Positions 1 through 64,000 of a DNA stretch of 64,000 nucleotides are shown here, one piece after another; position 1 is the first letter of the stretch; the number at the start of each line of letters is the position of its first letter. A model generated the notes under the pieces. The model did not search any database. It saw nothing but the letters and a program-made list of their open reading frames with translations, and was not told the origin of the DNA. This DNA comes from an uncultured delta proteobacterium (lineage in GTDB: Bacteria > Desulfobacterota > Binatia > UBA9968), in assembly GCA_963745035.1 (NCBI GenBank), contig CAVUVW010000020.1:84940-148939 (forward strand), given 5' to 3'. The position numbers and the translations under genes are program-made.

Positions 1-581
1 AGGGTCGATGGAATTTTTTCGAGCGGCAGCACGAAATCGACGCCTCCGGTGGCGATCGCCGCGCCGGGCATGCCGAAGAATTCCGCGGATTGCTCGCTTT
101 GCGCGATGACGATGCCGCCCATCTTCTTTATGGCCTTGACCCCCATCGAGCCGTCGCTTCCGGACCCGGAGAGAACCACGGCGATGGCCCGCTCTCTGAA
201 GCTCGCCGCCACCGATTCGAATAATAAATCCGCTGAAGGACGCACAAAGTGGACTAGCTCGGACTGCGACAGCGAAAGGGTGCCGTCCGGATTGACCAGC
301 AGATGGCGGTTCGGCGGCGCGATGTACGTCGTGCCCGGTTGCAATCGATCTCCTTCTTCGGCCTGCTTCACGTGCAGCCCGGTGCGCCGCCCCAGGATAT
401 CGGCCATCATGCTGCGGTGTCGCGGGTCGAGGTGCTGCACCACAACGAGCGTGGCGGGAAAGCCGCGCGGCAGCATCGTCAGCACTTCCCCTAGGGCGTG
501 CAAACCGCCTGCGGACGCCGCTAGAGCGATGATGTTAAACAGGTGGCCGACGGGTCGCGCCGGATCGTCCTCGTTTGTAAT
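1..581 (-). CDS. cheB: Stand-alone CheB-type methylesterase domain protein (3' end runs off the window)
   Basis: Manual translation: IIALAASAGGL...VVVQHLDP...VRPSADLLFES...VVLSGSGSDG...GMPGAAI, i.e. the CheB S-H-D triad motifs. Not in the ORF track; no canonical start (see findings). Confidence 0.9.
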   Translation of the reverse strand, partial: MTNEDDPARPVGHLFNIIALAASAGGLHALGEVLTMLPRGFPATLVVVQHLDPRHRSMMADILGRRTGLHVKQAEEGDRLQPGTTYIAPPNRHLLVNPDGTLSLSQSELVHFVRPSADLLFESVAASFRERAIAVVLSGSGSDGSMGVKAIKKMGGIVIAQSEQSAEFFGMPGAAIATGGVDFVLPLEKIPST

Positions 582-650
582 ACGTCCTCCATTCGATTAA
601 CGCCCGCGAGCGAACCGTTCTGTCATTGCTGCTCCGAACTCGCCGAAGCG

Positions 651-965
651 TTATTCCAGGTAGCTCAGATCCAGGCTGCCGATGTGAGAAATGGGAGAGC
701 CGCAATGTTTGGCGAGGAGCTCGCATATCTGCCTGCATGTTTCTGCCTCGTTGAACAGCAGGCAGCCCATGTATTCCCCGCCTTGATATTCCATGATCAG
801 GTAGACGCGCGAGCGCGGCTCGACGCGCGACAGAAATACGTCGCGGAGAATTCCGACTTCGCCCCGCGGTCCCTCGTCATCGCCCGCGCCGCCGCGCCAC
901 GTCCAGATCGGCGGCCAATTTCTGAGACCACGATAATTCATCAATGGATGATCTCGGAGTATCAC
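651..965 (-). CDS. Hypothetical protein (LRDHPLMxYRG..NWPP family)
   Basis: 104-aa ORF with protein-like composition and coding-like codon usage. Confidence 0.65.
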   Translation of the reverse strand: MILRDHPLMNYRGLRNWPPIWTWRGGAGDDEGPRGEVGILRDVFLSRVEPRSRVYLIMEYQGGEYMGCLLFNEAETCRQICELLAKHCGSPISHIGSLDLSYLE

Positions 966-1052
966 TGTCGAACGCCCGCTTGTCCCGGAGAGATGGCGTC
1001 ACTCTATGCCCGGCGCCGAATATGTCAAGCGAACCGGTCGGCGAGTAGTGAG

Positions 1053-1217
1053 CTAGCGAATTTTGGATCTTCCAGTTTCGATCTGCTTCCGTATTCGTTC
1101 CGAACGGGCAAGCGCCTCTTTGGCGTCGGCGAGAGAAATTTTGGCGGTCTCGCGTAACGCCATGGATTCCTTACAGAGCTGTCTGCTTGCTTCTCTGATC
1201 GACTCGTCTTTGGGCAT
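1053..1217 (-). CDS. Small helical/coiled-coil hypothetical protein (54 aa)
   Basis: MPKDESIREASRQLCKESMALRETAKISLADAKEALARSERIRKQIETGRSKIR; AGGAG RBS upstream. Confidence 0.5.
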   Translation of the reverse strand: MPKDESIREASRQLCKESMALRETAKISLADAKEALARSERIRKQIETGRSKIR

Positions 1218-1468
1218 CGGCAGGACTCCTTTCCCCGTGGTTAGGGTTCGGGCTCCCGGTCCTGCGGCCCCGGTGGGATAAGCTCAAACTGTTATTCGAT
1301 AAACAAGACTAGGCTCAATCAGGCGCGAGGTCAACGAGATCGCTCAATCAGCCGGCTGCATCGCGCGCATTCGATCCGGCAGCGCTGCGCGCCGTGGCCG
1401 GCACACTTCCGCGCCGCCCTTTCTTTTATCTGCGACACACGGCCTCGGCTCCCGCCGTCGAACTTTGC

Positions 1469-1484
1469 TGGCATCGCGCTTGCT
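1469..1484 (+). promoter_or_regulatory. sigma54 -24/-12 promoter
   Basis: TGGCATCGCGCTTGCT (GG-N10-GC) upstream of the ferritin-like operon. Confidence 0.75.
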
Positions 1485-1534
1485 CCTCTCAATCGTCATC
1501 CTCCCATCGTTCCGTACCATGAAAGGAGATTCCC

Positions 1535-2734
1535 GTGAGCTTGGACCTGATGAAAGAAAAAGGCGTCGCGCTGGACCAACAGAAGTTCGACTGGCGCGAC
1601 ATCGTGCGCGCGCCGACGAGCAAGTTGAACGATGACGCATTCACCCGAGTGCGCATCATTTTGATGAACGGCATCGAATCGGAGGCGCTGCGATTCCAGC
1701 ACGCCTGCGCGCGCATGAACAAAGACCTGCAGCTCGCGCTGGCTCGTGTGCGGCGCGTAGAACAGCATCAACAAACGCTCGTCAATTGGCTACTGCCCGC
1801 CGACCTATCCCCGCTGGAAACCACCATCGGCTTCGAGCAGGTCGCCATCGAGGTCACCGCCAGCGTCGCGCAGCACGAGCCCGACCCGTATCTCGCCCAG
1901 GTGTACCGCTTCGGACTGCTCGAGGATTTCGATCACCTGTACCGCTACGCGGCGCTCATGGACCGCATGATGGGCTGCGATGCCAACAACATCTTGCAGA
2001 GCTACACCGACATTCTTCCGGGACGGCCAACGGCGGTCGAGCACCGCGCGCCCGAGGATGATTTGCGCAAGCCTTACGACCGCCGCAAAGCGGCGCCGAT
2101 CACCAAGCTAAACGCGGTCACGATTATGGGCGGCGAGCATCAGACTCATGATTATTACATGACGATCGGCCCCATGTTCGCCGACCCGATTGCGCGACAA
2201 TTGTACGCCGAGATTGCCTCAATTGAGGAACAGCACGTGACGCAGTACGAGTCGATCATCGACCCGGAGGAGACTTGGCTGGAAAAGTGGCTGCTGCACG
2301 AGGCCGTCGAAATTTACAACTATTATAGCTGTCTCACCTACGAGACGAACCCGCGCATCAAGACCATCTGGCAGCGCTTCGTGGACTACGAACTCGGCCA
2401 TCTGCATTTTGTCTTGGAGCAGTTCCAGAAATTCGACAAGCGCGATCCGGCTGAAATCCTTCCGGAGTCCCTGCCGGAGCCCATCGAATACAAAAGCCAT
2501 CGGGAATTTGTCCGCAAGGTGCTGAGCGAGGAAGTCGATCTGCGCGCCCGCGGCGCGGAGTTCATCGACAAGGAGAAGGAGGAGGCCGACGCGCCATCGC
2601 AGATCTACCGGGCGCAAATGAATGCTAACGGCTCGCCTTCGGAAACGGTGGCGGCGGGCTACCAATGGAAGCCTGGCACCGAGTTGGCGGAAGAGACCGC
2701 GGATATTCGCAAGCTGCAAAAAAAAGTCGCGTAG
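1535..2734 (+). CDS. Ferritin-like (probably tandem di-metal four-helix-bundle) protein
   Basis: Repeated E/ExxH motifs (LEDFDHL, GEHQTH, IEEQHV, YELGHL); AGGAG RBS, GTG start. Confidence 0.75.
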   Translation: MSLDLMKEKGVALDQQKFDWRDIVRAPTSKLNDDAFTRVRIILMNGIESEALRFQHACARMNKDLQLALARVRRVEQHQQTLVNWLLPADLSPLETTIGFEQVAIEVTASVAQHEPDPYLAQVYRFGLLEDFDHLYRYAALMDRMMGCDANNILQSYTDILPGRPTAVEHRAPEDDLRKPYDRRKAAPITKLNAVTIMGGEHQTHDYYMTIGPMFADPIARQLYAEIASIEEQHVTQYESIIDPEETWLEKWLLHEAVEIYNYYSCLTYETNPRIKTIWQRFVDYELGHLHFVLEQFQKFDKRDPAEILPESLPEPIEYKSHREFVRKVLSEEVDLRARGAEFIDKEKEEADAPSQIYRAQMNANGSPSETVAAGYQWKPGTELAEETADIRKLQKKVA

Positions 2735-2749
2735 CGACGGGAGGAATAT

Positions 2750-3649
2750 ATGGCAATGGGAACCGAAGAAGCTAAGTCACAAGACAAGGATATCATCGAT
2801 CTGCCCGAGGAGTTTTTCGTCAACCGGACCGGCATCATGCTCAATCCCACTCTTGGGGCGGAGCTGCTCCAGGGCGCCAAGGAAAAGGAAACAATACCGA
2901 GCTCGGAAGGCGACGGCGACGAGCTGCGGCTGGAACGGGCGGAGTATGTCGAGGAAGCGCTGCCGCTCGGCTCTTACCCGTCGGTAGTCGGTGGGATGAT
3001 GGACGCGGGTCAGGACGAGGAGCCGTCGCCAGACGATAACCGCATGGCGGTCCTGCTCGACAAGCTCGGCGAGCGCCTGGCCTTCGAACGGCAAGGGACC
3101 AGGCTGTATGAAGCCTTTATCCAAAAAGTCGAAACGCTGGCCAGCGCGGATGGGAACGGCCCGGATATCGACAATCTCCGCCACATCTGCGCGGAGGAGC
3201 TAGAACATTTCAAGCTGCTGCAAGAGACGATCGTGGAGCTCGGCGGCGATGCCACCGTGCAATCCCCTTCCGCCGACGTCGCCGGCGTGCTTTCCCACGG
3301 CGCGCTGCAGATCGTGAGCGACCCGCGCACGACCGTGGCGCAGGGGCTGCAGGCTCTTCTTACCGCTGAGTTGGTGGACAACGACGGCTGGGAGATGCTG
3401 CAAAACCTCGCCGAGCAACTGGGCCATGCCGATCTCGCGGCGGAGTGCGGCTCGGCTCTCGAGGAGGAGCGCGAACATTTGGAATCGGTGCGCACCTGGG
3501 CATCGAACCTGACGTTGAGCGAAGCCGTCGGCGCTGATGGCCTGATCGACGCCGAGGAACAGGAAGAGGAAGGAGAAACCGAGACGACAAGCCGCAGCTC
3601 CGGCAGGAAGAAGTCTTCCGGAAGCAAGAGCAAGCGCAAGAAAAAGTGA
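2750..3649 (+). CDS. Ferritin-like domain protein with acidic linker and Lys/Arg-rich tail
   Basis: LGERLAFERQGTRLYE, EELEHF, AELVDNDGW, EEREHL; C-terminus RKKSSGSKSKRKKK. Confidence 0.85.
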   Translation: MAMGTEEAKSQDKDIIDLPEEFFVNRTGIMLNPTLGAELLQGAKEKETIPSSEGDGDELRLERAEYVEEALPLGSYPSVVGGMMDAGQDEEPSPDDNRMAVLLDKLGERLAFERQGTRLYEAFIQKVETLASADGNGPDIDNLRHICAEELEHFKLLQETIVELGGDATVQSPSADVAGVLSHGALQIVSDPRTTVAQGLQALLTAELVDNDGWEMLQNLAEQLGHADLAAECGSALEEEREHLESVRTWASNLTLSEAVGADGLIDAEEQEEEGETETTSRSSGRKKSSGSKSKRKKK

Positions 3650-3674
3650 CTTCTTAATATCTGCCTTCTTGACC

Positions 3675-3701
3675 CGGCGGGCGGGCATTCCCCGCCCGCT
3701 G
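3675..3701 (+). terminator. Putative intrinsic terminator hairpin
   Basis: CGGCGGGCGGG-cattc-CCCGCCCGCTG directly after the operon. Confidence 0.5.
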
Positions 3702-3762
3702 CACCCTTTCACGCCAACGTCTCGCCCTCCTCCGTTACGAATGCGGGTCGTGGTTCAGTTCG

Positions 3763-3836
3763 GAAAGATCTCTCACTTCGTTCGAGATGACAGAACCGTT
3801 ACGTTTGTCATTTCGAGTGGATGCGAGAAATCTTTC
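3763..3836. repeat. Palindromic intergenic element (AGATCTCTCACTTCGTTCGAGATGACA family)
   Basis: Imperfect inverted arms; related single arm at 9690-9717 and related element at 16653-16730. Confidence 0.7.
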
Positions 3837-3900
3837 CCCGATGTTATGCCCTGGGAGTCAAACTGCACCACTACTCGATTGCTAGATCCTAACGAGCGAG

Positions 3901-3916
3901 CGGCACGGCAGTTGCT
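3901..3916 (+). promoter_or_regulatory. sigma54 promoter
   Basis: CGGCACGGCAGTTGCT just upstream of the yihY ATG. Confidence 0.7.
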
Positions 3917-3931
3917 CCGTAACGAAACATC

Positions 3932-4837
3932 ATGTGGCAGTTTCTCAAGAAGACCGTTTACAACTGGATCGACGATGAGCCGTTTGTCCTCGCTGCCGCG
4001 CTTTCGTACTACACGCTTTTTTCCCTGGCGCCGCTATTGACCATCGCGATCGCAATGGCCGGGCTGTTTTTCGGCCAGGAGGCCGCGCAAAACCAGGTCG
4101 TCGAAACCACGCGGGGACTGGTCGGCAAGGAAAGCGCGCAGGCGATCCAGGAGATGATTGAAAGCGCCGGCGAGAAGCCTGCGGCTGGGATCATATCGAC
4201 TCTGTTCGGCGTCATCGCGCTGCTCTTCGGCGCCGGCGGCGTGGTCGGACAACTGCAAGCTTCTTTGAATAAAGTGTGGGGTGTGGCACCGAAACCTGGT
4301 CAGGGAGTATGGGGCTTCATCCGGCAGCGCTTTGTTTCCTACGCCATGGTGCTTTCGATCGGCTTTCTGCTGCTCGTGTCGCTGATCGTCAGCGCCGTAC
4401 TGTCCGGCATGTCCCGGCTCCTCGGCAATATGTTCGGCGGCGCCGAGGCGCTGGTCCATGGACTCGATCTACTCGTGTCCTTCGCCTTCATCACCTTGCT
4501 CTTCGCGATGATCTACAAGTTTCTTCCAGACGCGCGCATTCGCTGGAAGGACGTGTGGATCGGCGCCGTGTTCACGTCGCTGCTGTTCACGATCGGCAAA
4601 TCGCTGATCGGGCTCTACCTCGGCAACAGCGGCGTGACCTCGGTTTACGGCGCCGCGGGGTCGCTGATCACGGTGCTTCTGTGGGTTTATTATTCCGCGC
4701 TGATCTTCTTCTTCGGCGCCGAGCTCACGCGGGTGTACGCTACCGAATACGGCTCCGGCGTGGCGCCCGCGGATAACGCGCGGCTGGTCGACGCCGAGAA
4801 GACTACGGAGACGGAGCGGAAATCCGCGCGCGCTTGA
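3932..4837 (+). CDS. YihY/virulence factor BrkB family membrane protein
   Basis: AAALSYYTLFSLAP, YGAAGSL..LLWVYYS motifs; multiple TM helices. Confidence 0.95.
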   Translation: MWQFLKKTVYNWIDDEPFVLAAALSYYTLFSLAPLLTIAIAMAGLFFGQEAAQNQVVETTRGLVGKESAQAIQEMIESAGEKPAAGIISTLFGVIALLFGAGGVVGQLQASLNKVWGVAPKPGQGVWGFIRQRFVSYAMVLSIGFLLLVSLIVSAVLSGMSRLLGNMFGGAEALVHGLDLLVSFAFITLLFAMIYKFLPDARIRWKDVWIGAVFTSLLFTIGKSLIGLYLGNSGVTSVYGAAGSLITVLLWVYYSALIFFFGAELTRVYATEYGSGVAPADNARLVDAEKTTETERKSARA

Positions 4838-4899
4838 TGAGTCCGGCGGGGCGAATTGGCTCGCCCCCGGCCCGGACGAGAGACACTTCCGTTCCGAAA

Positions 4900-5346
4900 C
4901 TAACTCGCTTTGCGAAGCCGCCGGTGCTTGGCCGTCTCGAGCTCCTCGCCGAGCTCTTGCAGCTCGCTCGCGTTCATCAGCTTGCGGACTTTGGGGAACA
5001 TCATTTGTTCCTCTTCTTCTTCCGCATGATGCTCGATGTTGTCCGCCAACACTTTGAGCTTGGCTTTGAACTTTTCACTGGTCGAACCGAGCCGGGACAT
5101 TTCGCGCAGCAGGGTCTTTACCTGCTTGTGCTCCTCGACCGATTCCAGGGTCATCTCCTTTAACTCTTCGTGCTCGGCCACCGCCGGATAAAAAATCGTC
5201 TCCTCGATGCGCGCGTGGATCTCGAGCTCGGCCTTGATCTCCTTGAAGAGCTGCCGCTGCTTTTTTTTGTCTTCCGTTTCCTTGGCCTGGGTCAGCAGTT
5301 GTTTCACCTTGTGGTGGTCCTGCTTCAATAACTCCAATGCGTCCAT
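4900..5346 (-). CDS. Hemerythrin/HHE cation-binding domain protein
   Basis: MDALELLKQDH, HARIEE.IFYP, EEH, HHAEEEE..MFP. Confidence 0.9.
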   Translation of the reverse strand: MDALELLKQDHHKVKQLLTQAKETEDKKKQRQLFKEIKAELEIHARIEETIFYPAVAEHEELKEMTLESVEEHKQVKTLLREMSRLGSTSEKFKAKLKVLADNIEHHAEEEEEQMMFPKVRKLMNASELQELGEELETAKHRRLRKAS

Positions 5347-5391
5347 ACGATCCTCCTGGCTTGCGATAGTGTGTCGTCACCGCGAGCCTGG

Positions 5392-5407
5392 AGCAAGGCA
5401 CATGCCA
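5392..5407 (-). promoter_or_regulatory. sigma54 promoter
   Basis: Reverse complement TGGCATGTGCCTTGCT upstream of hemerythrin. Confidence 0.75.
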
Positions 5408-5558
5408 TGCCTGGCGATTTCCCGGAGCCCTCTCTACGCGGCGCGCGCGATTCCGGAGCACCCTCTTCAGTGGCACATATTCAAGCGATCTTTTCTCCTT
5501 CTTGAGACAGACGACGCGCCGCGCGCGAATGTTTGCGCGCCGTGACGCGCGCTGCTCG

Positions 5559-5574
5559 TGGCATTTCGATTGCT
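5559..5574 (+). promoter_or_regulatory. sigma54 promoter
   Basis: TGGCATTTCGATTGCT; divergent partner of the 5392 promoter. Confidence 0.75.
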
Positions 5575-5619
5575 CCTCCTCAGAATTGCTGAGAATAGAT
5601 TGCACGTAAAGGAGATCTT

Positions 5620-5883
5620 ATGGAGACCCAACCTTACACCGTCAACGATCATCGGACCGAAGATCAATTCACCAAGAGCGTCGAAGAATACACCGCCGCC
5701 CTGCCGTCCTCCGCTTATCTGGCGATCGCCATTGCGGCGATGGCGGCATCGCTCGCGCTGCAAGTCAGCGGCCGGGAAAAGTGGGGCAACTTCATCGCCC
5801 AGTGGGTGCCCACGTGGCTCGTTATCGGTCTCTACAACAAGCTCGTCAAGCTCGAAGGACACGACCGGCTCGACCGGTCTTGA
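5620..5883 (+). CDS. Small membrane hypothetical protein
   Basis: 87 aa, two hydrophobic segments (FIAQWVPTWLVIGLYNKLVK); AAGGAG RBS. Confidence 0.8.
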   Translation: METQPYTVNDHRTEDQFTKSVEEYTAALPSSAYLAIAIAAMAASLALQVSGREKWGNFIAQWVPTWLVIGLYNKLVKLEGHDRLDRS

Positions 5884-6133
5884 TACCCGGCATTCGCCGA
5901 TCTTGGTGAGGAGGTGAGCTTTGTTTATTTAATGGAGCAAGAAGAGAATATTTCGAGTGCAGCTATTGCAGGTAGAGATTCAACTTCAAAAAAGAAGCGG
6001 CGAAACACGAAAGGAACTGTTCGAAACGAGACGGTTAAAACAGTTCGCGCGGCAAGGTTTGGCTACAAACCGGCTTAATGATGTCCAAGGCGAGTTTCTG
6101 TTTATCGTCTCCCAAAAGGTCGAAAGGTGAGCT

Positions 6134-6616
6134 ATGGAAAGCAGAGCCAAGTTTCTCGGCCATCCCGCGCATCAGATGCTGATCGTTTTTCCGCTGGGAC
6201 TGCTGGCGACCGCGGTGATATTCGACGTGATCTATCTTGTGGGCGGCGGGGAGAACATGGCGCTCGTCGCATACTGGATGATCGCCGCCGGTATCATCGG
6301 CGGCTTTCTCGCCGCGCCGTTTGGCTGGATCGATTGGTTCGCGATTCCGGCGGGGACGCGCGCCAAGTCCGTCGGGTTATGGCATGGCTCCGGCAATACG
6401 ATCGTCCTGTTGCTTTTCATCGGTAGCTGGCTCCTGCGCCGCGATGTGCCGGACCGCCCGGAAGCGCTGGCGTTCGCGCTCTCGTTCGCGGGCGCAGGTT
6501 TGGCGTTGTTTACCGGCTGGCTGGGCGGCGAGCTGGTCGATCGCCTGAGCGTCGGCGTCGACGACGGCGCTCACCCGAACGCGCCGAGCTCATTGTCGCG
6601 CCGCCCCGCCCATTGA
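6134..6616 (+). CDS. DUF2231 family membrane protein
   Basis: GHPAHQML.VFPLG, LWHG.GN, GWLGGELV motifs. Confidence 0.9.
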   Translation: MESRAKFLGHPAHQMLIVFPLGLLATAVIFDVIYLVGGGENMALVAYWMIAAGIIGGFLAAPFGWIDWFAIPAGTRAKSVGLWHGSGNTIVLLLFIGSWLLRRDVPDRPEALAFALSFAGAGLALFTGWLGGELVDRLSVGVDDGAHPNAPSSLSRRPAH

Positions 6617-6651
6617 GACGGTTGGTTGCAGGGCGCTCACAGAGCCGCTCG

Positions 6652-6667
6652 TGGCATGTTGCTTGCT
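6652..6667 (+). promoter_or_regulatory. sigma54 promoter
   Basis: TGGCATGTTGCTTGCT. Confidence 0.75.
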
Positions 6668-6723
6668 CAAAATTTTGGCAAACTAGAGAAGTCGACGGAA
6701 TTTAACTCACCAGAGGAGGATTT

Positions 6724-6975
6724 ATGGGGATTATCGGATGGATATTGTTCGGCTTGGTTGTGGGAATTGTCGGAAAGTTCCTGATGCCGGGGCGCGATCC
6801 CGGAGGATTTATCCTGACAATCCTGCTCGGTATTGCCGGCGCGCTGCTCGGCGGATTCCTCGGCCAATCCCTTGGGTTTTACCGCGAAGGCGAGCCGGCG
6901 GGATTCCTCATGGCCGTCCTGGGATCGATCGTACTCTTGCTGCTTTATCGTTTGTTTCTCGGCAGGCGCGCCTAG
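6724..6975 (+). CDS. GlsB/YeaQ/YmgE (transglycosylase-associated) stress membrane protein
   Basis: WILFGLVVG..GKFLMPGRDPGG..TILLGIAGA; GAGGAGG RBS. Confidence 0.95.
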   Translation: MGIIGWILFGLVVGIVGKFLMPGRDPGGFILTILLGIAGALLGGFLGQSLGFYREGEPAGFLMAVLGSIVLLLLYRLFLGRRA

Positions 6976-6993
6976 GAGAAGCTTTTGAAAACC

Positions 6994-7020
6994 GGCGCGG
7001 CGGGGATCCCCCGCCGCGCC
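6994..7020 (+). terminator. Putative (bidirectional) terminator hairpin
   Basis: GGCGCGGCGGGG-atc-CCCCGCCGCGCC. Confidence 0.55.
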
Positions 7021-7037
7021 CTTGCGCCCGCCCCGAG

Positions 7038-7181
7038 CTATTCCAAGTCGCGCCGAAAATAGAAGTCCACGCTAAACGAAGCCAACAGCATTCCATAGAG
7101 ATACCCGACCGATTCGAGCAGACCGGGTAAGGTCTGAATCACGTGCCAGAAAATTCCCAACATCAACAAGCTGGTGATCAT
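7038..7181 (-). CDS. Possible small membrane protein (47 aa)
   Basis: MITSLLMLGIFWHVIQTLPGLLESVGYLYGMLLASFSVDFYFRRDLE; no strong RBS. Confidence 0.3.
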   Translation of the reverse strand: MITSLLMLGIFWHVIQTLPGLLESVGYLYGMLLASFSVDFYFRRDLE

Positions 7182-7470
7182 GGCGAGCTAGAGTAGCAGA
7201 TCGCGCGCGCATCGCCAAGAAATCCTGTCTTTTATCGATTAGCTGGATTTTTCAGCCGGGGCGATTGCGCGAAATTCGACAACCACCCACGGCTCTGCCG
7301 CTTCGCCCCTCGGTACTACGTCGATTGCTAGTTTCTCGGAATGATCGAAATCTCGCCCGTGCGCTCGATGATGCACCAGCCGACGCGCTGGGCGGTCCAG
7401 ACGCGGCTCTGGAAATTCACATCGGCGTGGACTTCTATCGAGCTTGGCCGCGCGCGAGGCGCGAAAGCAG

Positions 7471-7914
7471 CTACTGGAACCGCCGATCCGGTGCGGTTTC
7501 CACCGGATCGTGGCCGTCGCCGCGGTCGCGGTGTTTGAAGAGCTTGGAAGCATAATCGCGCGCGAGCGCCACCGCCGTCGCGGTCACCACCCCACTCAGC
7601 ATGCCGACCAGGCTCTGCGTGATCCCAGCGCGCTGCTGCTGGGCCGCCGCGCGCGCCGGCCAATCGTCAGGCAGCTCCAGTCGCGCCCTCGGCGTGGGGC
7701 GGCCGAGCACCAAGCCGCTCAGGAAATAGCCGGTGGCGACGGACAAGCCGATCATGAGCCACGGGCGCCGCTCGGTCTGATAGTTGAGATCGAAAGAGCG
7801 CTTCACTTCCCGGATGGTTCCGTCCACGCGCTCTTCCAGGGTGGCGATCTTCTCCGCCATGCCGGCGCGGGTGGCTTCTATCTCGTGTCGTATTTCACGC
7901 TGCGTGTTATCCAT
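7471..7914 (-). CDS. DUF3618-domain protein
   Basis: EIRHEIEATRAGMAEKIATLEER then PW + hydrophobic helix; follows the holin-X-like gene as usual. Confidence 0.8.
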   Translation of the reverse strand: MDNTQREIRHEIEATRAGMAEKIATLEERVDGTIREVKRSFDLNYQTERRPWLMIGLSVATGYFLSGLVLGRPTPRARLELPDDWPARAAAQQQRAGITQSLVGMLSGVVTATAVALARDYASKLFKHRDRGDGHDPVETAPDRRFQ

Positions 7915-8300
7915 CGTGCATCCTCTTTGGCGTTTTCAATGGTGGTCGTCGGCACCAGGTTGGTGTTAGCGGCGCGCCGCTTGCCGGCGAGCAGGACGGC
8001 GAGGCCTACCACCGACAGCGCCGCTCCGACGATGCCGTAGCATGCCCAGAGAGTGAGCTCGGTGTATTCCTCCAGCACATACACCACCGTAAACGACAGC
8101 AGAATTCCGCCCAACAACAAGCTTGCCGCGCCCACGCCGATCAACACCACGGTCGATTTGGCGTTCGCCATTTCCTCGCGCATCTCCAGGCGCGCGGCCG
8201 TGATCTCCTTTGAAATCAGATCACTGGCGTCGCGGAAAATGCCGCTGACGAGCGACGAGATGCTCGGCTTTTTCGGTTCCTCCAGCCGGTAGTCTTGCAT
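7878..8300 (-). CDS. Phage holin family (holin-X/YqjE-like) membrane protein
   Basis: SISSLVSGIFRD.SDL.SKEI..ARLEM, two TM helices, P..TIE. Confidence 0.85.
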   Translation of the reverse strand: MQDYRLEEPKKPSISSLVSGIFRDASDLISKEITAARLEMREEMANAKSTVVLIGVGAASLLLGGILLSFTVVYVLEEYTELTLWACYGIVGAALSVVGLAVLLAGKRRAANTNLVPTTTIENAKEDARWITRSVKYDTR

Positions 8301-8319
8301 AAGAACCTCGCTTGCCGGC

Positions 8320-8676
8320 TCAGTGCCGGCGGCGCAGCGCCAGCAGCACACCGGCGGCGACGCCGACCAGCATCGACGTGCCTGGGTGCTGGCGAATATA
8401 TTGGCTGATCCGGCGGGTGATGTCTTCGTAGCGTCTGTCGGTGAAGTAGCTCGCGCCACGATCCAACGTGTCGGCCAAGCGCGTTGCCGTGTCGTGGATC
8501 TTCGACTCCACGCGCGGCCCGCTCTCGCGGATCCGGCCGGCGAAATTTTTCATCTGACTACCGACCTTGTCGGCGGTTCGGTGCGCCGCCGCGGCGGCGC
8601 GCTCGCGCGCTCTTTCGGAGTTTCTCGCCTCTTCGGAACGAGCCTCATTCAGATTTTCAAACTCATCATGTTCCAT
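8320..8676 (-). CDS. ElaB/YqjD/DUF883-like tail-anchored protein
   Basis: Charged helical N-terminus, YIRQHP then a C-terminal TM helix and RRRH; GAGG RBS. Confidence 0.75.
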   Translation of the reverse strand: MEHDEFENLNEARSEEARNSERARERAAAAAHRTADKVGSQMKNFAGRIRESGPRVESKIHDTATRLADTLDRGASYFTDRRYEDITRRISQYIRQHPGTSMLVGVAAGVLLALRRRH

Positions 8677-8725
8677 AAACACACCTCGGTTTTTGTCCCA
8701 CGCTAGCGCGGGCACTCTCAAAGAC

Positions 8726-8741
8726 AGCAATAAAGATACCA
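8726..8741 (-). promoter_or_regulatory. sigma54 promoter
   Basis: Reverse complement TGGTATCTTTATTGCT. Confidence 0.65.
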
Positions 8742-9079
8742 AAAGCCGACAAATCGCGTCGCCGTTTCATCTGCCAAGGCGAGCGCCCGCGGAACGAGTG
8801 CAGATGAGGCCGAGACATCGGCGAGGCGACTTGCGGCGTCTTCTCGGTGCCGCATATTTACGTGATTAATTTCCGGCGTCGCGAGCGGGCAACGCCGCAA
8901 AAATTTTATGTCGCCCCACGTGCGGGACAGGTGTCCCGCGCGGAAATCAATCTCGATCTCAGTAGCTTGGCGCGCAAGCTGGATATTTTGTATCGTTTCG
9001 CGGACAGAGAAGTCTTTCCGCTTAGCAGCTATGGGACACAACCTGGTCATTTAACCGCGGATTGTCCGCGTTTATGCCG

Positions 9080-9095
9080 TGGTACGTCCGTTGCA
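9080..9095 (+). promoter_or_regulatory. sigma54 promoter
   Basis: TGGTACGTCCGTTGCA upstream of csbD. Confidence 0.7.
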
Positions 9096-9134
9096 AAATG
9101 ATGAGCTATCAGAATTTGAAGGAGGCAAAAAACC

Positions 9135-9329
9135 ATGAACTGGGATCAGGCAGCAGGAAACTGGAAGCAGTTTAAGGGCAAAGTCAAAGAGCAGTGGGGC
9201 AAGCTCACCGACGACGAACTCGATGAAGTCGCCGGCAAGCGCGATCAACTCGTCGGAAAGATTCAAAAACAGTACGGAATCAGCAAGGAAGAAGCCGAGC
9301 GCCAAGTAAAGACCTGGGAAACTCAATAG
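9135..9329 (+). CDS. csbD: CsbD/YjbJ general stress protein
   Basis: MNWDQAAGNWKQFKGKVKEQWGKLTDDEL...GKRDQLVGKIQ.QYG. Confidence 0.95.
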   Translation: MNWDQAAGNWKQFKGKVKEQWGKLTDDELDEVAGKRDQLVGKIQKQYGISKEEAERQVKTWETQ

Positions 9330-9358
9330 TCTTCAGTTCACCCTTTCCCGCCACCGTC

Positions 9359-9391
9359 GGACCGGCAGCGAAAACCCTTCGCTGCCGGTCC
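9359..9391 (+). terminator. Terminator hairpin
   Basis: GGACCGGCAGCGAA-aaccc-TTCGCTGCCGGTCC, 14-bp perfect stem. Confidence 0.65.
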
Positions 9392-9729
9392 GATCCTTCC
9401 AGATTAGCACGGACAACGCCGGGCTCTTCTTCCGTGGTTCACGTCTTAGAATGCTAAGCAGGAATCCATTCTGGAGTGAATTCTGGAGTGACAAAACGTT
9501 AGCGTTCCGTCATACCCGCGCTTCGACGTTGCTCAGGATAAACTCCGGCGGGTATCCAGCTAATTGCGGCGGAGAACAAACCTGGATTCGTTGCGCGGGA
9601 ACGACGAATCGTGAGGAAAACGTGCCGAGGAAAATCTGCATTCATCTTCCAAAGCTTATGAATCACTCCTTTGAAAAATGCCGCTAGCGAAGATTTCTCA
9701 CTTCGTTCGAAATAACAAGTGAATCACCG

Positions 9730-9745
9730 TGGCATATGCCTTGCT
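9730..9745 (+). promoter_or_regulatory. sigma54 promoter
   Basis: TGGCATATGCCTTGCT. Confidence 0.75.
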
Positions 9746-9757
9746 CAAACTGGGCTG

Positions 9758-10540
9758 GTGATTGAGCGCACGATTCGCATCGCGGCGGTAGGCGATCTTC
9801 ACTACCGGGCCGGCAGCGAGGGAAAATTCAAATCGGCCTTCGCCGAGATCTCCGATCTCGCCGACATTCTTCTCCTGTGCGGCGACATCATCGATTACGG
9901 CCTGCCTGAAGAAGCGCGCATGCTGATGAAAGACATCAGCGAAACCGCCAAACGCATCACCATCATCGGCGTGCTCGGCAACCACGAATTCGAATCCGGC
10001 AAAGTCGACGAGGTGGTGCAGATCTTCAAGGGCGGCGGCATCACGATTCTCGACGGCGAGGCCTGTGAAGTGCAAGGCGTCGGCTTCGCCGGAGTCAAAG
10101 GTTTTCTCGGTGGATTTGGCGGCCGCGTGCTCGCGCCCTGGGGCGAGCCGAGCATCAAGCACTTCGTCCACGAGGCGGTCGAGGAGGCGCTCAAGCTCGA
10201 ATCGGCCTTGGCGCGGCTGCGCACCCCGTCGCGCATCGCGCTGCTGCACTATGCGCCGATTCGCGCCACGGTCGAGGGCGAGCCGCCGGAAATTTTTCCG
10301 TTCCTTGGCTGCAGCCGCTTGGAAGAACCTTTGAACCGCTACCCGGTCGCGGCGGCGTTCCATGGTCACGCGCATAACGGCGCGCCCGAAGGCAGGACCA
10401 GCGGCGGCATCCCGGTCTACAACGTCGCCATGAAGCTGTTGGAGAAAACTTTTCCCGGCCGCATGCCCTGCCGGATCATCGAAGTGCGGGCCGGCGCCGA
10501 GCAGCGCGGCGACGCCGCTCACGCGCCGCCGCCGGTATAA
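9758..10540 (+). CDS. Calcineurin-like metallophosphoesterase
   Basis: GDLH, CGD, GNHE, LLHY, HGHAH motifs; start moved to GTG 9758 because the promoter lies inside the longer ORF. Confidence 0.9.
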   Translation: MIERTIRIAAVGDLHYRAGSEGKFKSAFAEISDLADILLLCGDIIDYGLPEEARMLMKDISETAKRITIIGVLGNHEFESGKVDEVVQIFKGGGITILDGEACEVQGVGFAGVKGFLGGFGGRVLAPWGEPSIKHFVHEAVEEALKLESALARLRTPSRIALLHYAPIRATVEGEPPEIFPFLGCSRLEEPLNRYPVAAAFHGHAHNGAPEGRTSGGIPVYNVAMKLLEKTFPGRMPCRIIEVRAGAEQRGDAAHAPPPV

Positions 10541-10544
10541 TCCC

Positions 10545-11336
10545 ATGATCGATGGACACAACCGGATTCATGATTTCTATCGAGACGTCCTCGATATTTT
10601 GCACGAGGGCAAAATTCCCATCCTGATCGGCGGCGCCTTCGCACAGGAGTACTTCACCGGCATCACGCGCGACACCAAGGATCTCGATGTCTTCTTGCGC
10701 GAAGTCGACCTTGGCCGCGCCCTCGACGCTCTCGGCGCCGCCGGCTACCGCACCGAGATCAAGTTTTCCCATTGGCTTGGCAAGGTCCACGACAACCAGA
10801 GCGAGCAATTCGTCGACATTATTTTCAACTCCGGCAACGGGCTCTGCAAAGTGGACGACATCTGGTTCGACAATGCTCCCTGCGGCACGGCGTTCGGCCG
10901 GCCGGTGAAATTTTGCCCGGTAGAGGAGACCATCTGGCAAAAGGCGTTTATCATGGAGCGCGAGCGCTACGACGGCGCCGATATCGCCCATCTGCTGCGC
11001 GCGCAGAGCGAGAAATTGGATTGGCATCGCCTGCTCCAGCGTTTCGACCGGCACTGGCGCGTGCTGCTGAGCTACATCACGCTGTATGGCTACATCTATC
11101 CGACCGAGCGCAGCAGAATCCCGCGCTGGGTGGAGCGCGAGCTTTTGCGATTGAGCGCCAGCGAGATCGGCCGCGACGAGCAGGGACCGCCGGTGTGCGC
11201 CGGGACCATTCTCTCGCGCGCTCAGTTCCAGATCGACGTCGATCTCTGGGGTTACCGCGACATCCGCACGCCCGAGCTCATGACCTCTCAGGAAGTCCGC
11301 CGCTGGACCGACGCGGCGGAGGAAGAGCGAAAATAA
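10545..11336 (+). CDS. Pol-beta superfamily nucleotidyltransferase
   Basis: IGGAFA...TKDLDVF (GG + DxD) and a third acidic residue in FVDII. Confidence 0.85.
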   Translation: MIDGHNRIHDFYRDVLDILHEGKIPILIGGAFAQEYFTGITRDTKDLDVFLREVDLGRALDALGAAGYRTEIKFSHWLGKVHDNQSEQFVDIIFNSGNGLCKVDDIWFDNAPCGTAFGRPVKFCPVEETIWQKAFIMERERYDGADIAHLLRAQSEKLDWHRLLQRFDRHWRVLLSYITLYGYIYPTERSRIPRWVERELLRLSASEIGRDEQGPPVCAGTILSRAQFQIDVDLWGYRDIRTPELMTSQEVRRWTDAAEEERK

Positions 11337-11346
11337 CGGCAGCAAA

Positions 11347-11433
11347 TGTAGGCGCGGGTTTGAAACCCGCCCCTACGGGATACGCGAATATTACTAGATG
11401 ATTCGACGGGCGACCCGCCGGTCGCCCCTACAA
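11347..11433. repeat. GTAG-type REP palindromes (doublet)
   Basis: TGTAGGCGCGGGTTTGAAACCCGCCCCTACG and GGGCGACCCGCCGGTCGCCCCTACA between convergent genes. Confidence 0.8.
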
Positions 11434-11476
11434 TTTTGCGTCTCTGCGGAACTTCTCCCGCGTGCTGCGCAGGACG

Positions 11477-13111
11477 CTACTTTTTTCCGCGGCGCTCGTC
11501 TACGTTTTGTTCCAAGCCCGGCAGTATCGCTTGAAAAAACGCGTTTTGAATCAGCCCGACGGCGACTTCCAAGTTGCTGGTGTCAGGATTGGACAAGCGG
11601 CCCGATATCCGGGTCGTGGTAGCGACCTCCTCGCGCGGGCGATTTTCCAGGAGCCATGACAATCCGCCGAGAATTCCCTCGTACATCTGGCGCAGAATGC
11701 CTTTCTTGCGGTCCTGCTTGCGATCGTAGACGTCGACTTCGCGGAACAGCGGCTTGACGTAGCCGTCCACCACGCCTTCGCGCACGGCGATTTCGCTGAA
11801 CAAAGAAAAATGCCCCGCCTTGACATCGAAATTGCCGGTGGCGAGAAACAGCTTGTTCATGGTTTTCATGTCGGTGTCTTCGATGGCCACGTCCAAGTCC
11901 AAATTGGCGCTCTTGCCGTGCGGCCGAAAGTGCGCCGTCGCGCGCACCTTGCCCGATCCCATAAACAAGCCGCTCGCCCGCGCCGATGCCACGCCATCTT
12001 TGCCCTGATTGCTGAGATTGTCGATTTCCAGGCGCATATCCTTGACGAACAAGTGATACGTCGGATTGCTCGCCTTGTTGATCAACCCCATCTCCGCGCC
12101 GGAGATGCGCACGCGATCCAGGCGCACTTCGAGCCCTGGGTCATTGCTCTGTTTCTCGATCGCGCGCCCGGTCTTTTTCGACAGCTCCTCGGTCGGTCCG
12201 GTCTTGTCCTTGACGTGCAGGTAGTCCGCCGCCAGCCCGTCGATGCGCAGGTCAGGCACGTCGAGAATTTTTTTCTTCGCCGCGTATTCCAAAGTGCCCG
12301 CCGTGCTGACCACGCCGCCGCGCACCGCGAACTGGTAGCGTTCGATCAGTGGACGGAAATAGCTTAGGTCGATGCGGTCTAAATTCACCTTGGCACGGAA
12401 CGCCACGTGAGGCTCGGCGAGAAAATCGGCATGGCCGTTGAGCTCCACCCGCCCCTTTTCGAAAACCGCGCCGCTCAAGTACACCTCGGACGGATACTCG
12501 CCCTCGCTAGATTGGATGTTGCGAATGTTCTGCGCGAGAAACTCGAGATTTCTGATCTCCAGCGGCCGGTACGGGCCACGGTCCGTGTAAGTAAGCCGGC
12601 CGTTGGTGATAGCGAATTCGTTGATCTCCAGAGGATAGATCGCCTGCAGCGCGGCCTGCCAGCCGCGCTCGTGCAGCTTGGTCGGGTCGCGCCGTTCGCT
12701 CTCCGAATGGGTGAGATTGATCGATAGCACCGGGTCGTCGATGGCCAAATAGGCGACCACGCGCCCGAACAGCAGCGCCTTCCAATTCACGCTCGCGGTA
12801 AGATTCGGAATCTGCGCCACCGCCGGCTCGGGATTTTCGTTTTGGCGGATTTCCACGTCTTCGAGATCGAGGGAAAAGCCGATGGGATGGAAATCGAGCT
12901 TGCCGATCCGTACGGTGTAGCCCTTCAGCGCGGCGTTGATGCGCGCTTCGGTCTGGCGGCGCAGCGGCTCGTCGATGAAATAGGCCAGGGCGATGGCGAG
13001 GAGCACGAGAATGCCGAGCGCCAAGGCGACGCGAAATGATAATGTACCGCGTGAAAAGGACGGGAGGCGCTGTGCTAATGCCGGCCAGGAATGCCGCCGG
13101 ATGATGTCCAT
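11477..13111 (-). CDS. DUF748/AsmA-like protein
   Basis: N-terminal TM anchor, beta-rich repeats, GYVKPLF and NAFF..I.PG motifs. Confidence 0.85.
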   Translation of the reverse strand: MDIIRRHSWPALAQRLPSFSRGTLSFRVALALGILVLLAIALAYFIDEPLRRQTEARINAALKGYTVRIGKLDFHPIGFSLDLEDVEIRQNENPEPAVAQIPNLTASVNWKALLFGRVVAYLAIDDPVLSINLTHSESERRDPTKLHERGWQAALQAIYPLEINEFAITNGRLTYTDRGPYRPLEIRNLEFLAQNIRNIQSSEGEYPSEVYLSGAVFEKGRVELNGHADFLAEPHVAFRAKVNLDRIDLSYFRPLIERYQFAVRGGVVSTAGTLEYAAKKKILDVPDLRIDGLAADYLHVKDKTGPTEELSKKTGRAIEKQSNDPGLEVRLDRVRISGAEMGLINKASNPTYHLFVKDMRLEIDNLSNQGKDGVASARASGLFMGSGKVRATAHFRPHGKSANLDLDVAIEDTDMKTMNKLFLATGNFDVKAGHFSLFSEIAVREGVVDGYVKPLFREVDVYDRKQDRKKGILRQMYEGILGGLSWLLENRPREEVATTTRISGRLSNPDTSNLEVAVGLIQNAFFQAILPGLEQNVDERRGKK

Positions 13112-13374
13112 GGCGAGTGTGCGACGTGGGCGGCCGCGCGGGCGCCGACGCTAAGAAGGTTTCCCCTCGACGGGCGTGGCGCCGGGCCGACCGCCGCAGG
13201 CGCGCGCATGCCGGTTAGACTCTTCACGCGACGTGAACCAGCGCGCGCCGTCGGCGCAGCACCAACGCCGCGTCTCGCCGCTTTCCTGCGTTTCCAAAGT
13301 GCGCACCGCCTCGCGCATCGAGCTCATCTGCCCACCTCATCGTCGAAAATTCTGGAGAATCAGTCGCGCCGCGA

Positions 13375-14145
13375 TCAACCTTTAGGCGGGCCGTCTGCCG
13401 GCGCGCGCTGAAAGGAATGGAGATAGCGCCGTCCCCTTTCATAGCCGCGGCGAAAAGCCTCATCGCCGCAAAGATCCGGATAGCGCCGGCGCAAATCCTG
13501 CTCCGCCACCGCAAAGGATCGACCGCGACACTCGCCCACCGCCGCTTCAAAGCCCGCCCGATAGATCTTTTCCTGCGCCGCGAAACCGTCGCCGTAATCG
13601 GCCGCTTCTCCCTCGCGCATGCCGATCCACCATTTGTCGCGCGCCGCGTCGACGCTCTCGGCGCCGTTCTGCTCCATAATCGAGCGCGCAGTCTCGGCGG
13701 TGTCGCGCGACTCGGCTTGTGCCACCACCAAGGTGCGGCACTGGCGCAACGCGTCTTCATAAAAGAATATTTCGTCTTTGGGCAGGCCGGTGGAGAGCGC
13801 CCGCTCCGCGGCGCTGCCACCGGCGGCGCCCAGCAGCGCGCCGCCTAAGCCGCTGCCCGCGCTCAAGCTCAATGTCAGAATCGGTCCGACTCCCGGCAAA
13901 ATCAGATTCGACAGCACCGCGCCGGCGGCGAGACCGACGGCGCCGCCGACGACGCCGCCGAGCGTCGAGCCCATGCCCGGCTGCTCGCCTTCGTCGGTGG
14001 GAACGGCCGCTATTTTTTCCGCCGCACCGTCGTCCGGCGCCAGCAGCAGCAAGTGATCGCGATCAAATTTCGCGCTCTGCGCCAAGCCGGAGAAAGCCCG
14101 CTCGCCGTCGGCGCGCGAATCGAATATGCCGGTAACTGTTTCCAT
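13375..14145 (-). CDS. General stress membrane protein (glycine-zipper, heat-induced/YflT-like)
   Basis: VTGIFDSR, GxxxG repeats, LPGVGPI, GLPKDE..FYEDALR. Confidence 0.8.
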   Translation of the reverse strand: METVTGIFDSRADGERAFSGLAQSAKFDRDHLLLLAPDDGAAEKIAAVPTDEGEQPGMGSTLGGVVGGAVGLAAGAVLSNLILPGVGPILTLSLSAGSGLGGALLGAAGGSAAERALSTGLPKDEIFFYEDALRQCRTLVVAQAESRDTAETARSIMEQNGAESVDAARDKWWIGMREGEAADYGDGFAAQEKIYRAGFEAAVGECRGRSFAVAEQDLRRRYPDLCGDEAFRRGYERGRRYLHSFQRAPADGPPKG

Positions 14146-14158
14146 GCGACGCGGAAAG

Positions 14159-14174
14159 CGCAAATAGAATGCCA
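14159..14174 (-). promoter_or_regulatory. sigma54 promoter
   Basis: Reverse complement TGGCATTCTATTTGCG. Confidence 0.7.
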
Positions 14175-14425
14175 CTCTTTGCGAAGCATCTCAGGGGTGC
14201 GATCAGCGCCTTTTCTCTCAAGCGCGGGACGATCGAGCTCGGTTCTGTCCTAGCGCACGGACATGCCTGATCGAAGATGGCGAGTTCGTCCCGCCCGCGC
14301 TCAATGGCCGAGCGCAGGATATTCTCTTCCTTGTCATTCTTTTCCTTGAGCCGCATTCCCCCGCTACCGTAGCAGACCCGCGACATCCCAGTGCCAAACT
14401 GCTGAATCAACAAAGAATCGAACGA

Positions 14426-14441
14426 TGGCATTTGTTTTGCC
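14426..14441 (+). promoter_or_regulatory. sigma54 promoter
   Basis: TGGCATTTGTTTTGCC. Confidence 0.7.
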
Positions 14442-14493
14442 TTTTAAAATCTCTTGTTAAGCGCTTAAAACACTACATCAATAAGGAGCGAAC

Positions 14494-14718
14494 ATGTTGC
14501 ATCGGATCGAGGGACAGCGCTGTCAGGCAAAGCGCAACATACGCGGCCACCAAGGGCTGGTCAGCGCCGAGTGCCGCGGCACCATCGAAGGCGCGGTCGA
14601 AAATCTCGGACGCCATTTGATCGCCGTGCGCTGGGACAATGGTCTTTGCATGTACGTGTTTCCGGACGAAATCGATATTGACGACAACGTCGAGCGTGCG
14701 CAGCGCGGCTGCTGGTAG
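14494..14718 (+). CDS. Small hypothetical protein (SH3/KOW-like beta pattern)
   Basis: 74 aa; TAAGGAG RBS; own sigma54 box; RGTI...IAVRWDNG..MYVFPDEI. Confidence 0.7.
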   Translation: MLHRIEGQRCQAKRNIRGHQGLVSAECRGTIEGAVENLGRHLIAVRWDNGLCMYVFPDEIDIDDNVERAQRGCW

Positions 14719-14757
14719 GGCGCCCAACGCGCATAAAAGTGACGAAGAGAGAATAGA

Positions 14758-16302
14758 CTAGATCGCGTCGACGAAATTCGCGCCCGCCGCATCCGGTGCC
14801 GGGGTGAGCCCGAAAGTGACGTGAAAGGTAGTTCCTTGGCCCGGCGTACTGGAATAGCTGATGGCGCCGTCGTGGGCGAGCACGATCTGCTGCACCAAGA
14901 ACAGCCCGAGGCCGATGCCGTCGGGTTTGGTCGAGCTGAACAGGTCGAAGACCTTGAGATTTTTCGGAATGCCGACGCCGGTGTCAATAATATCGACGCA
15001 CAGAGCCTGCTCGCGCTGATAAGCCTTGATGTCGAGCTTGCCGCCGTGCGGCATGGCGTCGAGCGCGTTGTCGAGCACTTGCAGCAGGGCCTGTTTGAGC
15101 TTGTCATCGTCGGCGTTGAGCAATGGTAGCTCCGGCGGGCAATCGAAAGAAACATCGACGTTCTGACGCAGGCTGCGCTTCTCGATCTGGCCGACGAGCG
15201 GCGGGATCAAGCGTTTGAGATCCACCGGGCCGAGCGCGAGCTTCTGCGGCCAGGCGATGTTCTTGAATCCGCTGAGCAGCGCCGTGAGGCGCTTCACTTC
15301 GCTCTTGAGATCTTGCAACGAAGACAGCATCGACTCGGCGCTCGGGGGCGTCGGCCTGCCGAGACAGTGCTCGAGAAGCTGCACGGTGGCGGATATCCCG
15401 TTTAGCGGGTTGCCGATCTCGTGAGCGAGAATAGAGGCCGCCGTGCCAATGGCCGCCATCTGCTCTTTTTCCCGCAAAATCTGCCGCAGGCTGGGCTCCC
15501 GCGAGTCGTCGCGCAGGAGAAAAAGAAATCCCTGCACCTCGGCGTCGTTCCACAGGGCGAACGCGGCGACGCGCGCGTAGAGGCGCCGGCCGTCCTTGCG
15601 CGCCATCCATTGATAGTGGCGCGACGTGCCCCGCTCTCTCGCTTCCTCGAAGGTATGCCGCAAGGCCTGCTCCGCGCCGGCGTCGCAAATAAGCGAGATA
15701 TGCTTGCCGAAAACTTCCACGCCCTCATAGCCGAAGAGCCCGCTCGCTTCCTGATTCCACTCGCGAATGTTGCCGTCGGTGTCGGTGGTGAAAACCGCGT
15801 AGTTGGCGAGGTTGCGCAACAACTGGCCGATGCTTTGTTCGCCGGCCTTGTCGCTCGGCCGCGCCCCCTGGGGCGGCGCCGCCGCGTTGCCGGCGGTCTC
15901 GCCCGTTGGTTTGCGCGGGTGCACGGCCACTATGGCGCGCTTGCCGTTGTCCGACGGCAACAGCGAAACCGTTGCCTCGGCGTGGAATACCGTCCCATCG
16001 GCGCGCCGGAAGCGGCGCGCGCCGCGCCGCGCCACGTTGCCCGCATGATCGGCTTCTTCGCCGCGCCGCAAGTCCGTTTGCTCGGCATAGAGCCGCGCCG
16101 AGTCCTGTCCTGCCGCCTCGGCGCGCTCATAGCCAAACAGCTCCGCCGCCGCCGGACTCCAGTAAACGATGCGATGAGAATCGAGATCTTCGATATAGAC
16201 GGCGTCGTCAATGGCGGCAAAAAGCGCGGTGAGTTGGGCTTCGTCGAGCGAACAAACGGTCCTCCTGGGGCGTGGGCTCGGGGCGCGATGTTTAGTGATC
16301 AA
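14758..16302 (-). CDS. Cytoplasmic two-PAS sensor histidine kinase (NtrB-like); start uncertain
   Basis: Two PAS domains, H-box AHEIGNPL, N-box NALDAM, DTGVGI, GIGLGL. Confidence 0.9.
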   Translation of the reverse strand: MITKHRAPSPRPRRTVCSLDEAQLTALFAAIDDAVYIEDLDSHRIVYWSPAAAELFGYERAEAAGQDSARLYAEQTDLRRGEEADHAGNVARRGARRFRRADGTVFHAEATVSLLPSDNGKRAIVAVHPRKPTGETAGNAAAPPQGARPSDKAGEQSIGQLLRNLANYAVFTTDTDGNIREWNQEASGLFGYEGVEVFGKHISLICDAGAEQALRHTFEEARERGTSRHYQWMARKDGRRLYARVAAFALWNDAEVQGFLFLLRDDSREPSLRQILREKEQMAAIGTAASILAHEIGNPLNGISATVQLLEHCLGRPTPPSAESMLSSLQDLKSEVKRLTALLSGFKNIAWPQKLALGPVDLKRLIPPLVGQIEKRSLRQNVDVSFDCPPELPLLNADDDKLKQALLQVLDNALDAMPHGGKLDIKAYQREQALCVDIIDTGVGIPKNLKVFDLFSSTKPDGIGLGLFLVQQIVLAHDGAISYSSTPGQGTTFHVTFGLTPAPDAAGANFVDAI

Positions 16303-16520
16303 AATGGCTTGTCTGAAAATTCGCGGCGTCGGATCCGTTGCCCGTTCACAGTCCCACGAACGAGACCACTTTGATCGATAGCTATTTTTTATCAGAAGAG
16401 CGACGGCGATCAAGGACTAACGCATGCCGCGGAACAGCGCAGCTCCCGAAATCAGGCAATGCCTCGCGCCCTGGTTCCGAATCCCGGCATTCAACCGCCG
16501 AGCGAAACGGTGAAAATGAT

Positions 16521-16536
16521 TGGCACGTGAGTTGCG
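16521..16536 (+). promoter_or_regulatory. sigma54 promoter with no evident downstream gene
   Basis: TGGCACGTGAGTTGCG, near-perfect consensus. Confidence 0.6.
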
Positions 16537-16652
16537 CGTCGAAGATTAAAAGCAAGACACGGGCACCGACACCAGGATGATGGAACCAGCCTGAACCACG
16601 CGCGCAAAAATTTTCTCCCACAGGTAATATGATCACGCTGGACGCCCATACA

Positions 16653-16843
16653 TTTCATGCTAAGCGCCCAGTGAAGCATCTGTTTTGTGATGGAGAAAAG
16701 CAGATTCTTCGGCTCCGCCTCAGAATGACATTTCGGTGGTCCAGTGCAGTTCATGCAGCTATTTTCGAATGAGTGACGAAGAGCACGAAGGTTAAGAGGT
16801 AAAAGATCTAAATCCTTCGTGTCCTTCGCGCCTTCGCGGTGAG
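16653..16843. repeat. Two adjacent palindromic intergenic elements
   Basis: TCATGCTAAGCG..GAAGCATCTG / CAGATTCTTCG..CTCAGAATGACA and ACGAAGAGCACGAAGG / CCTTCGTGTCCTTCG. Confidence 0.65.
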
Positions 16844-16889
16844 TCCCGCGAATTCCCACTGTCTCTAGTTTTTAATACCGAGACGACGG

Positions 16890-17480
16890 CTACCGAAACG
16901 CCAACAGCTCCACCCGGTCCTCGCCGAGCCGTTCTCCCTCGACGCGAACGGTCTCGCCGACGCGGATGCGCTGGAAGCGATTGCGGGTTTCCGCGCTCGA
17001 TCCCTCGGGTACGTAGACCGTGATCAGAGCCCCGCCCGCGGCGCGCAGCTCGAGGAACCCGCGCTCGGGCACGATCCGCTCGACAGTGCCTTCGACGGTG
17101 CGGATCGCGTCCGCGCGGCCGGCGCCTTCGAGGCTGATCTCGTCGGCGAACAGCCGCCCTCCCGTCCCCTCGCGGATCTCGACGCGGACCTGATCGCCGG
17201 TCCGAAGATCGTTCACGCCGACTCCCCGACCGTTGATGACCCGCGTGCCTGTGGTGTAGTTCACCACGTAGTGTTGGTTATTGGCGGTGCGCAGATAAAT
17301 CTCTCGAAGCTTGTGGTCGATTCCGTTCACCGTCGCGGTAACGCTCCTGGCCTCGTTCGGCCCCTCGATGGAGGGACGGGGCATGAGCGCGATATTTTCA
17401 CAAGCCGCCAGCGCTCCGCCGAGCAGCAGCGCCGCTCCCGCCCGCTTGAATGTCCCCGCGCTGATGATGGTTGGCTTCAT
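16890..17480 (-). CDS. Lipoprotein with two OB-like (DUF5666-like) repeats
   Basis: Lipobox LAAC; repeated L/IRxGDxVRVE. Confidence 0.75.
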   Translation of the reverse strand: MKPTIISAGTFKRAGAALLLGGALAACENIALMPRPSIEGPNEARSVTATVNGIDHKLREIYLRTANNQHYVVNYTTGTRVINGRGVGVNDLRTGDQVRVEIREGTGGRLFADEISLEGAGRADAIRTVEGTVERIVPERGFLELRAAGGALITVYVPEGSSAETRNRFQRIRVGETVRVEGERLGEDRVELLAFR

Positions 17481-18145
17481 GCGAGCTTTCGCAGCTCCTG
17501 GATGCGGTCGTCGGTGTCCGGATGGGTCGATAAAAATCCACCGCCACCGCCGCCGCCGGAGGCCCGGCTCACCCAAGTGAGCGCGTCGATCAGAACCTCT
17601 TTGCGATAGCCGGCGCGCTGGAGAATCGTCACGCCGTGGCGATCGGCAGCATACTCTTCCGTGCGGCTGTAGCCGCGCGCGATTAAACTGCCGGCGAGCG
17701 GCGTCACCGCGCTGCTGCCCGGCAGGAGCTGTTCCAGCAGCACGATGCCGAGCCCCAAACCGGCGCCGAGCGTCTGCAGCTTGGCGACGTGGCCGAGATC
17801 ATCGTGCGCGACCTCGTGTGCCAGGATGCCGCGCAGTTGGTCCTCGCTCGCCTTTTGCAGCAGGCCGGTGGTCACATAAAAATGGCCGCCGCCGGCGTTG
17901 GCGGCGTTGATCGAGGGATCGTCGATGATGCCGATATATACCTCGCGCGGATCCTTCGGCTGGTTCATCGCGCGCAGCAACGGCGTCATCACCCGATAGA
18001 TGCGCTGCGCCTGCTGCGGCGAGACTTGACGAATGTCCGGCGCCTGCGGCTCAGGCGGTCCGCTCGCGACCGTGCAACCGCCGACATAAACCGCAAGTGC
18101 GATTACCGCGGCGGCGAGCGCCGCCGTACCCCGTTTCGTCATCAT
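17477..18145 (-). CDS. M48 family metallopeptidase (lipoprotein)
   Basis: INAAN.GGG.FYVTTGLL, AHEVAH, YSRTEEYAAD, FLSTHP...RI. Confidence 0.92.
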   Translation of the reverse strand: MMTKRGTAALAAAVIALAVYVGGCTVASGPPEPQAPDIRQVSPQQAQRIYRVMTPLLRAMNQPKDPREVYIGIIDDPSINAANAGGGHFYVTTGLLQKASEDQLRGILAHEVAHDDLGHVAKLQTLGAGLGLGIVLLEQLLPGSSAVTPLAGSLIARGYSRTEEYAADRHGVTILQRAGYRKEVLIDALTWVSRASGGGGGGGFLSTHPDTDDRIQELRKLA

Positions 18146-18175
18146 GGGCTCCTCGCGCCGACAGCGACGCGTTCG

Positions 18176-18400
18176 TTAATAGATGATCGAACCCGACTCG
18201 ATCTGACGCTTTCTGTTCTCGTACTCTTCGCGCGAGATGCGCCGGCTCTTGAAATCGTCTTCGAGACTGTCCATCTGGCGTTTGGCTTGGATTTCATATC
18301 CGGCGCCGGTAGCCAGCGCTCCGGTGGCCGCGCCGCCGACAAATTGACAGCCTGCTTGGGTCAACGCTATGAGCATCACCAGCAAAACAAATTTTTTCAT
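18176..18400 (-). CDS. Small lipoprotein
   Basis: MKK-hydrophobic-AGC lipobox, glycine zipper; AGGAG RBS. Confidence 0.8.
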   Translation of the reverse strand: MKKFVLLVMLIALTQAGCQFVGGAATGALATGAGYEIQAKRQMDSLEDDFKSRRISREEYENRKRQIESGSIIY

Positions 18401-18468
18401 GCGAACTCCTTCTTGCTTGCCTTCACGTCACGACGCGAATCTGCATCGCGGTGCTAATTCTTCGAAGC

Positions 18469-18484
18469 AGCAACCGATGTGCCA
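18469..18484 (-). promoter_or_regulatory. sigma54 promoter
   Basis: Reverse complement TGGCACATCGGTTGCT. Confidence 0.75.
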
Positions 18485-18667
18485 CCGCCGGCAGTGTCGT
18501 AAGCGCGCGAGATTGTTAATGCTCCCGGACAAAGCGACAGCAAAGCTCTGGAGGCGAAAAGCAGACTTGTCTTAAAAATAGCGTCCGTAGCGCAAGACCC
18601 GGGAGCGGATGTTCGCGCACGCTAAATAAACGACAGACGCAAAATTTAGGGATTGAATTTTTGGAGT

Positions 18668-18697
18668 TTAGGGGGCGACCGTTCGGTCGCCCCCTAC
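18668..18697. repeat. GTAG-type REP palindrome
   Basis: TAGGGGGCGACCGTTCGGTCGCCCCCTAC, related to 11408-11433. Confidence 0.75.
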
Positions 18698-18771
18698 GTG
18701 CGGGCGCAAAAATCGTGGAAGGGGGTTAGACGCACGATCTTTGCTGAGGGCTGTCGCTTCCCGCATGTCAA

Positions 18772-19302
18772 TTACTTCGTACCACCCCAATTAAAGCCAA
18801 TGCCGACGGTGAAGACGTGATTGCCCTTGGTAGAATTATCGTCGATCGTCTCAATCCGATTAAAGAAGAATTCGTAGCGATATCCAAGATTCAAAAAAGC
18901 ACCCTCGTGAACGTAGAACTTTACTCCGGCCTGCGGTCCAATAGTACCGGTGGCATCACGATCGTTCCAAACCACGCCTAAGAATGTTCCGAGATAAGGC
19001 ACGATAATATCTGTCACCGGGAGATGCCAATTGATGAATGGCGACGTCGTCGCGACCCAGAAATCGCGCCGGTCATCTACGAAGTTGTAGTTGAGCGCTT
19101 GACGGATACCCACTTGCCAGCCTGGCGTGAAAAAAAAGCCATAGCTAAGATCGGCATTAAGACTGCCCTCGTCCGAACCCTCGGAGTGGAAAAACCCACC
19201 CGACGCCTGCACCTCACTCGATCCCCCTCGTGGAGCGGCCTCGGCTGCGCTACCTGTGAGAAGAAGAATAGTCAAAACCGCTGCGCTGAGCACATTTTTC
19301 AT
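18772..19302 (-). CDS. Small outer-membrane beta-barrel protein
   Basis: Signal peptide (AEA), alternating aromatic beta strands, C-terminal VGIGFNW; GGAGG RBS. Confidence 0.8.
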   Translation of the reverse strand: MKNVLSAAVLTILLLTGSAAEAAPRGGSSEVQASGGFFHSEGSDEGSLNADLSYGFFFTPGWQVGIRQALNYNFVDDRRDFWVATTSPFINWHLPVTDIIVPYLGTFLGVVWNDRDATGTIGPQAGVKFYVHEGAFLNLGYRYEFFFNRIETIDDNSTKGNHVFTVGIGFNWGGTK

Positions 19303-19337
19303 TGAACACACCTCCGTGAATATTGGTGCGCCAAATA

Positions 19338-19353
19338 CGCAACAGAAGTGCCA
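19338..19353 (-). promoter_or_regulatory. sigma54 promoter
   Basis: Reverse complement TGGCACTTCTGTTGCG. Confidence 0.75.
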
Positions 19354-19538
19354 TGAAGCGTCGCGGCGCATCTATTGGAATTTCAATCTTTCAGAACACT
19401 TCTTGCCGACGGCCCTGTCCCAACGCTGCGGCGAAACGGCCGCACGCTGATTCAACGACAGGACAAAGCGCGCAAAGCGTTTAGCGCGCCGTCTGCCGCT
19501 CGCGCCGCTAAGAATTCACACGCGCAATCGAAAAATTC

Positions 19539-20849
19539 TCAATGCTCCTTGCGCGGATCGAACGGGTCGCTCGGGTTGCCGCCGTCCGCCGCCTCGCTCA
19601 GCGACTTGAGAGTAATGCCGTCCAAGCCTCGCTGCAGCGCTTGATCGCGCCGGCGCAGCAGCTCGACCATTAGGTCATCGGCTTTGGGCGGCGCCAGCTC
19701 GCCGCGCATGGTCTCGAGAATTTCCGCAGCCGAGACGCTCTCCGGCGCCCGCGCCAGACCGATGCCCGGCGGCTCGACGGCGCGCAGCAGCAGGCGTCCG
19801 GCCACCAGTTTCTCGATCACTACGTCGATCTGGGCCTGCGGCACGGCTAGGCGGTCGCTGAGCTCGGCTTCATTCAGAGGCGCGCGGCCGGCAAGATGAG
19901 CGCGCGCGATCTCGCTGAGCGCGCGCAGCGCCACCCACTCCTGAGTGGCGAGCGTCGAGTTTTCGCGCGCCTGACCACGCAGGTACAGCTGCGCGTGCTG
20001 ATGCAAATAGGCCATCGTGCCGCCCAGCAATACGATCAGCCAGGCGAGGTTGAGCCAGAGAAAGAACACCACGGCGATGGCAAAGCCGGAGTAAAGAGCG
20101 GTGTAGTTGCGCGAATCGGCGACCAACGCGGTAAACGCCATGCCGGCCAGATGCCACAAAATCGCCGCGAGCGCCGCGCCGAAGATCGCCGAGCGGAAGC
20201 GCACTTCGGCGCTCGGGATGATTTTGTAAAGAATCGCGAAGCCCGCCCATAAGATAAGCAACGGCAGCACGCGCGCGAGCAGCCCGAACACCGAGCCGAT
20301 CAGCCGCATCTCGATCAAGCGCTGCACGAGCCAAGTGCTATGCGCGGTGGCGATGAGCGCGAGCACGGCGAACAGGAAAACCGGCGCGATCAGCAGCAGG
20401 CCGAGATATTCGCCGTAGCGGCGCGGCCAGGCGCGGATCGGCTGCGCGCGCCAGATTTGATTCAGCGCCTCTTCCACACTGCTGATCAGCGAAACCGCAG
20501 TGTAGAAAAGACCCACAACGCCGGCGGCGCCGAGCACGGCGACTTGAGCGTTGCTGATAAAGCCGACGATTTCTTGGGTGAAAGTGATGCGCCCGGGGCC
20601 GAGCGGCTCGAGGGCTTCGCTCAAGAAGCTCTCGATGAGGGTCTCGACGCCGAAAGCCTTGAGCACCGAGAAGGCCACCGCGAGCAGCGGCACCACCGAC
20701 ACCAGCGTCCAGTAACTCAGCGCGGCGGCGCGCAAGCTAAGCAGATCGGCGTTGTACTTGTCCACCGCCGCCCGCGCCAGGCGCGACCAGCGGCTATTGA
20801 CTAGAGCGGCGCGAGTCGAGAAGCGCTTGTCATTGAGCGCGCTGGCCAT
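19539..20849 (-). CDS. YihY/BrkB family protein with C-terminal Rrf2-like winged HTH
   Basis: RAAALSYWTLVSVVP, YSGFA..WL.LAW.IVL.G; C-terminus LARAPESVS..EIL. Confidence 0.9.
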   Translation of the reverse strand: MASALNDKRFSTRAALVNSRWSRLARAAVDKYNADLLSLRAAALSYWTLVSVVPLLAVAFSVLKAFGVETLIESFLSEALEPLGPGRITFTQEIVGFISNAQVAVLGAAGVVGLFYTAVSLISSVEEALNQIWRAQPIRAWPRRYGEYLGLLLIAPVFLFAVLALIATAHSTWLVQRLIEMRLIGSVFGLLARVLPLLILWAGFAILYKIIPSAEVRFRSAIFGAALAAILWHLAGMAFTALVADSRNYTALYSGFAIAVVFFLWLNLAWLIVLLGGTMAYLHQHAQLYLRGQARENSTLATQEWVALRALSEIARAHLAGRAPLNEAELSDRLAVPQAQIDVVIEKLVAGRLLLRAVEPPGIGLARAPESVSAAEILETMRGELAPPKADDLMVELLRRRDQALQRGLDGITLKSLSEAADGGNPSDPFDPRKEH

Positions 20850-20971
20850 AACGGCGCGTCACCGAACCGCAATAGGTTGAGAGCCATCGATACGGGCCTG
20901 CTCGATGACTGTACCGGCGCCGCGTTTGGATCGTGGAAACCCGCAAAGAAAATCCAGGAATCGCGCGCTCG

Positions 20972-22351
20972 CTAGCTCGTATGCTCGTCGTTTCGATAGA
21001 TCCCCAGGCTGTCGAGCTTGCGATACAGCGATGAGCGACTCAGGCCGAGCATCTTGGCCGCCACGGCGCGGTTGCCGTCGGTCTCCTTCAACACGTTTTC
21101 GATGTGCATTTTTTCATAGGCGCGCAGCGCGTCGGTAAGATCATGCGGCCCCGCGTAGGCGGCGTGGTTGTTCTCCTCCCACTTTTCCGCGTGCGGGATA
21201 TCGCTCGCGGTGATCCACTCGCCGTTGCCGAGAATCATCGCCCGCTCGAGCACGTTGTCGAGCTCGCGGATGTTGCCGCGCCAGGGAAGCGACATCAAAA
21301 TCCTGATGGCGGCGTTATCCGCGCCCTTGTACGCCTTTTTCATCTCGACGTTGTGCCGGCGGATCAGGTAGTCGATCAGCGGCGCGATATCTTCGCGCCG
21401 CTCGCGCAGCGGCGGCACGCGGATATTGATGACGTTTAGCCGGTAATACAGGTCTTCGCGAAACCGTCCCTGCTCGCACGCCTTGCTCAGCTCGGCATTG
21501 GTCGCGGCGATGATGCGCACGTCGACTTTGGCCGGCTGGGTCGAACCCACCGGGAGAATTTCCTTGGCTTCGATGGCGCGCAGGAGCTTGGGCTGCAAGA
21601 CCGCGGAGAGATCGGCGATCTCGTCCAGGAAGATCGTCCCGCCCTTGGCCCGCTGGAACAATCCTTCGTTGGTGTTGAGCGCCCCGGTGAACGAGCCTTT
21701 GACGTGACCGAAGAGCTGGCTTTCCAGCAGAGTGTCGGGAATCGCGCTGCAGTTGACCGGCAAAAACAGCTTGTCCCGACGCGGGCTCTGGGAATGGATC
21801 GCGCGCGCCACCACCTCCTTGCCGCAGCCGCTTTCGCCGGTGATCAAAACAGTGGAATCCGAGCTCGCGACTTTCTGAATCAGCGTGACGATGTTGCGCA
21901 TCGCCTGGCTACGCCCCACCAGATCGGAAAAGGTCGGCGACAGGCTCGACAGCTCGCGGCGGAGCATCTGGATTTCCCAGGCGAGCCGCCGGTATTCCAT
22001 CACGTGGCGCACCTTGCTCAGCAGGTCCTCGAAGATGATCGGCTTGATCACGTAGTCCTGCGCGCCCAGGCGGAGCGCGTCGATGGCGCTCTCCACCGAG
22101 CCGAATGCAGTGGTGACGATGACCAGCGTGTTGGGAGAGATCTCCCGGACGTGTTTCAAAACGTCGAGGCCGCTTGCCTGCGGCATTTTCAGATCGGTGA
22201 TCACCAGATCGAAGTCGGCATTGTTCACCGCATCGATGGCGGCGTCGCCGTCGGCCGCCTCCTCGACTCGATAGCCCTCCTGCTGCAAGTATTCCTTGAT
22301 GCTCTTGCGGGCCACCTCGTGGTCTTCAGCAATCAATATCGCGCCATTCAA
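20972..22351 (-). CDS. sigma54-dependent response regulator (REC-AAA+-Fis HTH; AtoC/ZraR/NtrC family)
   Basis: ITDLKMP, GESGCGKE, LFGHVKGSFTGA, FLDEI, FREDLYYRL, WRGNIREL, HTH LGLSRSSLYRKL; TTG start after GGAGG. Confidence 0.95.
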   Translation of the reverse strand: MNGAILIAEDHEVARKSIKEYLQQEGYRVEEAADGDAAIDAVNNADFDLVITDLKMPQASGLDVLKHVREISPNTLVIVTTAFGSVESAIDALRLGAQDYVIKPIIFEDLLSKVRHVMEYRRLAWEIQMLRRELSSLSPTFSDLVGRSQAMRNIVTLIQKVASSDSTVLITGESGCGKEVVARAIHSQSPRRDKLFLPVNCSAIPDTLLESQLFGHVKGSFTGALNTNEGLFQRAKGGTIFLDEIADLSAVLQPKLLRAIEAKEILPVGSTQPAKVDVRIIAATNAELSKACEQGRFREDLYYRLNVINIRVPPLRERREDIAPLIDYLIRRHNVEMKKAYKGADNAAIRILMSLPWRGNIRELDNVLERAMILGNGEWITASDIPHAEKWEENNHAAYAGPHDLTDALRAYEKMHIENVLKETDGNRAVAAKMLGLSRSSLYRKLDSLGIYRNDEHTS

Positions 22352-22747
22352 TTTCGCTACCTCCGAAAATTTTAGAAACGCACTAGCGAGCGTCCCATTT
22401 ACGGAACAGTTCACGCGCAGTACTGTAGCAAATCTGAAACAGATTTTCTTATGAGCGCGTATCTACTGTCCCAACGGGTGACGAGAATACACGCTTTTTT
22501 CATTTCGCACACTGCCTGGAGTATAACGTAATCAGACGTTCAATTCTCAGGCCAAATTATTCAATGGTTCGCTATCTCCGTCCGGAGCTTGTGCGCGGGT
22601 GGATGACGCTCTGCCAGCGTGCCGGTTCCATGGCATCTTGTTCTCTGTCCTGCCGCTGCGCCGCCGTTCAGATCGCTGTCCCAAATTCAGCATTCGCAGA
22701 CGGCAAAGTATGCCGTGCTACTTTGCCGCCCTAGACAGTTGCATTCC

Positions 22748-22763
22748 TGGCACATTGTTTGCG
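22748..22763 (+). promoter_or_regulatory. sigma54 promoter
   Basis: TGGCACATTGTTTGCG upstream of the CBS-(small ORF)-ku-ligD run. Confidence 0.75.
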
Positions 22764-22790
22764 CCCGTTCGCCTTCGGAGGTCGCAAGAA

Positions 22791-23249
22791 ATGGAAATCA
22801 GGGAGATTATGACGCGGCAGGTGGAGGTGATTTCGCGCGATGCCGAAGTGCGCGCGGCGGCGATCAAGATGCGCGATCTCGATATCGGCGTGATCCCCGT
22901 CTGCGACGGTGCGACGTTTGCGGGCATCCTCACCGATCGCGACATCGCAGTGCGCCTCGCCGCCGAGGGCCACGATGCCACGCGCACGTTTGTCGGTGAG
23001 ATCATGACGCGCGACCTGACCTACTGCTTCGAAGACCAGAACATCGACGACGCGGCGATCGTAATGGAGTTCCATCGCATCGACCGTCTGCCGATCCTCG
23101 ACCGCAATCACCAGCTCGTCGGTATCGTCTCGTTGAGCGACATCGCTGCACGGTTAAAAGCGCACGTCAACGCCCCCGCGGCGGAGCTCGATGAAGTTCG
23201 CGCTCCCGCGAACCAGGACGCCGCGATGGCGGCGATGACGCGCCGTTAG
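22791..23249 (+). CDS. CBS domain pair protein (YhcV/Hrp1-like)
   Basis: IREIMT, GILTDRDI, RLPILD...LVGIVSLSD; GGAGG RBS. Confidence 0.92.
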   Translation: MEIREIMTRQVEVISRDAEVRAAAIKMRDLDIGVIPVCDGATFAGILTDRDIAVRLAAEGHDATRTFVGEIMTRDLTYCFEDQNIDDAAIVMEFHRIDRLPILDRNHQLVGIVSLSDIAARLKAHVNAPAAELDEVRAPANQDAAMAAMTRR

Positions 23250-23408
23250 ATGAAACGAGCACAGCGACAACGCAACAAGAAAAAGTTCGGCACGGGCGGC
23301 GCGCGCGGGCGGCGCTCCAAGGCCATGACCGTGAAGATCAAGCCCAAGGAAGAGGAGCCGTGCCGGACGCGCAACCCGCAACCGAAAGTCCGAACCCCGC
23401 GGCCTTGA
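23250..23408 (+). CDS. Small highly basic protein (52 aa)
   Basis: ATG immediately after the CBS stop (TAGATG); [33 protein letters not shown]... Confidence 0.5.
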   Translation: MKRAQRQRNKKKFGTGGARGRRSKAMTVKIKPKEEEPCRTRNPQPKVRTPRP

Positions 23409-23418
23409 CGGAGCACGA

Positions 23419-23484
23419 GGAGTGGTGGAGTCATGCTCTGCTTCCCACCCAATACTCCATCACTCCAATATTCCAGCACTCCAA
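23419..23484. repeat. Short periodic CTCCA/TGGAG repeat element
   Basis: GGAGTGGTGGAGT ... TACTCCATCACTCCAATATTCCAGCACTCCA (8-nt period, inverted). Confidence 0.65.
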
Positions 23485-23495
23485 TCGATTTCACC

Positions 23496-24386
23496 ATGGC
23501 GCGAAAAAACTCTCGCAAACGCAAGCCGGCTAAGAAAGCCGAACACCGGAGTTCGGGCCGGCCGATCTGGACGGGCAGCATCGATTTCGGTCTGGTCAAT
23601 ATTCCCGTCAAGCTTTACTCGGCGCAAAACGCCGGCGGCATCGATTTCGATCTGCTCGACAAGCGCGACTTTTCCCGGATCCGCTATCGGCGAGTCAACG
23701 AAAAGACCGGCAAGGAAGTCGATTGGCGCCAGATCGTGAAGGGATACCAGTACGAAAAAGGCGAATACGTCGCCCTCAGCGACGAGGATTTCGCGCGCGC
23801 CAATGTGGAAGCCAGCCAATCGATTGCCATCGTGCGCTTCGTCGATGCAGCGGCCGTGAGCCCGTTCTATTACGACACGCCCTACTATCTTGAACCGTTG
23901 AAAAACGGCCGCCGCGCTTATGCGCTGCTGCGCACGGTGATCCAAAAAACCGGCAAGGTCGGCATCGCCAAGATCGTGCTGCGCACGCGCCAGCATCTGG
24001 CCGCCCTGATTCCGCACGCCGGTCTGCTGGTGTTGAATACCCTGCGCTACGCCCACGAGCTGCGCGATCCCTCGAGCCTCGCCGTGCCTGAAGACCAGGG
24101 CCGCAAAAGCGCCGTGTCCCAGCAGGAGCTGAAGATGGCCGAGCAACTCATCGACTCGATGGCCGGCGATTGGGATCCGGCGCAGTATCGCGACGACTAT
24201 CATGACGACTTGCTTAAGCTCGTCGAGCAAAAAGTGAAATCCGGCAAAACCAAAACGGTGGCCTCCGCCGCCGCGCCGAAGCCCAAACGCGAAGGCAAAG
24301 TGATCGACATCATGCATCTGCTGCGCCAGAGCGTACAACAAGCGCAGTCGAAAGAGGCGCCGGCGCGCTCGCGCAAGACCGGCTAG
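23496..24386 (+). CDS. ku: NHEJ DNA end-binding protein Ku
   Basis: RPIWTGSIDFGLVNIPVKLYSA, IVKGYQY, YDTPYYLEP, VIDIM..LRQSV. Confidence 0.97.
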   Translation: MARKNSRKRKPAKKAEHRSSGRPIWTGSIDFGLVNIPVKLYSAQNAGGIDFDLLDKRDFSRIRYRRVNEKTGKEVDWRQIVKGYQYEKGEYVALSDEDFARANVEASQSIAIVRFVDAAAVSPFYYDTPYYLEPLKNGRRAYALLRTVIQKTGKVGIAKIVLRTRQHLAALIPHAGLLVLNTLRYAHELRDPSSLAVPEDQGRKSAVSQQELKMAEQLIDSMAGDWDPAQYRDDYHDDLLKLVEQKVKSGKTKTVASAAAPKPKREGKVIDIMHLLRQSVQQAQSKEAPARSRKTG

Positions 24387-24501
24387 TACAGCGCGCACGT
24401 TTTTGCATTGTGCGATTTTCTTGTGATTCGCAAACGGAGAAGTGCGTCCGGCCAAAATAAGACCCTAGCGTGATCGTTTACTCGCGCTGATTCTCGCCGC
24501 C

Positions 24502-27006
24502 ATGGCACTCGAGACCTATCGCCGCAAGCGCAATTTCCGCAAGACGCCCGAGCCGCGCGGCAAGATTGTTAGAAAGGCCGAGACGAGGCCGGCGTTTGTC
24601 GTGCACAAGCACGCGGCGCGCCGGCTGCACTACGATCTGCGGCTCGAGATGGCCGGCGTGCTCGCCAGTTGGGCGGTGCCCAAAGGGCCGAGCTACGATC
24701 CGAAGGAGCGCCGCCTGGCGGTGGAAGTCGAAGATCATCCGTTCGACTACGGCGCGTTCGAAGGCACCATTCCCGCCGGCGAATACGGCGCCGGCAAGGT
24801 GATCGTTTGGGACCGCGGCTACTGGGTTCCGGCCGGCGATCCACTGGCGGGTCGGCGCCAGGGCAAACTCAAATTTCAACTTTTCGGCGACAAGCTGCGC
24901 GGCGGATGGACTCTCGTTCGCATCCGGCGGCCGCGCGACGGCGGCGCGAAAAACAATTGGCTGCTGATCAAAGAAAACGATGATTTCGCCGGCGGCCGCG
25001 ATATCGTGAGCGAACGGCCCGAGAGCGTCAGCTCGGGCCGGACCCTTGAAGAAATCGGCGACGAAAACGATGCACCGCAAACACCGCGGAAAACTCGCCG
25101 GCGCGCGCGGCGGAAACGCGCTGCGGAGGGCAAAGCCGCGGCGCTGCGGTGGATCGAGCCCCAGTTGGCTACCCTGGTCACCGCCGTGCCGGCGGGAAGC
25201 CAATGGCTCCACGAGCTCAAATTCGACGGCTATCGCCTGCTTTGCCGCATCGATCATGGACGCGTTTCCCTGTTGACTCGTCATGCGCAGGACTGGACCG
25301 AGCGCTTCGCCGGCGTCGCGCAAGCGGCAAAGCAGTTGCCCGCCAGCCAAGCGCTGCTCGACGGCGAGGTGGTCGCGCTCGAAGACGACGGCACGCACAG
25401 CTTTCAACGCCTGCAGAATTCGCTCAGCGGCGGCGATCCGTCGCGGCTGATCTACTACGTCTTCGACTTGGTGCATCTCGACGGCCGCGATCTCGGCTCA
25501 ATGCCGTTGATCGAGCGCAAAGGTCTCCTGAAAAAACTTCTCTCCGGCGGCGCAGGAAAAAACGCCAAGGCGATCCTGCGCTACAGCGAGCACTGGATCG
25601 ACCAAGGCGAAGAGCTCTTCGCCAAAGCCTGCGCGGCGGGACTGGAAGGAATCATTGCCAAACGCGGCGACGATCCTTACCGCTCGGGGCGCACACGCTC
25701 GTGGCTCAAGATCAAGTGCGCCAAGAGCCAGGAATTCGTCATCGCCGGCTTCACCGATCCGGCCGGCGCGCGCGTCGGCTTCGGCGCTCTGCTGCTCGGC
25801 GTGCACGACGAGAGCGGCGCGCTGCGCTACGCCGGCAAGGTCGGCACCGGCTTTGACGATCGCGCCCTGCGCGATCTCCACGCCCGCCTGAAAGCGCTCG
25901 AGCGGAAAGCGCAGCCGTTTGCGGGCGTGAAGAGAGCCGACTTCCGCAAGGCCCACTGGGTCGAGCCGCGGCTCGTCTGCGAAGTCGGCTTCGCCGGCTG
26001 GACCGCCGACGGCCTGTTGCGCCACGCATCTTTCAAGGGCCTGCGCGAAGACAAGGCGCCCGGCGAGATCAGCCGCGAGGTCCCGGCGGCCAATCCTCCG
26101 GCGCGCGGCGGCGCCGACGGCAACGGGCAAGTGGCGGGAGTAAAATTGACCCATCCCGAGCGCGTGCTCTATCCCGAGCAGGGCATCACCAAGCGCGAGC
26201 TGGCGCTCTATTACGAGCGCGTCGGCGCAGCGATGCTGCCGCACCTGGAGGGTCGCCCGCTCACGGTAGTTCGCTGCCCCGAGGGGCGCGCCGGGCAATG
26301 CTTCTACCAGCGCCACGCGCGCGAGGGAATCACCGAGCCGATCCGCTCGATCCCCGTGCGCGAGCGCGGCAAGACGGCGCGCTATCTTTCGATCGATTCG
26401 CTGCCGGGATTGATCGCCCTGGCGCAGATGGGAATTTTAGAGATCCACACCTGGGGCTCGCGCACGCCGCGCATCGAGCGGCCCGACCGCCTGACCTTCG
26501 ACCTCGATCCGGGTCCGGGCGTGGGCTGGAAGGAAATCGCGCAAGCGGCCCTGCGCCTGCGCGCCCGCCTCGAGGAGTTCGAGCTCGGCGCCTTCGTCAA
26601 AACCACCGGCGGCAAAGGACTGCACGTGGTCGCGCCCATCGCGCCGGAGCAGAGCTGGGACGTTGTGAAGAATTTTTCCCGCGCGCTCGCCGAAAGCGTT
26701 GTCGGCGAAGCTCCCGACCGCTATACCGCGACCGCGTCGAAAACCAAGCGCCGCGGCAAAATCTTCATCGACTATTTGCGCAACAGCCGCACCGCCACCG
26801 CCGTGTGCGCCTACTCGACGCGAGCGCGCCCGGGCGCGCCGGTTTCGCTGCCGGTCGAGTGGCAAGAGCTCGGGAAAGATCCGCGCGCCAGCTTCACGAT
26901 CCGCACGGTTCCCGAGCGCCTGGAAAAACGACCGGGCGATCCCTGGCGCGACTACGAAGACGCGCGCCGGGCACTGACGGCCAAGCTCATCCGCCGCCTG
27001 CGATAA
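24502..27006 (+). CDS. ligD: DNA ligase D (phosphoesterase-ligase-polymerase)
   Basis: Phosphoesterase HAARRLHYDLRLE; ligase ELKFDGYR, EGIIAK, WLKIK; polymerase FDLDP, KTTGGKGLH, FIDYLRN. Confidence 0.97.
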   Translation: MALETYRRKRNFRKTPEPRGKIVRKAETRPAFVVHKHAARRLHYDLRLEMAGVLASWAVPKGPSYDPKERRLAVEVEDHPFDYGAFEGTIPAGEYGAGKVIVWDRGYWVPAGDPLAGRRQGKLKFQLFGDKLRGGWTLVRIRRPRDGGAKNNWLLIKENDDFAGGRDIVSERPESVSSGRTLEEIGDENDAPQTPRKTRRRARRKRAAEGKAAALRWIEPQLATLVTAVPAGSQWLHELKFDGYRLLCRIDHGRVSLLTRHAQDWTERFAGVAQAAKQLPASQALLDGEVVALEDDGTHSFQRLQNSLSGGDPSRLIYYVFDLVHLDGRDLGSMPLIERKGLLKKLLSGGAGKNAKAILRYSEHWIDQGEELFAKACAAGLEGIIAKRGDDPYRSGRTRSWLKIKCAKSQEFVIAGFTDPAGARVGFGALLLGVHDESGALRYAGKVGTGFDDRALRDLHARLKALERKAQPFAGVKRADFRKAHWVEPRLVCEVGFAGWTADGLLRHASFKGLREDKAPGEISREVPAANPPARGGADGNGQVAGVKLTHPERVLYPEQGITKRELALYYERVGAAMLPHLEGRPLTVVRCPEGRAGQCFYQRHAREGITEPIRSIPVRERGKTARYLSIDSLPGLIALAQMGILEIHTWGSRTPRIERPDRLTFDLDPGPGVGWKEIAQAALRLRARLEEFELGAFVKTTGGKGLHVVAPIAPEQSWDVVKNFSRALAESVVGEAPDRYTATASKTKRRGKIFIDYLRNSRTATAVCAYSTRARPGAPVSLPVEWQELGKDPRASFTIRTVPERLEKRPGDPWRDYEDARRALTAKLIRRLR

Positions 27007-27182
27007 TCAACGACAGATGTACGGCATCAGCCGGCGCACCGAGCCGGCGGCTCTGATCCCAGGATCGCTGCTTCTCGGCCTTACGGCTTACGGCCTCGGC
27101 GGCAATCGCGCCGGCCGGACCGGCTGAGTTGTGAACCGCGCGAGAATCGAGCCGGCGAGTTTTCAACCGAAACCAGCGGTGG

Positions 27183-27198
27183 CGGTATATTTCTTGCT
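27183..27198 (+). promoter_or_regulatory. sigma54 promoter (weaker match)
   Basis: CGGTATATTTCTTGCT. Confidence 0.55.
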
Positions 27199-27261
27199 CG
27201 ATTACGCAGTAGCGATGGCCGGTCACATGGCCACCGCAAAAAAAAACGGGAGGACCGCAGG

Positions 27262-27483
27262 ATGAAAACCAACGACGAGTTATTTTATTTTCTCGCCGGA
27301 ATCAGCGTGGGCGTGATCGCCGCGCTGCTTCTGGCGCCGTACTCGGGCGAAGAAACACGGCAATATCTGCGCGAGCGCGTCGATGAAGGGCGCGAGCGCG
27401 CCGAAGACATGCTGGAAAGAGGCAAAGACTACGTCGGCGCGGGTGGCGAATACGGCCGGAGGAATTACGCCGAAAAGATCTGA
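27262..27483 (+). CDS. YtxH domain protein
   Basis: FLAGISVG..AALLLAP.SGEETR; GGAGG RBS. Confidence 0.9.
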   Translation: MKTNDELFYFLAGISVGVIAALLLAPYSGEETRQYLRERVDEGRERAEDMLERGKDYVGAGGEYGRRNYAEKI

Positions 27484-27606
27484 TTGATTGGAGGAAAAGC
27501 GCTACGCCGGGGTGCGGGAAACCATCGCGTTTCTCGACATGCGCACCCGTGGCACGATAACCACGATAACAATTAGGCGCAAAATGCCCGCGCAGGAGGA
27601 TCGCGC

Positions 27607-28356
27607 ATGAGTCTCGAGCATGGAGCCCAGGATGATCTCCGTTGGCAGTCTTCCGATGCGGTAGATGTGGCGCGACGGCGCCTGGCGGAAAACCAGCGCT
27701 GGCTCTCGCTGGCGTTCGGCGGTGGCCTGCTGCTCGGCGCCAGCTCGCGCCGCAGCGTGCCGCTGGCGTTGGCTGGCGCGATGCTTTTGTATCGCGGCGC
27801 CACCGGACGCTGGCCCTTAGCCGATTGGCTCGGCCTTAACGGCGCTCCCGAGCGGCGGCATCCGGCGACCAGCGTGCCCCATCGAAGCGGCATCAAAGTA
27901 GAGCGCTCCATCATCATTCAGAAATCGCCGGAGGAGATCTATCGCTTCTGGCGCGCTCTGGAAAATCTGCCGCGCTTCATGAGCCAGCATGTCTCGGTGG
28001 AGCGCCGCGACGACGCGCGCTCCCATTGGAAGGTCGCCTCCATCGGCGGCGCGACCTTCGAATGGGACGCCGAGATCGTCAACGACGTTCCCAACGAGCT
28101 GCTCGCGTGGCGTTCCCTCGACGGCGCCGATCTCGATCATGCCGGCTCAGTGCACTTCGAGGGCGACGCGCGCGGCGGCGCGCGGGTCAAAGTCGTGCTG
28201 GAGTACCGCCCGCCGGCCGGCAAATGGAGCGCCGAGGCCGCGCGCTTGTTCGGCCAAGAACCGGGACAGGTCCTCGACAAGGACTTGCGGCGCTTGAAGC
28301 AACTCCTGGAGACCGGGGAGATCCCCTCAATTGAAGGCCAGTCTAGAGGCGCGTGA
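27607..28356 (+). CDS. SRPBCC/polyketide cyclase family protein
   Basis: YRFWR.LENLPRFM, SHW, EWDAEI, AWRS, DLRRLKQLLETGEI. Confidence 0.92.
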   Translation: MSLEHGAQDDLRWQSSDAVDVARRRLAENQRWLSLAFGGGLLLGASSRRSVPLALAGAMLLYRGATGRWPLADWLGLNGAPERRHPATSVPHRSGIKVERSIIIQKSPEEIYRFWRALENLPRFMSQHVSVERRDDARSHWKVASIGGATFEWDAEIVNDVPNELLAWRSLDGADLDHAGSVHFEGDARGGARVKVVLEYRPPAGKWSAEAARLFGQEPGQVLDKDLRRLKQLLETGEIPSIEGQSRGA

Positions 28357-28531
28357 TCGTAATTTTAGTTTCTGGTTTAAGCTTCTAAGTCTTGCGGGCT
28401 CCTGCATTCGCCTTAGATTAGAAACCAGAAACCTTATCGGGTTGTCCCACTTCCAAACGTCGCCGGTCGCAGACTGTTTTGTTTCCGACACATGAGGGCC
28501 TTCCGGCCGTGGCTCTCCCGGACTTTCCGCG

Positions 28532-28547
28532 TGGCATGCGTTTAGCT
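28532..28547 (+). promoter_or_regulatory. sigma54 promoter
   Basis: TGGCATGCGTTTAGCT (GG-N10-GC). Confidence 0.6.
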
Positions 28548-28580
28548 CTCGTTTTTCGTAGAACACACAGGGAGGGCTAC

Positions 28581-29153
28581 ATGGCTGGCAAGAATACCGC
28601 CGTATTCGGCATCTACTCCACGCGGGAACAGGTCGAAGAGGGCATCCAGGCGTTGCGCAACAACGACTTTCGGGTCGAGGATATTTCGATTCTGTATCCT
28701 GAGAACGAAGGCAGCAAGGACTTCGCGCACGTGAAAGCGACGAAAGCACCCGAGGGCGCTACCGCCGGAGCGGCTGGCGGCGCGGCGATCGGCGGCGTGC
28801 TCGGCTGGCTCATCGGCATCGGCGCCATCGCGATCCCCGGCGTGGGTCCGTTCATCGCCGCCGGTCCGATCATGGCGGCGCTTGCCGCCGCCGGCGTCGG
28901 CGGTGCAGTAGGCGGTCTGGCCGGAAGCCTGGTAGGCATGGGAATACCGGAATACGAAGCCAAACGCTACGAAGGCCGGATACGAAAGGGCGGCTACTTG
29001 CTGTCGGTTCACTGCGACAACAGCGAGTGGGTCGACAAGGCGAAGGAGATTCTGCGTCGCACCGGCGCGGAAGACATCTCCTCGACCGGCGAGGCCGCTG
29101 CCGATTTCGCCCGCGGCGACAAGCCCACACCGCGCGAGCACACGGCGCGGTAG
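28581..29153 (+). CDS. General stress membrane protein (DUF3341-like, glycine zipper)
   Basis: MAGKNTAVFGIY, AIPGVGPFIAAGP, GIPEYEAKRYE, GAEDIS; GGAGG RBS. Confidence 0.88.
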   Translation: MAGKNTAVFGIYSTREQVEEGIQALRNNDFRVEDISILYPENEGSKDFAHVKATKAPEGATAGAAGGAAIGGVLGWLIGIGAIAIPGVGPFIAAGPIMAALAAAGVGGAVGGLAGSLVGMGIPEYEAKRYEGRIRKGGYLLSVHCDNSEWVDKAKEILRRTGAEDISSTGEAAADFARGDKPTPREHTAR

Positions 29154-29182
29154 CGAGCAGTCGAATTCGCGTTTTACTGCGA

Positions 29183-29300
29183 GGCACGAAGCGCACGAAC
29201 GAACGTTCACCGCAGAGGCGCGGAGGACGCAGAGTACGAGATTCTAAAAGTTACTCTGCGCTCTCCGCGCCTCTGCGGTGAGTATTTTCGTCGTGACCAC
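29183..29300. repeat. Palindromic intergenic element between convergent genes
   Basis: TCACCGCAGAGGCGCGGAG..CGCAGAG / CTCTGCG..CTCCGCGCCTCTGCGGTGA; related to 16772-16843. Confidence 0.75.
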
Positions 29301-29312
29301 GAACGCGCAAGA

Positions 29313-32300
29313 CTACTGCTTTTCCCCCGGCGCGCCGTTAATCAATTTCTCCATCTCGCGGATGTCCACCGGCTTGGTCATGTAGGCGTCGAAGCCGGCC
29401 TTGCGCGCGCGCAGGTTTTCTTCCCGCCCGTGGCCCGAGAGCGCGATGAATTTGCTGTCGGCCAGCTCTTCGCTCGCCTTCAGCCGACGAAATACCTCGT
29501 AGCCGCTGATGTCCGGCAAGCTGATGTCGAGAAAAACGTAATCCGGCCGAAACTCACCGGCGATGCGGATCGCGGCGTGGCCGGTTGCTGCCGTGCGCAC
29601 TTCGAAGCCGTGCATCTCGAGCAAGCTGCGGGTCGCGTTGAGCGCCACCGGCCGGTCGTCCACTACCAGCACGCGGCGCCGTGCCGCGTGCGCATCGCTC
29701 TCGCTCTCCGCCGGCGCGCCGTTGGCGTCCCTCTCCTCCCATAGCTCCGGCTGGCGCCATTGCTCCTGCTTGAGTTTCGAACGCCGCGCCGACGCCGCCC
29801 GGGCGATGGATTCGAGCAGCTTGGCCATGTCGATGGGCTTGCTCACGTAATCGCTGCAGCCCGCGGCGAAACAGTTGGCCTGGTCGCCCGCCATGGCGCC
29901 GGCGGTCACCGCGATGATCGGCCCGGCATAGCCGAGCGCGCGAATCCTCCGGGTGGTCTCATAGCCGTCCATGCGCGGCATCTGAATGTCCATGAGGATC
30001 ACGTCGAAATCATCGGGCCGCTGCTCCACGGCGCTCACCGCCGGCTCGCCGGCGCTGAAGGTGGTGACCGAGCCGCCCGCCTCGACGATGAAATATTCCA
30101 TCAGGCGGCGGATGTCGGGCTGGTCTTCGACGATCATCACGCGCACTCCCGTCATGCGCAGCAGCGGCGGTGTCTTCAGAGTCTCGATATTACGAAAGCC
30201 GCTGCCCGAGAGCACCCGCACCGGCAAGGTGACCTGAAAGGTGCTGCCCTGGCCGGGCGTGCTGGTGACGCCGATGCGCCCTTCGAGAGCTTCCACCAGT
30301 CGCTTGGTAATCGCCAGGCCGAGGCCGGTGCCACCGTAGATCTTGGTCATCGAACTGTCGCCCTGGGTAAACGGCTTAAAAAGATTGTGCTGCTGCTCCT
30401 GGGTCATGCCGATGCCCGAGTCGCTGATGTAAAACTGCAGCTCCGCGGCCTCGGCGTTGAAACGAACGGCCAGCTCGACGCCGCCGCGATCGGTGAACTT
30501 GATCGCGTTGCCGAGCAGATTGATGAGAATTTGCCGCAGCCGCTTGGGATCGCTCTCGATCTCGTAGGGAATCACGCCGTCGTACTTGAGCGACAGCGGC
30601 AATCCCTTGGCGCGCGCCGCGCCTTCCATGAGTGTGTACACGTCGGTGAGAAAGGTCGGCAGATGCACTTCTTCTTTTTCGAGCTCCAGCCCCTGCGCCT
30701 CGATCTTGGCAAGGTCGAGCAGGTCGTTGATGATCTGCAGCAGGTACTGGCCGCTGTCCTTGATCGTGCGCACGCATTCGATGGCGCCGCGGTCTTCCAG
30801 GCGCCCTAGCAGAATATCGGCGTAGCCCATGATGCCGGTCATGGGATTGCGAATCTCGTGGCTCATGTTGGCGAGGAACTCGCTCTTGGCGCGATTGGCC
30901 GCGTCCGCCGCGTTTTTCGCTTCCACCAGCGCCCGCTCGGCTTCCTTGCGTGCGCTCGCGTCGCGCACTAGGCAGGTGTAAAAGCGCGCCTCGCCGGCGA
31001 CGGTCTCGCTCAGGCCCAACTCGACGGGAAATTCGCCGCCGTCGCGCCGCCGCCCGATGGTTTCGCGCGCGCCACCCGCGCGCGCCGCCGCGCCGAAGTT
31101 GCCCGCCAATTCGGGCATCAGCAGCGCAATGTCCTTGCCGAGAATGTCGCCGCTGGCATGGCCGAAGATCCGCTCGGCCGCCGGATTGAACGATTCGATG
31201 GCGCCGCGCTCGTCGATTGTGATGATGCCGTCCACGGCGGTATCGACGATCGCTTTGACATGCGCCGCCGCTTCGGCGATCGCCTGCTCGGCCTCCTCGA
31301 TGATCGTAATATCGCGGTTGACTTCGAGCACCACATCGCCCTGCGGGCGGGTGATTCTCTGCATGCGGCTCAGCACCGCCACCCGCCCGCCGCTTTTTTG
31401 CGTATGCACCAGCCGCCCGTCCCACTCGCCGGCCTGCTGTAATTTTTTCTCGACCTCGCCGCCGGCCACCGGATAGACGGTCTCCAGCGCCGCATGCACC
31501 GACCGCCCGAACACTTCGCCGGCGGTGTAGCCGTAGAGCTTCTCGGCCCCCTCGTTCCAGTATTCGATAGCGCCGTTGGCGTAGTTCCAGACGATGATGG
31601 CGTCGAGCGACAGTTGGAGCAGCCGCGCCTGCTGGGCGCGATCTTCTTCGAACTTCTTGCGCTCGCTGATGTCGCGCGCGATCGCCGAGATCGCGATGAT
31701 CTTGTCCTGCGCCACCACCGGCGAATAGGTCAGCGACGCGTCGAAGGAGCTGCCGTCCTTGCGCCGCCGCTGGCTCTCGAAGCGGGTCACCGGTTCCCCG
31801 ACCCGGATACGTGCGATCACCTGATCGAGCTCGGGGGCCTTCTCGGGCGGCAGGAACGACACCCACTTCTTGCCCAGGACTTCCGCCTCGGCCCAGCCGA
31901 AAAGGTTTTCCGCGGCGCTGTTCCAGCTCACGACTGTGCCGTCGAGGGTAAAGGAGTAGATGGCGTCCTGAGAGGAATTGACCACCGCCGCGAGCAGCGC
32001 CAACTGCGCTTCGGCGAGTTTGGCGTCGTGGATGTCGATGGTGCAGCCGGCATAGCCGAGAAATTCCCCGGCCTGGGTAAAGCGCGGCATGCCCAAAGAC
32101 TTCATCCAGCGATACTCGCCGTCGGCGCGGCGGAAGCGGACGTCGGCCTCGAAACGCTCCCAGCGCTCGAAGGCGCGGTTGTAGGTGTCGAAGTATTCAG
32201 CGCGGTCTTCGGGATGGATGTAGTCCGCCCAGCGGAAGCCCGCCAGCGCGGAGTCGTCGGCGACGCCGACGAACTCGCGATAGGCATGATTGCAAAACTG

Positions 32301-35300
32301 CGCGCCGGTCGCATCATTGATCCAGATCAGCACCGGCGCGCTGTCGGCCAAAGCCTTGAACCGCTGCTCGCTCTCGCGCAGCTCGGCTTCGGCGCGCTTG
32401 CGCTCGCGGATGTCGCGGCTCACGTTGGCGATGCACATGGGCTTGCCGGTGATCGGATCCTTGACCAGGAAAAACGCGCGGTAGGCGTCGATCGCCGCGC
32501 CGGTTTTTTGATGCTTGAGCGGCAGCTCGCCTTCCCACACACCGTGGGTCACCAGCTCGGGTAGCACGGTTTCCTGGAAAAATCCCTGCGACTCCTCGGC
32601 GACGAAGTCTACCGGACGCCGGCGGCGGATCTCTTCCATGTCCTCGACACCGACCATCGCCCGCCCCGCCGGGTTGAGATAGATGCCGTTGCCGTCGGGC
32701 TCGGCCATGCCGATGTAGTCGAGGCTGCTCTCCACCAGCGCCTGGAACTTGAGCCGCTCCTCCTCGGCGCGCCGGCGCTCGGTCACGTCCATATTGATGC
32801 CGAGCACGCGCACAAGCTTGCCGTCCTCCCCGTAGTAGCCCCGGCCGCGCGAGGAGATCCAGCGGAGCTCGCCCGAGCTGTGGAGAATTCGGTATTCGAC
32901 GTTGAAGCTCTGGCGCCGGCGGATCGCCTCGCCGCGCTCGGCTTCGACGCGCGCGAGATCGTCGACGTGGACGAGCTTGCGCCACTCTTCGTAATTTTCG
33001 ACCGCGCGGCCGACGCCGTACAGGTTGAGCATTTCGTCGGTCCACGACAGCCGGTTGGAATCGGGCTCCCAGTCCCAGATGCCGACCCGCGCCGCGCTCT
33101 GCGCCAGCCGGAGCTGCTCCTCGCTGCGCCAGAGGATCTCCTGGGCGATGATGCGCGCGCTGATATCGCGCGCGATCTTTGAGGCGCCGATGATTTCGCC
33201 GCGGTCGTTCTTGATCGGCGAAATGGTGAGCGACACGTGGATCTCGCAGCCGTCCTTGCGCCGCCGCAGGGTCTCGTAGTTTTCGATCGCCTCGCCGCGG
33301 GCGATGCGCCCGAGGATCGCCCGCGCCTCCTGAAACTCGCTGTCAGGGGTCAGCACCCATACCGACTGGCCTAGGATCTCCGCCGCCGAGTAGCCGTAGA
33401 GGTTTTCCGCGCCGCGGTTCCAACTGGCGATGGTCCCGACCAGATCGATGCTGAAAATGGCGTCCTGCGAGTTCTCCACGATGGCCGCGAGCCGTGCGCG
33501 CGCCACCTCGGAAAGCTTGCGTTCGGTGATATCGCTGTTGACGCCGATCAGGCGCACCGGCCGTCCCTCGGCGTCGCGCACCATGCGGCCGGTGGCGACC
33601 AGCCAGCGCTCACCGGTAGCCGGATGGCACCAGCGGTACTCAAAGTTGAATTCGGTGCCGCCGCGAAACAACTCCTCGTTGTAGCTCAGGAGCCGTCGGC
33701 GGTCCGTCTTGTCCAGCGCCAACAGCCACTGCTTGTAGGTCACCGGCTCGTCGACGGAAAATCCGTGCATGGCGCGGAACGAGTCGCTCACTTGCGCACG
33801 GGCGCTCACCAGGTCGAGATCCCAGACGCCGCTCCGGCTCGCCTCCACCGCCAGCGCCAAGCGCTCCTCACTCTCGCCGAGCGCGCGCTCGGCCTGGCGG
33901 CGCTCCAGCATGCGCTCGGCTTGCTGCACGTAAAGATCCAGCAGGCGCAGCTCGCGCTCGGTTAACCGCCGCGGCTCGGCAAAATGAGTCGAGAGCATGC
34001 CGAGCAATTTGCCGCCTTGGCTGCACAGCGGGGTGGATTGAGACGCGGCGATGCCGTAAGCGCCCAGGAAGGCCGCGGTCTCGGCAAACTCGCTCGCCTT
34101 TGCGAGGTCTTCGATAATAACCCGCTCGCGCCGCGCCAGAGCGACGCCGCAGGAGCACATCGAATCAGCCCGAACGACTTTGAAGTTCTCGGAAAACCTC
34201 TGGTCGAATCCCTTCTGCGCCACCAGCCTCAAGCAGCGCTCGCCTTCGTCGTAGAGCTGCATCGAGCCCTTGTCGGCGCCAAGGAGCTGATTGCAGGCGT
34301 CGAGGACAAGGCTAAGCATCGCTTCCAGATCGTTCTCCACCAGCAGCGCCGCGCCGAGCTCGTGCAGCCGCGTCATTTCGGTTAGATCCATGGCCAAGCG
34401 GTCGCGCAAGGTGATCAGCTCAAGCTCCGCGCGCTTGCGCTCGGTCAGATCGACGGTCGTGCCCAGGAGCTGGGCCGGGCGGCCGTTCTCATAAAACACT
34501 TGGCCGCGCGTCTTGATCCAGCGCTCCACGCCGTCGTCGTGGCCGATGACGCGAAACTCGACGTCAAACCGGCCGGTGCCGGCGGGGTCCAGCGCCGGCT
34601 CCATCGCCGCCTGGGCCGCGGGGCGATCGGCCGGATGGATCGCCTGCATGAAGACATCGTAGGTCAGCGGCGCGCCCGCACGCATGCCCCAGTGGGCGCG
34701 CAGGCGATCGTCCCAGAGCGTCTGGACGGTCTGGAGCTGCCATTCGTAGATGCCGACTTCGGCGGTATCGAGAGCGAGTTGCAGGCGCAGCTCACTGCGC
34801 GCCAGCCGATCTGCCTGCCCGCGCGCCTCCTCCAGAAGGCGCAGGCGATCCTTGGTCATGGCCACGTAATGGGAGATCGTGCGCAGCGACTCGATCTCAT
34901 CGGGCTCGAAGACTTCGCGGCGCTTGCTGGCGAAGGCCAACGTACCGAGCAGCCGATCGCCGACCAGCAGCGGATGGCAGACGTAGGCGCCGAACCCGGC
35001 TTGCCGCAGGTGCTCCGACTCGGGATCGGTCCGCTCTTGGAGCCGCTCGACGAGCAGCGGCGCCCGGCTTGCTGCGACCACACCGCAGCACGTCGCGTCG
35101 AAGCCGACGCGGGGCGGCGCGAGGTCGGCGGGCAGCCCCGCCGAAGCTTGCAACACCAGCGCCGCGCCGTTCTCCTCGACGTCGTAGCTGAGGTAGCCGT
35201 CCACGTCGAGATGCTGCCGCACGGTGGCGAAGAGATTGCGCATCATCGCCGCCGCATCTTGGGCGACCAGAAGCTGCTCGGCTGCTTTGGTCAGCAACCG

Positions 35301-36155
35301 CAGCCGGTCGTTTTGTTGGCGTAGCTGCGCTTCGCTCTCGTGCAAAGCGTCGTGCAGGCGCCGCGAGCTGTCGATTTCCGTGCTCGTGCCGATCCATTGC
35401 CTGACGCGGCCGGCCTCATCTTTTATCGGCACGCTGCGGCTGAGATGCCAGCGATAGGAGCCGTCCTTGCCACGCAGGCGAAACTCCGCCTCGTGCGGGA
35501 CACCGCTGTGTACGGCCTCCTCCCAGGAGCGGCGCGCGTCCTCGATGTCTTCGGAGTGGACCAGCGCCCAGCCTTCGTCGATGGCGCTTTGATCGGCGCC
35601 GCCGGTGTACTGGCTCCATCGCTGGTTGATGAACTCGAGCCGGCCCGAGGGTGCCGCCGTGAACACGATCTGCGGCGTCAGGTCGGCGAGCTCGCGGAAG
35701 CGCTGCTCGCTTTGCCGCCGCGCGGCTTCGCTTTCCGCCAGCTCGGCGCGCAAGCGCCGGTTTTCGCTTTCCTGCTCGCGCAATCGCAGCAGCGCGCGCG
35801 CCGCCCCGATCAATGCGTCTGCGCCGATCGGTTCGGTCAGCCGCGCGTCGGCGCCGGCGGCCAAAGTTTTGGCGCGCGCCTGGTTGGTTTTGCCCGCGGC
35901 GCAGATTTGCAGGACGAGGGCGTCGGCGAAGTGATTTTTAATCGCGCGGGAAAGCTCGTTTCGGTCGTCGTCGCCGAGTTTGGCTCCGAGCAGCACCAGC
36001 GCCGGGTGGGCCTCGGCTGCAAGCTCGATCGCCGCCTGACTGGCCGCCGCCTCCACCACGCGATAGCCGGCCTGCCGGAGCAGCCGGCTCCGGGCGCGGC
36101 GCCCGTCTTCGTCGCCGTCGACGTTTAGAATTGTCTGGCTTTCAACTGCCCTCAT
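29313..36155 (-). CDS. Giant cytoplasmic hybrid sensor kinase (pseudo-REC, about 9 PAS, 2 GAF, HisKA, HATPase, 2 REC)
   Basis: [26 protein letters not shown]; two C-terminal receivers (LMDIQMP, FLDISLP); no TM helices seen. Confidence 0.95.
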
Positions 36156-37188
36156 GAACGCGGTCCAGGTTGGAGGCATAGCCGGCAGCGCCGTGGGCGC
36201 CGAGATTGGCGGTACAGTTCAGCGATTCCTCGCGCGGAGACGCATAGCGCCGCGGCAGAACGAGGGAAAAAGTCGAGCCGGCGCCGAGCTCGCTTTCGAG
36301 GGTGATCCGGCCGCCCAAGAGCGCCGCCAGCTTGCGGCACAGCGGCAGGCCCAAACCAGTGCCCTTCCCCGGGCTCCACGCCCGACCGTTCGCCGGGCTC
36401 CATTCGTCGAAAATGCTTTCCTGTTCGGCGCGCGCCATGCCGGCGCCGGTATCGCGCACCGAGAATACTACCGTGCCGCTTGACGGGTCATGGGCGGCGC
36501 TTACCCGGACTTCGCCCCGCGCCGTAAACTTGAGAGAGTTGTTGATCAGGTTGCGCAAGATTTGCGAGACCTTGCCTGGGTCGGAATACAAGGAAGGAAT
36601 ATCAACCGGCGCGTCAAAAACAAGACGCACGCCGGCACGCACGAGCGGCGCCGGCAGCATGCCTTGCAGCATGCTCAGCAGACCGGCAGCATCGAATTCC
36701 GCCGGCCGCACTTCGACTTCGCCGCCATCGACCTTGGCCGGGTCGGCGAGGTCGTCGGCCAGATCGAGAAGCGCGTCCGCCGCCTTGCGGATCAACTCCA
36801 CCGATTGCTCCTGCTCGCGGCTCAGCTCGCCGTCGGCGCGGCGCAGCAGCAAAGTCGTCAGCGCGAAAATGGAATGCAGCGGGCTGCGCAGCTCGTGGCC
36901 CAGGTTGCGCAAAAACCGACTGCGCGCCGCATCCGCGTCTTGAAGCCGGCGCACTTCTGCGCTGCGTTCGGCGTCGCGCGTCAGCAGCCGGCGGATGGAG
37001 TCGGCGAGCTTGGCGTTTTCATACTCCAACTGCCGCGCGCGCTCCTCGGGAGCGCGCACCTCCGGTCGCTCGGCCGCAAGCGCGATCCGGCGCTCCCCGC
37101 GGACCACATCCTGAAGTATCCCATGGGCATCCAAGCTCACTGCCTTCCTGGCTCGGCGTAGCGGCTTAAGCTCTTCTCTTGCGTTCAT
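36142..37188 (-). CDS. Sensor-less histidine kinase (coiled coil-HisKA-HATPase)
   Basis: FLRNLGHELRSPL, NSLKFT, DTGAG, KGTGLGL. Confidence 0.88.
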   Translation of the reverse strand: MNAREELKPLRRARKAVSLDAHGILQDVVRGERRIALAAERPEVRAPEERARQLEYENAKLADSIRRLLTRDAERSAEVRRLQDADAARSRFLRNLGHELRSPLHSIFALTTLLLRRADGELSREQEQSVELIRKAADALLDLADDLADPAKVDGGEVEVRPAEFDAAGLLSMLQGMLPAPLVRAGVRLVFDAPVDIPSLYSDPGKVSQILRNLINNSLKFTARGEVRVSAAHDPSSGTVVFSVRDTGAGMARAEQESIFDEWSPANGRAWSPGKGTGLGLPLCRKLAALLGGRITLESELGAGSTFSLVLPRRYASPREESLNCTANLGAHGAAGYASNLDRVHEGS

Positions 37189-37715
37189 GGTTTCCTCCCG
37201 GACGCAAGCACGCTTCCTTGCTTGCGACTTTGCTCGGTGCTCCCCCGCCGCCGACAGATATGGTCCATATCGCCAGCCTCGTGGCCGGAGCTTAGCCCTT
37301 ACGGGCGGCTTTCATCAACCGTTCGCTGAAGCTGATGTCAGACACCATCCGCAGCGGTTGCAGCAGCGGCCCCGGCAGCAAGCTGCGAGGCGAGCGCAAC
37401 ATGTGCGGTCGCTGGCTTCGCGCCCGTGAAAAACCGCACCGGAGCATCGCTGCGTGACCTCTATCACAACAGAAAAACCGCCGGTAAACAGCACGCGTGA
37501 CAAAAGCACAGGCAGCGCGCAAAACATATGCCCGGAGCCGAACTGTGCGATTATCGGGACTCAATCCCATAATCGTCCCAGCGAAGCGACAGAATTTCCG
37601 GCACATTGCTCCGCATTCGGGACAACAGGGTGCAGGAACAAAGTGGGGAACGAACGAGATGACGCCGGAGAGGTAACCGGCAAGTGGCGGGAAGCGGAGC
37701 GGATTTTACCGAGAG

Positions 37716-39194
<1,479 letters not shown>

Positions 39195-39197
39195 GGA

Positions 39198-39758
39198 TCA
39201 GGCCTTTTCGATTTTTTCGGTGAGATCGTGAATGCCGTCGATGCTCCGCGAGATGCTCTCGTAGGTTCTGTGGGGCAGCGCGCCGGACAGGCGCATGAGA
39301 TCCACTTCGCCGCGAATCGCCTGCAAATGGTTGCCGATCTTGTGCGCGAGCCCACGGCCTTCGCACGTGAGGGCAGGCGTGTAGCGGCTGAGAACCACGG
39401 TGGTGCCATCCGCCGCCAAAAGCTGTTGCGCGGTTTCTTGCAGCTCGATGGCGCGTGCCGTTCCGCGTGGCAGAAAACCGTAACGGCACGCCATCGGCTG
39501 CGCCTCTTCGTAAAGCGCCCGGCAAAACGTCAGAAAGCTGTCTCGGTCATCCGCTTCTACGCGCGCCAGCCAAAGCTCCTTGTCGGCGCAAAACTCGGCG
39601 GCACTGAAACCGAGCAGCGCCGTGGCCGCGCCGTTGAGAACGCATCGCTTCCGATCCACGCTCCACAGCGCGGCCGGAGCGGTATCGAGCTCCAGAACTG
39701 CGGTGGCGGGCAGGGCCATCGCCGCGAGCCTGCTGTTCGGGTGCCCAACCGCGCGCAT
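39198..39758 (-). CDS. PAS domain plus truncated HisKA helix (pseudo-kinase)
   Basis: PAS_3-like LLGFS..EF...WL.RV..DDR; LAHKIGNHLQAI; no ATPase domain. Confidence 0.7.
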   Translation of the reverse strand: MRAVGHPNSRLAAMALPATAVLELDTAPAALWSVDRKRCVLNGAATALLGFSAAEFCADKELWLARVEADDRDSFLTFCRALYEEAQPMACRYGFLPRGTARAIELQETAQQLLAADGTTVVLSRYTPALTCEGRGLAHKIGNHLQAIRGEVDLMRLSGALPHRTYESISRSIDGIHDLTEKIEKA

Positions 39759-39915
39759 TGAACCGATTCGCGGGCGCTAGGCCCCGCGCCTCCCTAACAG
39801 GCCTGGACATACAACCGTACGAATCACCCGGCCGAGCCTCCAAATGATCGCGATGATCGCGCGCCCTGGTGCGTGGAAACAGCTCTGGTTTGGCGGAGCG
39901 CACCGCGTCTAGCGT

Positions 39916-40104
39916 CTAGTGGAGCGCCAATTCGCTGATCTCGATGGTTTCGGTGTCGAGCCCAAGTTGCGACGCTTCGATGTAACAGCCATAGCAGACG
40001 ATCATGTCGAGCAATCGTACACCGTCGCTGTCGCTCACCACCCTATAGGAGTCGCCGGCGCGATATTCGCCGCAACGATCGCAGGGAAAAACAAAAATAC
40101 TCAT
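39916..40104 (-). CDS. Small CxxC...CxxC zinc-finger-like protein (62 aa)
   Basis: CDRC and CYGC; own sigma54 box. Confidence 0.7.
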   Translation of the reverse strand: MSIFVFPCDRCGEYRAGDSYRVVSDSDGVRLLDMIVCYGCYIEASQLGLDTETIEISELALH

Positions 40105-40116
40105 GGCGCCTGGAGC

Positions 40117-40132
40117 CGCAAGGCGCATGCCA
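40117..40132 (-). promoter_or_regulatory. sigma54 promoter
   Basis: Reverse complement TGGCATGCGCCTTGCG. Confidence 0.75.
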
Positions 40133-40380
40133 CCCCATAGGCCGGAAAAAATATGCCGCCGCGAGAAAGATTGTCCCAAATTTGTTGCGGTGCCCATAGA
40201 ATTCCGCTACGCCTGTCCGCCCAGCGGGACTCATCAGCACCACCGCCATTGTTTCGTTCCTAGTTCTGGTTTTTGGCCGTATGATTTTCACTGCCAAGCT
40301 AAGAACTGACACTGCAGGTGGGATACGACACGCCTTCGACTAACCGAACTAGAAACCTGAAACGAGCGACCAGAAATTCG

Positions 40381-41745
40381 TTACAGCCGCACGACGTTTG
40401 CTCTGGGAAAATTCTTGAGCGCGTTGCGGGTATCGAAGATCAGCGCCGCCGAGTTGGCGATCAGCGCGTAATCGAACGCTCCGTGGTCGGTGAGAATGGC
40501 AACACAGTCCATCGACTGCATCAGCTCGGCGGTCAGCGGCAGCGCCTTGAGCGTCTGGCCCTTGACCACGACCGACGGCACGTAGGGATCGGCGTAGTAG
40601 ATCGATGCGCCCTTTTCGCGCAGCGCTTCGAGGATCGATACCGCCGGCGATTCACGCACGTCGTTGGTATCGCGCTTGTACGCCACGCCGACGCCGAGAA
40701 TTTTCGCTCCCCTCAAGCACTTGCGTCGGTCGTTGAGCGCGTCGGCGATGCCGCGCACGGTGAAGTCGGGCATGTGATTGTTGATCGTCGCCGCGAGCTC
40801 GATCAGCCGCGGCTCCGCGCCGTTCATCTTCGCCTTCCACGTGAGATAGTAGGGATCGACGGGAATGCAATGGCCGCCGAGCCCCGGCCCAGGGTAAAAC
40901 GGCAGGAAACCGAACGGCTTCGACTTGGCCGCCTCGATGACTTCCCACACATCGATGCCAAGGCTGTGACAGGTGAGCGCCATCTCGTTGGCCAGGGCGA
41001 TGTTCACGCTGCGGAAAGTATTTTCCAGGAGTTTCACCATCTCGGCGCAGTCGGTGGACGACACCGGCACCACCCGCTCGACGAACTGCTCGTAGAACAG
41101 CGCGGCCATCTTGGTGCAGCGCGGCGTGGCGCCGCCGATGACCTTGGGAATGTTGCGCGTGGTGTAATGCTGGTTGCCGGGATCAACGCGCTCCGGCGAG
41201 TAGGCGAGGAAAAAATCGCGGCCGACTTTGAGGCCGGTGTCCTCCAGCACCGGCAGGACGACCTCCCGCGTGGTGCCCGGATAGGTGGTACTCTCGAGAA
41301 TGATCAATTGCCCGGGGCGAATGTGATTGCGAATCGCCTCTACCGCGGCGATCACGTAAGAGAGGTCGGGGTCTTTGTTCTTGCGCAGCGGCGTGGGCAC
41401 GCAGATGTTGAGGGTGTCGAGCTTCTCTGCCGCCGCCAGCGACTGCGTCGCTTTCATCTTGTTTGCCGACACCGCCTCCCGCAGCACTTCCCCGGCGACA
41501 TCCGGAATATACGAAATGCCGGCGTTGATCGAGTCGACCTTTTCCTTGACCAGATCGATGCCCGTTACCTGAAAACCCGCATGCGCCATCTCCAGCGCCA
41601 GCGGCAATCCGACATAGCCGAGGCCGAGCACGCCCGCATGGGCCGAGCGCTGGCGGATGCGCTCCTGCAGCTCGCGCCCGGACTGCGCCGGATAGGTCGC
41701 CGGTGCTCCCGTGGATGGCTGCGTGTTCTCGCGGAATGATTCCAT
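40381..41745 (-). CDS. Nucleotide-sugar (UDP-GlcNAc-type) 6-dehydrogenase, WbpA/WecC family
   Basis: GLGYVGLP, ICVPTP, ESTTYPGTT, SPER, KLLEN, GGHCIP. Confidence 0.95.
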   Translation of the reverse strand: MESFRENTQPSTGAPATYPAQSGRELQERIRQRSAHAGVLGLGYVGLPLALEMAHAGFQVTGIDLVKEKVDSINAGISYIPDVAGEVLREAVSANKMKATQSLAAAEKLDTLNICVPTPLRKNKDPDLSYVIAAVEAIRNHIRPGQLIILESTTYPGTTREVVLPVLEDTGLKVGRDFFLAYSPERVDPGNQHYTTRNIPKVIGGATPRCTKMAALFYEQFVERVVPVSSTDCAEMVKLLENTFRSVNIALANEMALTCHSLGIDVWEVIEAAKSKPFGFLPFYPGPGLGGHCIPVDPYYLTWKAKMNGAEPRLIELAATINNHMPDFTVRGIADALNDRRKCLRGAKILGVGVAYKRDTNDVRESPAVSILEALREKGASIYYADPYVPSVVVKGQTLKALPLTAELMQSMDCVAILTDHGAFDYALIANSAALIFDTRNALKNFPRANVVRL

Positions 41746-41961
41746 AAATGTCTTCCTCTCAGCGGCGCGCCCGGCGCGCTCCGCGCTGTTATGGCATTGT
41801 TAAAATAGCGCCGGCGGCCGCCCGGCGGCGCTTAGATTTCCTGAAAAATGTACTGCTCGATGCACTGCAAGCGGCGGTTGTAAAGTCAAGGCAGACAGAA
41901 CCACGAAAATATCTCTTCGAATTCTCCTCTTGTTTGGTGATGCGCGGAACAGTCCGCGCGG

Positions 41962-43896
41962 TCAGGCCGACTGATCGGCGATGCGCAATTTCTGCAACCG
42001 CTCGGGGCGCGACTGCGAGCGCTCCAACGAACCCCGCGCCTCGACCGGGCGGAAGGTTGGCACCAGCTTGTCGAGCAGCTCGATCACCGCCCGCGCCTCC
42101 CCTTCGCTTGCCAGCTTCTCCAAGCGGCCGATGGCTTGCTGGAGCGGTCCCAATTCGGGTATCCAGCCGGACTGCACGCGCTGAATTTTTTCCACACCCG
42201 ACGCGACCAGCGCCTCGTCCATGGCCACCAGCTCCTCACGCAGTTTTTCGCCGGGGCGCAGCCCGATCACGCGAATCGCGATATCGACGTCTGGAATGCA
42301 TCCGGATATGCGGATCAGATGGCGCGCCATTTCCAGCAATTTGATCTGCTCGCCCATTTCCAGGACGAAAATTTCCCCGCCCCGGGCGATGGTCGCGGCC
42401 TGCAACACTAGCAGCACCGCTTCGGGGATGGTCATGAAATAGCGGGTGATCTCCGGGTGGGTGAGGGTGACCGGACCGCCGTGCTCGATCTGTTTGAGAA
42501 ACAGCGGCACCACGCTGCCGTTGCTGCCGAGCACGTTGCCGAAGCGCACCGCGGAAAAGATCGTCTCGCCGCGCTGCCCGTCCTGCGACAGCGCCTGGAT
42601 GCACATCTCATTTACGCGCTTGGTGGCGCCCATGATGTTGGTCGGATTGACCGCCTTGTCGGTGGAAATCAGCACGAAGCGCTGCACCTGGTGCTCCATC
42701 GCGATTTGCATCAGCCGGTGCGCGCCGACGACGTTGTTGAGCACCGCCTGGGTCGGGTGATGCTCCATCATCGGAACGTGTTTGTACGCGGCGGCGTGAA
42801 ACACGATTTCAGGCGCCTCCTGTTGGAACACCTGTTGAATCGAGCGCTCATTTTTAATGTCGGCAAGAACCGCCACGCGGCTTCCTTCGGGGTGCGAGTG
42901 TTCCAGCTCCATCTCGATGTCGTAGAGCGCGCTTTCGCTTTGATCGAGCAGCACCAGCCGCGCCGGCTCGTAAGCGGCGATTTGCCGGCTGAGCTCGGAA
43001 CCGATCGAGCCGCCCGCTCCGGTGATCAGAATGCGCCTGCCCTGCAACAGACTTTGCATCGGCGAGAGGTCCATTCCCACCGGCAGCCGCTCGAGCAGAT
43101 CCTCCACTGACAGATCCTGGATCTGGCGCGCGCCCACCGTGCCGCCGGCGATCTTCTCCACGCTCGGCAAAGTCTTGATGGGAATCTTGTAGGGCTCCAG
43201 CTCGGTCAGGATGCGCCGGACCAACGCCGGCGGCGCGCTCGGGATCGCCAGCAGCACTTCGTCGGGGCGCTGCACGCGCATCACCTGATGGAGCTGCGCG
43301 CCGGTGCCGAGCACGGGCACGCCGTGAATGCGCTGGCCGACCTTTTCCGGGTTGTCGTCGATGAAGCCGATAGGCTCGCGCTCGTAATGGGCGCCGTGAT
43401 GGCGCAGGTCGCGCACGATCATCTCGGCGGCGTCGCCGGCGCCGTAGAGCAGGACTCTTTTGGAGCCCTGGAGATGGCGCACCATCAGCTTCACGCGGCG
43501 GGTCAGCCGGACCCCGCCCATGAGGAAGATCAGCACCATGGCATCGATGAACAGCACCGAGCGCGGATACGAGGTCATGCCGAGATAGCCATACACGTAG
43601 ACGGCGAAGGCAATGGTGCTCAGACCGACCGCGGCGACGATGCTGCGCAGGTCCTCGATGCTGGTGTAGCGCCACAGCCCTTCATAAAGACGAAACGGCA
43701 AAAACAGCAGGCAGCGGATGATCAGCAGGGCGGCCAGGGTCTGAGTAAACTCCCAGCGCAGGGCCGGGCTGTCAAAGCGCAGCGAAAACGCCACGTAATT
43801 GGCGAGCGCGACCAGCGCCAAGTGCAAGGCGGCGATCGGTACACGGCGATGTTTGATCAGCCACTGACGCAATGTGTTTTTTGATGGTTCTTTCAT
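41962..43896 (-). CDS. Membrane-anchored UDP-GlcNAc 4,6-dehydratase (PglF/WbpM/CapD family)
   Basis: N-terminal TM helices, TGAGGSIGSEL, HAAAYKHVP, STDKAV, MGATK, RFGNVLGS. Confidence 0.95.
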   Translation of the reverse strand: MKEPSKNTLRQWLIKHRRVPIAALHLALVALANYVAFSLRFDSPALRWEFTQTLAALLIIRCLLFLPFRLYEGLWRYTSIEDLRSIVAAVGLSTIAFAVYVYGYLGMTSYPRSVLFIDAMVLIFLMGGVRLTRRVKLMVRHLQGSKRVLLYGAGDAAEMIVRDLRHHGAHYEREPIGFIDDNPEKVGQRIHGVPVLGTGAQLHQVMRVQRPDEVLLAIPSAPPALVRRILTELEPYKIPIKTLPSVEKIAGGTVGARQIQDLSVEDLLERLPVGMDLSPMQSLLQGRRILITGAGGSIGSELSRQIAAYEPARLVLLDQSESALYDIEMELEHSHPEGSRVAVLADIKNERSIQQVFQQEAPEIVFHAAAYKHVPMMEHHPTQAVLNNVVGAHRLMQIAMEHQVQRFVLISTDKAVNPTNIMGATKRVNEMCIQALSQDGQRGETIFSAVRFGNVLGSNGSVVPLFLKQIEHGGPVTLTHPEITRYFMTIPEAVLLVLQAATIARGGEIFVLEMGEQIKLLEMARHLIRISGCIPDVDIAIRVIGLRPGEKLREELVAMDEALVASGVEKIQRVQSGWIPELGPLQQAIGRLEKLASEGEARAVIELLDKLVPTFRPVEARGSLERSQSRPERLQKLRIADQSA

Positions 43897-44248
43897 ATGA
43901 TTCCAGCAATCCTGAGCCGGTGATGCAGTACCCAACGGGGCCGGTTAGACAAATTGTCGGGCTGAGGTCACAAGCACAAGGACCAGCACCAGAGGGGATG
44001 ATTTACTTGCGCAAACAGCAAACAATCGACGATTTCAATTTTTTTTGGATCAGCAGGTTTGCTGTTGTAGCGGAAGTGCACCAACTTGCTCGCGTGAACC
44101 CATGACCGACACGGGAACTCGTTTCATTAAAGTCTTTGGACCTGAAAATCTCGGGTCTAGGTTTGGCGGTCTTTAACTAACGGAGGTGGACGAGCTATTG
44201 GCGCGAGAATAGAGTCCGGTGGCAGTTTACTGGCTCATCCCGAAGCAG

Positions 44249-45172
44249 TCATCGAGCGTAAGCGCCATTTTTTTTTCCACCCTCGGTCGGCCTCAAAGCG
44301 GGCGGTACATGGTACTTGATGCTTCCTAAGAGCATGCCGACTTGCCAGCCAAACCGCCAAACCCATCGAGCCCGTGCGGTTCTATCAAGACCAATCTGAG
44401 GAAGGGCACGCACGAGGCCCTTCCACTCTCCCAAACATATCTTCCAACGTGAGAAATCCTTACTGTTCGCGGAACAGTACTTCTTGTAAAGCAAAACATC
44501 GTATTCCGCCCAATGCCATGCTTGGCGCAGCAACCCGCTCAGAGTATCGCGACAACGGACGTGGACAACTGCCTTAGAAACAAAACGCAATTCCACACCT
44601 TGGAGTTGTAACTTGAAGCAGAAATCAGTGTCATGAAGATAAGGCAGTGCGTCGTCAAACCCGTTTACGGCTTCGTGAAGCGATTTCTTGACGCCAAGAG
44701 TACCGCCTCCGGCGTGCCACAAGTAAGGCGGAAACTTAGCTTTTAGCAGTCGACCCGTGCTGCTGCCCGTGCCCCTGGAAGATTGCCTGTGCCCAAGGGG
44801 GGTTGAGCTTCGTGAAATCGATACGACAAGCAACAAAGTCATGCTCGAGAAGGGCGTTGCCCATGGCCGCGACCCAGCCGGGCGCAACTTCATCGTCGGC
44901 GTCGCAGAATGCCACTGCAATACCCGTGGCGGCCGCCACACCATAAATTGAGGGCGTACGGCGTGACCGCGGCGCGCAGAGGCATCAACGATCCGGAGAT
45001 TGGGCAGCCGGTCTCGGTATGACTCGATAATGTCTCGCGAATCGTCGGTTGAACCGTTGTCGGCGACAACCACTTCCCACTCCTGGTCCCAGTGCTGTCT
45101 GGCCAGTGCTTCCAGTTGCACTCCGATCGTGGCTGCGGCATTGAGACACGGAATCACCACGCTCAGTTTCAT
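44249..45172 (-). CDS. Glycosyltransferase family 2 (internal compensating frameshifts)
   Basis: SVVIPCLN, VVADNGSTD; the DxD motif FCDADD lies in the alternate frame (44736-44939). Confidence 0.85.
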   Translation of the reverse strand: MKLSVVIPCLNAAATIGVQLEALARQHWDQEWEVVVADNGSTDDSRDIIESYRDRLPNLRIVDASARRGHAVRPQFMVWRPPRVLQWHSATPTMKLRPAGSRPWATPFSSMTLLLVVSISRSSTPLGHRQSSRGTGSSTGRLLKAKFPPYLWHAGGGTLGVKKSLHEAVNGFDDALPYLHDTDFCFKLQLQGVELRFVSKAVVHVRCRDTLSGLLRQAWHWAEYDVLLYKKYCSANSKDFSRWKICLGEWKGLVRALPQIGLDRTARARWVWRFGWQVGMLLGSIKYHVPPALRPTEGGKKNGAYAR

Positions 45173-45175
45173 AAT

Positions 45176-46028
45176 TCATCCCTTTCTTGGGTGAGTCTGC
45201 AGTAAGATGTTCCGCAAGATCTCCAGCCAGTCGCTTCTTCCACTTGCTACATAGCGCCGCCCCGGCCCCCCACGTACAAACAAGCTTGTTCAACAATTCC
45301 AAATTGGATTTCTTGTACCAAAGCTCTCTATGAACTCGGCCCGAGCGCAACAACTCGGGTATGGTAACGAAACGAAACCGTTCGCTTACGCGGTCCAAAA
45401 AAATCTCGACTGCCTTCAACATATGGGTTCGGTCGAAGTATGAGTCGTCGAGCGCATCGGACAGCCGATCGTGAAGGACAATAACTCCGCCGGGATGAAT
45501 GCGCCGCTCGAGTTGCCCCGCCACCTTTTCCGGATCTCCCCCGCACCAGTCGTCCGACCAGGCATCGAACATGATGACTTGATAGCCGAGCAAAAGGGCA
45601 TCGATTCGTGAGGCTATGTTTTGGTCGGTATAGGGCGGCCGAAACAGCCGTTCGCCATAAGGAGCAATGGCTCGAGCGCACGCGCGAATTTGTGCGCGCC
45701 GCTCATGGCCGCTGATCACGGGGAAAGACGGATGATTCCATGAATGGTTTCCGATCGCATGCCCCGCGTGCGCGATTCGTCTGACCAGTTCCGGATGCGC
45801 CTGAGCGGCCTCTCCGATCATAAAAAAGGTTGCACGCGCTTGATATTTCTCCAGGAGGTCGAGTAGCCGCGGCGTATATTCGGGATCCGGCCCATCGTCG
45901 AACGTCAGAGCTGCGACTGGTTCATGGGTGGTCACACTGGTGATGCTTCCAATGACGTTGCGAGTCGCCATGGAGAATAGCCCCTGGACAACTCTTAAAG
46001 AACCCCGAGCGATCTTTCTTGACATCAT
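45176..46028 (-). CDS. Polysaccharide deacetylase (CE4/NodB); 3' frameshift
   Basis: ALTFDDGP, GNHSWNH, FRPPY, IVLHD. Confidence 0.9.
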
Positions 46029-46073
46029 ATGATATGTTTTGTTCGCGGTCCGACTCAAAGGCCAACTTCCTCG

Positions 46074-46400
46074 TTAAGACTCTCGGGTCGTCGGGTCGCC
46101 TCGATTTTTTTCTCGGTCCGCAGAGGCACCCAGTCCCACCTCCCATTCGGGCATCAGTCCTTTCCAGCTATCGTACTGGATCCGCACATAGTGCGGTTGC
46201 CCGATATCCCCTGCTTGGACCCGCCGGCGCAACTCACGAACCGCATAACCATAGCGAAACGTGAACGCGACCTGATGAACCTTTCCGCTTGATTGAGCGG
46301 CGCGCAGCATTTTCGCCGCTTCGTCAACGTTTCTTGCGAGTGGCTTTTCGCATAGAACATGTTCCCATGCTCAAGACGGCTCTTCAGCTCGCGGATATCC
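46074..46400 (-). pseudogene. Gfo/Idh/MocA oxidoreductase remnant
   Basis: Fragment MLRAAQSSGKVHQVAFTFRY..AVRELRRRVQAGDIGQP; N- and C-terminal parts missing or broken. Confidence 0.65.
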
Positions 46401-46439
46401 TCGTCGATGGTAAGATCGGCCTGGTAGCGTGGCTACCCT

Positions 46440-46550
46440 GGACGCCTGAATGCGAAGCAGCTCTCGGCGAAACAGCAGCGCCTTGCGCCGCCAGACTCAT
46501 GGCGATCGCTTTCCCGATCCCGCTGCTCGCGCTGCTATGACTAACGCCGT
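46440..46550 (-). pseudogene. SDR oxidoreductase N-terminal remnant
   Basis: SASSGIGKAIAMSLAAQGAAV, a degenerate TGxxxGIG motif. Confidence 0.5.
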
Positions 46551-46567
46551 CTGATTGTTCAATGCGA

Positions 46568-48426
46568 TCATGGCGGAGAGGCGGCCGTTGGGTTCTTCGT
46601 AGAAACAACCCTGAGTACCTCTTCCGCTACCACGCGATGGCCCTGTTCGTTGTAATGGCCGAATCGGCCGAACGGAAACAGCCTCATCGGATCGCTCTCA
46701 CGCTGGAATCTAGCGTGAATGTCGATAATGGGAATACCGCTATCTTTCACGATGTTTAAAACCACCTGCCTGTGGTAATCTTCCGCTTTTACGTACCGAT
46801 CCCTGGCAGGGAGATAAACAAAATAAAGCGTTCCATCCCACTCCTCCACCGTACTTTTGGCTTGCAGCAAAATGGTGCGGAATAATTCCAACTGGTCTTG
46901 AGTGTACAATTCTTCGTCGGAATTTTGTGCCGCGCGACCGTAAACCAGACCAAGTGTTCCTCGCAAGCTGCTGAGCTTTAGAAACTCCAGTACATTTTGC
47001 GAGAAGTCCCTTCCGTGTTTCTGTTCTTCGCGCTTCCTCCTAACTAGTTCGCTTTCCATGCCTTTTTCGATATATTCTAAAAGAGCACGGTCAATCTCCG
47101 TTTGACGATCAAACAGGCCTTGGTTGAAGCTGTTCCGAGGTATTGCCTCAACAAATGAGTCTTGCTCTCTTTCCACAATTCCACGAAATCGTTTCCTTCG
47201 TAAAAAAACCACAGGACCGTCTTCGGCTTAACGAGAGGCAGATACTCCCTGGTTGCCGCGAGCATGAACAGAGGACCGTCACCGGACATGCCGAGATTCA
47301 AGGTATCCGCATATTGGTTCCGTATCAGCGCCATGAAGTTCCTGTCGGAAGCAACGCACGATCCTTCCGTATAGGAATCGCCCACCGCGGCGATCGCCAG
47401 GCTTTTCGATGTCCAGATTCCTCTCGGGTTGTGAAAACCGCGTTCGTCGCTGTCATAAACGGTGTATCGTCCCGTTTCATTGCACAGCACCGCAACAGCG
47501 TTGCTTATTCCTCCCAGCGGCAAAGTCTCTTCGCCGTCAATAGCGATCTCGGACGCGACCCGTCCGCCCGCCTGCTCTTTCAGCAGAGCTGAAGGAGCGA
47601 TGCTCGGCAGCGCCGGGATGCCTTGCCCGCGCAGTTCGCGAATCACATCCAGTCTACTACGGGTATCAAACTCGACATTAAACCTCTTTGCCAAAGCTTG
47701 TATTTCATTCCGCGCCGACTTGTTGAAACGAACATCGTCCCATAATGTCTCCGAACTCGAATTGGATGCAGAGAGACTCACGAACAGCTCTGCGCCATAC
47801 AATGAGAAGCCGACGGAGCACAGAAAGACAGCGAGATTGATCCGATAGACGGAGGGCAAGCGAAAAGCCGCAGCGAGTAGAACAGCGGTGACCGCCGGCA
47901 AGATCTTGTACGCAACGACTCCGGCGAAACTCGCGAAAGATCTTGCGCCGGCGACATCATACAAATAAACAGATGTAAAAGAATGCCGCCAAGCAACCAC
48001 AAATCCCGGCCACGAGAGTGGCGTTGGCAAATAACGCTGCCTTCGATGACGGTTGTTATTTTTTTCTTCATAAGCAGAATGCGCGTTAATTTCGATAACC
48101 GTTTCAGGCTCCATGGTGCGATCCAAGCGCCAGAGGCTATGCACCGTCACGTGGCTCCCGTCCCGGGTCGAGTGCACGAGGTCGCCTTCCCATCGTCCAT
48201 TACGGGCCAGCTCGGATTCGATCTCCTCCAAGGGTTGCGGGAATCGTGTCTGCAAAAGATCGTGGCTAACTCTGCCTATGGCTTCCTCTTTCCTCCAACC
48301 ATAGAGCCGCTCGGCGCCCTGGTTCCAAAAGTTGATGATGCCCGTCACGGTGCGAGCCATGACACCTTCATTTGGGTGCTCAAGAGTATAGTCATGCGCC
48401 TGCGATGGGTTCATTGTTTGATCCAA
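46568..48426 (-). CDS. PAS domain + TM + SGNH/GDSL hydrolase/acyltransferase (frameshift near 47140)
   Basis: PAS WNQGAERLYGW..EEAIG; SGNH blocks GDSYTEG, NLGMSG, EGND, GHYNEQGH. Confidence 0.75.
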
Positions 48427-48547
48427 TGGTTTGCGTGTCCCCTCGTTGTGGTCTCGACTGTTAAAGGATTCGCGAATCTGCGGCAGGGATCATTCGCGTT
48501 TTTTACAGTTGACTCTGCTTCAGCGTCTCAGCCGCACGCTAAATTAG

Positions 48548-48563
48548 AGCAAAAGGCATTCCA
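48548..48563 (-). promoter_or_regulatory. Possible sigma54 promoter
   Basis: Reverse complement TGGAATGCCTTTTGCT upstream of PAS-SGNH. Confidence 0.5.
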
Positions 48564-49010
48564 GATCGATCCGCGATGTCGAGGAGGCTATTTTCACCGT
48601 CTGACAGATTCAGCACCCAAAGCATGGCGAGCTGCTGCGTTTTTCCATCGCTCTGCCCGCCGGAAACGTACGTAGAAGCCTCGCTTTCTCAATTGACGAG
48701 CGCTTGGGACTCTGGTTCACATAAACCTGCATTGTTTCGAAGATGTTCAAAATAGACGGGCATCCGTCAGGGATTTTAGCTCGACAAACCGCCAAAATTA
48801 TCCGTGTGACTCGGGAAATCGGGCCGGCGGTTTCTCATGAACAATGGGTAAATCAAGTTGGTGAACAGAATCGGCTCTCGTCATACCCATACGGAAAAAA
48901 CCCACAGTTCGTAGGGGTTTTCCCGCCTTTTAGAAGCTGGATAAACGGCGCGATCTGTCTGAGCAAATGGCCTGACCTGCTCTTCGCGCAGGCAAACGCA
49001 GATATTTTGT

Positions 49011-50328
49011 TTAGTTGTTACTCGTAACCTTGGTCCTGAGCGAAGTAACTGTCTTGTTCGCCCGTAACTTGTCACACAACCGACCCTCCGGTACGGCTAC
49101 ATCGTCACAAGTGATGACCTGATCTTTAGGGATGTTCCTTTTTATACGGCAACCTTCCGCCAAACCCATCGGCAGCAGGTTTTCCGCGCGAGCGACATCG
49201 GCGTTTTCGCACTGCCCGTACGTCATATAATAGCCGATACCATCGAGCACCTGGTCCGCCTTCAGATCGGTTTTGGCGGTAGCAACCACCTCTACCTTAG
49301 GCGCATCGAGCGGCGATATCGCCGCATCCTGAAACAACACCGCCCGAGCAATGGTGTTTGGAACCTCGAAATGACAGAGGTGATAGGGGGTGTAGAAACA
49401 GTACAAGGGTCCTGCGCCCAGTTTGTAAAGATTTAAATAGTGTTGCTGGGTAGGATGGTCATGAGTGCCCAAAACAAAAACTCCCGGATTAGGCATGGCG
49501 CCTACCACGTAATCGACGATTCCATTACCCTCCGTCAGAATTTCAGCGGATACCAGTCAACTGCCTCCTGAATGGGCGTGCCGAACGCGACGGTTGGTCC
49601 CAGCATGCCGCGTTTAGCCACCTTCATCCCGGTGGCGTTGGCTACGATCGCCTGCTCGTATGAAATCTTGGTCCCATCGGCAAAAGAAGTAACCATGTGC
49701 GGCGTCTGTTGCCATTTACGGGCGAACTCCTGTTGAGTGGTAGGGTTGCGATATGGGATCGTGAAGTCCCTTTATGTTGCCGCAGAGCACCGGTCTCACG
49801 CCCAGGCCTTTGACAAATCTGAAAAGGTTCATGATCACCCCGGGCTGGTCGCCGTCAGTGTTGGTCAATACAACTCCAGCTCGATCCGCGTAAACCTTCA
49901 GGATGCAACCGACTGTCCCATCAAGCTCAGCGTTCATGATGATGGTATGTTTGCGATTCTCGATGGCCTTGAGAACGACGTGGGCTGCGAATTCAATCGA
50001 CCCGGTCACCTCGAGAATGGCATCTATGCCTCTGGCTTCACATAAAATCACGGGATCGTCCGTGACGGCATATTCCTCTCGCTCCATTGCCGCCTCAAGT
50101 TCGCCGACACTGTCGACACGTGCTCACGGATTTTGCCCCGGCTTCAACATAAATCCTCTTCGCTGCTTCAGGATGGCGATTCGATATTGCGACCAGCCTC
50201 ATGCCGGCTATGGAATTCAGGATTTGGAGCGCTATGCCGCGCGCCATAAAACCCGCGCCGACCATTGCTACGCGTACAGGGTTTCCATCCCGTTCTCTCT
50301 GTTCCAACGCTCGATCAACGATTATCAT
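49011..50328 (-). CDS. Homoserine-dehydrogenase-like NAD(P) oxidoreductase with C-terminal SAF domain (several frameshifts)
   Basis: VAMVGAGFMARG, MNAELDGTVG, GDQPG, YTPYHLCH, LDGIG...LLPMGLAEG across three ORFs. Confidence 0.85.
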
Positions 50329-50353
50329 GATTCAATCTCTCCTGAACGGTAAT

Positions 50354-50884
50354 TCAGTCCGAATAATTCGGCCAGCTTTTGTCTTTCGTGGACATGACTT
50401 CTACCGGAATCGGCCATACGACAGCGAAAGCAGGATCGTTGTAGCGAATGCCTCTCTCATATCCGGGGGAATAAAACTCGGAGACTTGGTAAAAAAGCTC
50501 CGTATCATCCGCCAATGTTATGAATCCTTGAGCAAAATTTCCCGGCAAATATAACATCTTGTAATTATCGGCCGATAATTCTACCCCAAACCACTTTTTG
50601 TAAGTCGGCGAGTCCGGTCTCAAGTCTATGATGACGTCGAACACCGATCCGCGAATGCAGCGAAACAGTTTGGTCTCGGCACAGGGTGGAATCTGGTAAT
50701 GAAATCCGCGCAGTGTGCCTCTTTTCCGGTTAAACAGAATATTGGCTTGAACAAACTGGGAAATTAGGCCATGGGCTGAGAATTCCTTTTGGCACACGGC
50801 GCGCGCGTTAAAGCCCCGATCGTCTTCGAGCTTTTCAATGCCGATGACATAGGCGCCCTTGAGGTTCGTTTCGGTGAAAATCAC
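50354..50884 (-). CDS. rfbC: dTDP-4-dehydrorhamnose 3,5-epimerase family protein
   Basis: DDRGF, GTLRGFHYQ, DLRPDSPTY.KW, GIRYNDP. Confidence 0.9.
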   Translation of the reverse strand: MIFTETNLKGAYVIGIEKLEDDRGFNARAVCQKEFSAHGLISQFVQANILFNRKRGTLRGFHYQIPPCAETKLFRCIRGSVFDVIIDLRPDSPTYKKWFGVELSADNYKMLYLPGNFAQGFITLADDTELFYQVSEFYSPGYERGIRYNDPAFAVVWPIPVEVMSTKDKSWPNYSD

Positions 50885-50917
50885 TTGACAGGCCAGACCT
50901 TCTAAAATGCAACGGAC

Positions 50918-51936
50918 TTATTCGGCGAAAAGAATCCGCGAGCCGTGGACCTCGGCTTCCACCGAGATCTCTTTCAGCCCGCTCATCGCCTGGCGCACCT
51001 GCTGCTGCCGCGGCGGCGGTACCAAAAAAAGCAAGAAGCCACCGCCACCGGCGCCGCACAACTTTCCGCCCAAAGCTCCCGCTTTCCGCGCCAGCTGATA
51101 CCACCGGTCAATATCGCCGGTTGAAATCGTGCTCGCGAGGCAACGCTTTAATTCCCAGCCCTCATCCAGAATATGTCCGAGTTCAGCGCAGTCCAAATGC
51201 CCGTTCGAGAGCAGACTTTGCAACTGTCTGGCCTGCTCGCGCATTTTGAATAGAGACTCGCTTTTCTGCGACGTATTCTTCTTCTGTTCGGTCAATACTG
51301 AACTTGCGTCCCGTTGGTGTCCGGTCCAGAACATCATCATCTGCTCGAACAGAGCGCTCAACGCGCCATTTCGCAGGCGATGCGGTTCAACCGTCACGGC
51401 GCCGCCAGGCTTGAAACAGAACAGGTTCAGTCCTCCGAAGGCCGCCGCATACTGGTCCTGCTTGCCGATAGGCTCCTTCAGGACGTCGATTTCGATGTAG
51501 CAAGCTTCTTCAGCCAGCTGTCCGGCAGAGACCCGTTCCCCGCGAAAAGCATGCAGCGCATTGAGCAGGCCGACAGCAAAACTGCTGGACCCGCCCAATC
51601 CGGTAGATGCCGGCAAATCCCCGACCGTGCTGATATAAAGCGGCGGTTCGATATCCAGAAACCTCAGGCATTCGCGAGCAATGTTGTTTTCAATCTCGTC
51701 GATATTCTGAACTTGCTCACTCCTGGAGTAGTTCAGGCGGATGCGCTCGTTGAACACCTCCCCATGACGCTTGACGGTGACATAGATGTATTTGTTGATG
51801 GCCGTGCTGAAGACGGCACCGTGCTCGTGTCTCGTAGAAGGCGGCCAGATCGGTTCCCCGCCGGCGAAGCTCACTCGCAGCGGTGTACTGGTAACCACAT
51901 AGCCTGGGACTCGGCGAACTTGGATTTATTAGCCAT
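50918..51936 (-). CDS. hddA: GHMP kinase, D-glycero-D-manno-heptose 7-phosphate kinase type (5' frameshifts)
   Basis: PLRVSFAGG, GLGGSSS, GKQDQY, GGKLCGAGGGGF. Confidence 0.85.
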
Positions 51937-52377
51937 GTTTGACCGCCCAATCATAAGGGATTTCTGGGGTAAAGGGATCCAGCCGAAGCATCTCTTTCGG
52001 ATCGTGCGGCTCGGTGGCGCAGTTCGCGAGAATGACCATCTTGTCGCCATAGGCCTTGTATCCATTGGCGATGCCCGGCGGAATCTGCACCAGGCAGTAG
52101 TTATCCTCGCCGAAGAAGACCTCCTGGAGCTCGCCCTGAGTCGGCGACTTCTCTCGCAGGTCGTACATCACTAGCTTGGCGCGGCCCGAAGAACCGCGTT
52201 GTTGACGGTCATGGTCTGGTGAATGTGCCAGGCCTTAATCGTGCCCGGCCAGGCGCACGAGAAATAGATCTCGCCGAAGCGGATGAAGTGCGGATCGGTG
52301 GCCTTCATCATGTGCATGATCTTCCCGCGCTCATCGACGATCTGCCGCAGCGGGATGATCTTGACGCCATCAATCAT
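51929..52377 (-). CDS. Second RmlC-like cupin epimerase (frameshifted)
   Basis: MIDGVKI.PL..I.DERG, IKAWHIH, YDLREKSPT, IPPGIANG. Confidence 0.8.
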
Positions 52378-53447
52378 TGGCTTTGCTCCCCGCCGGCGTG
52401 GATCTACGTTCGCTGCCAGCCCATCCCAGCGGAGCGCGGCGTCGAGCCGGCCGGTGTCGAGCAGGTGGCGCAGCCACTTCAGCCGGATGAAGCGCTCATC
52501 GCGAAGATGTCGCGCGTCAGGCGGAGGGCCTTGAACGGCGGCGTAGAGCTCTTGCGCCCCGTTCGGCCGGTCGATCGAAACTCGAGGTCCGGGAAAGTCG
52601 CGGCAAACTTGCGAAATCGGCTTGTACGTGCGCTGATCGGCGCCGGGCTGGGCCAGCACCTCGATCCGGCAGCCGGGCACGCTTCGCGCGACGACTCGGC
52701 CAGCTCGCTGACCTGGAGGTTCAGCTTATTGGCTCCGATGTTGAACGCCTGATTGTGCACGGCTCGTCGGCGCCTCCAGGACCGCAGGAAGGCGCGCGCG
52801 ACGTCCTCGACATGCACCACCGGCCGCCACGGCTTGCCGTCGCTGTGAATCACGATTTGCCTGTGGTCACCGCGGCGCCGACCAGATCATTGAGGACCGT
52901 GTCGAAGCGCATGCGGGGCGAGAGGCCGTAGACCGTGCCGTTGCGGAGGAAGACCGGCGAGAAACCGTCGCCGGCCAGCTCCGCGCATGGCTCGCTCGGC
53001 GTCGACCTTCGAACGCGCGTACTCGGTCTGCGGGTCCAGAGGCGACGTCTCGTCGACCACGCCGCATCCGACATGCCGTACATGATGCAGGACGACGAGA
53101 ACAGGAAGCGTCGGACGCCGGCCGCCGCGCGAGCCTCGGCGAGGCGACTGCGGCCTCCAGATTGATCTCGTCGGGTCCAGCTCGGCGTTCAGGTTGCCGA
53201 TCGGATCGTTGCTCAACGCCGCCAGATGAACGACCGCGTCGAATCCCTCGCAGGTCGTCGGCGGTGAGGTCGCGAATGTCTTTGCGACCGCCGGCACTCC
53301 GACTCGTCGGGCACAAACGTACAGTCGCAGCGAAGAAGTCCGACATCGAGGCCGACGACGTCGTATCCCGGCTCCGCGAAGAGCGGCGCCATGACCGAGC
53401 CCACGTAGCCGTGGTGACCGGTGATCAGAACGCGCTTGATCGTGCAT
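52374..53447 (-). CDS. NAD-dependent epimerase/dehydratase (extended SDR; many frameshifts)
   Basis: [50 protein letters not shown] in alternating frames. Confidence 0.8.
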
Positions 53448-53457
53448 GTGCAGCTTC

Positions 53458-54670
53458 TCAGATGTTGCCGGTGCGTTGCAGGAGCTGATTGACCAGGCGA
53501 TGCAGCGAGTGACTGCGGCGATCCACGCGACGAAGGACAGCCGGCCGCGTCGGCGGCTTCCGCATCGCGCTCGTCGTCGCCGAGGAACACGTGCGGCGTG
53601 AGGTCGAGGTTGAGATCGCGCTGTGCCTGAAACAGCAAGCCCGGGTCCGGCTTGCGGCACTCGCAGCCGGCATCCCAGTCGTGCGGGCAGTAGTAGATGG
53701 CGTCGATCGCTCCGCCGGCCGCGCGCGCCTCCGCCCCATCGCCTCGTGGATCGCCGTCGAGTCCGCCTCGCGTCATGGCCCCGTGCGACGCCCGCCTGGT
53801 TCGACACCACGATCACCCGGTAACCCGCCTCGTGGAACGAGCCGCAGCGCCTCGAGCGAGCCCGGCAGCCACTCGAACTCTCGCCAGGTCCGGACGTACT
53901 CGGCCTGCGGCGGCCGCTGGTTGAGCACGCCGTCGCGATCCAGGATCACCGTGGGCGTGCCGGCGGAAAAACGCTCGGTGAGCGGCAGCCGGTCGGCGAG
54001 CCCACGCTGTAGTAGCGGTGATCGGTGACATACGCCACCAGCTGGTGCTCGCGCGCCAGCGCGGGTAGAGCGCTTCTCGATGAGCAGTCGTCGCCTCGGG
54101 CAGCAGATCGAGCAGATCGCGTCGAAGAATGGCGTAGCTGATCTCGACGCCGCAGACCCCGGCGTCGTCCGGCTCCGGTCGAAGACTCGACACCAAGCCG
54201 TCGGGGTCGACCCACGCTGTCGCGCGAGTAGCCGTCCTTGTTGCTGTAAACGGTCGATCAGGGCCGGCGCACCGACGTCTCGATAGCGCTCCCACATGCG
54301 GTCGAACAGCATCGGCCAGTAGTTGTCGCAGTACATCAGCAGGAAGCGCGGATCGATGCGGCTCAGCCTTGACGCGGCTGCCGGTATCGTCTTCAACGGC
54401 CGAAACCGAGTACTCGATCTTTACCCCCCACCGGCTGCCGTCACCGAAGTAGTCCTGAACCACCTCGGGCAGGTATCCGAGCAGCAACAAAACGCGCTCG
54501 AATCCTTGATCCCGAAGCTGTTCGATCGGGTAAGAGAAACGGCTACCGTGGATCTCGACCATCGGCTTCGGCTGGGTGTCCGTGATCGGACCCAGGCGCG
54601 TCCCCCGGCCTCCAGCCAGAATCACGGCCTGAGTGGGACGTTGTTGGGACTTGGGAAGATCGCGTGGCAT
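53458..54670 (-). CDS. Sugar-phosphate nucleotidyltransferase (HddC-like) fused to HAD-IIIA GmhB-like phosphatase (many frameshifts)
   Basis: [14 protein letters not shown]; ILDRDGVLN; VSNQAG; YYCPH...CECRKP; GDDERD. Confidence 0.75.
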
Positions 54671-54777
54671 AAGAAGAGTGTGACCGACCAAGCGGGGCGC
54701 TTCCGAAAAGCGTGGCGTGACACGCCCGCACCTTCGCTTAAAGTACGGAATGTCTTGTCGGATCAGAGCTGGTTGAA

Positions 54778-55416
54778 CTACGGATGCTGCGCGAGGCTGA
54801 TTCGGTCAAGAGTTGAAAATCGGGAGTGCTGCTTTGTACGCTGCTTGTCGTGACTGGTGATGTATCGAAGCACCACCTTTACATTTTTGACAAATCCTCT
54901 GCCGAGTCTATGTTCAAATGGGAAAGACCAGCGGCATATCTATCGGTTTCCGTCAAGAATTCTTTCCAATGGTCCAGTTTCCACCGATCTCTTTTTTCCC
55001 CCCTGGACTGAAGGCGGCTACGCACAGTCTTTCGGAGCAGCGACATCTAATAACGATAAGTTTCGCTTTCGTTCGTACCGCCACACTCTTGATCAACCTG
55101 CGCCACCTGGAGTTCTGCATCTCTTTCACGTGAGGCGCGTCGAGGAGACTGAATTGCCCCGCTTCAAGTTCTCCTCGACAATGGTGTAAAGCGCCTGGTA
55201 GAAATGGGGGCGCAACTTCTGATAGGCTCGGCCGTTCCTCGTATGCGGGAAAAAGGCATCTACAATGTGATTATTATCGAGATACACCGCCCAGAGACGG
55301 CGAAGAATTTCTCTCGCCAGGGTGGTCTTTCCGGAACCGGCCACTCCCATGATCAGAATCAGACAGGGTTGCGAAAGATGCCGTTTCCGATCCCGTCTAC
55401 CGGCGCGGCCATTCAT
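54778..55416 (-). CDS. P-loop (AAA_33/gluconokinase-like) small-molecule kinase (frameshifted)
   Basis: MGVAGSGKTTLA; the V-L-D Walker B region is broken by an indel near 55145. Confidence 0.7.
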
Positions 55417-56048
55417 CAGGCTTCCGCGGGTTGGGCCTCTCGAACACGGCCCGACCCGGCCGGTTGAGCCTGCATGAGACAGGTCGTCAAGATGTGGCAT
55501 AGCAGCGAATGACCGCTTTCGACCAGCCCGTAGGCTCCTTTCTCGGTGCGGAGCCAGAGGTAATCATCCACTTTGTCTTTCAGCGCGCCGCCGTCGAATC
55601 CGAGAAAACCGATGGTGAACACTCCTTGGCGGCGCGCAAACTCGACCGCTTCGACCAGATTCGGCGAATTGCCGCTGGCCGAAAGAACCACCAGAACGTC
55701 TCCCGGTCGGGCAAAATTTTCCAACTGCCCGGAAAACACCCGGCCATAACCCTCATCGTTGGCCAATGCCGTCAGCCAGGAAACGTTATCGCTCAAGCTC
55801 ATCACGCGCAGAGGCGTTTCTCCGGAGCATTTTGTCGCCTTGCCCAGATCATTCACCCAATGGGAAGCCGTGGCCGCGCTGCCGCCGTTCCCGGCGACGT
55901 AAATCGTTGAGCCGCGGTTACCCGCATTTCGTAAGCATTGCACGATTCGTCCGATCGACTCCGCGTCGATTTGGCGCAAAAGCGATTCGAATGCTCGCAC
56001 GTAATCGATGGTGATCTGCTTCGTTTGCGACACATCTCCACTGTTCAC
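55416..56048 (-). CDS. gmhA: SIS-domain sedoheptulose-7-phosphate isomerase
   Basis: GNGGSAA.ASH, TALAND, SASGNSPN, GFDGG, VESGH. Confidence 0.88.
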   Translation of the reverse strand: MNSGDVSQTKQITIDYVRAFESLLRQIDAESIGRIVQCLRNAGNRGSTIYVAGNGGSAATASHWVNDLGKATKCSGETPLRVMSLSDNVSWLTALANDEGYGRVFSGQLENFARPGDVLVVLSASGNSPNLVEAVEFARRQGVFTIGFLGFDGGALKDKVDDYLWLRTEKGAYGLVESGHSLLCHILTTCLMQAQPAGSGRVREAQPAEA

Positions 56049-56225
56049 GGTGCAGCCTCCTTTTCCCTGAAACTCCCTCGAGAACCGAGAGAACTGATCA
56101 TTTTTATCTGTAAGGCGGGTTTAAAATGACAGAATCACCACTAGCCGCTTAGCGTGGCTTGGTTGGGCGGTGGTGATCCCTCACCCGAACGCCCAGTCAC
56201 CAGATGTGCAAGTGAGATCTGTGTT

Positions 56226-57404
56226 CTACCGTTTGAAAAAAATGAGTCGACCGATATAAGCGGGGTCACACAGAATAGCCGTCGCTGCCGCGCGAGCCGC
56301 AACTGGGTAAGAACGCGTACGCCAAAGAGCGGATGCCGCTCCTCGCCAGATACTTGCGGCCAGGAGTCGACGTGCCCTTAACCCTTTCCATGGACCGTCG
56401 ATTAGAGCGGCTGTCCTTATCTCCTTCCAAAAGCTCCGGACAGTGGAAATTGGCGTACTGGAATGCAGTGCAAGTTTATGCGCTATACTATGCAGGTTTT
56501 CCGTCCATGCTGGTTCAGAAACCATCCACGGATATTTATCGAGCGTCGATAGCAAATACTCGTGCACATCACCGACAGTCTCGGTTCGCCATCGTTGCCT
56601 GATGATCGTTGAAAATAATGCAACGCGTGCCTGCCGTCGTAGAGATTCCTTGCTCTCATCATTTGGTAGCATAGCCAACGCACGTTCGACGATGTGAGGA
56701 AGCACTCGCTCGTTATTCCGATTTTTAATGTTAGTATTCCATTTTCCAGATTTCGAAAATCGTCCGTGTCCGACCACAACCGGCATAAACAGAAATCGGA
56801 CGTGAAAAGCCAGGCGGAGATACATGTCGTAATGCTCCATCGTTGGAAGACTCTCGTCGAAGTAACCGGCCTGATGAAATGCTTCGCGGCGGACTAATAA
56901 AGCATCCGGCGACATGAAATCGTCTGTGAGCAAAAGCAATTCTCCGAAAACATTACCCGACGGAGCCGACTTTGGCCAAGCGTCAGTGGTAGCATCGCCA
57001 CTGATGGAGATCTGACCGTATACCACACCGACATCCGGACGACTCTCCAGCAGCGGCACTTGTAGCTTCAACTTGTGGGGGAGGAATAGATCATCATCAT
57101 CAAGAAAGGCGATATATTCCCCTTTGGCGGCCTTAATGCCAGCGTTTCGTGCCGCCGAAGCACCTTGGTTCTTATCGAACCTTATGAAATGAACGTCTGG
57201 AAACCGCCGAGGCAGATCAGGTGTTTCGTCAGACGATGCATCGTCTACGACGATAATTTCCACGTCGAAGATCTCGCCTGTTCCTTCCTGCTCGGCAACC
57301 GAATTGATCGCCTCCTGGACGAACTGAAATCGGTTATGAGTAGGAATGATTACGCTGACCAGCGGGCGGAGTCTTGATTCTCTCGTGTTTTGTTTTGAGC
57401 CCAT
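56226..57404 (-). CDS. Glycosyltransferase family 2
   Basis: VSVIIPTHNR, VVDDAS, AARNAGI, FLDDDD. Confidence 0.92.
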   Translation of the reverse strand: MGSKQNTRESRLRPLVSVIIPTHNRFQFVQEAINSVAEQEGTGEIFDVEIIVVDDASSDETPDLPRRFPDVHFIRFDKNQGASAARNAGIKAAKGEYIAFLDDDDLFLPHKLKLQVPLLESRPDVGVVYGQISISGDATTDAWPKSAPSGNVFGELLLLTDDFMSPDALLVRREAFHQAGYFDESLPTMEHYDMYLRLAFHVRFLFMPVVVGHGRFSKSGKWNTNIKNRNNERVLPHIVERALAMLPNDESKESLRRQARVALFSTIIRQRWRTETVGDVHEYLLSTLDKYPWMVSEPAWTENLHSIAHKLALHSSTPISTVRSFWKEIRTAALIDGPWKGLRARRLLAASIWRGAASALWRTRSYPVAARAAATAILCDPAYIGRLIFFKR

Positions 57405-57460
57405 CTTGAGTGTTATCTCAATTTATTAAAGGCCGTCGATAAAGCGGATAGGCATGATCG

Positions 57461-58480
57461 TCAGATTGTGGCTTCCTTCACGGCCCGCGCCCCAATCAAG
57501 ACCTGGTAATGAATGTCCCGTTCTAACAGTTTACGTCTGTCCAACTCCTCCACTGCGATTCCTTCGAGGAAAGCGACTGCTGCATACACGTTCCCGAAGG
57601 TCTCGACCTTGACATTTGATTTCGGGAAACATTCCTCAAGTAGTCTCTGGATAGCAAGACTCGTGAAACGCCAATAACTTCCATAGTGCTGCCAGTCATA
57701 GCGACCGACGCGCGAGATTCCTCCACCGGTCAACAAGAGAACTCCGCCGGGTTTTAAAATCCGATGGAGCGTTTTCACCCCTGCGTGAACATCATAAAGA
57801 AACCCCAGCATCTGTGTGCATATGATGCAGTCGAAAATATTTGACGGAATATGACTCGCGGCGGCGAGATCACCGACGATCGTCGCCCGCTTATTTGTCT
57901 CCTTCAAGTCCATGACGTCGCTTTGCGTAACCTTGCCGCCACCGAATTTTCGCGTGTAATTTCTATCGCCGAACTCGAGTACGCGCCCCTTAATGTCTCC
58001 CGCCTGCTGCGCCAGTAAATTTTCGATGTAAAGACGGTCAACAGGCTGGCCCCGATCAGAGCCAAACTCGTCGCTGATCGGCTGCGTACGGTCGAAACTG
58101 CCAAAATGCACCCACCCCACTGGCGGTGAAAGGGTGTAGCGGTGTTTCGTTTTGCGGATAAAAGGGACGACCAACCGCGCGAAGCTCGAGAGGCGTCCGC
58201 CACTGATCTGATCCGCCCGGGTCTTTTGAAGCGTGGCTGGCATCGATACGACCACATCTCGGATCGTCTTGCGAAATCGGTTGGCAATGGTCCCGACAGC
58301 TCCGACTCGGATCACGTCTAGGTCTTTCCCCTGCCCTACGTCAGCCTCCATGGTGAGTGGCATGTCGACGAGCGAGCATATGGCTTGCAGGGCGTTCATA
58401 ACGTCAGCTTGCGTTAATAGATCAATCACTAAACATTCGTTCCTTTCGATGAGCAGTGTTTTATACAAAGACTCACGCAA
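57461..58480 (-). CDS. Class I SAM-dependent methyltransferase; start uncertain
   Basis: FG.DRGQPVDR.YIE, VLEFG, FDCIICTQ, RILKPGG. Confidence 0.85.
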   Translation of the reverse strand: MRESLYKTLLIERNECLVIDLLTQADVMNALQAICSLVDMPLTMEADVGQGKDLDVIRVGAVGTIANRFRKTIRDVVVSMPATLQKTRADQISGGRLSSFARLVVPFIRKTKHRYTLSPPVGWVHFGSFDRTQPISDEFGSDRGQPVDRLYIENLLAQQAGDIKGRVLEFGDRNYTRKFGGGKVTQSDVMDLKETNKRATIVGDLAAASHIPSNIFDCIICTQMLGFLYDVHAGVKTLHRILKPGGVLLLTGGGISRVGRYDWQHYGSYWRFTSLAIQRLLEECFPKSNVKVETFGNVYAAVAFLEGIAVEELDRRKLLERDIHYQVLIGARAVKEATI

Positions 58481-58504
58481 GTAATTTTATTTCAGCGGGT
58501 AGGA

Positions 58505-59560
58505 TCACTCCGGAGGAACGGCAAGCACATTTCGCAGCCGGCTCGCATCTAAATTCTCCAGTAATCTTCGCATGGCCGGCTCTTGCAGCTCCAGAAAATA
58601 TTTGTAACCAAAATCTTGTAGGCAGTCAACAATAGTGTCTCTGGCAATCCCAGCAGCGTTCATGGATAAGGGATTGATTTCAAACATGATGTACGGCTTC
58701 CGCATTCGGATCATGGCGCTTGCGCCTCGTAGAAAGGCCAGCTCACTCCCTTCAACGTCGAGCTTAACAAAGATTTTCCCAGGGAACGTTTGCCAATACA
58801 CGGCATCGTCAAACCGCTTGACAGCAACAGAAAGTCTCCGGTGTGCGGCCGTCGCGGAAAATCTCGGGAACATTCCCGCACTGCCTGATGTCGCGGAAGG
58901 AATATACAGATCGGCTGAACCGTTGAGGTCTCCGCAGGCAATACTGTGTACCTGGTAGTTACACAACGCGTTAGCTTCCAGGGATTTCTGCAATAACCAA
59001 GCGAGACGAGGTTGGGGTTCAAAAGCTACAACCAGACCGCTTGGACCGACCAGTTTGGCAGCGGCAAGAGAAAAACTGCCATGATTTGCGCCTACGTCTA
59101 CAAAGGTATCACCAACCGAAAGATATGATTTCAAGACTTGCGTGTCAGAATTGGCATCCAGCAATTCATTCGGGACCTGCAACATACGTGGGTCGCTCAG
59201 GTCCAGACATATCTTGGTGTTTCCTAAGTCAAGACTAATATAGTCCTTAAGCATCAAGAGGCGGTTGAGCAAAATAGCCGCTTTCAAAGCCCGTTCCCCA
59301 CCGATAATGCGAGCTCGCCAATGTCTTTGCAGAGAACAGTATAGGGCGAATAGACGGAATGGCGCGGGTAGCTGACGCTTAAGAGATTCGTTGTAAAGCC
59401 ACGACACGACTCGGTGACGGTAAAGCCAGTCTCCTGCACCTTCGTGACGAGTGAGATATGTTTGTTCCCGTGCAACAACCAACGCGCGGTCCAATAGCCG
59501 CCCGGAATTCGCTTCACGGTCATTTTTAGCCGCTCGGCCCCAGTTTTCATCTGTACGCAA
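58505..59560 (-). CDS. FkbM family methyltransferase
   Basis: FVDVGANHG, AFEPQP, KLDVEGSE. Confidence 0.92.
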   Translation of the reverse strand: MRTDENWGRAAKNDREANSGRLLDRALVVAREQTYLTRHEGAGDWLYRHRVVSWLYNESLKRQLPAPFRLFALYCSLQRHWRARIIGGERALKAAILLNRLLMLKDYISLDLGNTKICLDLSDPRMLQVPNELLDANSDTQVLKSYLSVGDTFVDVGANHGSFSLAAAKLVGPSGLVVAFEPQPRLAWLLQKSLEANALCNYQVHSIACGDLNGSADLYIPSATSGSAGMFPRFSATAAHRRLSVAVKRFDDAVYWQTFPGKIFVKLDVEGSELAFLRGASAMIRMRKPYIMFEINPLSMNAAGIARDTIVDCLQDFGYKYFLELQEPAMRRLLENLDASRLRNVLAVPPE

Positions 59561-60856
59561 TTAGGATAATTGATTTGCTCTACAACCCGACCCTAGATGT
59601 ATCGCGGGGTCTGCATCATTCCGAAGCACCCATTCTTGAGGAACAACAACTTTGCCCTGGCTGGCAAGTTTACCGGTACCATAGAAGTCACCATCCACGA
59701 CATTAACGACAAGGGCGAACTCCACCCAATCAGCGGCCGCCTTTTGAACTTCACAATACAAGTTGCCATTGTAGCGCCGGGCCCGCAGTGGGAACCTTTT
59801 GATTTCGCAGACAAACACTCCTCGTTCGGACACGATATCGAAATTCTGCCCGACCATCTCCGTGCCACAATTAACGATTGGATCACCTACCTGCTCATAA
59901 AGATTGAAAGCCACATGTACACAGCGCAAAGGTTTCGGAGCCCTATAGGCAAAACAAAATCGCACATCTTCCCCGACAATCACGTTGTCTATTCGCAGAC
60001 CGTCCTTATTCTCGATCCAATGATCGGTGAAACGAAGCTGTCCTTCGCCATGACGATCGGTGCGTTCAGCAAGAGGCTGCAAGGAACCGTCACGTACGTC
60101 AGCAAAATAAGCGGTAATCGCTTCCAGAATTGGAGTATCAGCGGCGATGCGTCCTTTCGATAAATAGATGCCACGGCTGCAAAGTGCTTGCATCGCTACC
60201 ATGTTGTGACTCACGAAGAGCACCGTTCGTCCCTGGTTTGCCATTCCCTCCATCTTGCCCAAACATTTTCTCTGAAATGCCGTGTCCCCCACCGCCAACA
60301 CCTCGTCAACAATCAAAATCTCCGGTTCTAAATGGGCGGCGACTGCGAAGCCAAGCCGGATGTACATGCCGCTGGAATAGCGCTTCACCGGCGTGTCGAT
60401 GAATTGTTCAATCTCGGCAAACGCCACGATCTCGTCGAACTTGCGGTCGATCTCCGCCTTCTTCATGCCCAGCATGGCGCCGTTGAGATAGATGTTCTCG
60501 CGGCCCGAAAGCTCTCCATGAAAACCCGTGCCCACCTCCAGCAGCGAGCCCACCCGTCCTTGAATCGTCGCCCGGCCTTGGGTCGGCTCGGTGATGCGGG
60601 AAAGAATCTTCAGCAGTGTGCTCTTGCCGGCGCCGTTGCTCCCGATAATGCCGAGCACCTCGCCATGCTTGACCTCGAAAGATACGTCTTTTAACGCCCA
60701 GAAGGTCTCTTCCTTTTGATGGCTGCGGCCATTGCGCCGAAAAAGCGATCGAACGTTATCGGCGATCTCGTCGCGCAAGGTTCGATATCGTTGGCGGACC
60801 GAATTGATCCGGTATCGTTTCGATAAATTGTGTACTTGGATTGCAACCTCGTTCAT
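59561..60856 (-). CDS. wzt: Polysaccharide ABC exporter ATPase with C-terminal carbohydrate-binding domain
   Basis: GSNGAGKS, YSSGM, DEVLAVGD, VSH, plus a C-terminal beta-domain. Confidence 0.93.
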   Translation of the reverse strand: MNEVAIQVHNLSKRYRINSVRQRYRTLRDEIADNVRSLFRRNGRSHQKEETFWALKDVSFEVKHGEVLGIIGSNGAGKSTLLKILSRITEPTQGRATIQGRVGSLLEVGTGFHGELSGRENIYLNGAMLGMKKAEIDRKFDEIVAFAEIEQFIDTPVKRYSSGMYIRLGFAVAAHLEPEILIVDEVLAVGDTAFQRKCLGKMEGMANQGRTVLFVSHNMVAMQALCSRGIYLSKGRIAADTPILEAITAYFADVRDGSLQPLAERTDRHGEGQLRFTDHWIENKDGLRIDNVIVGEDVRFCFAYRAPKPLRCVHVAFNLYEQVGDPIVNCGTEMVGQNFDIVSERGVFVCEIKRFPLRARRYNGNLYCEVQKAAADWVEFALVVNVVDGDFYGTGKLASQGKVVVPQEWVLRNDADPAIHLGSGCRANQLS

Positions 60857-60977
60857 CTTTGGACCCAATCGCAAAGCGCAAGGCGCCAAGCGTTATTCTC
60901 CTTTGTAGTGATATTGCGCGGCAGAGTTGATTTACGCTTGATCTATCCGCTCTGTCGGGCGAGCTTCTGCTTCGTCG

Positions 60978-61832
60978 CTACACCACGTCCGCGAAGGTGC
61001 GTTCCATCCGCTTGAAGTAGATCAAGCCGGTGCAGAATAGGATGGCGACCACAGTGGCGCTCACGGCAATCGCCGCAAAGTCCGGGCTTTCCTTTCCCAA
61101 AAGCGCCCAACGAAACCCTTCGATGACGCCGGCGAGAGGATTGAGACTATAAAGCAATCGCCACTGCTCCGGCACGACGCTGAGCGGATAACCGATGGGG
61201 GATGCGAACATCCATAATTGAATCAAAAACGGAATCGCATGAGTAACGTCTCTATATTTAACATTGAGCGCCGAAAGCCACAGACCTACCGCGAGCGCCG
61301 TGCCCAACGCGAAAAGCAAAAAGAGCGGCAAAGCCAGGATGCCCCAGGTCGGATAGACACCAAACCAAACCATCATGACGATCAAGAGCGTGAACGCCGT
61401 CGCGAAATCCACTAACCCCGAGACGGTAGCCGAAACCGGCACGATGAGCCTTGGAAAATAAATCTTTTTGAGGACATTGGCTTGCCCGACAATACTGAGA
61501 CTCGAGCGCTGGACGGCGCCGGCAAACAAGCTCCAGGGCAAGAGAGCCGCATAAGCGAAGATAGGATACGGTAATCCATCCGACGGGACTTTGGCGAATT
61601 TGCTAAACACCACCACGAAGATAAGCATCGTCAAGAAAGGTTGAAGGACCGCCCACAATGCGCCGATCGCGGTCTGCTTATAGCGCACCTTGACGTCGCG
61701 CCAGACCAGGAAGTACGCCAGCTCTCGGTATTCCCATAGCTCCCGCAAATTGAGGGAAATCCAGCCGCGGGACGGCTCGATACAGACAATCGGAAGCGAT
61801 GCCGTTTGCGCTGGCGCATCAGTTGTAGCCAT
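60978..61832 (-). CDS. wzm: Polysaccharide ABC exporter permease
   Basis: RDVKVRYKQT..G.LW, KIYFPR, YRD, LNPL. Confidence 0.93.
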   Translation of the reverse strand: MATTDAPAQTASLPIVCIEPSRGWISLNLRELWEYRELAYFLVWRDVKVRYKQTAIGALWAVLQPFLTMLIFVVVFSKFAKVPSDGLPYPIFAYAALLPWSLFAGAVQRSSLSIVGQANVLKKIYFPRLIVPVSATVSGLVDFATAFTLLIVMMVWFGVYPTWGILALPLFLLFALGTALAVGLWLSALNVKYRDVTHAIPFLIQLWMFASPIGYPLSVVPEQWRLLYSLNPLAGVIEGFRWALLGKESPDFAAIAVSATVVAILFCTGLIYFKRMERTFADVV

Positions 61833-62447
61833 GGATCGATCCTTTTGCGAGCGCGTTTCTGGACTCGAGGAGTTTAACCAACGTTTTAAAAATCAACATA
61901 ATGTCGAAGTAAAGCGATGACTGATTCATATAGTCTCTGGCCAGCCGGATCTTCTCCGGCAAGACCCGCTTGACATACTCCTCCTCAGGGTTCTCCGCTT
62001 GTCCGAGGATCGCGGCTTCGTCACGGTATTGAGCGATGCCAGATCGGTGATGCCCGGACGTATCTGCAAAATTTCTTCATAGTCTTTGCGAAACAATTCC
62101 ACGTAACGCGGCACTTCCGGACGCGGTCCAACCAGGCTCATGTCCCCCTTGAGCACGTTGATAAGCTGAGGAAGCTCATCCAGCTTGGTCTGGCGTAAAA
62201 ATTGTCCCACGCGCGTGATGCGCGGATCTCTTCCCGCGGTTATGGACATTCCCAGGGCGGGGGCGTCCTCTACCATGGTGCGAAATTTGTAAATGAAAAA
62301 CGGGCGAAATCCTCTGCCCATTCTTCGCTGCTTAAAGAAGATCGGCCCCGGCGAGTCCCATTTGATCGCCACGGCCACGACCGGCAACAAGGGCAGGACA
62401 ACGACGAGTCCCGTCAACGAAACCATGATGTCGAATGCTCGTTTCAT
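61819..62447 (-). CDS. Bacterial sugar transferase (initiating phosphoglycosyltransferase); 1-nt frameshift near 62030
   Basis: KRAFD, KFRTM, DPRITRVG, KLDELPQ, GDMSLVGPRP; YRDEA...EEEY continues in another frame. Confidence 0.9.
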
Positions 62448-62521
62448 CACAAAGAACGGAAGTTGCCTTGACGCCTTTGCACCATGGCACGCCATGCCTC
62501 TTGGTCCGCGGCACTGAGATG

Positions 62522-63682
62522 CTAGCGGCGGTATTGCCGCGCGGTGGTTTTCACGGCGTCGATGACTCGTTCGACATCCGACTCGGACATCTTGGGATAG
62601 ATCGGCAGAGAAAAGATTCGTTCGAAGACTGCGCTCGCGTTCGGAAAGTCCGCCGGTTTATAGCCGAACTTGTCGCGGTAATAGGGATGAAGGTGCAACG
62701 GGATGAAATGCACCGACGTGCCGATTTCTTTTTCGCGCAAGGCTTCGAGGAACCGGTTGCGATCGGCGTTGAGATGATCCAACTCGAGCTGGATCACAAA
62801 AAGATGCCACGCGTGCTGCACGTCTGCCGGGCAGGCGGGGAGCTGGACCCCGTCGAGCTCTGCGAAGGCATTCGCGTAAATCATCGCGATGCGTTGCCTG
62901 GCTTGCCAGAAGTCGCTGCATTTCTTTAGCTGTTCGCTGCCGATGGCGGCCGCAAGATCCGTCAAGTTGTACTTGAATCCGGGATAGAGAACTTCGTAGT
63001 ACCACGAGCCTTCCTTCGTGTAGCGTTTCCAGGCGTCGTGACTGATTCCATGAAGGCTCATGATCCGCATCCGCTCGGCCCATTGTGGATTCTCCGTGGT
63101 CGCCATGCCACCCTCGCCGGTGGTGATGGTTTTGGTCGCGTAGAAAGAAAAGCAGGTGATATCGCCGACCGTGCCTACGGTGCGGCCGCGATAAGCGGCG
63201 GGCAGCGCGTGAGCCGCATCTTCGATGACTCTCAAATCGTGTTTTCTGGCGATTTTCAAGATTTCATCCATATCGCACGGGAGGCCCGCCATATGAACGG
63301 GAACAATCGCCTTGGTTCTGGGAGTAATCGCGGCTTCGATCTTAGCCGGATCCAAGTTGAGAGTATCGCGCTCACAGTCCACCAGCACCGGCTTGGCTTT
63401 GAAGTATAAAACGACCTCCGCCGTCGCGGTGAAAGTCATCGTGGGAACGATGACCTCGTCGCCTTCTTCGATGCCGACGGCATCGAGCGCCAGATGAAGA
63501 GCCGCGGTTCCGGAATTGACGGCGATGGCATGCTTGGACCCGACATACCGCGCGAAATCCTCTTCGAAGCTCTTGACCTTGGAACCGGTCGTAAGCCAGC
63601 CGGATTTGAGCGTCTCGACCACCGAGCGCACCTCTTCCTCGCCGATGGCGGGCTTATGGAAGGGAATAAATTCGCTGTGCAT
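62522..63682 (-). CDS. DegT/DnrJ/EryC1/StrS sugar aminotransferase
   Basis: NSGTAALH, EDAAHA, SFYATKTITTGEGG. Confidence 0.95.
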   Translation of the reverse strand: MHSEFIPFHKPAIGEEEVRSVVETLKSGWLTTGSKVKSFEEDFARYVGSKHAIAVNSGTAALHLALDAVGIEEGDEVIVPTMTFTATAEVVLYFKAKPVLVDCERDTLNLDPAKIEAAITPRTKAIVPVHMAGLPCDMDEILKIARKHDLRVIEDAAHALPAAYRGRTVGTVGDITCFSFYATKTITTGEGGMATTENPQWAERMRIMSLHGISHDAWKRYTKEGSWYYEVLYPGFKYNLTDLAAAIGSEQLKKCSDFWQARQRIAMIYANAFAELDGVQLPACPADVQHAWHLFVIQLELDHLNADRNRFLEALREKEIGTSVHFIPLHLHPYYRDKFGYKPADFPNASAVFERIFSLPIYPKMSESDVERVIDAVKTTARQYRR

Positions 63683-63734
63683 GAGAGGTTTTACCTCAAT
63701 GGATCCGTGAGAAGTGAGTCGCGACCGGGTTCGT

Positions 63735-63887
63735 CTAGAAAAGCGTGTAGATAAACGGCGCGACGGCAGAGCCCGAAGTAAAGACGATCAGGCTTCCCAG
63801 CAATACCACACAGACGATAATCGGCAGGAGCCAGAATTTTTTCCGCTCCCTCATGAACGACCAAAGCTCTAGTATGAATTCACCCAT
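63735..63887 (-). CDS. DUF5989 family small membrane protein
   Basis: MGEFILELWSFMRERKKFWLLPII...SAVAPFIYTLF; GAGG RBS; below the ORF-track cutoff. Confidence 0.85.
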   Translation of the reverse strand: MGEFILELWSFMRERKKFWLLPIIVCVVLLGSLIVFTSGSAVAPFIYTLF

Positions 63888-64000
63888 GAGGCACCTCGCT
63901 CAATGATCAACAATATACAGATGATAAATCGACTTGCCTCAACCAGGAACCAACATCCGTTTGATCGCCGTGCGCGCTTTCCGTTTTGTGGCGCCCACCC

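Follow-up and report, generated by a model that had tools for sequence, protein, structure and literature searches.

A cluster of sigma-54 promoter boxes before genes for small protective proteins points to an unusual wiring of a stress or dormancy programme. The boxes are quite probably genuine sigma-54 (-24/-12) promoters marking a stress-protection island that is shared among several activators, and they behave as such, being spacing-specific, intergenic, oriented and conserved. We infer further that the boxes fire, how activators and boxes pair, which signals act on them and what the physiological label should be, namely stationary-phase, desiccation or dormancy protection; the word "general" would apply to such a stress response on the strength of gene names.

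The window, as the whole stretch of 64,000 nucleotides analysed is called here, belongs to a soil or rhizosphere bacterium of the Binatia, an uncultured group. A scan of it recovered GG-N10-GC boxes at all 18 sites listed in an earlier, sequence-only reading, with seven minus-strand starts (5393, 8727, 14160, 18470, 19339, 40118 and 48549) shifted by +1 relative to that list, and added one box absent from it, at 37519. Most were said to follow TGGCAY-N5-TTGC, and exact copies of the pattern in the window indeed number 12, where 100 dinucleotide shuffles predict 0.30 (sd 0.54, max 3). Five of the listed boxes (3901, 8727, 9080, 28532 and 48549) match nine of the ten fixed positions, as does the added one, and the weakest, at 27183 (CGGTAT..TTGC), matches eight. 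The reading also placed all boxes but 16521 in the correct orientation just upstream of a gene or operon; the gene calls agree, with a same-strand gene some 14-70 nt downstream in each case (135 nt for 48549) and four boxes unusually near the called start codon, at 13-16 nt. These calls are home-made.

At the left of the window, TGGCATCGCGCTTGC (1469-1483, plus strand) lies 52 nt before the gene of a 399-aa protein with a weak di-iron/ferritin-like lead (1535-2734), followed by a Ferritin_2 gene (2756-3649), and CGGCACGGCAGTTGC (3901-3915, plus) lies 16-17 nt before the gene of a BrkB/YihY-type membrane protein (3932-4837). A divergent pair comes next, with TGGCATGTGCCTTGC (5393-5407, minus) before a hemerythrin gene (4900-5346, minus) and TGGCATTTCGATTGC (5559-5573, plus) before the gene of an 87-aa membrane protein without a family (5620-5883), two paralogues of which lie elsewhere in the genome, also behind strict boxes. 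Further along, TGGCATGTTGCTTGC (6652-6666, plus) precedes a Transgly_assoc (GlsB/YeaQ-type) gene (6724-6975), while TGGTATCTTTATTGC (8727-8741, minus) precedes three minus-strand genes: 8320-8676, 7878-8300 (Phage_holin_3_6) and 7471-7914 (weak DUF3618). On the plus strand, TGGTACGTCCGTTGC (9080-9094) stands before csbD (9135-9329) and TGGCATATGCCTTGC (9730-9744) stands 13 nt before a metallophosphatase gene (9758-10540), after which comes an NTP_transf_5 gene (10545-11336). A second divergent pair is formed by TGGCATTCTATTTGC (14160-14174, minus), before the gene of a 256-aa protein without a family (13375-14145), and TGGCATTTGTTTTGC (14426-14440, plus), before a 74-aa ORF (14494-14718). The orphan box TGGCACGTGAGTTGC (16521-16535, plus) is followed by none of the called genes; its target could be a 47-aa ORF, an antisense RNA or a small RNA.

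In the remainder of the window, TGGCACATCGGTTGC (18470-18484, minus) precedes genes for a lipoprotein-like product of 74 aa (18176-18400) and an M48 peptidase (17477-18145), with a further gene behind them (16890-17480), and TGGCACTTCTGTTGC (19339-19353, minus) precedes the gene of a beta-barrel outer membrane protein (18772-19302), with the heptamer TGTCCCA at 19416-19422. The plus-strand box TGGCACATTGTTTGC (22748-22762) lies before a CBS-pair gene (22791-23249), with Ku (23496-24386) and LigD (24502-27006) following on the same strand. The weak box CGGTATATTTCTTGC (27183-27197, plus) lies before YtxH (27262-27483) and SRPBCC (27607-28356) genes, and TGGCATGCGTTTAGC (28532-28546, plus), with TGTCCCA at 28443, before a YflT/ActD-like gene (28581-29153). 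Regulatory genes lie behind the last two minus-strand boxes of the dense region: GGGCATATGTTTTGC (37519-37533), the added one, precedes a HisKA-HATPase kinase gene (36142-37140, minus) and that of a 2280-aa hybrid kinase with two GAF domains, several PAS domains, HisKA, HATPase and three REC domains (29313-36155, minus), and TGGCATGCGCCTTGC (40118-40132), with TGTCCCA at 40172, precedes a 62-aa ORF (39916-40104) and, on the same strand, genes for a PAS protein (39198-39758) and the enhancer-binding protein bEBP2 (37716-39194). Outside the dense island, TGGAATGCCTTTTGC (48549-48563, minus) lies 135 nt before the gene of a PAS/GDSL-like protein (47077-48414).

The proposed target list largely stood. 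CsbD, Transgly_assoc (GlsB/YeaQ), YtxH, Ferritin_2, hemerythrin, CBS, Ku and LigD were confirmed by Pfam, as were the regulators (REC-AAA-HTH bEBP and PAS histidine kinases), and the island targets further include YflT and BON. The label "ElaB-like" was dropped for the protein encoded at 8320-8676, which has no significant family and only look-alike leads in the Atlas (LEA-like 0.92, DUF883 0.87). The set is of the classic general-stress kind, as had been claimed, its families being typical of SigB, RpoS and EcfG regulons. RNA-library contigs show no more than the presence of island genes in these libraries; one of them spans box 6652.

Across the genome, the boxes number 114 at the N5 spacing, and the count collapses to 17, 11, 25 and 29 at N3, N4, N6 and N7, respectively; scrambled half-site controls give 17-26 matches and the reversed pattern 23, so that the boxes stand far above chance genome-wide as well as in the window. 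Intergenic positions hold 94 of the 114, with an intergenic share of the genome of 15.3% by the home-made calls, and for 79 the box is directed towards a start codon no more than 250 nt away, most often at 40-59 nt. These properties bear on the suggestion that the motif is not a sigma-54 promoter, either because some other protein binds it or because it belongs to a dispersed repeat. The four boxes implausibly near start codons would fit such a reading, as would the base following TTGC, which is A in none of the 79 sites and so departs from the sigma-54 consensus TTGCW. Against it stand the exact GG/GC spacing of 10, the strand polarity of the boxes towards genes, the presence of box-bearing P-II and ammonium transporter genes, which are classical sigma-54 targets, and flanks that show no conservation, which argues that the box is not a repeat element. 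The genome also encodes a single rpoN (402 bits, cut-off 277) and about 27 bEBP loci with the sigma-54 AAA domain. We consider this suggestion very improbable, and read the boxes as sigma-54 promoters.

Boxes are likewise retained in relatives. Matches of at least 9/10 lie upstream of csbD orthologues (at least 63% identity) in 11 of 11 loci, of CBS homologues in 18 of 26 and of hemerythrin homologues (at least 50% identity) in 11 of 16, against a background of 134 of all 6039 G000 genes. The boxes of orthologues are kept in other species of the genus, with spacers that vary. One csbD paralogue group has a box in 0 of 13 loci, and the CBS-Ku-LigD copy of G018 has none within 250 nt. Among the BrkB homologues of relatives, a strict box stands 34-39 nt before the gene at two of the seven loci examined.

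The densest box cluster of the genome is the island itself, at 63.6-125 kb of contig C20 (window positions -21,300 to 40,130). It is larger than the earlier reading showed, beginning some 21 kb before the window, which takes in part of it. It holds 22 oriented boxes in 61.5 kb, where the 7.43-Mb genome, with 184 oriented boxes that deviate at no more than one position, predicts about 1.5, and the richest 40-kb bins contain 16 and 13 boxes against a mean of 0.98. Two further clusters take in Fe/Mn and Cu/Zn superoxide dismutases, PsiE, HSP20-Lon, SRPBCC, USP, DksA-like and CBS genes. It is possible, if somewhat unlikely, that the promoters are real and their clustering carries no regulatory meaning, with sigma-54 being simply the favoured alternative sigma of the genus, at 150-200 promoters or so. 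The island would then lack a coordinated programme and be a set of independent units, each answering its own osmotic, oxidative, DNA-damage, nitrogen or carbon signal. The 184 boxes do precede very diverse genes, and the 79 first genes after strict boxes span 81 Pfam families, led by BON (5), CBS (3) and Usp (2); box counts are high over most of the genus, and the island carries several kinases and two bEBPs. Such independence fits poorly, however, with an island density about 14 times the genome average, with the recurrence of the same families behind boxes in three separate clusters, with the enrichment of TGTCCCA in the island, and with the placement of all 10 divergent pairs of the genome within these clusters of functionally similar genes. 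In six intergenic regions of the island the boxes stand back to back in pairs, an arrangement in which a single bound activator could serve both directions.

The island also encodes candidate activators. bEBP1 (20972-22414, minus) has REC, sigma-54 AAA+ and HTH_8 domains, a GSFTGA loop and Walker A and B motifs; it falls below the curated cut-offs of all named equivalogs (best AtoC, 432 against 714 bits) and has no sigma-54 box upstream in this genome. bEBP2 (37716-39194, minus) has REC, AAA+ and HTH_8 domains and a degenerate sigma-54 contact loop, GSYGGA instead of GAFTGA. A PAS-PAS-HisKA-HATPase sensor kinase (14758-16302, minus) is AtoS-like, below every curated cut-off. Intergenic TGTCCCA, a candidate enhancer element of a subset of promoters, occurs 106 times in the genome and 9 times in the island, and of the 10 copies with a box 20-200 nt downstream, 7 are in the island. 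A separate k-mer enrichment counts divergent-pair DNA twice. The TGTCCCA subset comprises csbD, the 8727 operon, the outer membrane protein, CBS-Ku-LigD, yflT and the bEBP2 operon, together with the gene of an NDP-sugar transferase and, on contig C13, a second LigD gene. In the bEBP1-CBS intergenic region (22467-22683, plus), TGTCCCA lies at 22467 and 22677, with CTGTCCTG roughly 37 nt upstream of the second copy; in three species, one of them the unpublished G005, CTGTCCTG and the 22677 copy, both TGTCC blocks ahead of the CBS box, show little or no variation. Other island promoters show, by eye, different upstream repeats, GCGCGC-rich tracts and other TGTC..GACA dyads.

The sequence-only reading had wired the whole programme to RpoN through the island's own bEBP and PAS kinases. 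Its components are present, but control of every box by bEBP1 found no support. A single master circuit, in which bEBP1 and its PAS kinase would switch on all boxes in place of RpoS, SigB or EcfG, could draw on the mid-island position of bEBP1, divergent from CBS-Ku-LigD with the conserved TGTCC blocks between them, and on a TGTCCCA and box pair ahead of the second LigD gene, which lies at 0.4 Mb of contig C13. Orthologues of bEBP1 also lie in box-dense regions, with 10-14 boxes of at least 9/10 per 40 kb in five relatives; in three of six relatives (G004, G019 and G018) the orthologue has its own sigma-54 box, and in the other three (G014, G015 and G003) a PAS kinase 31% identical to the 14758-16302 product is directly upstream. 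Of the 16 sigma-70-family loci, 5 were scanned and none reached RpoS or SigB grade, a scope that weakens the point. Moreover, TGTCCCA marks only about 8 of some 24 island promoters, bEBP1 is one of about 27 bEBPs that could fill the role, and the heptamer is not retained around the 60%-identical bEBP1 orthologues, lying upstream of boxes in one of six relatives' regions (3 of 66 boxes). Many stress-family genes also lack a box: genome-wide, a third to a half have one, with boxes of at least 9/10 at 6 of 14 BON, 4 of 13 Usp, 2 of 3 CsbD, 1 of 2 Transgly_assoc and 0 of 4 YtxH loci. We therefore regard a master circuit as doubtful.

Under the preferred reading of several activators shared across the island, which is what we think most apt, sigma-54 RNA polymerase would wait in a closed complex on each box. 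Firing would require a phosphorylated NtrC-type activator, bound roughly 70-120 nt ahead of the transcription start, to remodel the complex with ATP, and the inputs would be the island-encoded PAS, GAF and hybrid histidine kinases. The TGTCCCA subset (about 8 promoters) would be the best candidate regulon of bEBP1. The island brings together small protective, oxidative-stress, iron and envelope proteins with DNA repair by end joining and a sensory apparatus of its own.

The literature searched yielded no description of a sigma-54-run stress regulon of this kind, in keeping with the earlier statement that no well-described general stress response of such architecture is known. Dedicated sigma-54 stress modules (PspF/psp, RtcR/rtcBA, NorR and ZraR) each consist of one operon that answers one signal. 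They share with the proposed island programme an answer to stress by sigma-54 and one bEBP, but the putative Binatia regulon has dozens of promoters, and bEBP1 scores below the cut-offs of the named equivalogs. In the portion of the source available, PspF is listed under "control of membrane stress response" (PMC3162934), and general stress responses are assigned to SigB in Bacillus, RpoS in enterics and EcfG/PhyR in alphaproteobacteria (PMC3162934). The Binatia targets resemble those of the latter (CsbD, OsmY/BON, YtxH, GlsB/YeaQ, Dps/ferritin-like, Ku-LigD, USP and SOD); the difference lies in a sigma-70-family sigma freed by partner switching or proteolysis there, and -24/-12 promoters with an ATPase activator here. 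In the Rrp2-RpoN-RpoS cascade of Borrelia burgdorferi, as far as the available parts of the reports go, a response-regulator bEBP and sigma-54 similarly sit atop an adaptive or stress programme, but sigma-54 drives essentially one promoter, that of rpoS, and RpoS the rest (PMC2940757, PMC4014564), whereas the Binatia boxes lie directly before effector genes. The nearest precedent is the set of sigma-54/EBP regulons for starvation and sporulation in Myxococcus. The accessible portion of the Nla28 study in Myxococcus xanthus describes NtrC-type activators with partner kinases acting at many sigma-54 promoters after starvation, with tandem upstream half-sites, CT(C/G)CG(C/G)AG, about 25 bp apart on average and promoters that are mostly intragenic (bioRxiv 10.1101/2021.11.28.470282). 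On that account, the two would share kinase-partnered NtrC-type activators, tandem half-sites upstream, many EBPs in the lineage and targets linked to stress-resistant resting cells. The Binatia system differs in its half-site, TGTCCCA, in boxes packed back-to-back in an island, and in targets drawn from small families of the general-stress type (CsbD, BON, YtxH, GlsB, Ku/LigD, SODs and USP).

In the source Binatia genome (7.43 Mb in 28 contigs, ~58% G+C, 92.6% complete with 5.8% contamination), boxes of the form TGGCAY-N5-TTGC are very likely sigma-54 (-24/-12) promoters, judging from their sequence and placement. All 18 sites picked out by the sequence-only reading proved to be GG-N10-GC boxes, and the enrichment over shuffled DNA on which that reading depended is strong: 12 of the 18 match the pattern exactly, versus 0.30 expected in the window from shuffles. 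Five more agree at nine of the ten fixed positions, and the site at 27183 agrees at eight. An additional box was located at 37519(-), bringing the window to 12 exact boxes and 6 at 9/10. Across the genome, 114 copies of the exact pattern are present, versus 17, 11, 25, and 29 copies of the same half-sites at spacings of N3, N4, N6, and N7, respectively, 17–26 of scrambled half-sites, and 23 of the pattern read backwards. Of these 114 strict (exact) boxes, 94 are intergenic, compared to an intergenic fraction of 15.3% that rests on home-made gene calls, and 79 aim at a start codon no more than 250 nt away, most commonly at 40–59 nt. Within the window, every box except the one at 16521 is likewise intergenic and aimed at a nearby gene start, as originally described. 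Since the sequences flanking the boxes are not conserved, the boxes do not represent a dispersed repeat.

The genome also encodes the machinery that such promoters need. A single rpoN locus was found at C14:356742-358004 (402 bits on TIGR02395, with a cut-off of 277), together with ~27 loci possessing a full sigma-54 AAA+ domain, and two classical targets, P-II and the ammonium transporter, stand behind strict boxes. One-mismatch variants contribute 570 further sites, including 170 in intergenic DNA and 105 that are oriented; counting the oriented ones beside the strict boxes, the true regulon would probably comprise 150–200 promoters. The sigma-54 consensus is TTGCW, and the 79 oriented strict boxes depart from it: the base after TTGC is T in 39, G in 31, C in 9, and never A, with C predominating at the following position. 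At the C12:47220-47647 locus, an HTH_Tnp_1 transposase gene follows a strict box at a distance of 108 nt; transcription from this box may run into an insertion sequence.

The boxes are far from evenly distributed. With one mismatch allowed, there are 184 oriented boxes in the genome (a mean of 0.98 per 40 kb), and the densest bins are C20:60-100 kb with 16 and C20:80-120 kb with 13, followed by clusters at C12:20-80 kb (9 boxes) and C27:180-220 kb (7). On the basis of this density per 40-kb bin, the island on C20 extends from ~21 kb ahead of the window (C20:84940-148939) to the box at 40118. Its targets within the window include a ferritin-like pair, BrkB, hemerythrin, an 87-aa membrane protein family, a GlsB-type protein, a unit of three genes, one for a Phage_holin_3_6 protein, CsbD, a metallophosphatase, an M48 peptidase unit, a beta-barrel OMP, a CBS gene followed by Ku and LigD on the same strand, YtxH with SRPBCC, a YflT-like protein, and an operon encoding a PAS protein, a second NtrC-type activator, a kinase, and a 2280-aa GAF/PAS hybrid kinase. 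The part of the island that precedes the window has boxed genes for two BON proteins, an NDP-sugar transferase, and a GT4 glycosyltransferase, with CheR-PAS/CheB genes located near boxed genes. The 2-oxoglutarate dehydrogenase E1/E2 genes (C20:65615-70274) stand behind a one-mismatch box and adjoin a bacterial topoisomerase IB gene, both being unexpected members of a stress island. Boxed genes of the C12 and C27 clusters encode Fe/Mn and Cu/Zn superoxide dismutases, PsiE, HSP20-Lon, SRPBCC, USP, DksA-like, CBS, and PaaA/C-like di-iron proteins. When the gene immediately behind each of the 79 oriented strict boxes was tallied without bias, 81 families were represented, the commonest being BON (5), CBS (3), and Usp (2).

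Family searches and look-alike comparisons failed to confirm the identity of one target that had been called ElaB-like. Three paralogues of a small membrane protein family, at 5620-5883 in the window, C17:27902-28615, and C20:71666-71956, each stand behind a strict box and had no match in Pfam; the first two both start with METQPY. Look-alikes of the 87-aa family in the Atlas fall in unnamed clusters from Acidobacteriota and Myxococcota. Beyond the island, positions 44000-64000 look like a separate region, with a G+C content of 0.51–0.56 except for one 2-kb bin (52–54 kb) at 0.66 and a sole box at 48549. A polysaccharide deacetylase and a PAS/GDSL-like protein are encoded by the two genes that were scanned, both at the left end of this region.

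The island and clusters contain the gene families typical of SigB, RpoS, and EcfG regulons, namely CsbD, BON/OsmY, YtxH, GlsB, ferritin-like, Ku/LigD, USP, and SOD. The genome possesses 16 sigma-70-family loci; the five that were scanned comprise two RpoD-like, one RpoH, and two ECF sigma factors, and none of these five comes near the RpoS or the SigB/F/G cut-off (best scores of 252 versus a cut-off of 379 and 111 versus 234). A stress or dormancy island under sigma-54 is the well-founded part of the claim that a general stress or dormancy regulon is encoded here; a role as the general stress response is putative. Boxes scoring at least 9 occur at only part of each family: 6 of 14 BON, 4 of 13 Usp, 2 of 3 CsbD, 1 of 2 Transgly_assoc, and none of 4 YtxH loci.

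Four RNA-library runs from three studies were compared with positions 1-20000 of the window, and their assembled contigs (95–99% identity) are uninformative on transcript start, strand, or level. They cover 4688-5337 (hemerythrin), 7366-8127, 8233-8639, 9140-9419 (csbD), and 17475-18441. One contig stops at 18441, missing by 17 nt the start that the box at 18470 predicts, and another (6455-6813) crosses the box at 6652; nothing about transcription or its start sites follows from either.

Some boxes are unusually placed. Those at 3901, 9730, 14160, and 40118 end merely 13–16 nt ahead of the called start codon, so that either the transcripts are nearly leaderless or the starts were wrongly called. 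The metallophosphatase orthologue of the relative G013 keeps the 13-nt distance, and the copy in the unpublished genome G005 reads GTGCAT for TGGCAT. The perfect box at 16521-16535(+) is an orphan: no gene follows it, and it points toward the 3′ end of the minus-strand operon 16890-18400. A 47-aa ORF starts ~100 nt past it, and an Rfam search of the window returned no match that would explain it; it is possible that the box serves an antisense or small RNA. Finally, ten divergent, back-to-back box pairs occur in the genome, with 109–338 nt between boxes, and all ten lie within the C20, C12, and C27 clusters, those in the window being 5393/5559, 8727/9080, and 14160/14426. This confinement to three clusters suggests shared enhancers. 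Similar divergent pairs are seen in the islands of relatives.

Conservation of the boxes was assessed in 40 related genomes, 24 from the same GTDB genus and 16 from two other families of the order, by scoring the best box within 250 nt ahead of each homologue, with some loci contributed by G005. As a background, a box of at least 9/10 precedes 134 of 6039 genes (2.2%) in the source genome. For csbD, such boxes were found at all 11 loci of at least 63% identity, 51–116 nt before the start and with differing spacers, at all 6 loci of the 37–43% group, and at none of the 13 loci of the 45–51% group, for a total of 17/30. CBS genes possess them at 18 of 26 loci, one of the misses having merely 30 nt of upstream DNA; the CBS-Ku-LigD copy of G018 has no box within 250 nt. 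For hemerythrin, the count is 11/16 at identities of at least 50%, where two pairs may each be one gene seen twice, and 13/28 over all loci; two further loci in the closer group carry TGGTCT variants at the same place. The expectation that the motif would be conserved upstream of orthologues stands within the genus for csbD, CBS, and hemerythrin, but not for the 45–51% csbD group or at the level of the order. Searches of the two other families (f2 and f3) for these three genes gave no matches at the thresholds used. Family f3 (G026-G040) shows no excess of strict boxes (9–21 versus 8–19 in the backwards control), and five f2 genomes contain 0–2 BON genes each, with a nearby box at 1 of 7 loci. 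These counts give no support to order-level conservation of the wiring, and from the genomes compared the wiring looks genus-specific.

The island's own NtrC-type activator, bEBP1 (20972-22414, minus strand), possesses Response_reg (2.3e-30), Sigma54_activat (1.9e-69), and HTH_8 (5.3e-15) domains by Pfam, with Walker A (GESGCGKE) at residue 193, Walker B (IFLDE) at 261, and GSFTGA at 240, a serine variant of the GAFTGA loop that is probably tolerated. Among the named equivalogs compared (NtrC, AtoC, ZraR, PspF, RtcR, and others), all score below cut-off, the best being AtoC (432 bits versus 714), with NtrC at 387 versus 559. A 90% identical orthologue is present in a Candidatus Binatia bacterium MAG, and orthologues of ~60% identity occur in box-dense regions of six relatives, three of them behind a PAS kinase. 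A sigma-54 box precedes the orthologue in G004, G019, and G018; in the source genome, no such box was found through which bEBP1 could regulate itself. In the second activator, bEBP2 (37716-39194, minus strand), GSYGGA replaces GAFTGA and the remaining domains are present. With this loop, bEBP2 may not contact sigma-54, even though a perfect box, at 40118, precedes its operon. It may function independently of sigma-54, or else serve bEBP1 as a sink or partner. On the whole, the island probably answers to several activators.

A candidate enhancer half-site, TGTCCCA, was considered as the means by which bEBP1 could address these promoters. In the spacer between bEBP1 and CBS, the blocks conserved in three species (one being G005) are TGTCCCAA, TGTCC[CT]G, and the box, the first two lying ~37 nt apart. 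TGTCCCA is enriched in the island, which holds nine of its 106 intergenic copies. A box follows 20–200 nt downstream of ten copies, seven of them in the island and one before the second LigD gene on C13. A strict box stands 259 nt ahead of this stand-alone LigD primase-polymerase gene (C13:438054-439740), with TGTCCCA 109 nt upstream of the box, the same pairing as at the CBS-Ku-LigD locus of the island. The half-site marks 7 of 26 oriented boxes on C20 and 5 of 158 elsewhere, and most promoters carrying it have a single copy. A k-mer search for a common enhancer returned GGGACA, CTGTCC, and GACAGA as top 6-mers (9 seen versus ~1 expected); it counted the DNA of three divergent pairs twice, and the position-based counts are preferred for that reason. 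Around the bEBP1 orthologues of relatives, TGTCCCA lies upstream of 3 of 66 boxes, and it is absent from five of six relatives' islands. Given these low fractions, a role as universal island enhancer was rejected. The narrower proposal, that bEBP1 would own a TGTCCCA sub-regulon, is put forward tentatively, with the odds somewhat against it.

General stress responses are textbook cases of sigma-70-family control, and the usual associations of sigma-54 are with nitrogen, flagella, the cell exterior, or single-signal stress operons. It is conceivable, if rather unlikely as a whole, that sigma-54 took over the role of RpoS, SigB, or EcfG in this genus. A single phosphorelay, from PAS, GAF, and hybrid kinases to bEBP1, would then act at tandem TGTCCCA between back-to-back -24/-12 promoters and run, directly and all-or-none, a programme for desiccation or dormancy that spans dozens of operons, including end-joining DNA repair, with some transcripts nearly leaderless; it would have arisen within the genus along with the expansion of BON, CsbD, and CBS. 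If effectors of the general stress type sit directly behind enhancer-dependent promoters, they would be kept tightly silent until an ATPase activator acts, a property that suits a dormancy switch. If true, this would also be the first regulatory handle on the Binatia, and the promoters and bEBP1 are small enough for reporter tests in E. coli without culturing the organism. The Binatia are described as a widespread uncultured lineage of soil and sponges known so far from metabolic predictions alone (PMC8262859).

A literature search, with subscription journals and supplementary files outside its reach, found no report that places CsbD or a general stress regulon under sigma-54, in agreement with the initial impression that no well-described general stress response has this architecture. 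A comparative survey of sigma-54 attributes the general stress response to SigB and RpoS and connects sigma-54 with the cell exterior (PMC3162934). In the Rrp2-RpoN-RpoS cascade of Borrelia, sigma-54 is placed above a stress sigma (PMC2940757, PMC4014564). The nearest described system is the sigma-54/EBP starvation network of Myxococcus, in which the NtrC-type activator Nla28 is reported to bind tandem half-sites and to turn on genes for stress-resistant spores (bioRxiv 10.1101/2021.11.28.470282). The two TGTCC blocks kept before the CBS box might be compared with the tandem half-sites of Nla28, but TGTCCCA here is mostly single and is absent from the islands of five of six relatives.
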